From: Chiloscyllium plagiosum
Lineage: Eukaryota
Assembly: GCF_004010195.1 (NCBI RefSeq)
Contig: NC_057719.1
Location: 33,102,973 to 33,153,671 of the forward strand
Reading direction: 5' to 3'
DNA length: 50,699 bases
The notes under the pieces: generated by a model
Databases searched by the model: none
What the model was told of the DNA's origin: nothing
Seen by the model: only the letters and a program-made list of their open reading frames with translations
Translations under genes and position numbers: made by a program
Shown: piece by piece, positions 1 through 50,699 of the stretch
How the letters are laid out: every line of letters starts with the position of its first letter
Numbering within the stretch: the stretch's first letter is position 1

Positions 1-360
1 GAGGTGATGAGGTTATGGACGGTCTGGGAGATGATGGTTTGGTGGTGGGGGGTGGGGTCATGGTCAAGGGGGCAGTAGGAGGAGGTATCTGCGAGCTGGC
101 GTTTGGCCTCAGCGGTGTAGAGGTTGGTGCGCCAAACTACTACCGCGCCTCCCTTGTCTGCTGGTTTGATAGTGAGGTTGGGGTTGCAACTGAGTGAGTG
201 GAGGGCTGCGCGTTCCGAGGGTGAGAGGTTGGAGTGGGTGAGAGGGGTGGGGGAGTTCAGGTGGCGGTTAATATCGCGGCGGCAGTTGGCTATGAAGAGG
301 CCGAGGGCAGGTAGGCTATGAAGAGGTCGAGGGCAGGTAGGCTATGAAGAGGTCGAGGGC
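1..360 (-). mobile_element. Penelope-like element (PLE) ORF fragment, N-terminal RT region; runs off the window start
   Basis: Minus-strand translation NPNLTIKPADKGGAVVVWRTNLYTAEAKRQLADTSSY contains the PADKG motif typical of PLE reverse transcriptases. GC-rich with CpGs retained, so probably young. Confidence 0.85.
288..360. repeat. 26-bp tandem repeat (about 2.8 units) at the PLE 5' truncation junction
   Basis: Unit ggctatgaagagg(c/t)cgagggcaggta at 288-313, 314-339 and partial 340-360. Confidence 0.95.
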
Positions 361-1282
361 ACTGTTGAAATAGGCTGTCATGGCTCATTCTTTGACCCAT
401 GTAGACTTGAGTGAGATTTCTGTCATTAAGCTGAGCTTACAGATATTTATATCAAATGTTGAGCTTCAAATCATGAGCTTTGAATTCATGAGCCATCTTC
501 ATATGCTGTCAATCGCGTAAACATTTCTCGGTCAAAGGAAATGTAGTTTCTTGGACAAAATATAACATAAACATCATTTTAAAGAGGAAGCTTAAATCTT
601 CCATATTTATCATCTGCATGATGGACAAATAAACACTGAGATGAAGATAAGCATCATTTTTATCTTTTGTGTTGACTTCTGAAAAATACTTATTTAGACA
701 ACACATAATGTAATATCAGTTATTGTATTAATGTGGACATTTTGACATAATAATATAACCAAAAATGTCATAGTTTTAGAGTGGCAGGTCAGGGTCCATC
801 TGATTATCATTGAGGTCCATAGTGCCCCATTCCTCAGACAATAAACACTAGATAGCGTAAATAGAAAGTGAGGGACCAGTGCAATGTGTGCTAGAGTTAT
901 CAAGACAGCATCCTGTGCAACGTAGGAACCTTCTGCAATTTTGCTAAAAGCCTCAACAGCACACCATTCACTCAGCAGTCATTAGGAATAAATAGCAATA
1001 GTGAGGTTTCATAGGTTCTTGTCATTCTTTTTCAAGATGGTCCATTTCTGTCAAATGGTCTACATCTATTTGAACTTCAAAGGCCAATGCTATGAGTCAT
1101 AAAAGGTTGGTAGTAAGCAGGGAACCAACAGTCCTTCTTTCATGCATTTTACGCCTGTTGTGCATCAAGTGGGATAAACAAGAAATGACACTAAAATATT
1201 TAAAAGTGAACTTTACTGTACAATTCTCATGATAGACAAGCACAGTTATCAAAAAAAGTCAACAGCAGGGAAATAGTAACAT

Positions 1283-2805
1283 TGAACAGAGAACAATACA
1301 GCACAAAACACTTCAGCTCACCATGTCTGTGTCAACATATTGCCATTTTAAACTAATCCCATCTGCCTGTATGTGGTCCATATCCCTTATTTCCCTGCCT
1401 GTTCATGTGTATATATAAGTGCTTTTAAAACATTGCTATCATACCTTGCTTCTTCCACATCTCCCGGCAGCATGTTTCAGGCATCTACCATACCTGTGTA
1501 AAAAGCTTGCCTTGCAAATCTCTTTCAAACTTCTCCTTCTCCTCTTATATCTAAACCCCTTACTATTTGACATTTCCGCTTTGGGAAAAAGACTCCAATT
1601 ATCCACATTTCCATGCCTTTTTTACATGCTTCTCTTGGGTTGCAACTCAGACTCCAACACTTTAGCACAGGTTTGTCCACCTCTCTTTACAACAAATACA
1701 CTCCAAACCAGGCAATATCCTGGTAAACCTCTTCCATACCTTCTCCAAAGTCTTCCTATAGTGTGGCGATCGGAACAGCACACAATACTCCAATGTGGTC
1801 TAACTGAAGACTTATATAGCTGCAATATGACTTGCTAACTTTTATACTTAATGTCCCGACTGATAACGAAGGCAAGCATTCCGTATGCCTTCTTTATCAC
1901 CTTGTCCACTTGTGCTATCACTTTGAGGGTCAGAAGTCACACAACACCAGATTGTACTCCAACAGGTTTATTTGCAATCATAAGCTTTCAGCTGACAAAG
2001 GAGCAGTGCTCCCAAAGTTTGTGATTTCAAATTAAATCTATTGGACTATAGTCTGGGGTCATGTGACTTCTGATTTTGTCCACCGCAGTCCAACACTGTC
2101 ATTTCCACTTCCATGGAGCTATGGGCTTGCGCCCCAAGGTCCACCTGCATATCAGTGCTCCTAAGGATCCCACCATTTACTATACTTCCTTCTTGCATTT
2201 GACCAGCTAAGACGTATCACCTCACACTTATCTGGATTAAACTCGATCTGCCATTTCTCCACCCATCTAGTCTATACCTTGCTGTATCCTTTAACATCCT
2301 TCCTCACTATCAACAATTCCACCAATATTTATGTCAGCTGCAAACTTACTAATCAGGCCATTGACACTTTCATCCAAGTCATTTATATATATTACAAGCA
2401 ACAGAGGTCCCACCAGTGGTCACAGATATTCAGTCAGAGAAACACCTGTCCATAACGATCCTCAGTCTTCTATAACCAAGCCAGTTTTGTATTTAACTTG
2501 CTAACTCACCATGAATTCCAAACGACTTAATCATCTGGATTAGTCCATCATCATGGACCTTGACAAATGCTTTAGTAAAGTCCCTATAGACAACATCCAC
2601 TGCACTGTCCTCATTAATCATCTTTGTTTCTTGCGCAACAAACTCAAATTTGTGATAGAAGACTTCTCCCACATAAAGCCATGTTAACTATCTCTAATAA
2701 GCCCATTATTTTCCAAATGTAAATAAATCCTGATCTTAAGACTCTTCTCCAATAATTTCCCTACTACTGATGTCAGGCTCACTGGCCTATAATTTCTGGA
2801 TTAAA
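1283..2805 (-). mobile_element. CR1-type LINE, ORF2 RT/C-terminal part and 3' UTR, degenerate
   Basis: Minus-strand peptides QLYKSSVRPH(W) (CR1 consensus-like LYKTLVRPHLEY) and YRPVSLTSVVG near 2790. Interrupted by a PLE-derived insert at 1930-2110. Confidence 0.85.
1930..2110. mobile_element. Short fold-back PLE-terminus-derived insert with a decayed hammerhead-like core
   Basis: Imperfect inverted arms tcagaagtcacacaacaccag / ctggggtcatgtgacttctga (1930-2073). Centre ctgacaa-aggagc-agt-gctcc-caaa is a degenerate CTGANGA-stem-GAAA. Confidence 0.6.
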
Positions 2806-3215
2806 CCTTTCTGAGTGGCTCTCGCAAACCTCCCTGCCACGATATTAGTGCCCCTCCAATTTAGATGCAACCCATCCTCCTTCTATACGTCCTTCCTGCC
2901 CTAGAAGAGAGTCTAATGATGCACATATCTGAATCCCTCCATCCTATACCAGCTCTTAAGCCATACATTCAATTGTATTAGCTTCCTATTTCTATCCTCA
3001 CAGGCACATGTGTACAGGGAGTAATCCTAAGATTATAAGGTGAGAGGTCCTGTTTTTCAATATCCTACCAACTCCCTAAATGACCTTATCTCTTTTTCTT
3101 CCTTTGTTGTTAGTACCAATAGGGACCACAATTTCTGGCTATTCACCTTTCACTTTCAGAGTATCCTGTGCCCGTTCAGAGACATCCTTGCCCCTGGCAC
3201 CAGGGAGACAGCACA
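2806..3215 (-). mobile_element. CR1 ORF1 (SGNH/esterase-like) fragment
   Basis: Minus-strand peptides LPGARGKDV and KEDGLHLNWRGTNI, typical of CR1 ORF1 esterase domains. Confidence 0.8.
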
Positions 3216-3409
3216 TCATCCTATAACATCATGGCTACCTCTTTTGACTGATAAATCAGAGACCTGGACTAATTCTCTTCAAAGTCTGTTGATCCTTTAT
3301 CTCATACCTGACCACTCAGAAAACAAAAGAAGAAAAACAAATCTCCCTCAAAAATTCCTGGAGGCAATGATGTGTAAATAACAAGCAGCAATTTGCAAGT
3401 GTCTTTCAT

Positions 3410-3745
3410 GAACCAGTGGAAGTCTTATATCTGTCGGAGAAACATTTAGTGAAAGGAGAACCATAGTGAGAAAATGTTCCCATTTGTGAAAGGATTGAGA
3501 ATGAGAGGGCACAGATCTAAAGGAATCAAAGAATCAAAAGTGATACAAAGACAAAAGTTTTCAGATAATGGTTAGGGTCTGTAATGCACTGCCTGACAGT
3601 ATGTTGGAATCAGGATCTATCAACGTATTTATAAGGGAATCAGATGGTTATTTGATAAGGAAGGAAGCACAGAGTTATGGAGGAAGGCAGGAGAATGAGA
3701 CTACATGTGAAGCACATTGAAAAAGCTGGCACAGATGTGATGAGG
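3410..3745 (+). mobile_element. CR1 LINE 3' fragment, highly degenerate
   Basis: Similar to the 3' ends of the better-preserved CR1 copies in the window (aatgcactgcctga, ggatctatca, ttatggag...gcaggagaatg). Confidence 0.6.
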
Positions 3746-3914
3746 CATTGCAACTTCGATGACCCAGTGAAAAAGTTTTCTCACTTTCAATTCCCTATCA
3801 GGTGCTCTATTATATTGTGAGTGTGATTCAATAGAGGGACCTATCTTTTTAATGGTAAGTTGACCTGACATTAACCAGCCTTCTGTGATTGCAGCACACA
3901 TTACTCTGCTTTTC

Positions 3915-4215
3915 CAATGGTTAGCACTGCTGCCTCACAGTGTCAAGGACCTGGGTTCAATTCCAGCCTCGGGTGACTGTCTAGTTGGAGTTTACACATT
4001 CTCCCTGTGTCTGCGTGGGTTTCCTCCTGGTGCTCCGGTTTCCTCCCACAGTCCAAAGATGTGCAGGTCAGGTGAATTGGCCATGCTAAATTACCCATAG
4101 TGTTAGGTGCATTAATCAGCGGGAATGGTTCTGTGTGGGTTACTCTTCGGAGGGTCGGTGTGGACTTGTTGGGCCGAAAGGCCTGTTTTCACACTGTATG
4201 GAATCTAATCTAATC
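3915..4215 (+). mobile_element. HE1-type tRNA-derived V-SINE, 5' end slightly truncated
   Basis: B-box ggttcaattcc, V-domain tgcgtgggtttcctcc..gtgctccggtttcctcccacagtccaaagatgtgcagg, CR1-like tail ending in (taatc)n. Confidence 0.9.
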
Positions 4216-4532
4216 AAAGCATCATGATGCAATGAACATGGTAAAAAGTACGCTATCTGCTGCCATGTTTTTGTGCCCATATTTGAATTGACCACTATAT
4301 CTGGTAGTAAGAAAATAATCTGCTTCTGAAGCTGGAAAAATGGGTTGCAGCTGTCCTGCCATCAACTGACTGACAGACACTCCACTTTAAAATGGAAATA
4401 GATACCCTGTTCTACAGTGGAACTGAAAGGCTTTATCATGACTTTTGCTGCATTATGAGTGCTTGGCTGAGTTTCAAAAGATCCAGTTCTACAAGTGGTT
4501 TTCACAGAACAGAATTTTTATGATGTGCAAAG

Positions 4533-4700
4533 AAAAAGTGAGGACTGCAGAAGCTGGAGATCAGAGTTGAGAGTGTGGTGCTGGAAAAGCACAGCAGGTC
4601 AGGCAGCATCCGAGGAGCAGAAGAATCGACATTTCAAGCATTCTCCTGCTCCTCGGATGCTGCCTGACCTGCTATGCTTTTCCAGCACCATTCTCTTGAT
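4533..4700. mobile_element. Fold-back PLE terminal-repeat insert; ribozyme core mostly deleted at the inversion point
   Basis: Arms gctggaaaagcacagcaggtcaggcagcatccgaggagcag / ctgctcctcggatgctgcctgacctgctatgcttttccagc. Same family as 18351-18479. Confidence 0.85.
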
Positions 4701-4742
4701 TGTGCATAAAGAGTCTATTAGTCTGAACTGTCATTCTCAGTA

Positions 4743-5519
4743 CAGAATAACCTCAAGTATCTGAACGAGATGGGCGGGTGTATTTTGTTCCAATAACTGA
4801 TCTGATCGTAAACAAAGGAAGTCATACTGAACACAATTACATTAAAAAAGCATGCTTCCACAGTTCTTATTTCATTTTATTGATAAAATGTGCACATACA
4901 CTGGACATTGCTTAAAGATTCATGATATTTCACAAATAAAATCACTTTTTGGCTAGAATTTGACTAAATTCTGTGAAAGTTTTCATTGACATTTTCCTCG
5001 GTTTTAACCCGTCCTTGACAGCAGCTGGCATCTTTCTGTTCGGTGTCGTCCCGCCATCCAAAAAGCAACGGAAATGAAAATTGCAAGTGCATTTTTTGGC
5101 TTAAATCTCTGGAGAATGAGCGGAGGACAAAAATTGTTGAGTTTGCAAAACGGAGTGAGTCAATGTTGAGAGGGAACCTTGCCATTCGGGTGCACAGCTC
5201 AGGCTTGTACATATGTTGTTCTTGTATGTTCACAGTCATAAACCTCTGTCCTTGGGGGGGGGTAAGTATCGGAGAGCCTTTTTATAAAAAGTGTAAGACT
5301 TCACTCTAAAGTCATGTCTTGAGTATATATTTGAAGTTAATTATTTATTAAAGCATACTTGCATCTATATTCCTGTTCAAATTTACAAAATGATGTATTA
5401 AATGGATGAGGAATAGAATTTTCCTACTTCAGTTGAAATGAATTTACAGGGACCTTGAGATCTTGTTCGGATCATCTGAAATTCAGATAATTGATGTTCG
5501 AATAACTGAGGTTGTTCTG
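4743..5519 (+). mobile_element. Tc1/mariner (Tigger/pogo-like) non-autonomous DNA transposon, 777 bp
   Basis: TA at 4741-42 and 5520-21. TIRs CAGAATAACCTCAAGTATCTGAAC vs revcomp CAGAACAACCTCAGTTATTCGAAC. Repeated subterminal (c)ggataat-like motifs at 5466-5505. Confidence 0.75.
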
Positions 5520-5559
5520 TATTATAATTTAGTGCCAATATCCTGTATTTTCATCATAA

Positions 5560-6483
5560 TCCTGCACATTCAAATAATCATCACACAGTCTTGCATGTTC
5601 TGATTGAACCTGCCTCCTCCACACTCAGCAGTATACACCCAGGCAATACTTTCCAAACCCTCACTACTCACTGTGTGAAAAAAGTCTTCTCACCTTCTTT
5701 ACTTCTTTTGCAAAATACTTCATAATTGCGGCCTTTGTTTCAGAGTCCTTTCATGAGCATGAACATTTTCTCCCTACTAACTCTGTCCAGATCTCTGATC
5801 TGGAAAACTTTATCAAATCTCCTCTCAGCCTTCTCCTCTCCAGAGGAAATAGGTTCCAACTCCTCCAATCCAACCTCATCACTGAAGTTTCTCATCTTTG
5901 GAACAATTCTCATAAATTTCTATTGTGCTGTTACTCATTCAATAACATCCTTCTTAAAGTTTGGTATGCAGAATTGGACACAATATTCCAGCTGAGGTCT
6001 AACCAATGTCCTGCACAAAATGATCAAACTTACCTGCTCTTGTATTCTATGTCCCTATTAATGAAGTTTCAAAAACTATAAGCGTTATAAACAATTCTCG
6101 CTTCCTGTCCTGCCAATTTCACTGACTCATGCATCAATACTGTCATGTCTCTGACCTCTATCTTGTATAGTTTCAGCAGAATCTCCCTATTTTTATATTC
6201 CATTTCTTTTAAAACAAAGGTCAACATTGCATTTTGCTTCAATATTAACCCAGGTGAAAATGGATGCTAGCTTTTTGAAATTCATGGCCAAGGACCCCAA
6301 ATCCCAATATTCTGTAGCTTTCTGTCATCTTTTTCTATTAAACAATACTTAGCTCCTCTATTTTTCCTGCCATAGCCTCACATTTCCGCACATGGTAAAT
6401 ACTATTCAGTGTTCTATCTGCCAACCTTTTGCCTGCTCACTTAATATGTCTGAGGTCTTCTGCACACTCGTTGTGCTATCCTC
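5560..6483 (-). mobile_element. CR1 LINE 3' fragment(s), degenerate
   Basis: cagaattggacacaatattccagctgaggtctaaccaatg is the reverse complement of the coding for LVRPQLEYCVQF. Confidence 0.75.
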
Positions 6484-6992
6484 TGTGTCTGTCTGACTTT
6501 GTGTCAGAGTAAGGGTTAGAATCAAGGAAGATTGGGTTTAAATCATAAACATTAATTTTAGCTGTAGGTAGAGGCTGGACAAACTTGGATTGATTTTGCT
6601 TGATGTTTGGAAGCTGAGGAAGGATATAAAATACCTGACAGAAGTATATTAAATTATGAAAGGCATGGATAGGGTGGACATCAGAGTCTCTTTTCCAGGT
6701 TGGAAGTGTCAAATATAAGGGGACACAGGTTTAAGGTGAGACAGGGTGTGTTTAAAAGAGATGTGTGAGAAAACAATTTTATACAGCTGGTGGCCCATGC
6801 CTGGAATGCATTGCCAGGGAGGTGATTGAAACAAATATGAACATTTATGAAACATTTAGACAGATACACAAACAGGCAGGGAATAAAGGGATATGGACCA
6901 TGTGCAGACTGATGGGATTAGTTTAGAATGGCATCATGGTGTTGCAGACATGGTGGGCTAAAGGGACTGTTCCTGTGCTGTACTGCTCGATA
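6484..6992 (+). mobile_element. CR1 LINE 3' end inserted into the opposite-strand CR1
   Basis: CR1 3' coding (aaattatgaaaggcatggatagggtgga) and tail gggctaaagggactgttcctgtgctgta. Flanked by a 72-bp imperfect direct repeat. Confidence 0.8.
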
Positions 6993-7330
6993 TTCTATCT
7001 GCCAACTTTTTGCCTGCCTACTTAACATATCTATATTCTTCTGCAGACTCGTTGTGCAATCCTCACCACTTGCCTTTCCCCATATTTTGGTGTTATTCAC
7101 AAACTTGGTGACAGTACATTTACTTTCCTTATCCAGGCTATTAATACACATTTATGGCCCCAGCATTTATCCCTGGGGCACATCGCTAGTTACAGGGTTC
7201 TATCCAGAAAATGCTCCCCAACCCTACCTCTCCCCCTATCCAGACTCTGTCTGCTGTTAGTTAGTTAATCATCTAAACATGCTAATATACCACCTCCAAT
7301 ACAATGGGCTTTTAAATACCATATGCGTAG
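6993..7330 (-). mobile_element. CR1 RT fragment, continuation of the element at 5560-6483
   Basis: Minus ORF INSLDKESKCTVTKFVNNTKIWG corresponds to the decayed CR1 RT motif INDLD..KFADDTK. Confidence 0.8.
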
Positions 7331-7482
7331 GACCTGATCAACAACTTGTGCTGAATTACTCTATTTTAGTCAATGTATCCTTTAAATTCATTTTTAGTAG
7401 GGGTATTTAGGTTATTTGTTGAACTATTCAATCCCTTTACATTACATGGAATAACAAAGGGCTGACTTGTGTCAGAGTCAAA

Positions 7483-8385
7483 GAGTCATAGAGATGTACA
7501 GCATGGAAACAGACCCTTCGGTCCAACTCGTGCATGCTAACCAGATATCCTAACCCAATCTAGTCCCACCTGCCAGCACCTGGCCCATATCTCTCCAAAC
7601 CCTTCCTATTCATATACCCATCCAGATGCCTTTTAAATGTTGCAATTGTACCAGCCTCCACCACTTCCTCTGGCAGCTCATTCCATACACTTACCACCCT
7701 CTGAGTGAAAAAGTTGCCCCGTAGGTCTCTTTTATATCTTTCCTCTCTCACCCTAAACCTATATACTCTAGTTCTGGACTCCCCCACACCAGAGAAAAGA
7801 CGTCTATTTATCCTATCCATGCCCTTTTTGATTTTATAAACCTCTACAAGGTCACCCCTCAGCCTCCGATGCTCCAGGGAAAACAGCCCTAACCTATTCA
7901 ACCTCTTCCTATAGCTCAAATCCTCCGACCCTGGCAACATCCTTGCAAATCTTTTCTGAACCCTTTCAAGTTTCACAACATCTTTCCAATAGGAAGGAGA
8001 TCAGATTTGCACGCAATATTCCAAAGGTGGCCTAACCAATGTCCTGTACAGCTGCAACATGGCCTCCCAACTCCTGTACTCAATACTTTGATCAATAAAG
8101 AAAAGCAGGAAAGCATACCAAATGCCTTCTTCACTATCCCATCTACCTTCAACAAGCTATGAACCTGCACTTCAAGGTCTCTTTGTTCCACAACACGCCC
8201 CAGAACCTTACCATAAATTGTATAAGTTCTGCTAAGATTTGCTTTCTCAAAATGCAGCACCTTGCATTTATCAAAATTAAACTCCATCGGACACTCCTCA
8301 GCCATGGCCCATCTGATCAAGATCCTATTGTAATCTGAGGTAACCTTCACTGTCCACCACACCTCCAAATTTGGTGTGAGATGAA
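7483..8385 (-). mobile_element. CR1/HER1-type LINE 3' end (ORF2 C-terminus and 3' UTR), relatively young
   Basis: ORFs 7973-8401 (MEFNFDKCKVLHF) and 7560-7976 (LERVQKRFARMLPG...LGLFSLEHRRLRGDLVEVYKI...FFTQRVVSVWNELP). Tail ends in ctatgact. Confidence 0.95.
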
Positions 8386-9388
8386 CTTTGAGTTTTTGCA
8401 AAGCTGAGTCATTTAGTTGGAGAATTGGTTGCGTTGAGGCTCTTAGGAAACAACCTGTGGAATCACATCATTCAGGTTTGTTAGAAAAGGAGACATTCAA
8501 CATCCAGAACCTGCAGAAGGAATATTCTGAGTAAGATTTTGGGTAGTCTTGCAACAAGTGTTGGAGGTTTACACCTTCATGTTGAATACACTGGCATCTT
8601 CAGCAAAGATATCAAACTAGTCAATCATACATCATTATATGTTTGACAGGCTCATCACTTCCAAAGTCTGGTTTCCATACGTCCTACGCATTAGGTTAAT
8701 TAGAAAATATTCAAAGAGGATCAAATGCATGAAGTTTTACATTACATTACACATTTTGTTGAGCCCAAATATCATTTTGGTGCAGCTCAATCTGCTGTTT
8801 ATCATATAACAATCAAGGCTTTCCCTGTCTCAGTGCAACATCTGGAGCTTATTTGCTAAGTCATTTTGGACTAGCAACATCCTCGCCACCTTTATAAGTA
8901 TCTTCAAAACTTCAATTTTCAACAGATCTATTTTTCTTTATTTGATGATTGCTCAATCTATTTTCTCCAACAAATTTTGTTACGTTAACAACGCTACATT
9001 TGCTATTTGCAGAATACTGAAACTACAGATGGTGACACTAAGAGACGAGCTCCTTGAGATTTCCACCTTTCTTATAAGCCTTGAAAATATTTTCACCAGT
9101 TGCTTCCCTCAATGTATGTCAAATATTATTACTGAGCTAATAAGCTGACTTCTTCCAATAGATGAGATTTTACAACTTATCCTAAGCTGCTATAACATAT
9201 CTCACAAGCAGTGGAGTTAGTCATCGAGATTAAATGAAAAGGAAGAATGAAAATGTTAAAACTCTGAAATGAAAAGAGACTGGATAGAAATAGATGATCA
9301 CCAATTGTGAAGTGAAAAAGCATGTTAAAATTCTGAGGAAAGAAGATTCTAGGAAAGGGTTAAATGAGTGAGGGTTATTCAGGGAATC

Positions 9389-9477
9389 TTCGAGGAGAAA
9401 GTGAGGTCTGCAGATGCTGGAGATCAAAGGGGAAATTGCGGTCCTTGAAGAAGGAGGCCATCTGGGTTGTACGTATT
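9389..9477 (-). mobile_element. Chimeric PLE mini-insert (terminal ~36 nt joined to an internal ORF segment) with a 14-bp TSD
   Basis: TSD ttattcagggaatc at 9375-9388 and 9478-9491. The terminal part matches 10697-10733 (revcomp). The internal part encodes QMASFFKDRNFP, like 26581-26615. Confidence 0.85.
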
Positions 9478-9496
9478 TTATTCAGGGAATCATTGG

Positions 9497-9830
9497 TCAT
9501 AGAATTCCTAGAGCACATGAAGAGGTCAATCAGCCCTTCGGGTCTATACTGACTTTCTAAAAAGCATCCCACCCTATCCCCATAACCTTGCATTTACCGT
9601 AACTAACCCACCTAGCCTGCATCCCTGGATACCATAGGCAATTTAGCGTGGTTAACCCAACTGAAAGTCACATCTTTGGACCATTGGCAGAAACCAGAGC
9701 ATGTAGTGGAACCCCACGCAAACACAGGGAGAACATGCAAACCTCACACAGTCACCAGAGGCTGCAATCAAATCCAAGTCCCTGGTGCTGTGAGGCAGCC
9801 GTGCTAACCACTGAGCCACCATGCCACCCC
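9497..9830 (-). mobile_element. HE1-type V-SINE, diverged
   Basis: Revcomp head ggggtggcatggtggctcagtggttagcac and V-domain remnants. Confidence 0.85.
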
Positions 9831-10536
9831 TGAAATCGAGGATATTACCAAATTGAAAGAAATGAAACACATACAAAATGGCAAAAATTGTGTTGAGAGT
9901 GATAATAAAGGTGGAGTTAAGGGTGGAAATGATCTTGTAAAGATTAGCAGTAAGATCGGGAAAGTCTGAAAAAGCAACAAAAGATGACTAAACAAAAGAA
10001 CATAAACTTTAAAAGGTAAACTGGCATGTTATATGAGAAAGGAAAGCAAGAATAAAAGCAAAATGTTCACTTGTTTGATCCAAGGCATGGAGGGATTTTC
10101 TGATAAGGTTTGCGTAGGTTAGAAGAACGAGAGGTGATCTTATTAAAATGTGTAAGATGCATAGAAAATGTGACAAGATGGTTTCTATGAGGTTATATCC
10201 CCTTTTGGGACTATCTTGGACTAGAGAATGTAATCTCAGAGCAAGGGGTACCCATACAAACCAGAGATGATGAAGGAATTTCTTTTCTCAAAGGGGGCTA
10301 ATCTAAAAAGAATTATTCCAGATTGCTGTCAAAACTGGGCTGTTTAGTATATTCTAGGCTGAGATAAACAGATTTTTAATCAGTAAGGGAATCGAGGGGA
10401 AAAGGCAGGAAAGTGGAACTGAAGATGATAAAATCACCCATAATCTCGGTGAACAGTAAATTCTCCAATCCCTACAGTATGGAAAGAGTCCATGCAGCCC
10501 ATTGAGTCCACACTGACCCACCATAGAGCATCTCAT

Positions 10537-10733
10537 TTGTTGAAACTTTATTGCTGGAACAGCACAGCAGGTCAGGCAGCATCCAGGGAACAGGAGATTC
10601 GACGTTCCTGAAGAGGGGCCTGTGCCTGAAACGTCGAATCTCCTGTTCCCTGGATGCTGCCTGACCTGCTGTGCTGTTCCAGCAATAAAGTTTCAACTTT
10701 GATCTCCAGCATCTGCAGACCTCACTTTCTCCT
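10537..10733. mobile_element. Fold-back PLE terminal-repeat insert with perfect 68-bp arms and a 15-bp TSD
   Basis: Arms 10539-10606 and 10630-10697 are exact reverse complements. TSD catagagcatctcat at 10522-10536 and 10734-10748. Confidence 0.92.
10608..10635 (+). ncRNA. Minimal hammerhead ribozyme core (PLE-associated)
   Basis: ttc-CTGAAGA-g-gggc-ctgt-gcct-GAAACGTC-gaa. Stem II has one G-U pair and ttc/gaa can form stem I. Confidence 0.7.
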
Positions 10734-11254
10734 CATAGAGCATCTCATGCAAACCCTCCACCATCATTGTAATCCCACGCTTTTTTAGCATGGCCAAACT
10801 TTCTAACATGCATATCTTTGGACTGAGAGCAAACTGGAGCACACAGAAATGAGAAGAATGTATAAACTCCACACAGATAGTCACCCAAGACTGGATTTGA
10901 ACCTAGGTCACTGGTGCTAAGCAAGCAGGGTTAATCACTGAGCTACTATGCCACCATCATTGTCCATGGTGGAGCAGACTTGATTGGCTGAATGGCCTAC
11001 TTCAGCTCCAATGTCTTATGGTCTTAGTGTTTGAGGTGTAACCATTCAACGGAAACCCTACTGACAAAGATTTCTGACTGACGCCAACACTGATTAATTT
11101 GGCATATTCAGTGTTCAAGAAATCTTACCTTGGGGTACCCGTATAATTCTACCAATGATTGGTTATTGCCCATCAATCAAATAGAGAATTTGTGACTCCA
11201 TAGTAAAGTGAATCCCCAGTGAAACCTGCATTTGCTGACAGTTGGAGATGGGGA

Positions 11255-11750
11255 ATAGAGCATCAATTCTGGTGTACATTTCTGGTCGCCCCATTACAGG
11301 AAGGATGTGGAGGCATTGGAAAAGGTGCAGAGGAGATTTACCAAGATGTTGTCTAGTCTGGAGGGAAGGTCTTATGAGGAAAATTGAGAGACTTGTATAT
11401 GTTCTCATTGGAAAGAAGAAGGCTAAAAGGGGATTTGATAGAGACATACAAGATGATCAGAGGGTTAGATAGGGTAGACAGTGGAAGTCTTTTTCCTGGA
11501 ATGATAATGTCAGCTTGTACGAGGGGGCATAGATTTAAGACAGATGTCAGAGGCAGGTTCTTTACTCAGAGAGCAGTAAGGGCATGGAATGCCCTACCTG
11601 CTAATGTAGTTAACTCAGCCACCTTAGGGAGATTTAAACAATCCTTGGATAAACACATGGATGATGATGGGGTAGTGTAGGGGGATTGGCTCAGATTAGT
11701 TCATAGATCAGGGCAACATCAAGGGCCAAAGGGCCTGTTCTACACTGTTT
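11255..11750 (+). mobile_element. CR1 LINE 3' end
   Basis: ORF 11384-11680 FSLERRRLKGDLIETYKMIRGLDRVD...FFTQRAVRAWNALP. Confidence 0.9.
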
Positions 11751-12299
11751 AATGAAAAGCAAAAAGTCTTCTCCAAGAATTCCACTTAGTGGAGCAGACT
11801 GCTGGTGAGTGAGAGACACATTTGTAAGGAGATGAAATTTAGCATTACCATGAAACTTGAACAACTATCCCCACAGTGGTATCTTCAATCTTTTGGAGAT
11901 TGCAGTGCTGAGAGACTATAATGCATTGTTATATTTCCTCTGTCTCTGTGCCTTTGTGTTTCTCTATTGCACTATTTTGTAATTTAAGGTTACAGGAGTT
12001 TCTGGAACAGCATAACAAGCATCAGCAGCTGGAGTGCAGCAAAGCACATCTGAGTTGCTGGTGCATCCCACAACCGCATCAGCTTCCATGCTTTGTAAAT
12101 GGGTCTGGTCACCAGTTTGGAGTGAAGAGGTAACAATCAGTGCTCACCCGGAAAAGAACACTGGATATGGGGGAACTGGATGTGAGAGGACTGTGACAAA
12201 GGGCACTGTTTGCACGACCTGTATCTGTGAATCTTGGCTTGAATTCCTTAGAGACAATGTCCCAGACACCACCATCACCATCCCTAAATATATCCTGTC

Positions 12300-12590
12300 T
12301 CACTTCCATCTCAAAGGCAGCAGGTATATGGGAACACCACCAGCTGCATGTTCCTTCCAAGTCAGTCACCATCCTGACTAGGAAATATGTCACCATTCCT
12401 TCACTGTTGCTGGGTCAAAATCCTGGAATTCCCTCCCTCAGGTCATTGTGGGCTAACCTATAGGATGTGGACTGCAGCAGTTCAAGAAGGCAGCTCACCA
12501 CCACCTTCTCAAGGACAACCAGGGATGAGCAATAAACACTGGCCAGCCAGCGATGCCCACATCCAACATATGAATAAACAAATGAAAAAA
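12300..12590 (+). mobile_element. LINE (CR1/L2 clade) 3' end with a gggatg..caataaa..tggcc..gccagcgatgcccac tail
   Basis: Same sequence family as 37400-37670, and the same tail as the SINE at 25385-25725. Confidence 0.7.
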
Positions 12591-13276
12591 GCTGCTGTGA
12601 AAAGGAGCTGGAATTTTATTGGAGAAAGCTCAGAGATTTGAGGGAATTTGTGGCTGAAATTACTACCAAATTTAATCCTACTTAAATTATCCAAGAGCTC
12701 CATTGGGTCTATATTTGGTGTTTCTCCTATTCAATGCATATTTTCTATTTCCTATTAACCACTATTTGACTTTCAATTCATGTTTGTCAATGAAGCCAAA
12801 ATCAACATAAATTCAAATGAAGCTGAAATCTTGCCCATTGATTTCCTAGTCTGGTCTGTTATTTTGGTTTATTGGTCTCCAGACAGTTATGACAATATTA
12901 AAATGCACAGATACTGCTAGGACTGTGTCCTGATCCCTATTTTGACAGCTACTTTCTTCTCCATGAACCTGAGCTTTATGTTCCTATTGAATAATAAATT
13001 TCTTTACTACCTCAATGAAATTCTTGTAAGTCATTCTGTGGTGATTATTATTGAAGATTATTGTTATATTTGTACTTTTGGATCGATGTCAAAGATCTAT
13101 ATAAAAACATAGCAGGCATTACATTGGGCCTTTTCCATTGCTTCTATGTCAGTTATGAAGTTCATAATAATTGTGTTAAATGTCAAAACTTGGGCAGAAC
13201 CTGAGATGGTGCAAGAATGTATTTTTCAATGTAGGAAAATTGAACTAATTTGGGAATATTTAATCTCTCAAATCAT

Positions 13277-13481
13277 AATGTTTGATACTTCTGATGTCCA
13301 ATGTAACATTGTAAAAACAGCAATATCCTCTGAAAAGTTACATATACATTTTGAAGACTCATCGGTAAATCATTCGTAATTGTTTCACACTGGCGATCTG
13401 ATTGTTTCATATTACCCAACACAAGGAACATCAATTGTTGTTTTTACAACTTTACATTGGACATCAGGAGAATCAAACATT
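13277..13481. mobile_element. Fold-back / MITE-like inverted repeat
   Basis: 48-bp arms 13277-13324 and 13434-13481, 43/48 complementary, 109-bp spacer. Confidence 0.65.
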
Positions 13482-16400
13482 TTGCTACCAAAAACTGTTT
13501 GCAGGTACATGATGGATTTTTGTCTTTTGTTTAAACACCCTCATCAATTTCCCAATTGTGCCCTATTATTACATTTACCTGTATGAATAAAAGGTGACTG
13601 TTGGCTATGATGTGCCTTGGAGGGTCATGAAGGATGTGAAATACACCATATAAGTGCACAGTTTATTTTTAGTTAATGTTTTATTACCTTGAACAGAGAA
13701 ATAGCACTCCTATACCATAAAGTAACATAGAGAAAAGTTAAAATTCAAATTTGTCCCCAGTGTGCAATGAATAAGGGACATATGTTAATTTTATCCTAAT
13801 CTCTCACATTTATCATCAGAATTCAAGGAAAACCATTCTTATATGTTTCTGTTTTAACCACATGAGCTGCAAATTTAGAATGCAAGGGGAAGTTTGGTTT
13901 TTTCAGTCCTGTTTAGAAGACCATTTCATTCTGTTTATCATGTGTCACTTTGATAGTGTGACTTGAAGTAAGACTGTGAAGGATTCACTACATAAAGGTT
14001 ACTGCTCCTTTTCTGCTGTGATTGCATAATGAAGAAAAGCGTTTGCCTTAAAGCTATAGTCTCAGTGCCAGTTATGCTTGCATTCAGGTTTGTCTTTGTC
14101 AGAGTAAGATGGTCCTGTTGCTTCCTCAAGAGATGTCACAACAGGCCTTAATTGGAAACAGTTGCAAAAGGGCAACAGGCACATCAAAGTTGTGATCTGT
14201 TCGAGCACTACTCTTCTGAGATCTTTAACTCAAAGATGTAAATGGCTTCTGGCATTTCAGAAGTGAGAGCAATTAAAATAGACAGCAAACCACCACAGTG
14301 CTGACAAAATAGATCACACAGTGAAGACTGCAAACTTCAGGGTAGATAATGGACCATAGAATATTGGTGAAAAATGCAGAGTAGGGAGAAAGGAGCAGAG
14401 TTTGAAAACTGTACCAAATATCCAGAGACATGAATAACCTTTTAATTCCATTGATTAAAAAGCACAGAAATAAAATACTTACATTATGCTATTTGTCTGA
14501 CTTGCAACTTTGCCTGTGCCAACCACGGGAGCATCACAAGAGCAAAGCATTAGCTGTTTGTACTGTCCTTTGCATCTGAATGGAATTTGAGTTTCAGATC
14601 ACTCTCTGGTAGGGATGAGTACTAACACAGTGGTTCTGCATTCAGAAGGTTACTAACATTGCACCGAGAACATCAGTGAATATAATGCTTCAATTTCATA
14701 GGACACCCAAGTATGAAGAATGAGTCATTGTCTGAATTTCAGCAGATCCCGAAAAGTGGAAAGTAAAGCAATCTTGGCACCCAGAAGTTTTCAGCGAAGA
14801 GGTTAAATAAAATCAACATGATAAACACCCAAAAATGAACTATATAAAGTTTTTCACACAAGTGCTTTAGCAAATCTCACATTATTTATTGGTCTCCAAC
14901 CAGAGCACTGAATAATAATTTATGTAAAAACAGTCATGTGAAAACTGTTGCCATAGGGATAAAACAGCTCTGCTAACCTGCACATGTTGGTATTTAGAAC
15001 ACTCTTAAAATAGATAAGTTTGAAGCACTGGCAGAAGAGCCAGTTCTCTGGTGCATTGCTTGGAATACAGATCGCTCATTTTGGAAGTGACTTACTCATG
15101 TAATCTCTCCTCTTAATCCTGCACACAGGTGAAAACAATGTTAATTAGGGGCTCTCAAGCAGTAATTCGTCATGAACTGTTCAACCTGAAAGTAATAGTC
15201 ATCCTGTCATTCCACACAAAGGAGAAGTTTATCATTTGAATTGCAAAGCAGTGAAGTGCAGTGAGAGTGCAAGAATCATCTGCAGTTGAACACAAGTCAA
15301 GTTGTCAAACACAGAAATGCTTTGAGAGGCAAATTTTACAGTGCTAGCCTGGCTGCTTTTACCTACTACCCTCTATTACCTTAAACAAGCAAATATTCTC
15401 ATTTGAGAGGGAGCGTGCTGCTTCAGTATTCAAAGGCTGACCTTCAGTTTGACCTGACCTATACGGAAATTACATCCAACTTTACTCATTGCATGGCTTT
15501 GCCTATCTTGCTGTAATCCTAGGGAAATGAAAGGGAATATTATGGTTTTGGACACAATTGCCATTTAGAAAGTTAACACAATGTTCCATAATCCATAGTA
15601 TATAAGGGTTTCATGGCATGCATTCACATTTTCCTCACTTTGCTGGAACCACAGGAATCTATTTGCATCACTTCAATCTGTTGTTTTAGTGACAATTCTT
15701 CAATTAAGTGGATCTCACTCCCTTAATCCCTTTCAATGGCCCCTGTATTAGCATTTAGCCAAATTTCTCTTAAAAAATCTCTGCCTGAACCATTTATGTG
15801 TAAAAACATTGCACATTGCAATTATCTCTATTCTCAGTCCCTATTCTCAGTCTTTGGCTGATCATTTTAAATTGATTCCTCATGTAAACATAATCAGTTT
15901 TCTCCATGGAAACCTTTCATGAATTGAAAAGCTGCATTCACTTTCTTTTTAGCTTTCTTTGTTCAGTGAAGGTAGTTTCAGCATCCTGGGTCTTTCTTTC
16001 CAACTATTATGTCACATGCTTGGCATTATCATCCTCTACAGTTTTAATATTGTTATAATTGATGTTAAAGCACCTCAAGTACTCTTCTTTGTGACGTAAC
16101 CAGCACTTTATATAAATACAACAATATTGCTTTAGGTTTGAGCTCTATACGATATCTATTAAACTAAAAATGTTTTGCCTCTCCACTTTCAAAGGATTTT
16201 ATATTTAAGCCTTAAGTCTATTTGTTTATTCATACCATTTAGTAACTTTTCACTTAGTGCATTCACATAATCGTTGTGTTTTTCCAAAAATATGTTGCCT
16301 AATATTTATCCAAGTGAAATGGAATTTGATTCCAATCTTCGATTTCCATGAATCCGCCTTTATTTTTTTTTGTAGTGTCATTGTTTGCCAAATTTTCTAC

Positions 16401-16629
16401 TTTCTTGTCAATAGCAGATGTTGAGATAGTGGTCTGTATGTTACTCCAGATAGGTTTGGGTATTTAATGGCTTTTTGGCAGAAATCCAATTTCCCTCTCC
16501 ATTTTCAACTCTGCATTTTTCCTCAGCCCTTTTGCAAATCAGTTGTTCCAATATGTAAAATACAGACACACACACACACACCCTCTACTGAGGCTGCGAT
16601 CACTGTTTTCAATCAAGGAGGAAAAGTGA

Positions 16630-16927
16630 GGCGGCACAGTGGCTCAGTGGTTAGTGCTGCTGCCTCACAGCACCAGGGACTTGGGTTTGATTCCTGCCTC
16701 AGGCGATTGTCTGTGTGGAGTTTGCACATTCTCTGAGTGTCTGTGTGGGTTTTCTCCAGGTGCTCCGGTTTCCTCCCACAATCTGAAGAGGAGCAGGTCA
16801 GGTGAATTGGCCGTGCTAAATTGCCCATAGTGTTAGGTGCATTAGTCAGAGGGGTTACTCTTCGGAGGGTTGGTGTGGACTTCTTGGGCTAAAGGACCTG
16901 TTTCCACATTGTAGGGAATCTAATCTA
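16630..16927 (+). mobile_element. HE1-type V-SINE, full length
   Basis: A-box tggctcagtgg, B-box ggtttgattcc, V-domain, tail ggaatctaatcta. Confidence 0.92.
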
Positions 16928-18350
16928 AAAAAAATCAAATCTCCACTAGTGTACCAATTTTGTTTCATTGCTTAAGGTTTTGGAAACCTATTGAAACATT
17001 CCATTTTTTGAGAGTCAGTGAAGAAAATGGAAAGCCTGCTGAGCAGTCAGGAGCATTTTGGAAGGTAAATGTGAAGTGCTTTCAAATCTTCAAATATCAT
17101 TATTTGCTGCAAAATCACAAAGTAAATGTGCTTTTCATGCTGAGGTTCATCACGGACATTTGACCTTTGAAGACAAGTGCATCCTTCCATTGAGCAACTC
17201 TGTGTATTTGTTCTCATGCATCACATTATAATTCTGATGGAGAAAACACCATAATGTGTGAAAAGTATTACTTGTGAACATATGAATTAGAAGCATGGGA
17301 CCACTCAGCCTTCTAAGCATGTTCTGCCACTCAAAGGCTTCATGGCTAATTGTATCAAATCTCAATTTTGCCTACCCCTCACAACCTTTCACGATCTACC
17401 TTGTAAAAATAACTTATTGACCTATGCCTTAAAAATATTGAAAAACTTTATTTCCACTGGCTTTTGAGGAAGAAAGTTCCAACCCTCTGCAAGGAAAATT
17501 CTCCCCATCTCTGTCATAATTAGGCAACTCCTTAATTTAAAACAGTGGCCACTAGTTCTAGAGATTCTCGTGAGAGGGAACATCCTTTCCACATCCTCTC
17601 TGTCAAGACCCTTCAGAATCTTATATGTTTCAATCAAATCACCTCCAAAACTTAGTGAATGAGAACCTTGCTCATCATTCCACATAAGACAATACACCCA
17701 TTCTTGGTCTAGTAAACTTTTTCTGAACATTTATATCATTCTAGTGCATTTATATTATTCCATACCTAAGAGAACACTACTGTACACAATATCCAAAGGT
17801 GATCTCACCGATGTCTTGTTTAATTGAAGCACAACCTTTTCACCTTTGTATTCCATTCCCCTCACAATAAACAATAACATTCTATTCATTTTCCTAATTA
17901 CTCAATGTACTTGTAGACTAAGCTTTCGTTATTCATGCACTGGGACACCCAGATCATTCTGTAACGCAGAGCTTTGTACTTCTCACCATGTCGCTAAAAT
18001 GTTTTTTTTCTTTTATTCCTATTGAAATTGGCATTTGTACCATATGTCATGTTATACTCCATGTGCCAAATTGTTGTCCATTCATTTAACCTTCACTTCT
18101 TTGAATCCTTGTGAAGCATCCTTTCATCCCCTCTTCAATTTACATTGCTGTTTATTTTTGTGTCATCAGCAAACTTAGCCACCATATCTGCAGTCCCTTC
18201 ATCAAAGCCATTTGTAAAAATTATAAAATGTTGAGGTCCCAGCACTGATTCTTGTGGCATCATTATATTTTGCCTACCAGAACATGACTCATTATTGCCA
18301 ATCTTTTCCTGTTAACCAGCCAGTCTTCTATCCATGCTAGTATATTACCT

Positions 18351-18479
18351 TCCTGAAGAAGGGCTTATGCCCGAAACGTCGATTCTCCTGTTCCCTGGAT
18401 GCTGCCTGACCTGCTACGCTTTTCCAGCAATACATTTTCAGCTCTGATCTCCAGCATCTGCAGACCTCACTTTCTCCCC
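18351..18479 (+). mobile_element. Solo PLE terminal-repeat insert (129 bp) with a 12-bp TSD
   Basis: TSD agtatattacct at 18339-18350 and 18480-18491. Ends in ctccagcatctgcagacctcactttctcc. Confidence 0.92.
18353..18380 (+). ncRNA. Minimal hammerhead ribozyme core, intact
   Basis: CTGAAGA-a-GGGC-ttat-GCCC-GAAACGTC, with perfect stem II and a GUC cleavage triplet. Confidence 0.78.
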
Positions 18480-19006
18480 AGTATATTACCTCAAACTTGT
18501 AGTCACTGCAACAACTTTTTGATATGGAACCTCATCAAAAGTTTTCTGAAGATCGAAGTACTGCATTTCCACTAGTTCTCCTTTATCCACAACACACATT
18601 ACTTCCTCAAAGAACTCTAATAAATGCTTAAATGTGATATCCTTTTTGAAAAAACCATACTGACCACTGACTGATTACTTTAGGCCTTTCTGAGGCCCCT
18701 GCTGTAACTTCTGTCATCACAATGTCTACCATCTGCCATACAACATTTAAGCTAACTGACCTGTGGTTTCCTGCTCTGTTTCCCTTTTAAAATAAAGGAC
18801 TAACACTCACTATATTCCAATCTAATGGAGCTTTCCAGAATCTAAGATATTTTGGAAATTTAAAACCAACATCTCAATTTTCTCAATAGCCACTTGCTTT
18901 AAGACCCGAGGCTGAAGTCTAACATGACCTCAAGAGACTTGTCAGCCTGCAACTCCAATCATTTGCTTAGAAATACTTCCCTGAAAATTGTAATGTTGAG
19001 GTCCTG

Positions 19007-22000
19007 CCCTCTTTCCATTTCCTGATTCAAACTATTGCTGAGATATTTCCTGTATCACCTGCAGTGAAAACTGATGCAAAATGCTGATTCAATCCATCTG
19101 CTATCTGCTTATTTTCCATTATTAATTCTCCAAATATACTTGCTATAGGAATAGCAAGCTCTTTGTAAACTCTTTTCAGTTTCAAATATATACTACCTGT
19201 TTTTCATTTTTCCAGATAGTGTTCTCACATATCAACTTTTTTCCTCCTTTTAGTCAATTTTGCTGTTTTTATGTTGTATCCAAACTTCTGACTTGCCACA
19301 CATCTTTGCGTAATTATTTTCTTTTTAATTATGCTTGAGATTATCTTTAATTCTTTTAGTTAACACAGAGTCCACCTTTGGAATTTTTCTTTCTCTTTGG
19401 AATTATCTATCATGTGTATTCTGTACGGTCTCCTGAGATGTCAGACATTGCTGGTGATATATCCCTTAAGCTAAAAAAAAAGAATTGCAGTTGCTGCAAA
19501 TTGGAAATAAAAACAGAAATTGATGTAGAAACTCAACAGGTCTGGCAGCATCTGTGCAAAGAAAACAGGGTTGATGTTTTGGATCCAGTGACCCTTCTTC
19601 CTAACTGATTGTAGCTAGGAAAAGGAAAAGATAGATGTTGAAGATGAAGTGGGATATGCGGGACTGACTGAACGAGAGGTGGACATGGAGCCCAGAGAGA
19701 GAAAACAGAAATTGGGCAGTCAAAGGCATTGTTAAAGGTCGATCTGGGAGAATCAATAGCTGCTATTGGCTGACCTTTACCCATTCCTTGTCTCTCCCAT
19801 CTATCATAATTTATACTTGGCCATTCTGTATTTGCTACCAAATTGGATAACCTCACAATTCACTGTTATCCTGAATTTGGCATGTATTTGCCAATTCATT
19901 CAACTTGTATGAATTACTTTGAACTCTTTTTACATCCTCTTGAAACCTTTTTACTCTCAATTCTTCCTGGGTTTGTGTTGTCAGTAAACTTTAAAATAGT
20001 ACGTTTGATTGCCTCATTCAAATCATTGATATAAATTGTAAATTGCTGTGAATGTAAAATTCTACCATATTATGATCACTGTTACCTAGCTAATCTTGTA
20101 AGCACTGTAACCTTTGCTTTGAGATAATTAGTTAATACCAAATGAAGTGCAGTCTGTTCTCTGGTTAGCTCCAGAACATGCTGTTCTCGGGAAGTAACCC
20201 AGAAATAGTATATGAGCTCCTCATTTAGGCCGCCGTTGACAATCTAATTTTTCCAGGTTATATACAAATTAAAATCTTCCATGATTCTCACCATATTTAT
20301 CCGGGAAACTCACATTGTTTCTTATTTATGCTCCAACATACCATGTGGTTACCATGGAATGGGTGGGGGTATTGGGAGAGGGGTTTGGGTGTCGGTTATA
20401 AACACGTTTCACAAGTTAGCTCATATTTTTATTATTTCTCATCTCTGTCCAAATCACTTGTATACCATCACTTAGTTCACTCCTTGTTATTCTGCTGGTA
20501 TCATGATTAGTTAACAGAATCATTCCTCCATTTTCCCTAGCTTCTTGACTTTCCAAATTATCAAGTACACTTCAATGTTCAGATCTCAATCTACATCATT
20601 CCATAGCCACATCTCATAGTGGTTAGTTGATTATACTTATTCATATTTATTTTCATTACCAGTTCAATGTTTTGTATCAAATGTTGCATTTGTTCAGAGA
20701 CACAGCCTTTGGTTTGGTCAATTTATTATTTTTGTAATCTCCAAGGTGTAACTGTTGATTTACACTTACACATATTCTCTCTCTATTTCTTCCAGCCACA
20801 ATTTGTTTATCATTTCCCAGNNNNNNNNNNNNNNNNNNNNNNNNNNNNNNNNNNNNNNNNNNNNNNNNNNNNNNNNNNNNNNNNNNNNNNNNNNNNNNNN
20901 NNNNNNNNNNNNNNNNNNNNNNNNNNNNNNNNNNNNNNNNNNNNNNNNNNNNNNNNNNNNNNNNNNNNNNNNNNNNNNNNNNNNNNNNNNNNNNNNNNNN
21001 NNNNNNNNNNNNNNNNNNNNNNNNNNNNNNNNNNNNNNNNNNNNNNNNNNNNNNNNNNNNNNNNNNNNNNNNNNNNNNNNNNNNNNNNNNNNNNNNNNNN
21101 NNNNNNNNNNNNNNNNNNNNNNNNNNNNNNNNNNNNNNNNNNNNNNNNNNNNNNNNNNNNNNNNNNNNNNNNNNNNNNNNNNNNNNNNNNNNNNNNNNNN
21201 NNNNNNNNNNNNNNNNNNNNNNNNNNNNNNNNNNNNNNNNNNNNNNNNNNNNNNNNNNNNNNNNNNNNNNNNNNNNNNNNNNNNNNNNNNNNNNNNNNNN
21301 NNNNNNNNNNNNNNNNNNNNCCCTCTTTCCATTTCCTGATTCAAACTATTGCTGAGATATTTCCTGTATCACCTGCAGTGAAAACTGATGCAAAATGCTG
21401 ATTCAATCCATCTGCTATCTGCTTATTTTCCATTATTAATTCTCCAAATATACTTGCTATAGGAATAGCAAGCTCTTTGTAAACTCTTTTCAGTTTCAAA
21501 TATATACTACCTGTTTTTCATTTTTCCAGATAGTGTTCTCACATATCAACTTTTTTCCTCCTTTTAGTCAATTTTGCTGTTTTTATGTTGTATCCAAACT
21601 TCTGACTTGCCACACATCTTTGCGTAATTATTTTCTTTTTAATTATGCTTGAGATTATCTTTAATTCTTTTAGTTAACACAGAGTCCACCTTTGGAATTT
21701 TTCTTTCTCTTTGGAATTATCTATCATGTGTATTCTGTACGGTCTCCTGAGATGTCAGACATTGCTGGTGATATATCCCTTAAGCTAAAAAAAAGAAAGA
21801 ATTGCAGTTGCTGCAAATTGGAAATAAAAACAGAAATTGCTGTAGAAACTCAACAGGTCTGGCAGCATCTGTGCAAAGAAAACAGGGTTGATGTTTTGGA
21901 TCCAGTGACCCTTCTTCCTAACTGATTGTAGCTAGGAAAAGGAAAAGATAGATGTTGAAGATGAAGTGGGATATGCGGGACTGACTGAACGAGAGGTGGA

Positions 22001-23137
22001 CATGGAGCCCAGAGAGAGAAAACAGAAATTGGGCAGTCAAAGGCATTGTTAAAGGTCGATCTGGGAGAATCAATAGCTGCTATTGGCTGACCTTTACCCA
22101 TTCCTTGTCTCTCCCATCTATCATAATTTATACTTGGCCATTCTGTATTTGCTACCAAATTGGATAACCTCACAATTCACTGTTATCCTGAATTTGGCAT
22201 GTATTTGCCAATTCATTCAACTTGTATGAATTACTTTGAACTCTTTTTACATCCTCTTGAAACCTTTTTACTCTCAATTCTTCCTGGGTTTGTGTTGTCA
22301 GTAAACTTTAAAATAGTACGTTTGATTGCCTCATTCAAATCATTGATATAAATTGTAAATTGCTGTGAATGTAAAATTCTACCATATTATGATCACTGTT
22401 ACCTAGCTAATCTTGTAAGCACTGTAACCTTTGCTTTGAGATAATTAGTTAATACCAAATGAAGTGCAGTCTGTTCTCTGGTTAGCTCCAGAACATGCTG
22501 TTCTCGGGAAGTAACCCAGAAATAGTATATGAGCTCCTCATTTAGGCTGCCGTTGACAATCTAATTTTTCCAGGTTATATACAAATTAAAATCTTCCATG
22601 ATTCTCACCATGTTTATCCGGGAAACTCACATTGTTTCTTATTTATGCTCCAACATACCATGTGGTTACCATGGAATGGGTGGGGGTATTGGGAGAGGGG
22701 TTTGGGTGTCGGTTATAAACACGTTTCACAAGTTAGCTCATATTTTTATTATTTCTCATCTCTGTCCAAATCACTTGTATACCATCACTTAGTTCACTCC
22801 TTGTTATTCTGCTGGTATCATGATTAGTTAACAGAATCATTCCTCCATTTTCCCTAGCTTCTTGACTTTCCAAATTATCAAGTACACTTCAATGTTCAGA
22901 TCTCAATCTACATCATTCCATAGCCACATCTCATAGTGGTTAGTTGATTATACTTATTCATATTTATTTTCATTACCAGTTCAATGTTTTGTATCAAATG
23001 TTGCATTTGTTCAGAGACACAGCCTTTGGTTTGGTCAATTTATTATTTTTGTAATCTCCAAGGTGTAACTGTTGATTTACACTTACACATATTCTCTCTC
23101 TATTTCTTCCAGCCACAATTTGTTTATCATTTCCCAG
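19007..23137. repeat. Near-identical ~1.8-kb direct duplication flanking a 500-N scaffold gap (probable assembly overlap)
   Basis: 19007-20820 matches 21321-23137 apart from a 3-bp indel and a few substitutions. N-run at 20821-21320. Confidence 0.9.
19475..19770 (-). mobile_element. Older PLE 3' terminal fragment (duplicated at about 21785-22090)
   Basis: caggtctggcagcatctgtg...gttgatgttttggatccagtgacccttcttc is homologous to 33140-33213. Hammerhead core decayed. Confidence 0.7.
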
Positions 23138-23759
23138 ATTTATTGCATTCTCCTTTAATTTGTCTCTACTCTTTGATTTACCACATCTTTCCAAATTTGA
23201 TTCCTTACCCCATGACTTGGTTTAAAATCTTTTCCACTTCCCTCATTGTGTGACTAGCTAGAACATGGTACGGTTCAGGACTCGATTAACCCAATGATAT
23301 AGCCCCCACCTTGCCCAGTACTGACACCAGTGCTTCAGGAATTGAAATAATTTTGACCACATCAGTCTTTGAGTCTAAACCTATTGTCCAGAGACAAAAT
23401 GTCCTGAAAGTCTCTGCTGTTAGTTTTCTCTACAGTTTATGTAAATGGTTTTGATACTTGACACAATCTTACTGCCTGTTTTCTTATAATGGTTTGCAAG
23501 CACTCTGCTTTGAAGTTGAAATAAACACCTTCTGTCCTCCCTTCCCAGGGAGCAGACTATTGTTTGAACAGCTATGGCTATTCTGAGTGCTGTTGAGTTT
23601 CAAGTGCATGTGGGTTTCGGCACAGTAGGTGCTCCATTCATCCGAGAATAGATAACTATTTCACAAAGTTCTTGTCCATCTGTTGCCTTTATTCATCTAG
23701 ACAGGAAAGGTTATAGATTTTAAAATGTGGTTGAAGAAGCCTTCATGAATTGGAATCAC

Positions 23760-24230
23760 TAACATTTACAGTACAGAAGGAAGCCAATTGATCCATCATG
23801 CCTGTACTGGCTACCAAAAGAGCTACCCAGCTAGTCCCTCCATGCATCCCTACCTCCATAGTCCTCTAATTTTATCAATTTAAAATGCAGATATAGCTCC
23901 CTTTTGAAACCTCCGATGAAATCTGCCTCCAAGCGTTCTCTAAGGCAATACATTCTGAATCCTAACAACTCTCTGAGTAAAGACATTCTCCTCATCTCAA
24001 TCCTAGCTCTCTTGCTGACTATTTTGAAACTGTGACTCCTAGTTACTGACACATCAACTAGTGGAAACAGAATATCCTTCTTTATCCTGTCAAAATTGTT
24101 CTTAATTTTTAACATCTCAATAAGATCACCCTCCCTGATCCAAGGAGAATACATCCAATTTCTCTAAACTTTCCTGGTATCTAAAATCCTTCATTCCTGG
24201 TGTCATTTTAGTAAATCTTGTCTGAACTCT
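23760..24230 (-). mobile_element. CR1 LINE 3' end, degenerate
   Basis: Minus ORF GDLIEMLKIKNNFDRIKKDILFPLV...TRSHSFKI. Confidence 0.8.
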
Positions 24231-25384
24231 CTCCAGTTGTTACAATGCATTTGGTAGATGGTACACACAATAAGCTACTAGAGAAGGAAGTGAGTGTTGA
24301 ACGTGGGTGGAGCACTAATGAAGTGGGCTGTTTCATCCTAATTGTTTTGAGCTTCCTGAGTGTTGCTGTAGTGGAGAGCATCCCATCACACTTTTGACTT
24401 GGACCCTGTAGTTGGTGAATAGGCTTTGGAGAGCCTGGAGATAAGTTTCTCATTGCCAAATATCTAGGCTCTGGCCTCCTCTTATAGTTATATTCTATGT
24501 GGGTTGTCTAGTAAAGTTAGCTTTGCAATCAATGAAGTACTTTTTATAGTCAAAGTCATAATGTAGAAAACAGCACCTATTTTGCACACAACTGGATCTC
24601 ATAAACAGCAACATCTGTTTTCCTGAGTTGATGCACAATTGGCTTCACCGCGTTAGTTGGACATAATTTCAAACAATGTTGAGAGATGGATAACTGTTAA
24701 CAAAAAGTTTTTTTTTATTATAACATCACTTTTAACTTGATCTGCTTTTATCTTGACAGCCTGAATGTCAGGACAGCCAACTAAATGTCCCACTTTACCA
24801 CATCTACTTAACTCTATTTTTCTATAAATGAAGTGCACTATAGGGGTCTAACAAACTTTGCATGAGTTAGGCTGGCCAAGACATTTAGGTCAGCGTGCCT
24901 GAGCAGAATATTGAAGCCACGTTGGCATAATACAACATCACTATTAGGAATACTATGTGATAACCTCACGCTGTCACCACAGGAACAGACTCTGCAAGCA
25001 GAGCCAATCAATGAAAGTCGATAAAATAAAATGTATTTTTTGTTGTCCATTTAAAATAAAATATCCACCGGCTTTACATCAATGTCAAAAGCAAAATGGC
25101 CAAAGAGAAAGACAAAATCAACTGTAAAACAGAGCAGCCACAAGACATACCATTAGTCTTTAAGTGATTTGAATAATACATTATGGTTTATTCCAACTGA
25201 ATGAAATCCAGTAGCTAAAAATATGTTTTTAGAAAATCTTGAAGGACACTTCCCTTCAGTAGATTTGACTCACGTTAGAAAGTGTGCAATGAAATCTGCA
25301 GGGGTTTAAGTAGTTTATTATTTTTTTAATTCCATAAATTTTTAAAATTCCTACATTTCCTTTAGTGAGAGAGAGAAGGGGAGG

Positions 25385-25725
25385 TATTGACCTAGGGATA
25401 TTATCACTGGACAGTTAATCCAGAGGCTCAGGTAATGTCCTGGGAATCTGGGTTTGAGTGCTGCCATGGCAGATGGTAGAATTTGAATCCAATAGAAGTC
25501 TGAAATTAAGAGTCTAATGTTGACCATGAATCGATTGTCAGGAAAAACCCATCTGGTTCACTAATGTCTTTTAGGGAAGGAAATTACCATCCTTGCCTGG
25601 TCTGACCTACATGTGACTCCAGACCCACAGCAATGTGGTTGACTCTTAACTGCCCTCTGGGCAATTCAATATGGGCAATAAATGCTGGCCTAACCAGCGA
25701 CACTCTCATATAGTGAATGAACAAA
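25385..25725 (+). mobile_element. tRNA-derived SINE of a second family (central ctggttcactaatgtc..tagggaaggaaa domain, Meta-domain-like)
   Basis: B-box-like gggtttgagt, central domain, tail gggcaataaatgctggcctaaccagcgac shared with LINE ends at 12520-12590 and 37600-37660. Confidence 0.75.
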
Positions 25726-25740
25726 GTTGTACAAGAGCAG

Positions 25741-26839
25741 AGGTAAAAACAATGACTGCAGATGCTGGAAACCAGATTCTGGATCAGTGGTGCTGGAAGA
25801 GCACAGCAATTCAGGCAGCATCCGAGGACAAGCAAAATCGACGTTTCGGGCAAAAGCCCTTCATCAGGAATAAAGGCAGAGAGCCTGAAGCGTGGAGAGA
25901 TAAGCTAGAGGAGGGTGGGGGTCGGGATAGAGTAGCATANNNNNNNNNNNNNNNNNNNNNNNNNNNNNNNNNNNNNNNNNNNNNNNNNNNNNNNNNNNNN
26001 NNNNNNNNNNNNNNNNNNNNNNNNNNNNNNNNNNNNNNNNNNNNNNNNNNNNNNNNNNNNNNNNNNNNNNNNNNNNNNNNNNNNNNNNNNNNNNNNNNNN
26101 NNNNNNNNNNNNNNNNNNNNNNNNNNNNNNNNNNNNNNNNNNNNNNNNNNNNNNNNNNNNNNNNNNNNNNNNNNNNNNNNNNNNNNNNNNNNNNNNNNNN
26201 NNNNNNNNNNNNNNNNNNNNNNNNNNNNNNNNNNNNNNNNNNNNNNNNNNNNNNNNNNNNNNNNNNNNNNNNNNNNNNNNNNNNNNNNNNNNNNNNNNNN
26301 NNNNNNNNNNNNNNNNNNGGACCTGACCAGGTAGTCACGGATGGAACGGTCTTTGCGGAAGGCGGAGAGTGGTGGGGAGGGAAATATATCCCTGGTGGTG
26401 GGGTCTGTTTGGAGGTGGCGGAAATGTCGGCGGATGATTTGGTTTATGCGAAGGTTGGTAGGGTGGAAGGTGAGCACCATGGGCGTTCTGTCCTTGTTGC
26501 GGTTGGAGGGGTTGGGACTGAGGGCGGAGGTGCGGGATGTTGACGAGATGCGTTGGAGGGCATCTTTAACCATGTGGGAAGGGAAATTGCGGTCTCTAGA
26601 GAAGGAGGCCATCTGGTGTGTTCTATGGTGGAACCCCTGGGAGCAGATACGGCGGAGGCGGAGGAATTGGGAATACGGGATGGCATTTTTGCAAGATGTA
26701 GGGTGGGAAGAGGTGTAATCCAGGTAGCTGTGGGAGTCGGTGGGTTTGTAGAAAATGTCAGTGTCAAGTCGGTCGTCACTGATGGAGATGGAGAGGTCCA
26801 GGAAGGGGAGGGAGATGTCAGAGATGGTCCAGGTAAATT
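25741..26839 (-). mobile_element. PLE 3' portion: RT thumb/linker coding region, N gap (25940-26318) and terminal repeat with hammerhead
   Basis: Minus ORF FTWTISDISLPFLDLSISI...FYKPTDSHSYLDYTSSHP..CKNAIPYSQFLRLRRICS, typical of Neptune-like PLE RT C-termini. Confidence 0.92.
25840..25867 (-). ncRNA. Minimal hammerhead ribozyme core, intact, in the terminal repeat of an ORF-bearing PLE
   Basis: Minus strand attc-CTGATGA-a-GGGC-tttt-GCCC-GAAACGTC-gatt. Confidence 0.8.
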
Positions 26840-26879
26840 TGGCAACACTAGACAAAACTACCCAGACCTACCTTTGCAA

Positions 26880-27320
26880 CAGCCTTGGTTCCAAAGAGCT
26901 TTCTCATCAGTGAGTCAAGAGGATGTGAACTGAATCAGATTCCGTAAATGAGCACAGGATCTGGGCTTATCATTCGACACAGCAGTAAAGGTGGACTGTG
27001 TTATCAGAAATGTTAAACTGGGGCACAAAACTGGCCTCTCAGGTAGATAAAAAAATGGATTCTAACAGCTCTATTCTAAGAAGACCTAAAGAGTTCTCCT
27101 AAAATGTCCTGGCCAACATTTATTCCCCAATCAAGTTGATCACTGCAGGTTATTGGTGGTTGACCTCCATGCCGTTTGTGGGTCAATGCTATAAAAGCTG
27201 GCTGCTGAATTTGCCTACATTTCAATACTGATGACATCTCAAAAGTGTTAAATTAGCTGGAAAGTGTTAGTTGGGAAATCATGACTCTGTGAAAAGCATT
27301 AAATAATTACATGTTCTTTC
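26880..27320 (+). mobile_element. Deu-domain SINE (SacSINE1/AmnSINE-like), degenerate
   Basis: ctctcaggtagat...gagttctcct..tgtcctggccaacatttattccccaatcaa...tggctgctgaatttgcctacatt resembles the Deu core and tail, recognised from memory. Confidence 0.6.
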
Positions 27321-27529
27321 TTGGTCTGACGTTTTTAACAGTCACCCATATATATGAGGTGTTCTGCACTGAAAGTATGTTTCTAGCTGAATGCAGCAAG
27401 CTGTAACAATCATATTATTTACCATCAACTGGGAACCATTTTCTTCATTTTTTTAACTTTTGCTATCACTTTTTCTTTCTTTCCTTTGCCTACAACAGAA
27501 GCCACATAATAAATGCATTTTTAAAAAAT

Positions 27530-27830
27530 TAATTCTTTTTGGCAGTGAGAGCAACACTGGCAAAGCCAGCAATTGTTACCCACCCCAAACCACCTTTAAC
27601 TGAATGGTTTGTTAGACCCATTGCAGAGTGCAGTTAAGAGTCAGCATCATCAATGTAGTTCTGGAATCATATATAAAGCAGACTGGAATAAGGACAGCAG
27701 ATCCACTTCCCTAAAGTACAGTAGTAAATATTTACAACAAGTGATGACTGATCACCATCACTTATAATTCCAGATTTATTAACTAAATTCAAATTTTATC
27801 ATTTGTCACGTTGGGATTTGAAACCATGGG
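27530..27830 (-). mobile_element. SINE of the 25385 family, diverged
   Basis: gcagttaagagtca...ctggaatcatat...cttccctaaag is the revcomp of the 25385 copy core. Confidence 0.65.
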
Positions 27831-28724
27831 TGAAATCTTCCCATCTCCTGAAAACTATGGGCTGCAATGAGGAAGTTGGGAAAATCACTAGCGGTCGATG
27901 AGAAGCTTTCATGATGTCATGAGCAAAATGTTCAAATTTCCAACCAAGATTTGAACAGTGAGATGAGATTCTTACTACTGAGCTATTTGGATGCAATTGC
28001 AGGTATTCACATATCCTTATAATTTAATGTTACCTCATTAATATGCAGTTTCCCATTTTCCTCCTGTAGGATAGGAACTGGACGCTGACAATTCCTGATG
28101 TGAAAGTCAGAATAGGTCCCTGGTAACTCTAACATGCCACATCCTTCAGCTTGGACAGCAAAATCTCAGGGCATGCTCCAAGGACAGCAACCACATGCTG
28201 ACAGCAACCTCCATCCATGGATGATGTCATCTGACATGTACCGGCCTCACTGCATCATGGCAACTCTGATCCACTTACAGTATAGATATGCCCTTTAATA
28301 CTGCACTTGAAAGCACACTGTCACATTTCATTGGAATGCTGCTACCAGAAGAACAGTTTGCAATGAGGGATAGACACTCAAATCATGGATTGCATCATGC
28401 TGCATCTCAAAGCTGCTCACTCACTCTCTCTGCACTTGGTGTTTACTTCAATACTCACAGCAACTTTGCCATGACTTTTGACATTTTGCCCCTTTATCTG
28501 GAAGTTAAAGCTATATGACCCTTCAGTCTTGCCTTTCTGATCTGTGCAGATAAAAAGTCAGGCTACCAGCCCCCAAGAGGACATATTGTGATACAACACC
28601 ATGCTATGTTAATCTCTCACCTACAGCATGTGATAGTAGCTTAAGCAACAAATACATTGCAGGTGCATCAACTAAATGGTCACGTCTCAAAGTCTAAGAG
28701 GAGTAATCCTCAACCAATTGTACT

Positions 28725-29056
28725 TTTATTCATTCATGGGATGTGGGCATCACTAGTCAGACCAACATTCATTACCCATACCTAATTGTTCGGGGTAGTT
28801 AGAAATGCTATGAGGCTGGAGGGTCACATGTAAACTAGACAGAGTTAATTTCTTTCCTTAAAGGATATTAATGAACCAGATGAGTTTTAATGACAATTGA
28901 CAGTGATTACATGGACACCTTTAGGCTTGCCTTTTGCTCCAGAGTCTTATTGAATTCACCGTCTGCCATGATAGGATTGAAACTCATGCCCCAGAACATT
29001 AACTTGTGTTTCTGGATTACGAATCTAGCAACAATAACACCAGCCACCGCCACCCC
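28725..29056 (-). mobile_element. SINE of the 25385 family
   Basis: ttcattcatgggatgtgggcatcact (revcomp tail) and ccttaaaggatattaatgaaccagatg (revcomp central domain). Confidence 0.75.
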
Positions 29057-29371
29057 TTATTCAAACAGGGCTTCCATCATTCACGGGGTCTTGATACAAT
29101 AAGTCATGGGCATTATCCAACTTTAGTCAGGGGCTTGGAGATGATCAGTTGACCACTTCAGGTAAACATGATCAGGCAGTGAATATCACTTTGGTCCAGA
29201 GATTTGGCTTCAGTCAGCCTTCAGGATCCATTGCAATCAATCAGAAGATTTTTAATAGGTCAGTGAGGGTGCAACACCAAGATCAGTTGGAGTCTGGTCA
29301 GTTATCAAAGTCTTGTAACAAGTCATGTTGAACAATATCGACAATCTGGAAATTGTTGAACACTGGAAATT

Positions 29372-29773
29372 GGTTTGCTCGCTGAGCTGGACAGTTCATT
29401 TCCAGATGTTTTGTTACCCTACTAGGTAACATCTTCAGTGTGCCTCAGGCAAAGCAATGCTGAAAATTCCTGCTTTCTATTTATATGTTTGGGTTTCTTT
29501 GGGTTGGTGATGTTATTTCCTGTGGTGAAGTCACTTCCTGTTCCTTTTCTCAGGGGGTGGTAGATGGGGTCTAACTTGATTTGTGACATCACCAACCCAA
29601 AGAAACCCAAACATAGAAATAGAAAGCAGGAATTTTCAGCATTGCTTCACTTGAGGCCCACTGAAGACATTACCTAGTAGATCAACAAAATGTCTAGAAA
29701 TGAAGCTTCCTGCTCAGCGAGCAAACCTACATCCAAAACCTCAACCTGAGCTACAAATCTTCTCAAAACTCAC
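29372..29773. mobile_element. Fold-back PLE terminal repeats (third family) with decayed hammerhead cores
   Basis: About 142-bp inverted arms 29372-29513 and 29586-29727. Minus strand 29405-29438 reads CTGAAGA-t-GTTACC-tagtag-GGTAAC-aAAAC-aTC, i.e. two CpG-type G>A changes from GAAACGTC. Confidence 0.75.
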
Positions 29774-29789
29774 ATGAAAGAGTACCAAT

Positions 29790-30330
29790 AACTTGGGGAG
29801 GGCTGTATAGTGGGATGAGGCTCAGGACAAATACGTTGTGGTGGCTTGAATCCTAAACAGCAATAGATGTGAAACTGCATTTTTATATAATGAAGTGTCA
29901 GCCCTGCCTCCTATGTGTACTAAGAAGCATTGGTTTGTGGCTGTTCTTTCACTGAAAAGCAGCTCTGGACTGCCAACACTTGGCTGGATTCATGGCTGGG
30001 CTTCAAATATATTTCTGCTTCCAAGTCTTATAGTTTTATGGTCTGCTCCTACAGCCATAGTATTTTTATGTCTGGCCCAATTCCTTTTTTCATCAATGAT
30101 AGCATCCCTTGATGTTGACAGTGAAAGATTGAGAGATAGCAATGCTATTGAATGCCAAGGGGGAAGGTTGAATTTATTCTGTTGGAGCTTGTCAATGCTT
30201 CACAAATGTTGTGTGAATGCTACTTGTTACTTAACTGCCTAAGCTTGGATATTGTCCAAATCTTGCATGTAGACATGGACTGCTTCAATGTCTTAGGAGT
30301 TGATAATAGTGCTGAACATTGTGCAATCAG
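29790..30330 (-). mobile_element. Degenerate LINE (CR1/L2 clade) RT-region fragment
   Basis: atagtgctgaacattgtgcaatcag is the revcomp of ADCTMFST-like coding, followed by QDLDNIQA-like coding (ttggatattgtccaaatcttg). Confidence 0.6.
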
Positions 30331-32559
30331 GCCTAGGACATCTTGTACATGACAGTCCCATTAAATAGAGCTGTGCTGTTGATCTAGATAGATAGAGTGA
30401 AGTTTGTTATGATTAAGAATTCAAGTACATACAGAGCATGGATCAGCAATATTCAACTGTTTTATGGCTCTGAATCAGTCTTATAGTTAGTCCCATAGAT
30501 TGAAGAAGTGAAGGCAGATATTTTACTTTTGTAAAAACAAGAATCAGTCAAGCAACAGATCGGATTTTCTGTCTTTATACATTTAAGTCATTCACCAGCT
30601 ATAAATCTCATGCATTAAAGTATTTTGAAAGGGCTTGGCTTCTGAGAGTTTGGATCTTACAATCAAGTATATGAATTTTTGGATGGTAATTGGTAGTGCC
30701 TTCTCTAGAGGTTCTCAGAGCATGACAAAATATTATGGGGGAGGGATCTATTCAGCTCATTCTAATTTATTTATCCCGAAAGCTCTTAATTATGAAATCC
30801 AATTTGTTTTTCAAATTATTTCAAGGATTTAGCCTTAGTTGTCTATGGAGAAAGCTGTTCCACCTTCAGTCATTGTATGAAGAAGAATTTCTTGATATTC
30901 ATCACAAAATTACTAGTTTAAAATTGCACTGGCTGGTCCTTCTTCTTTAAAGTTAATTTAAAGACATATTCCATGTTTACTTTCTCCATGCACTAAACAA
31001 TTTGTAAAATGTATAAGGTCAACTTTCAAACATTTTGTACTGGGTTTGAAAGGTAAAGGGAGAAGTATTGACTTTGGCTGCTTCGTATAAACAAAGCCAT
31101 CATTCCAATTAAAATAGAAAGAAATTTATAATGAGAAGATAAAGAAAGAGTTGGTAGGAGAAAGGGTGGAATAAAGTAGAGAAGGGAATAGAAGATTAAA
31201 TCAGAGTTTGGGATTACCCTCAAGATTTATTTGGACATTATCAACACCACTTCCAGCTTTGTTTGACAAGAATTAGTTTAAAGAGTTCAAACTTCCAAAA
31301 TTATAATGTGGGAATAATCATCAAATGAATTCATAAAAGCTGGGACGATGGCAATGTTAGGACTGTGTCTTTTTGTTTTGTTTTAATACTGTGGACTGAA
31401 ATGAGAAAGCTGTTTTAAAGCCAGCATTTAAAAGGGTGGCTATATGTTTTGAAAGGAAGTAACCTGACGCGGGGTCCATTATAGTGTTGATTCAGAATAA
31501 GTACTTTTCACATTAGCTGCAGGTATGCTTAAATGTAATTTTATGCTCACATTTCTTACAGCAAGGAAAGATATACCCAGAAGCATGCCACAACATTCTA
31601 ACACTCCATAATATCTATGGACAAATTGGTGACAAATTGCAAAGTAAAAAAATAAAATATTTTGTCAGATAATTCTATAGTATGTAGTATTTAAGGCTTT
31701 AAGTTGACCAAACACCTCATGCTGAGAGTACAATCTGCCCTCAGTTCCACAATACAATAATATTATCAAATATCAATAGCCTTTGAGTGGAAAACAACAT
31801 TTTCAGAGAAGTTGTAGTCTCCACAAAGTAAAATCTATCCTTGAGAAATAGAAGTGAATATTCTGCAATATTGTCAGCTTTTTAATTAAAGCAAGTGGAA
31901 ATCCATGGAGAATTAATTAGAAAGTATGCCAAATCTCATTCTACTGCTTACATAATTTGAATTTCATCTTTTGACCTCTCGTTCTCTGCTGACACACAAA
32001 GATGAGAATGAATTTTGCATTGTGGAAAGAGGCTAAAGAGAATGCAAAACCTATATTGTGTTTTCCTCATGTCATCAGCAGGGGTCAACAACTGAGCACA
32101 CTCCAGTAATATTGGAGAAAATTGAAACATGTATTTAGGATTTAGATAGTTAACACCAGAAATGGTCTTCTGAGAAGAGTGCAAAAATTAAAGAGTTGAA
32201 TAGCCTGATGGTGTGTTTCACAGTATCCACAGAATGACACTTTTGGCAAAATGACTCAATGATTTGTATTTTCGTTTTTTTTAAAAGATACATGACTTTG
32301 AATCTATTATAAACATTTGCCTTTACAAAGCATTGTACCCCATTTTTTGTGTCATCCTATCAATACCCATTGGAACAAATGGATAAATAATGGATAAATG
32401 AATTTTACCAGTCTCAGCCTATAACTTGGAACACATTTGTCTCAGATACATTCAAGTCATTCAGATGCCCATACTGTTCTCAGTGCACTATAGTATACTA
32501 CAGTCACCTATTTCTCCAAATATTTCCTTCTCTCAATGTGAGGGAAATTACATGAGAGC

Positions 32560-32652
32560 TGAAAATGTGTTGCTGGAAAAGCACAGCAGGTCAGGCAGCA
32601 TCCAAGGAGCAGGAGAATCGACGTTTCGGGCATGAGCCCTTCTTCAGGAATC
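32560..32652 (-). mobile_element. Solo PLE terminal-repeat insert (93 bp) with a 14-bp TSD
   Basis: TSD aattacatgagagc at 32546-32559 and 32653-32666. Confidence 0.92.
32620..32647 (-). ncRNA. Minimal hammerhead ribozyme core, intact
   Basis: Minus strand gattc-CTGAAGA-a-GGGC-tcat-GCCC-GAAACGTC-gatt. Confidence 0.78.
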
Positions 32653-33129
32653 AATTACATGAGAGCCAGTTTCTCATAGCAGAACCAATCAAAATAGTTG
32701 CTGTGAAATGAATTGCTTTTACATTGGCATGATTTTGAGTTGGGCACTCAGTTCCTTGTAATAATATTGCTATGTCAACCTGATATTTTCAAAGTAATTA
32801 AAGGTTTGAAGGTACACCATGAAGAATGGCTTCTACCAGTTAGCAAATTAATGAAAAGAGGGCATTGATTACCACTCTAAAGACAAAGAGAGAATTAGAA
32901 GAATCTATTCATGGAGAGACATGACAAAATGAAACTTTTTTTGTACAGATGTCTATTTAGGCTGAGAGCGTAAAATAAGCTGTTGGTGAAAAGGAAATTG
33001 CATATGTATTTGGAAGGGAGAAAAGAAGAAAAAGAAGGTAATACAATATAAGGAAAAATCACAGAAATAAGATTAAAACAGCAAAATCTAATTTCAAGAA
33101 CAATCACAATCACTTGGATCAATGTAAGA

Positions 33130-33925
33130 AATTCTGGAAAATGTCAGCAGGTATGACAGCATCCATGGAGATAAAACAGAGTTAACGTTTTGGGTCCAGT
33201 GACCCTTCTTCAGGAAAAAGGTGTTTTTTATGTAGAAGATAGAGTGGGGGATGGGGGTGGGGGGTGAGGTGGAAATGATTGGTAGAGATACAACCCAAAG
33301 AGAGAGGAGGACAGTTGGACAGACAAAGGAGTGGATAATGATCAGCCTTGGAGAATGAATAGCTACTAACAGGGACTATTTATGGCTAACATTAGGTTGT
33401 GTGTTTTAGCAGACCACATTATAACAAGGCCTGGTATATGGGGGTTGGGGAAAGGACATGAGGGAAGGTGCCTCAAGATCTAAAATTGTTGAACTCAATA
33501 TTGGGTCCTAAAGGCTGTAGAGTTCCCAAGTGGTAAATGAGATGCTGTTCTTCCAGCTTGTTCTTCCTTGAAAACTGCTGCAAGACAGATGGAGATGTTG
33601 GCCAGGGAACACAGTAGTGTTTGAAGTGGCAGGAAATTGGATGCTCAGGATCTTTTTATGCGGGCAGAACGTAGGTGGTGCAAAGTGGTAACCCAGTCTA
33701 TGCTTCATTTCCCCAATGTAGAGGAGACCACGGTGCAGTAGACTAGAATGAGTGAAGTGCAGGTAGAATGCTGCTTCACCTGGAAGGTGCATTTGGGCCC
33801 TTGGATACTGAGGGGGGAAGAAGTAAACAGGGCAGGTAATACACCTCCTGCAGTTGCAAGGTATGGTGCCATTGGGCTGCAGGAGGGAGTGTGTTGGGAG
33901 TGAGGGAGGAGTAGACGGATAGTCT
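33130..33925 (-). mobile_element. Older PLE 3' part: Cys-rich linker, GIY-YIG endonuclease remnant and terminal repeat
   Basis: Minus ORF GTIPCNCRRCITCP...GLLYIGEMKHRLGYHFA. Terminal core at 33184-33213 reads CTGAAGA-a-GGGTC-actg-GACCC-aAAACGTT (G>A in GAAA). Confidence 0.85.
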
Positions 33926-35344
33926 AGCGAAAGAACGGTCCAAACATTGAAAGCAGGCTTAAAGAAGCAGTCTACTGTATCAATTGAGACCAAACTGTCC
34001 TAGTTCCTGTTCAATTGTAGGACCATTACACAGGCGACAACAGGAATAGCTCCAGCAGAGTTGCAGATGGGGGGAAGGCACCTCACCACATTAAACATGA
34101 TATTCCAGACCTGGAGAGGTGGGTGAAATGGCAGCAGGAACGCTAATGCCAGTCACATACTGCCTCTAAGCAAGAGGGACAATTTAATTCAGGGGATGCA
34201 GTTTGTGCCAGGACAATGGAAATGGCCTAGTGTGTGTACGAAGCAAGGTGAATGCGAGGTCAGGTCCCATGCCTTACAAAGTTTGGGTAGAGGATGCAGT
34301 CCGGAACAAACACATTGATCACCTGAAAGCTATTACCTCACAAACAGGGTAGGAGCAAAACATACCTGGCCTCTCAGAACAGCCAGGAACCCTGCCTGAA
34401 ACCACAGCCGTACCCCCCTCCATCTGGTGTTGGGGAAATCTCAGAGCCCGAGATGAATCCAGCTTCGATACCATTATCACTGGAAGAAGAGGAGAAAACC
34501 CCTGAGATGCTCTGGACGCACACGTCCCCGGAAATTGTTGGGGGTGGGGGGGGGGGTGGGGGGAACTGTTGCGTTTGGAGCCAGGATGAGAGTGTGATGC
34601 TGGAAAAGCACAGCAGGTCAGGCAGCATCCCTAAAGAGCAGGAGAATCAACATTTTGGACATAAGCCCTTCATCAGGAATGACTGATGAAGGGCTTATGC
34701 CTGAAAATTTGATTCTCCTGCTCCTTGGATGCTGTCTGACCTGCCGTGCTTTTCCAGCATCACATTCTCGATTCTGATCTCCAGCATCTGCAGTCCTCAC
34801 TTTCTCCTTTGGAACCAGGTTGACATTGTTGAGTACAAGGTCAGTGAATGGAGTTGTCAACCTGGGCCAATCAGGCCCTAGCTGACCAACATAACCAGGA
34901 GATAGGTTTTCAGGGTGAAGTGGGCACTGCAGGGTGTGGAGTGTTTTATTTTCCCCTCTGATTCTATTTTGATTTAATCTCTGCCCTCCTCTTCACCTTT
35001 TTAGGTTACTCAGGCAGTGCCCTGTGTTGAGAAGGGTACTACTGGTCACTCAGGTGTTTCTTTTCTTCCTGGTGGTGGAATATGAATAATGATTTCTGCA
35101 CTCGACGTTTCTTCACTATTTCCTACACCTGCACACACTCAACATGGGTCCAGGGGAGAAATAAGCACTACTGCTGTTTGGCGCTGGTGTGAGAATTTAC
35201 AAAAAGAAAAAAATATGCAGATGAGAATCTCCTCAGCTCAGGCAACTGACTCTGAGATGTGAGCTGCTCACAGCCAGTGTACTGTGCACAAGTAAACAAA
35301 GGGTGACTGGGTGATAGGACACCAGCCTCTGTGCTGTCATTTCA
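33925..35344 (+). mobile_element. Gypsy-type LTR retrotransposon 3' remnant: integrase C-terminus, polypurine tract and interrupted LTR
   Basis: Plus translation RTVQTLKAGLKKQ..IETKLS*FLFNCRTITQATTGIAPAELQMG. G-rich tract at about 34540-34565 directly followed by TG (34567). Putative LTR ends ...atttCA at 35344. Confidence 0.7.
34586..34807. mobile_element. Head-to-head PLE terminal-repeat pair inserted in the LTR; two decayed hammerhead cores
   Basis: ...gcccttcatcag-gaatga-CTGATGAagggcttatgcctgaaa... Flanked by tttggagccagg (34574-85) and tttggaaccagg (34808-19). Confidence 0.85.
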
Positions 35345-35629
35345 ATGCCCTGTCTCATCAATCATATTTTGTTACTATTTGCTGAATCTAGAATTTGAAG
35401 GCAAATGTTACACAGATTTTTCATTGTTGCTACTTTCAAGTCAGTCAGATTCAATAATCACATTAACCTTATCTTTCTAGCTTTGTATTACATGCTTGTG
35501 TCTTCCTTCTAATGCAGTCACTGATATGAGTTGGCAAGTGACAACAAATCGTTCAAATTCAAATTCAAACATCTCCCGACGCATCTACCATTGGAAATTA
35601 TCCATTTGTCTTCTCTATGATGATGTTTC

Positions 35630-36020
35630 AAGTCTCAGTTTGACTCAGGCAGTAGCACATTCATGCCACAATTTGAACATTTGGGTTCAACTAGCTCCAC
35701 ATAGATATGTGTAAATGTAATTTCACCAGATATTTCAATGCTGAAACATGTATTGAATCATTGTTAAAAGGGCTATATTTCATATAAAACATCAAACTGA
35801 TGGCCTATTTGCTGGTGCAGATGGGCTTACATCAGTCAGCTTTTTGCAAAATGGAGATAGGAATTCTAACATTGTCCTAGCTAACTTTCAGACCTCAGCC
35901 AAGAAACTGCATTTTTATTTCATTATATTTGAGCCTTTGATGTGTACAAATTAATTGCCACATTCACCTACAAAATAACAGTGATCGCACTTCAAATATA
36001 TCTAATTGGTTCTGAAGCAC
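35630..36020 (+). mobile_element. Deu-domain SINE, highly degenerate
   Basis: Tail cctacaaaataacagtgatcgcacttcaaa..taattggttctgaagcac. Colinear with 26880-27320. Confidence 0.5.
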
Positions 36021-36189
36021 TAATTCCGAAACTGTCAAGTGTGCAGTTTGATTTTAAGTTGTAAAGTTAAACTGCTCTAGTTAGAAATGTTTGAAATTGT
36101 AAGAGTTTGAGACAACTGAACAGTTTTGTGCAACAAAACATCATTCCCAATTCTGACTTTGCTTGTACAGTCCCCAAAACTGTAACTAT

Positions 36190-36992
36190 TGGGCTGAGAA
36201 GTGGCAGATGGAGTTTAATTCAGATAAATGTGAGGTGCTGTATTTTGGGAAAGCAAATCTTAGCAGGATGTATACACTTAATGGTAAGGTCCTAGAGAGT
36301 GTTGCTGAACAAAGAGACCTTGGAGTGCAGGTTCATAGCTCCTTGAAAGTGGAGTCACAGGTTGACAGGATAGTGAAGAAGGCGTTTGGTATGCTTTCTT
36401 TTGTTGGTCAGAGTATTGAGTACAGGAGTTGGGAGGTCATGTTGCGGCTCTAGAGGACATTGGTTAGGCTACAGTTGGAATAGTGCATGTAATTCTGGTC
36501 TCCTTCCTATCGGAAAGATGTTGTGAAACTTGAAAGGGTTCAGAAAAGATTTACAAGGATGTTGCCAGGGTTGGAGGATTTGAGATATAGGGAGAGGCTG
36601 AACAGTCTGGGGCTGTTTTCCCTTGAGCATTGGACCTTAAAGAGGTTTACAAAATTATGAGGAGCATGGATAGGGTAAATAGGCAAAGTCTTTTCCCTGG
36701 GTTTGGGGAGTCCTGAACTAGTGGCATAGATTTAGGGTGAGAGGGGAAAGATATAAAAGAGACCTAAGGGGCAACCTTTTCACACAGAGAGTGGTACGGG
36801 TATGGAATGTGCTGCCAGAGGAAGTGGTGGAGGCTGGTACAATTGCAACATTTAAGAGGCATTTGGATGGGTATATGAATAGGAAGAGTTTGGAGGATGC
36901 TGACAGGTGGGACTAGATTGGGTTGGGATATCTGGGCAGCATGGACGGGTTGGACCGAAGGGTCTGTTTCCATGCTGTACATGTCTATGACT
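36190..36992 (+). mobile_element. CR1/HER1-type LINE 3' end, same young family as 7483-8385
   Basis: ORF WAEKWQMEFNSDKCEVLYFG...QRDLGVQVHSSLKV. Tail ttggaccgaagggtctgtttccatgctgta..tctatgact. Confidence 0.95.
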
Positions 36993-37399
36993 CGATATAC
37001 ATTGACTGTTAACTGTTTCGAAGCTTGAACCTGTACCCCACTCACTCTTCTCTAACTTGGTTTTACCGAAAACTTTAAAAAGAAACATTTGGTATTCTCT
37101 GCATATTTACTGAACCATTAAAATCTCATTTGAATTACGACAAACACTCTTGTATTGCTGTACTGTATGACTGAACAATATTCTTGGATTTATTGGCCAT
37201 TCCAGAACAATATTTGATTTGCTTCATTAAGTATCCACTTGCATTAATGAAACTTTGCAATGTTTAATCTTATAATTACTGCCAAATAGAAAGTCATTGT
37301 ATGCATTTAAACAACAAGTTATCATTATCCTCAGGATATCCTCATTATGTTTTTGAGTCATCGAATTGTTTTGAAGAACATCAAAACAAGTTAAGATAT

Positions 37400-37670
37400 G
37401 ACCTTCCACACACACCACCAACTTCAAGTTCCTCTTCAAGGCCACTCGTCATCCTGACTTGGAAATATATCATCGTTCCTTCACTGTCACTGGGTCAAAT
37501 TCTGGAATTCCCTCCTTAATGGCATTGTGGGCCAACCCAGGGCAGATAAACTTCAGCAGTTCAAGAAGGTAGCTCGCCATCACTTTCTCAAGGGCAACTA
37601 GGGACAGGCAATAAATGCTGGCCACCTAGCAAAGCCCCCATCCCACAAATGAACAAATAAAACAAAAACA
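37400..37670 (+). mobile_element. LINE 3' end, family of 12300-12590
   Basis: catcctgacttggaaatatatc..ttccttcactgtcactgggtcaaa..ctggaattccct and tail ggcaataaatgctggcc. Confidence 0.75.
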
Positions 37671-37689
37671 CTGCTCACACATCTCCAGT

Positions 37690-38740
37690 CAGAAAAACAT
37701 CCTTCTATTGTTATTCTCTGTTTTCTATGACCATGCCAGTTTTTTAAATCCATCTTATCAGCTCAATGTTACTTTACCTTCTGTATCAGCCTACCATGAG
37801 TGATCTTGTCAAAGGCCTTGTTAAGGTCCACACAGACAACATCTACCGCTCTGCCCTCAGCAATCATGTTTCTCACTTTCTCAAAAAACTCAATCAAGTT
37901 TCTGATTTATGACCTTTTACCCCACAAAGTCATATGGCCTATTACCAATAAGTCCATATATTTTTAAGTGTAAGTAAACCCTGTCCCTAAGAATCTTCTC
38001 CAGTAATTTTCCTGCCACTGTTATGAGGCCCACCAGCCTGTAATTTTCCAGATTATCGTTTCTTAAACAAAGGAACAATGTTGGCTATTCTCCAGTCCTC
38101 TGGGACCTCTCCTGTGACTAAAGAGGTACAAAGGCCCGGCAATTTCTTCTCTCACCTCCCTCAGTTTTCTGGGATGGATTCCATCAAATTCTGAGGATTT
38201 GTCTACTTTGAAGCTTTTTAAAACACGCAACACCTCCTGCTATTTATATCAACATGCTCTAAAATATCAACATTCCCCTCTCTCAACTCACCATCCACCA
38301 AGTCCTTTTCCTTGGTGAACATTGATGCAAAGTATTTATTAAGGACCTCACATACTTCCTTTGGCTCCACACGTAAATTTCCTCCCTTCTCCTTGAGTGG
38401 ATTTATCTTTTCCCAAGCTACCCCTTGCTCCTTATGTACATATAAAATGCCTTACGATTTTATGAGTTCCTTTTTGCCAATTACATTTCATGGCACTTTT
38501 AACCTTCCCAACTCCTTGTTTAAGTTTTTTCTGGCTTTCATTATACCTTTCAAGGGCTCTGACTTTTTTTTTGTTTTCCAAAACTTTATGCATGCCTCCT
38601 TTTTCTTTCTGATGATGCTCACAATTTCTTGTCATCCAAGGTTTCAGAATCTTGTCATCCTTATCCTTTATCTTCACATAAACATGCTGGTCCTGAATTC
38701 TAACCAACTAGTTTTTAAAATATTCCCACATGACAGATGT
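37690..38740 (-). mobile_element. CR1 ORF2 internal fragment (linker to RT), degenerate
   Basis: Revcomp coding for AVDVVCVDLNKAFDKI at about 37805-37850, and for KPWMTR in ORF 38432-38707. Confidence 0.75.
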
Positions 38741-38749
38741 GATTTGAAA

Positions 38750-40557
38750 ACTTACCTTGAGTGCTGGGAACCTCCATGTTTGTTTCAGCAGCAGGAAGAG
38801 CGGGAGTGTGGACTGGGGGCTGATGGGAAGGTGAATCACTGACTTAAAAACTTGCTGTGTGAATAGGCAGAGCGCAAGCTGGGCAGGAGTGGATATGGGA
38901 CTGCTGAGTAAATGAAGTAATATATTTAGGTAGTTGCATTATCCAAAACACTACTTAGTTAGTGTCTCCCACCCATCCTCCTCCTCTAACCAAAAAAAAG
39001 GTTCAGTGCACCAGACTGGTAAGGTAACTTTTTTTTATTCTTTATTTTTCTACTGTCTCTTTGGAAATTTAGAATAGTGGAAATGGAAGTTCGGGCAGTT
39101 TTATGTTCCTCTTGCAGAATTGGGAGGTAAGGGTCATCAGTAGTGTCCCCGCTGACTGCAGCTGTGGGAAGAGCACCCAACTCCAGCTCCTCGAAAACCA
39201 CACTAGGAACTGACACTGGAACTGATTGAACTTTGGATCATTCGGAAGGTGGAGAGGGTTATTGAGAGGAGATACAGGGAGGTAGTCAGGTGCGAGAAAG
39301 AGCTGAATGGGTTACTGCCAGGGGTAGAAAAGGATCCGGCAGACAGTGCAGTGATCCCCTGTGGTCGTTTCCCTCAATGTGTACCATTTTGGATTCTGTT
39401 GGGGGGGATGATCGACCAGGGTTAAGCAATGAGGTACAGGTCTCTGGCGCAGAGTCAGTCCCTGTTCCTCAGAAGGGAAGGGGGGGTGATGAGCAGATGA
39501 TTAGACATTGGGGATGCCATAACTAGGGGAACAGATAGGAGTTTCTGTGGGGATGAGAGAGACTTATGGTTGGTATGCTGCCTGCCAGGTGTGAGAGTTC
39601 GTGATGTTTTGGATCGTGTTTTTGCGATCCTTGACGGGGAGATGGAGTAGCTCCAAGTCATGGTCCACATAAGTACCAACAACATAGATAGGAAAAGGGA
39701 TGGCAATTTAAGGCAGAAATTCAAAGAGCTTGGGTGGAAGCTTAGTGCTGGAACAAACAGAATTGTTATCTCTGGGTTGTTGCCTGTGCCATGTGCTAAT
39801 AAGGAATAGGGAGAGAGAGGAGTTGAACACGTGGCTACAAGAATGGTGCAGGAGGGAGGGATTCAAATACCTGGATAATTGGGGCTCTTTCTGGGTGGGT
39901 GGGACCTCTACAAACAGGATACTCTTTACCTGAACCAGAAGGACACCAATATCCTGGGGGGAGTTGGGGGGAATTTATTATTGTTCTTTGGGAGGGTTTA
40001 AACTAATTCTGAAGGCAGCTGGGAACCTAATTTGTAGTTCCAGTCATGCAACAGCTGTACAAAACTCTGGTGCAGCCGCACTTGGAGTATTATGTACAGT
40101 TCTGGTTACCACATTACAGGAAGGATGTGGGAGTGTTGGAAAGGGTTCAGAGGAGACTTATCAGGATGTTGCCTTGTATGGAGGAAAGGTCTTATGAGGA
40201 AAGTCTGAGAGACTTGAGGCTGTTTTCATTAGAGAGAAGAAAGATGAGAGGTACAAGATAATCAGAGGATTAGATAGGCTGGACAGTGGGAGCCTTTTTC
40301 CTCAGATGGCTAGCATGAGGGTACATAGCTTTAAATTGAGGGGTGATAGAAAAAGGACAGATATCAGAGATAGTTTCTTTACTCAGAGAGTAGTTGGGGT
40401 GTGGAAAGCACTGCCTGCAACAATAGTACACTGGTATTTAATTGATCATTGGATAAATATGGATAAGAATAGAATAATGTAGGATAGATAGGCTCAGTGC
40501 GGTCGGTGCAACATCGAAGGCTGAATGGCCTATACTGCGCTGTAATGTTCTATGTTC
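38750..40557 (+). mobile_element. CR1 LINE with 5' region and ORF1 joined directly to the ORF2 C-terminus and 3' tail
   Basis: MEVRAVLCSSCR (ATG 39083), VCCLPGVRVRDV..VMVHISTNNIDR (esterase-like ORF1). From about 40043: MQQLYKTLVQPHLEYYVQFWLPHYRKDV. Tail ends in (atgttct)n. Confidence 0.85.
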
Positions 40558-41057
40558 TGTGTGGATTTACCCTCAAACAGCCACTCCCAATCTATTTTTC
40601 CCAGTTCCTGTATAATAGTGTGATAGTTAGCCTTCCTTCACTCATCTGCTTTACCAGCTGTCATATTCCTCACATTAAAACAAATACACTTCAGACTGCC
40701 AGTCCCTGTATTCAGTAACTACTCTCTGTTTGTTCTTCCTCTTAGCCTTACTGGCCTTAGTCCTGAACTCCTCTCTCGTCATTTCACTTGCTGACCTACT
40801 GCTTTGATTCCCACCTCCCTACCACATGAGCTAGAATAATACAGCGGCTTGTGCACAGAGGTAATGGGCCAGGTCTGTGAGGTGCTGTTGTAGGTAATAC
40901 AGTGCAACCTGCGTGATATGTCCTGCAGCTTCTATCAGCAGCAAGAACAAGTGAACTCCTTTGACCTTAACATTGTCAAACTTCTTGAGCGTTGTTGTTG
41001 TTGCAGATGAGGGGTGAATATTTCACTTCGCTTCTGATTTGAATCTCATAAATAGAT

Positions 41058-41458
41058 TCATAGAGTCGTAGAGATGTACAACACAGAAACAGGCCCTTCA
41101 GTACAACTCATCCATGCTGACTAGATATCCTAAATTAATTGATTATTTGGCCCATATCCCTCGAAACTTTTCCTATTCATATATCCATCCAAATGCCTTT
41201 TAAATGTTGCATTTGTACTAGCCTCCACCACTTCCACTGGCAGTTCATCCCATACACATACCATGCTCTGCATGAAAAGGTTGCCCCTTAGCTCCCTTCT
41301 AAATCTTTCACCACTCACCTTAAACCTATGTCTTCTAGTTTTGGACTCCCCACCACAGGGAAAAAACCTTGCCTATTTACCCTATCCATACCCCTTATAA
41401 ATCTCTGTAAGATCACCCCTCAGCCTGTGATACTCCAGGGAAAATAGCCCCAACCTAG
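41058..41458 (-). mobile_element. CR1/HER1-type LINE 3' end
   Basis: Minus ORF GERFRRELRGNLFMQSMVCVWDELPVEVVEA..TFKRHLDGYM. Confidence 0.9.
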
Positions 41459-43071
41459 AGAGATTGAGGGATTGTTCAGTCAGCACCTAACAATTCAATG
41501 CCCTCAACCAGGTCATTGAGGAGGAAAAGGGCAGGAGATGCATGTGAATACCACCCCTTGCAAGTCCCTCTCCATATCACACGCAACCTTGGCTTTTGTG
41601 CCCTTCTCCAGTGTCACTAGGTCAAATGCCAGAACTTGTCTCCCAACAGTAATGTGGGTGTCACCGCATAGCAAGAAAGCAGCTTATGATGACCTTCACT
41701 GGTTAATTAATGCTAACATTGCTATTCATGAATAAATAAAAGAAAAGAATCTCATTTTAGCCTGATGATAATACTTGTGGCCGCGACTCTGTTCCTTTCT
41801 AAAATTTCGAAATGCATGAGTTACATTTCAACAGTTGAGCCTCTCTCAGAAGAGTTTTCTGAAGGCAGTCCACTTTCTCTTTCACTTTCATCAAAATTCC
41901 CAGATGCTTCTATTCATTTTGAGGTACCTAATGTCTGCTGTCAAAGCATTAACCTTCTCAATAATGCTTCCACAAATGTCTGTCATATTTATGTGCTCCC
42001 TTGGTGGCCCAGCTGTCCAATTTGCAGGAGCAGTCATGATTCCATAATCTTCTCTTCTAACAGAAAATGAAAGAAAAAAGTCTCCTTCTCTGTGACTAAA
42101 TTAGCATATTTGACCATATACATCAACTGGTTATTTAATCGTAAGAACTCTGGAAACATAATTTTTTTAAAAAAATCACTTTGATCCTCGATAGAAATGT
42201 GGCATTTATATCTTAGCCTAAATTTAGGCTTTGTTTTTAAAAAGATATTTTCAATCCTCTATTTACCTCAAGTAAATCTGACTATCTTCCATTTATACTT
42301 CGATCCACCTATTCCCATCCTATGCTCCAAAATGTAAAACACATAATTAACTCTATGTAAATTCAAGTAAGTGGCCACATTTTAGAGCTTATAGTCAGTT
42401 ATGTTAGCAGTTAAGTCTTTGAAAAAAGCACAGTTGATTCCTGGAACCAATTAACAAGATGACATATTTAAAGAAAAATAATGAAAAGAATTAAGATTGC
42501 TTAAACACAAGAATATTTGAGAATCAAAACTTAAAAAGGCAGGACATGGTCAAGTATGCCTTTTATTTGCCTGCATTTTAAATGCAAAGATTTCTAATTT
42601 GATATCATGGGCTGCTAACTCAAAATTAATTTTCTTAATTAATGTATTAATAATTCCAGTTGATTATTGCCAAAGTAAGACCTCATTTATGGATGACATT
42701 ATTTGCCTTCTCTCAATATAATCTAAGTTTTAAATATACATCCATCTTAAAAGTGTTCAGAATCAATAGGCTTGAGCCTTTAAATTACAAGTACTTGCAT
42801 CTCCTGTCTGAATAAAAACAGCAGTAGCTACAGTTACTTGTATTTAAATCACATAAAGCAAGGTCTTAAAGGAAGGTCAGCAACTAAACATGGTATGTTT
42901 TACTGCCCAGTGGGAGATTTACCAGTATTTTCATTAAAGAGAACAAGAGAATTGCCATGGAATTGTCTTAAACAGATTAGTTTTCATGTTTAAAATAAAA
43001 ATATGAACAGAACAGCACACTACACGAGGCTAACATGATACTAGTTTGTCATTTGATAGTACATGAACATT

Positions 43072-44125
43072 GCTGAAAAGAGACACATTTTGTCAAAGTG
43101 TTTCATCTTGCAGTCATCAAGATGGTTTGAAAACGTTTCAATTAAGGGAAAATCCAAAATTTATACTGTCTGAGGTGACTGGCTGACAAGTCTGATTAGT
43201 AGAGGCATTGCCATGGCAAATGTATCAATTAATGTTGACTAAAAGTCAAAGTCAACTGCAATGTACTGTTTAAATTCTGATTGGCAAAGGCTTTGCCCTG
43301 AGAAATGAACCAGTGAATGGGTATTGCCTATTTTGTTAAGTTGAAACAGGTATGGTGCGAGTTCATGGTGTCTGCAAAGAACAGAGCCCTAAGTTTTAAT
43401 ATATGCAACTTATAATACATGGAGAAAGTGAGGTCTGCAGATGCTGGAGATCAAAGTTGAAACTTTATTGCTGGAACAAAACAGGTATGGTGCGAGTTCA
43501 TGGTGTCTGCAAAGAACAGAGCCCTAAGTTTTAATATATGCAACTTATAATACATGCAACAGCATGACACTGTGAACCCAACTGACAATCCTAAATCCCT
43601 TCACACGCTTGGGATTATCCAGCAAATATTGTTCAATTGCGGAATCACATTTAATGTTGGATGTTTTGTAAGTCTGGGTTGGTTGGGTGTAGTCAGTACC
43701 CTGCTTGTTGCAAACAGCCAAATGGATATTTGTTTGATACATCATCCATGTTAGGATGTACGGTTTTCATGACACGATATCAACACCAAAGCAATATGTG
43801 CAAAATCCTCTTTATTACGGACAGAAAAACATATACATATATTGTATCTGCTTCAACTACACAAAATTTGGTGATAGCTATTTGTTGGCTCATTTTTCAG
43901 GGCATTGCCTTGACCAGAGTCAACTTGCCTGTTTTAAATTTTAATAGAAGCCTGATAATTAACAGTTAGTCATCATTACGTGATGAGTTTATGTGGCATT
44001 AAATAAATCACTATCCAATTACCAACTAATCAATTATCTTCTCTCATACAGTATAAATATTGGTTTTCCCTTAAATTGGTATTCTTGTGAATTGTCCTAA
44101 TGTGTACAAAAGGATGAACTTGAAT
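43072..44125 (-). mobile_element. Old PLE (fourth family): GIY-YIG C-terminal remnant between inverted terminal repeats
   Basis: Minus ORF 43545-43745 (CDSAIEQYLLDNP...FRIVS..HSVMLLHVL). 43130-43350 is inverted relative to about 43845-44110. Decayed core ttgatga-ctgcaagat-gaaac on the minus strand at about 43100-43130. Confidence 0.65.
43422..43478 (-). mobile_element. 57-bp PLE extreme 3' terminus flanked by an exact 78-bp duplication
   Basis: Insert matches the revcomp of 10675-10731. Identical repeats at 43344-43421 and 43479-43556. Confidence 0.9.
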
Positions 44126-44128
44126 AAA

Positions 44129-44442
44129 GGGTGGCACAGTGGCTTAGTGGTTAGCACTGCTGCCTCACAGCAATAGGGTCCCAAGTTCGATTCCAGCCTT
44201 GGGCGACTATCTGTGTGGAGTTTGCACGTTTTCTCTGTGTCTACATGGGTTTCCTCCAGGTGCTCTGGTTTCCTCCCACAGTCCAAAGATGTGCAGGTTA
44301 GGTGAACTGGCCATGCTAAATTGCCCATAGTGATAGGTGTATTAGTCAGAGGGAAATGGGTCTGGGTGGGTTCCTCTTCGGAGGGTCGGTGTGGATTGGT
44401 TGGACCAAAGGGCTTGTTTCCACACTGTAGGGAATTTAATCT
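44129..44442 (+). mobile_element. HE1-type V-SINE, full length
   Basis: A-box tggcttagtgg, B-box agttcgattcc, V-domain and CR1-like tail. Confidence 0.92.
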
Positions 44443-44614
44443 CTAAAATTTGTCATTTTTTCAACAATACCAGTTTGTATGCAAAGAGTGCCATGAGAAG
44501 GTGTTGACTTCTATAAAAATATATTGTACGAAAACTTCCTCACCACAGATAGTGGGGGAAATGAAACTCAGCAAAAAATGAGCTCATTGTGCTCTTTAGC
44601 ACTTCCTTCCAGTT

Positions 44615-45150
44615 GCAGCCCTCATCTTAACTGGTTGCACTCTTATTGCAAGGTCAGAAGATCATCGGTTCAATTCACACTCTCAAGGCTTGAACCATTG
44701 ATGTTAACGTTCCATTGGAAAGGCTGTGAGCTTTTTAAGTAGAGATTGGGAGATTGAGAGGTGACCATGTAAAAGTTTATAAAATCATGAGGGGGCATAG
44801 AGAAGGTAAATAGCAGATGTCTTTTCCCTAGGGTTGGGGATTTCAAGACAAAGGGTGCATATTTAAAGTGAGAAGAGAAAAATAAAAAAAAACATGAGGG
44901 GCAACGTTTTTACAGAGTGGTTTTTGTGTAGAATGAACTGCCAGAAGAACTGGTGGATGCAGCTACAGCTACATATGAAACTAACTGAAGAAGAAATAGT
45001 GATTTTCTGTTTGATGACATAGCAAATATATATTCTTCAACCAATATAACAAAGCAGATGTGTCTGATCATTGTCACATGACTCGGAGTTTCTTGTGTCC
45101 AGTTTGACTGACATATTCCCAACCTGAAAACAGATACTGCCATTCAAAAG
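44615..45150 (+). mobile_element. Degenerate Deu-domain SINE split by a CR1 3' fragment (about 44745-44975)
   Basis: Head gcactctt..gtcagaagat..ggttcaatt. CR1 piece aaagtttataaaatcatgaggggg..aatgaactgccaga. Deu-like cttcaaccaatataac..cagatgtgtctgatcattgtcacat. Confidence 0.5.
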
Positions 45151-45535
45151 GCTGGAAGTTGTCAATGACACTGTTTAAAAGCAGGGTATCATTCCATTCA
45201 CAGAACTGTATGCAAGCAGCATTAGAGACCCAAGGTATTATCTAATAGAACTGGAAGACTCAGATAGATACTCTAAAAACCTAATTTTATATTTACTTTT
45301 TTAACAATACTGTTTGAACAATTATTTGGGTACTCTAAAGATGACAGTAACAATGTGTCACAGTAAAAAAGTTGATAAAATAACTAAAAATAATAATCAT
45401 AATTTTACCCACTATTCAGAATCTTCCTTTGCTGCCCTGCTAAAGGGATGACATCAATACACTTCACTTTTAAAAACAAAATACATAAATGTTTAGAAAA
45501 TAGGAACAGGGTTAGGCCATCTGGTCCTTTGATTT

Positions 45536-45665
45536 TGGAGAAAGTGGGGACTGCAGATGCTGGATATCAGAGTCAAAAAGTGTGGTGCTGGAAAAGCACA
45601 GCCGGTCAGGCAGTATCCAAAGAGCAGGAGAGTTGACGTTTCAAGCATAAGCCCTTCATCAGGAT
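45536..45665 (-). mobile_element. Solo PLE terminal-repeat insert inside a CR1 tail
   Basis: ggagaaagtggggactgcagatgctgga...gcccttcatcagg. Same family as 18351. Confidence 0.85.
45635..45662 (-). ncRNA. Hammerhead ribozyme core with weakened stem II
   Basis: Minus strand CTGATGA-a-gggc-ttat-gctt-GAAACGTC; stem II has two G-U pairs. Confidence 0.6.
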
Positions 45666-47283
45666 ATAATTTTGGCTGATCATCCAATTCTCTGTTCCTT
45701 CTTACCCCCATATCCTTTGATTACATTAGCCCTAAGAACAATATCTATCTCCTCCCTGAATAGTTGGAGGAAAGTTGTAACACAAGGTTAGCATGAAAAT
45801 TCTCGAGATCTGACTGTAACTTTTACAAGATTCCATTCTTGACATAAAGCTTTGTTTGGTGGGAATGTGGATTTGAGCAGGAGGCAGTATGCCCTGATGC
45901 TGGTAAATTAATTTGTTTGGGCGTAGTGACCCCTCCACTTAAGTTGTTAATTCACACTCCTGTCCCCTGAATCTTAGAAATTGTTTTTCACATTCACAAT
46001 AGCTGCAATCTTGAGATTACCCAACATCTTTTGTAGTCCTGGTCACCAAAAGTGCAACATTCTATGTATTTTTAAATCCAATGACTGAACAAAACTAGTG
46101 CAGCACATATCTTCAAAAATGAATGCTATTTTTCTCATGAAAAAATGAAAATAACATTTTAGTCGACAAAAATGGTGCCACTTTACTCTGAAAGCAATGG
46201 AAGTTTTAAGAAGATTATCAGTGATGAATATTTTACTTATCAATAAACTTTTAAATTATCAATGGCAAATGGGATTATGTAAGACTATAGATTAGTTATA
46301 ACCTCAACAATTTCTCAACATTGAAAACTTGCTTTTATGGTCATCATTTCTCTCACACTCCAGTAAATATACAACTGTAAACACATGTGAATTACAGCAT
46401 GATAAAGATTCTTCATCCAGTTTGACTGTTCTCCATGTCCATATGAAAGGAAAAAAAATAATGCTCTCTTTTCAAAACGAATTAATGAATTTTATAAGAT
46501 TACTAAAATTAACTTAAAAGAGTAATACTATGAAGTTTAATTTATATTGCTTGTAAAATATCATTCATACTTGTAACTCTGGCAATAAATGTCTGGGCAA
46601 AATACCATCTATTAGTTCACATTTAGTAAGTTGCAGGATAAATATTGGTCATAGAACTGACTGCAGCATAAGTAACTTGCAACATTCAGTGACAGTTCAT
46701 GATTTTACAAGAAATGCTCGCGATGCATAAGTAAGTGCACTCTGAGCTGTAGAGTTGATCCTCCAAAACCCAACATGCTCAGGGAGACAGCAGGCTGACT
46801 GAAAATATTTGCAGGGCTTGGAGGTGATTCATTTCAGTGGGGATTTTCATAACCTATCTCTCTTCATTTTAGTTCCTCTCACTCCTGTGACAGCTTTTTG
46901 GAATGGAAGATGATATATTCAATGTAGGTGTTAGAATTCAGTCTAATCATCTTCAAACTTTTTTATTCAATAAATAACTTTTACAAGCACAAGACTCAGC
47001 TTGAAATGAGATGTGACTTTACCCATCTGGCTCTGATACTGCATTCAGCCAATGGAAGGCAGTTGAGTGATTTCCTTTCATAAATACCATTGGCAAAAAA
47101 TGAGTCAGAGCAGCCAAACATGGACAATTTGAGACAGCAATGCCTTCAATTTCACTCCCCAGTGGGAACACTGATTCAAGACAATTCCTGGCTCCATTAA
47201 CTCAAGCTAGGGAGAAAATGCTCTAGTACTTTGTATTTCTGCTCTGGAGGTAAGGTTTTTTTTATGGGAAATCATAGCAGTGC

Positions 47284-47597
47284 GCGGCACGGTGGCACAG
47301 TGGTTAGCACTACTGCCTCACAGCGCCAGAGACTCGGGTTCACTTCCTGCCTCAGGCAACTGTCTGTGTGGAGTTTGCACGTTCTCCCAGCGTCTGCGTG
47401 GGTTTCCTCCGGGTGCTTTGGTTTCCTCCCACAATCCAAAAATGTGCAGGTTAGGTGAATTGGCCATGCTAAATTGCTCATAGTGTTAGGTTAAGGAGTA
47501 AATGTAGGGGAATGGGTGTGGGTGGGTTGCTCTTTGGAAGGTCGGTGTGGACTTGTTGGGCCGAAGGGCCTGTTTCCACACTGGAAGTAATCTAATC
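47284..47597 (+). mobile_element. HE1-type V-SINE, full length, CpGs retained (young)
   Basis: gcggcacggtggcacagtggttagcac, V-domain, tail gggccgaagggcctgtttccacactg..taatctaatc. Confidence 0.92.
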
Positions 47598-47809
47598 TTT
47601 CCAAAAGGATTTAACTTTTCACTTACTTGCTCTGATTAGTTACAAGCTGCATTGGTGTGACAGTATCATTAGAAGACTATGAGGAAGATCCAGATGGTGG
47701 GCTTTACACCTTTGAGATCCTAAGCTGTTCTCCCATCCAGTCAGTAGAACATCATCATAGTGAGTGGTGTTTAATGGACCCCTTAGTATTAACTCTTTCT
47801 TACTCTTTC

Positions 47810-48520
47810 ACCAGCATGCAACATCACCAACACCATGAAAGTACAGCCTACAAAATGAGGTCTGTCCAACTAAACGATTTCAATTCCTCATCGAAGGGAA
47901 TCTATGGTAGCATGAGCTTCATTGAGTTCAATCTACAGCCATTCATGATTTCTACAAACCAAGGGATACCCATAGATGCTGAGAAACTACCATTCCTGTC
48001 TTCCTTCCCTTTCAAATCAAGGTAGGATTGGGGACTGATAGAGAATGATGGCATTTTCAGAACTGCCAAGATATGAAAGCTTCCATTTGAATAATTTGAT
48101 TACCACAGAATGGATCCATACACTCTTCAAATAGGCCATGGCAGATGTCTTGCTGTCCATCTGCAGGTGAAATGTAATGCCTCATGCTTTTAGGAAAGTC
48201 CTCCGTAAGGAAGGTCTGCATCCTTTTATTATCACTCAGTAAGACAAGCATTTCCCTCGCCAGACTAATCCCATGCTGCTCATTTTACATTGTGATCTGC
48301 AATTCACTAAGTAAATTTGACAACAATATCGTAACTTGGAAGGATTTGATATCACATAGGTAAGAACTCATCACCCTGAGTAGAGATATTGTGCTGAAAG
48401 ATTTCTGCAACACAGACTGAAGGAGGTGGAATAAATCATTGATTGTGTTCTCGCTGAAATGGAAGCTGCAATGGCAGATCTCCCCTGACATTCCCAGGAG
48501 ACCCATTGTAGTAAGGGCAA
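47810..48520 (-). pseudogene. Decayed PIF/Harbinger (HARBI1-like) transposase
   Basis: Ordered minus-strand remnants: MSGEICHCSFHFSENTINDLFHLLQSVLQ; YLGSSENAIILYQSPILP*FE..W*FLSIYGYPL (cf. YPGSSHDAFIL..S...WLLGDKGYPL); LNEAHAT (cf. YNEAH); CCML (cf. CCMLHN). Multiple stops and frameshifts. Confidence 0.75.
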
Positions 48521-49329
48521 GTATATGCATAACATCTCAAGTGTAAACAAATATATCTCTTTTGTCTCCTCTTCCGTATCCAAATCTAACAAGGTCAGTT
48601 GAATCCTCAATGGGATCTGTGCTGAGCCTATTTGGCTGCTGTAAGTAAAAGAGCAGCCAAGAGCAAGGCTGCTATTTGAAAGAAAAGGTGGAGAAGAAAA
48701 TACTGAAATACAAGAAGTAAACCCTAAGGAGTAAGAGCAATGAAAGCAATGATCTCAAAACAGAGAAAGGAAACCAATTATTTCTTCTGCTATTTAACTC
48801 AGGCTTCTTGAAAGCTGGGAAACTATTGGATTTAAATATTCACAGCATAGTGAATCAGGCAAGGTCCTGCTTGTCAGTCTCCCACAATATGTAAGGAGGC
48901 TCCCAGAACAAATTACAAGATTGGCTCAAGTAAAGATGGCTTTAGGACATCAGCAATTGTACATTTATGAGGTTTAAACAAAGCAAAAGAAAAAATTCTC
49001 ACTGAAATCTGCTCTGTACTTTCTATTTCTTGGAATGGATTTTACAACGTAAGGCAAATTAAAAATTGAGAAGGATCCCTGATTGCAGGTTCCTAATCAT
49101 GCTGTGCTTAATGAATATGAATGATGGTTAATCGAGCAAACATTTTCATACAGAAAGCAGAAGTAAATGTTTGCCAGTTTTCATGAGCTGTTTTCCTTTT
49201 AACCAGATATATGTCTATCATAACTTCATGCATGGTCTATAAGGGGATCCTTGGACCTAACTTGACAGCGACTGAATGATCATATTTTGCAGTTTGTCTT
49301 TTTGGTTATAGATTTTTTTTATTGCTTTG

Positions 49330-49630
49330 TTTTGTTCTTTCATGTAATGTAGGTATCACTGGCAAGGCCACCATCTTGACTGCTATAAAACTAAGTGACA
49401 GAGGGGGGTTGAGTCAATGACATTGCTTCAGGTTCAGAATCACTTGTAGGGCAGACTTTCTTCCCAAAAGAAGATTAGTGAAACAGATTTATTGTTAATA
49501 ATGTGGTTACCATCATTAGACTAGCGTAATATTCGAAATGTATTAACTGAATCTTAATGGTGGGATGTGAACCCATATCCCCAAAGTATTTGCCTGCACA
49601 AATCTAGTGGTGGTATCACTCCTCCAACTC
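49330..49630 (-). mobile_element. SINE of the 25385 family, diverged
   Basis: tcactggcaaggcca (revcomp tail), ttcttcccaaaagaagattagtgaaacagat (revcomp central domain), gggatgtgaaccca. Confidence 0.6.
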
Positions 49631-50179
49631 TCCCAAATGTTTTTGGCTGCATCCATATTGTATATAACAAAGAGCACGAGATCTGAGTTATGATGCTGTT
49701 CAGAGGGTCGGTGTAGGCTCGAAGGGCTGAACAGCGTCTATCCACACTGTCAGGGTTCTATGACTGTGGGATGTTGGGCGAGGTGATCCCTGTCAAGGAT
49801 TAGGAGAGTTAACCATGGGAATTTGGGATGGGGGAGTGATCATTATCAGGAGTCAGGGATCTATGAGAAATGCAAAGTTCACTCCTCATGCAAGAAATTA
49901 GGGGATTCCTACTCCTCAGAAAATCCAGACCATCATTATTTTAAAAATGCCCACATATCTCACTGTGTTTTCTGTAGTCAGACATCTGTGACCATGATAG
50001 CTCTATCTCAGCTTGCTAACACCAGGCCTTGACCTAGCCAAGCTACACATCTCTCATATCTGCCATGATAACAGAAGTCCTGGGAACATTGACAGAGACA
50101 AGAAGGAGACAGGACTTAGATGGAAAGGTAAGTACAATGTATTTTCTGTAGCTTTTTTAAAGATATGATACAGAATGAT

Positions 50180-50505
50180 AGAATTTTAGAATTTTAGAGT
50201 ATAGAAGGAGGCCATTCAATCCATTATTTCTGCACCGGCTTCCAAAAGAGCAACCCATCTCATCCCATTCTCCTGTCCTATCCCTATGGCCCGCTAACTT
50301 CATCAATTTCAAATACATATCCAACTCTTTTTAGAAACCTCTTATGGAATCTGTCTCCACTACTCTCCCAGGCTGCGCATTCCAAATCCTAACAAATTCC
50401 TAAGAAGTTGCTCTTCATCTCACTCCTAGCTCTCTTGCTGACAACCTTGAAATTCTGACCCCCTAGTTCCTAACATACCAACTAATGGAAATAGAATATC
50501 CTTTA
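50180..50505 (-). mobile_element. CR1 LINE 3' end, family of 23760-24230
   Basis: tcctagctctcttgctgac..ttgaaa shared with 24000-24030; (agaatttt)n tail at about 50180. Confidence 0.75.
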
Positions 50506-50509
50506 CAAG

Positions 50510-50699
50510 TACTGTCGGAAGTGACAGTGCTTCTGTTGAATAAAGGGAACTATGGAGCTATGAGGGAGGAGCTGGCCAAAGTTCAATGGTGCAATACCTT
50601 AGCAGGGATGACCGTGGAGGAACAATGGCAGATATTTCTGTGTATAATGCAGAAGTTGCAGGATCAGTTCATTCCTAAAAAGAAGAAAGATCCCAGGAG
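50510..50699 (+). mobile_element. 5'-truncated CR1 ORF2 (post-endonuclease linker); continues beyond the window
   Basis: Open frame EVTVLLLNKGNYGAMREELAKVQWCNTLAGMTVEEQWQIFLCIMQKLQDQFIPKKKK. Confidence 0.85.

What the first reader, a model, noticed from the sequence alone, without database searches (positions are those of the whole stretch)
10608..45662. Multi-family set of minimal hammerhead ribozymes in PLE termini
Seen: near-intact CTGANGA-a-GGGC-NNNN-GCCC-GAAACGTC cores at 18353-18380 (+), 25840-25867 (-), 32620-32647 (-), 10608-10635 (+) and 45635-45662 (-). The stem II loop varies (ttat, tttt, tcat, ctgt) while pairing is kept. Other families use different stem II sequences: GGGTC/GACCC at 33184-33213, GTTACC/GGTAAC at 29405-29438, GGAGC/GCTCC at about 1992-2015. 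That cross-family covariation argues for a real RNA structure. Established: PLE terminal repeats carry minimal hammerheads. Inference: stem III is reduced to the palindrome ACGT with no loop, so cleavage after GUC should need dimerisation of two cores. The 25840 core is linked to a PLE RT ORF across a scaffold gap.
Basis: partly seen in the sequence, partly recalled or inferred. Interest (0 to 1): 0.7.

Follow-up and report, generated by a model that had tools for sequence, protein, structure and literature searches.

The report
Shark Penelope hammerheads, mostly fossil stubs
These short motifs are real minimal hammerhead-ribozyme sequences of a kind already published for Penelope-like jumping genes, present in over 200,000 copies in this shark-type genome; the window's copies are likely inert, but many copies begin right at the front of the motif with an extra G, which likely means the element copies an uncut, capped RNA rather than the self-cut one.

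Summary
The motifs are real: 9 descriptor matches in the window, none in 100 shuffles, and 229,462 genome-wide against 1,230 for the control. They are the loop-less "min-HHR" that Cervera and de la Peña (PMC4209133) defined in Penelope-like element (PLE) terminal repeats, with the dimer model already proposed and tested there.

Covariation holds between families in stems I, II and III, including ACGU versus AGCU. Gap-free sister copies confirm the link from 25840 to an RT–GIY-YIG ORF. Only three cited cores are exact. The others are decayed or locked in hairpins, and copies decay at CpG rates even at catalytic G12.

A non-templated G is enriched there (3,638 G, 1,262 A, 916 T). This suggests run-off copying of capped, uncut RNA. 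The scan noted the same pattern earlier on other DNA (e1-8023086, e1-8026454). Cleavage itself is untested.

The parts
18350..18477 (+). Solo terminal-repeat stub, GGGC family (TTAT loop): exact min-HHR core 18353-18380 (predicted cut after 18380) plus about 97-nt tail
   Evidence: 12-nt target-site duplication at 18339-18350 and 18480-18491
32552..32652 (-). Solo stub, GGGC family (TCAT loop): exact core 32620-32647; starts at the A of ATTC (32651) with one extra G at 32652 between the target duplication and the element
   Evidence: 14-nt duplication at 32546-32559 and 32653-32666
25741..25939 (-). 3' UTR, exact core 25840-25867 (TTTT loop) and tail of a 5'-truncated Neptune-type PLE
25940..26318 (.). 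379-N scaffold gap where sister copies carry the CX4CxxC linker and GIY-YIG endonuclease
   Evidence: 10 of 35 loci examined bridge it without N
26319..26840 (-). C-terminal part of the PLE reverse-transcriptase ORF (thumb region), 87.5% identical to the near-full-length copy L049
10539..10732 (.). Head-to-head pair, GGGC family (CTGT loop): inverted arm 10539-10606(-) plus stub 10605-10732(+) with core 10608-10635; the arm pairs over the cut site
45537..45664 (-). Older solo stub, GGGC family; core 45635-45662 with weakened stems I and II
   Evidence: 84% to reference copy
34587..34808 (.).
33134..33213 (-). GGGTC-family stub; core 33184-33213 with G12 lost
33482..33918 (-). Decayed Cys-linker and GIY-YIG remnant 270-700 nt upstream of the 33213 core on the same strand; same element likely, not shown
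   Evidence: tblastn E 1e-5 to 7e-3
29364..29738 (.). Head-to-head pair of the GTYRCC (Poseidon-type) family; decayed cores 29405-29438(-) and 29661-29694(+)
1939..2107 (.). GGAGC-family stub 1989-2107(+) with degraded core 1992-2020 and inverted tail arm 1939-1989(-)
4532..4690 (.). Head-to-head GGGC pair lacking a full core; source of the Rfam miRNA-like hits
19479..21924 (-). Two decayed GGGTC stubs (19479-19607 and 21789-21924) inside a 1.8-kb duplication across an assembly gap

Best explanation
The motifs are minimal type I hammerhead sequences at the front of the terminal repeats of at least four abundant Penelope-like retrotransposon families, predicted to cut only when two cores pair through their 4-nt palindrome, while the scattered copies in this window are likely inert stubs made when reverse transcriptase likely runs off a capped, uncut RNA that starts at the ribozyme. 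Shown: motif, family-level pairing, ORF linkage, tandem pLTR-ORF-pLTR anatomy, CpG-rate decay, the pile-up of 5' ends and the extra G. Inferred: (1) Transcription of the Neptune-type families starts at the A of ATTC, the 5' strand of stem I. (2) RT primes internally at the tail about 100 nt downstream, as shown for anole Poseidon, so priming at the upstream repeat yields a 100-130-bp stub; two such events on opposite strands would give the head-to-head pairs. (3) In active masters cleavage needs a second core and probably the element's protein. (4) Because the cut falls 32 nt from the presumed cap and about 136 nt before the ATG, it would more likely switch the RNA off than produce the template (about 0.45 for this last step alone).
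For: Counts versus reversed-pattern controls: 87,506/0, 229,462/1,230, 31,570/9, 1,423/0, 21,880/0. Dominant pairs differ by family. I.1: C-G, U-A or A-U. I.2: U-A, A-U or C-G. I.3: U-A, C-G or G-C (U.U in two GGGC subfamilies). 15.2-16.2: C-G, or G-C in 33 of 37 GGAGC copies. L049 has cores about 3.38 kb apart flanking RT, CX4CxxC linker and GIY-YIG. GTYRCC cores lie 340-390 nt behind a GIY-YIG without that linker in 4 of 21 copies. G12, 11.1, 15.2, 16.2 and C17 deviate in 15-25% of 84 copies, like other CpG sites. 5' ends: 66 of 163 at -36..-26 versus 5 at -2..+3; GGAGC 15 of 53 versus 0. Base before ATTC: G 3,638, A 1,262, T 916, with G expected at 26%; second subfamily G 610, A 424. The G sits inside a clean target duplication in 8 of 13 G solos versus 1 of 12 A solos (p=0.011). 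Papers: PMC4209133 (dimer need, low activity), PMC11167929 (internal priming, protein-assisted cleavage, uncut RNA is the main substrate), PMC4859970 (untemplated G read as the cap in LINE-1/SVA).
Against: No cleavage assay and no mapped start site. Reads from one RNA run showed no place where many molecules begin or end. The double-hammerhead fold was 5-20 kcal/mol above the best cofold in 8 of 8 cases. Stem I of the two largest subfamilies is only 2 bp, a U.U, then A-U. The Poseidon-type family shows no pile-up (0 of 14). An initiator-like YYANWYY is common in GGGC (39/49, 21/49, 7/13) but rare in GGAGC (1/37) and GGGTC (2/16). 39 of 163 ends fall inside the core, and 6 of 30 non-inverted peak copies share upstream sequence and may not be true ends. 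In the second subfamily the G sat in a duplication no more often than A (2 of 10 versus 2 of 9 solos). The G could reflect target-site preference or short masters that begin with G.
Confidence: 0.7

Rival explanations
1. Cleavage in both terminal repeats releases a unit-length RNA, possibly circularised, that is the real template (the model proposed in PMC4209133). The stubs are a side branch.
Against: Only 5 of 163, 0 of 53, 3 of 35 and 0 of 14 sampled copies start at the cut. In anole Poseidon, catalytic mutants did not affect insertion in vitro (PMC11167929). Circular templates copied past the joint would not leave ends at the cut, so this is weakened, not excluded.
Confidence: 0.13
2. The 100-130-bp stubs are their own non-autonomous family (retrozyme- or SINE-like), copied from short masters that happen to begin with G-ATTC.
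For: Very high copy number, target-site duplications in 8 of 24 unshared solos versus 14 of 870 control pairs, and shared start point. Retrozymes derive from PLE repeats (bioRxiv 10.64898/2026.07.22.740005). No long copy of the CTGT subfamily was seen among the loci fetched.
Against: Stubs carry the same subfamily variants as ORF-linked repeats. The pile-up recurs in three families. None of the window's stubs is a tandem array. Even short masters would need a defined RNA start at this point.
Confidence: 0.1
3. The motif is kept as a protein-binding or promoter element and no longer cuts in these families.
For: Weak stem I and unfavourable predicted dimer fold. PLE clades without canonical hammerheads proliferate well (PMC8557442).
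Against: All catalytic positions are fixed across families while N7, loop 2 and the paired positions vary compensatorily. The anole motif cuts with protein and shows C3G/G8C rescue (PMC11167929).
Confidence: 0.06
4. The matches are chance look-alikes inside an unrelated repeat.
For: Rfam gives no hammerhead hit; the core is short.
Against: 0 in 100 shuffles, about 190-fold excess genome-wide, compensatory changes in three helices, and position in PLE terminal repeats as published.
Confidence: 0.01

Closest known systems
min-HHR in pLTRs of metazoan PLEs (Cervera and de la Peña 2014, PMC4209133; parts 1-2 of 4 read, one supplement file searched, file 1 not searchable)
   Same: Conserved core with no helix III loop, palindromic 15.2-16.2, bulged base before G10.1-C11.1, short helix I, several families per genome, mostly single dispersed motifs, some opposite-strand pairs; reported in Neptune and Poseidon of fishes.
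   Different: Copy number (about 229,000 versus about 4,000 and 9,000 quoted for coelacanth and Xenopus, with other descriptors); stem II of 4-6 bp; stem I down to 2 bp; no shark example and no fixed 5' start described in the parts read.
Poseidon of Anolis carolinensis (PAc; Frangieh et al. 2024, PMC11167929; main text read)
   Same: Hammerhead in the pLTR, internal priming sites define the tail, both DNA strands are cut and extended, no RNA reads end at the cut site.
   Different: There the ORF starts inside stem II; in L049 the ATG lies about 136 nt after the cut. The main families here are Neptune-type. Stub 5' ends and an extra G are not described there.
Neptune/Nematis EN+ PLEs (Craig et al. 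2021, PMC8557442; passages)
   Same: RT, CX2-5CxxC linker, C-terminal GIY-YIG, 5'-truncated tandem and inverted copies.
   Different: Clade was assigned here from the linker motif only; no tree was built.
Non-LTR retrozymes of animals (bioRxiv 10.64898/2026.07.22.740005; first part and passages)
   Same: PLE-derived non-coding units with type I hammerheads, many monomers.
   Different: Defined by tandem arrays with a hammerhead in each unit; the window's copies are solo or head-to-head.
Untemplated 5' G of full-length LINE-1 and SVA insertions (PMC4859970; passages)
   Same: Extra G at a fixed 5' end, read as reverse transcription of the cap.
   Different: Here it marks 100-130-bp stubs made by a PLE enzyme; cap origin is inferred.

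Membership tests
PLE min-HHR | Core CUGANGA ... GAAA with U16.1 and a cleavable N17 | tested here: met
   Exact in 3 window copies; 229,462 genome-wide. Decayed in five other cited sites.
PLE min-HHR | Helix II with a bulged base and G10.1-C11.1, covarying between families | tested here: met
   Four stem II types with pairing kept; bulge A or U.
PLE min-HHR | No loop 3; palindromic 15.1-16.1 | tested here: met
   ACGU in three families, AGCU in 31,570 copies of the fourth.
PLE min-HHR | Short helix I closing the motif (type I) | tested here: met
   3-4 bp with compensatory changes in GGAGC, GGGTC, GTYRCC and CTGT; only 2 bp + U.U + 1 bp in two GGGC subfamilies.
PLE min-HHR | Located in both terminal repeats of a PLE ORF | tested here: met
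   L049 for the TTTT subfamily. One-sided ORF links for GTYRCC (4 of 21) and GGAGC (1 of 32); GGGTC only by proximity.
PLE min-HHR | Self-cleavage as a dimer, not as a monomer | not testable with these tools
   Folding only; RNA reads not diagnostic.
Neptune/Nematis-type EN+ PLE (GGGC family) | Single ORF: RT, CX2-5CxxC linker, C-terminal GIY-YIG | tested here: met
   CX4CxxC linker and YIGET motif in gap-free copies; GIY-YIG E=0.001, below Pfam cut-off; homologues carry PF00078 and PF01541.
Neptune/Nematis-type EN+ PLE (GGGC family) | RT phylogeny within the Neptune clade | not tested
   No named reference set was available; no tree built.
Non-LTR retrozyme | Tandem array with a hammerhead in each unit | tested here: not met
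   Window copies are solo or head-to-head. Arrays elsewhere in the genome were not searched for.
Canonical type I hammerhead (Rfam models) | Intramolecular stem III with a loop; Rfam match | tested here: not met
   No loop; no Rfam hammerhead among 10 matches at E<=5.

The most novel reading that the evidence does not exclude
In shark Neptune-type elements the transcription start is the first strand of the hammerhead itself. Capped, uncut RNA primed at the upstream tail is reverse-transcribed to its cap, seeding tens of thousands of 100-130-bp stubs with a cap-derived G. The ribozyme, armed only when the element's protein brings two cores together, would then act as a self-decapping off-switch rather than as the maker of the template.
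Probability: 0.45. Interest if true: 0.55.

Novelty: new member of a known kind. Interest (0 to 1): 0.3.

Why it matters
The finding as given repeats a 2014 result in a new lineage at very high copy number. The role of PLE hammerheads is still open: the papers read call it unclear, and in vitro cleavage is dispensable for insertion. This genome's tens of thousands of recent stubs record the template RNA's ends. They place the likely start 32 nt before the cut and show that copying mostly used uncut RNA. That turns the question into two cheap tests, cap mapping and protein-assisted cleavage.

Tried and rejected
Rfam scan at E<=5: no hammerhead; the miRNA-like hits are an inverted repeat pair.

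Pfam on eight window ORFs: none matched. PDB sequence search of the L049 RT-EN stretch: no match at E<=1.

Sequencing runs: no RNA holder listed. Raw reads of X19 laid on two copies (1,272 and 1,457 reads) came from both directions. About 95% ran on into unrelated sequence, with no pile of molecule ends. X20 laid none, and X4 contigs cannot show ends. This is read-through of dispersed copies and does not test either cleavage or the start site.

A splice acceptor at the motif's 5' edge, as described for D. virilis, was considered. It was set aside because no AG precedes ATTC in the GGGC subfamilies.

Explaining the G by inverted arms or 3' UTR point changes covers only 4 of 30 and 2 of 20 sampled G copies. 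The C count in the TTTT subfamily (2,343) is not a control, because C is templated in some subfamilies.

Lünse et al. (PMC5785218) is not held; only its title and a review's summary were seen. R-scape-type statistics were not run; pairs were counted per family instead, since copies within a family are not independent.

Literature searches for sharks or start sites gave no listing describing the fixed start or extra G. Subscription papers, Repbase entries and unseen supplements (Cervera file 1, the preprint's files) could.
Full report
OBSERVATION. All cited sites are present. Three are exact matches to the stated core: 18353(+), 25867(-) and 32647(-). The 10608 and 45662 copies carry G.U substitutions in stem II. 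The 33213 and 29438 copies have lost G12, and the 1992 copy has lost G8, G12 and its palindrome. A relaxed descriptor finds 9 cores in the window and none in any of 100 dinucleotide shuffles. BLAST with natural family members lists 19 terminal-repeat pieces in the window, five groups of them head-to-head pairs. Rfam reports no hammerhead among 10 matches at E<=5, as expected for a motif with no stem III loop.

GENOME SCALE. The window lies in a 3.56-Gb genome. The nearest named proteins to its element come from bamboo shark (86-89% among the top hits) and whale shark. Exact matches versus reversed-pattern controls: GGGC core 87,506/0, general descriptor 229,462/1,230, AGCU-palindrome form 31,570/9, GGGTC 1,423/0, GTYRCC 21,880/0.

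STRUCTURE. Loop variation within GGGC copies says little, since their stem is inherited. Between families the pairing is kept by different bases (188 cores in seven groups, with loci chosen by a stem I pattern left out). Stem I pair 1 is C-G (GGGC, GGAGC), U-A (GGGTC) or A-U (GTYRCC). Pair 2 is U-A, A-U or C-G. Pair 3 is U-A (CTGT), C-G (GGAGC), G-C (GGGTC and one GTYRCC group, 13 of 14) or U-A (the other group, 7 of 10). Positions 15.2-16.2 are C-G except in GGAGC, where they are G-C in 33 of 37; both give a 4-nt palindrome. Against this, the two largest subfamilies have U.U at pair 3. A monomer cannot close stem III with no loop. A two-strand double hammerhead can be drawn for all 8 copies tried, but it lies 5-20 kcal/mol above the best cofold (the model ignores core non-canonical pairs). 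This fits the low activity reported for such motifs.

LINK TO THE PLE. Of 35 loci examined (one is the window itself, two are the same place), 10 bridge the window's gap without N. They run from the RT end to the same 3' UTR and core, 224-610 nt apart, most through a CX4CxxC linker and a YIGET motif. The three longest span 585-610 nt, so the 379-N gap is either under-sized or hides a deletion. L049 shows core and tail, an ATG at 2093, RT, linker, endonuclease, then core and tail again, about 3.38 kb apart. Both of its cores are themselves mutated. Pfam gives GIY-YIG at E=0.001, under its cut-off, and 802 homologues at E<=1e-20 include proteins with PF00078 and PF01541. The linker marks Neptune/Nematis type (PMC8557442, passages). 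GTYRCC cores follow a GIY-YIG without that linker in 4 of 21 copies, the Penelope/Poseidon pattern. GGAGC does so in 1 of 32.

ARE THE COPIES WORKING? In 84 copies found by their tails, G12, 11.1, 15.2, 16.2 and C17 deviate in 15-25%, the CpG rate. Other core bases deviate in 0-8%, like invariant tail bases. Subfamily-level variation falls on N7, loop 2 and the tail. Constraint therefore acted on the masters, not on the inserted copies. In the window's head-to-head pairs a read-through RNA folds into long hairpins that cover the cut site. No two intact same-strand cores lie closer than 6.7 kb.

WHERE COPIES BEGIN. I searched 103 evenly placed 10-kb stretches (1.03 Mb) with tail sequence only. 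Of 185 tails, 178 could be scored and 15 were dropped (11 another family, 4 next to N). Of 163, 66 begin at -36..-26 from the predicted cut, with the mode at -32/-31, the A of ATTC. Five begin at -2..+3, 39 inside the core, 14 further 3', 22 at -129..-37, and 17 run to the end of the reference. The peak holds for copies with (39 of 74) and without (27 of 89) an inverted partner. Six of 30 non-inverted peak copies share upstream sequence and may be artefacts of missing references. Eight of the other 24 have target duplications of 8 nt or more, against 14 of 870 mismatched pairs. GGAGC shows the same (15 of 53 at the edge, 0 at the cut). GGGTC gives 18 of 35 versus 3, but its reference reached only 6 nt upstream and some rows are GGGC copies. 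GTYRCC shows none (0 of 14).

THE EXTRA G. Excluding copies with G one base further up, the base before ATTC in the CTGAAGA/TNAT subfamily is G 3,638, A 1,262 and T 916 times, where composition predicts 26% G. In the TTTT subfamily it is G 610 and A 424. Inverted arms or UTR point changes explain 4 of 30 and 2 of 20 sampled G copies. Among TNAT solos the base lies inside a clean target duplication in 8 of 13 G copies but 1 of 12 A copies. The TTTT samples show no such difference (2 of 10, 2 of 9). The window's 32647 copy has exactly one G between duplication and element. In LINE-1 and SVA such a G is read as the copied cap (PMC4859970, passages). An initiator-like YYANWYY (consensus recalled) overlaps ATTC in GGGC but is rare in the other families. 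RNA reads gave no pile of ends and do not test this.

MECHANISM. Shown: motif, pairing, linkage, decay, end pile-up and G excess. From papers: min-HHRs do not cut alone and cut weakly as dimers (PMC4209133, results and discussion). The anole Poseidon protein primes internally at the tail, cuts and extends both strands, is predicted to dimerise, is needed for ribozyme cleavage and uses mainly uncut RNA (PMC11167929, main text). Penelope has an internal promoter in its repeat (PMC2377424, passages). Inferred: transcription starts at stem I; priming at the upstream tail runs off at the cap and yields the stubs; paired events give head-to-head copies, although self-priming on antisense RNA has been proposed for such pairs (PMC3846280, passages); cleavage in active elements would strip the cap or detach the tail and so more likely restrains than drives transposition.

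COMPARISON AND NOVELTY. The motif, its place, its multi-family nature and the dimer model are all in PMC4209133. A review repeats them and cites a paper on dimer cleavage that is not held (PMC6765202, passages). The sharp start with an extra G was not in the listings or passages seen. I reached it, before looking up earlier notes. The scan has recorded it on other DNA of this and other genomes (e1-8023086, e1-8026454, e1-8657567, e1-9286365), and one note reports starts at the cut site in another genome (e1-8851675). These notes are not independent evidence. Verdict: a correct catch and a new member of a known kind, interest 0.3, with a testable side result on how the element copies itself.

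Noticed in passing
window 19007-20820 and 21321-23137: A 1,817-nt stretch is repeated at 99.7% identity on both sides of the 500-N gap; likely an assembly overlap rather than a real duplication.
   Followed up: partly
window 4586-4678: The core-less head-to-head pair scores as miRNA precursor families in Rfam (best E 4e-8, below gathering score). Such pairs were 74 of 163 sampled copies and would give long double-stranded RNA on read-through.
   Followed up: partly
window 25780-25900; L023, L015: In the TTTT subfamily an upstream TTCAGGC is complementary to a downstream GCCTGAA, a possible distal extension of stem I (seen contexts); subfamily covariation not tested.
   Followed up: no
L032, L036, L038, L046, L050-L053, L055, L056, L058-L060, L062-L065: Assembly gaps fall over the endonuclease region in most fetched copies of this family, so intact elements are under-represented in this assembly.
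   Followed up: no
window 3900-4218, 16630-16933, 44130-44449, 47283-47605, 49696-49760: A dispersed repeat of about 300 nt with a GAATCTAATC-type end, probably a shark SINE (recalled, not tested).
   Followed up: no
window 7474-8303, 36192-36993, 41054-41365: Three related fragments, 83-93% alike, in both orientations; probably 3' ends of a LINE; no Pfam hit for the ORF at 7976-8467.
   Followed up: no
window 43344-43556: An exact 78-nt direct repeat 135 nt apart flanks a 67-nt tail-only PLE piece at 43418-43484; an unusually long target duplication or local duplication.
   Followed up: no
window 26889-26910 (-): A CTGATGA-hairpin-GGAA sequence just beyond the 5' break of the RT fragment; may be an old core of another family or chance.
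   Followed up: no
G000:C1:2619545-2619573 and 2619751-2619779 (-): Two identical AGCU-type cores 206 nt apart on one strand, a possible tandem, retrozyme-like arrangement.
   Followed up: no
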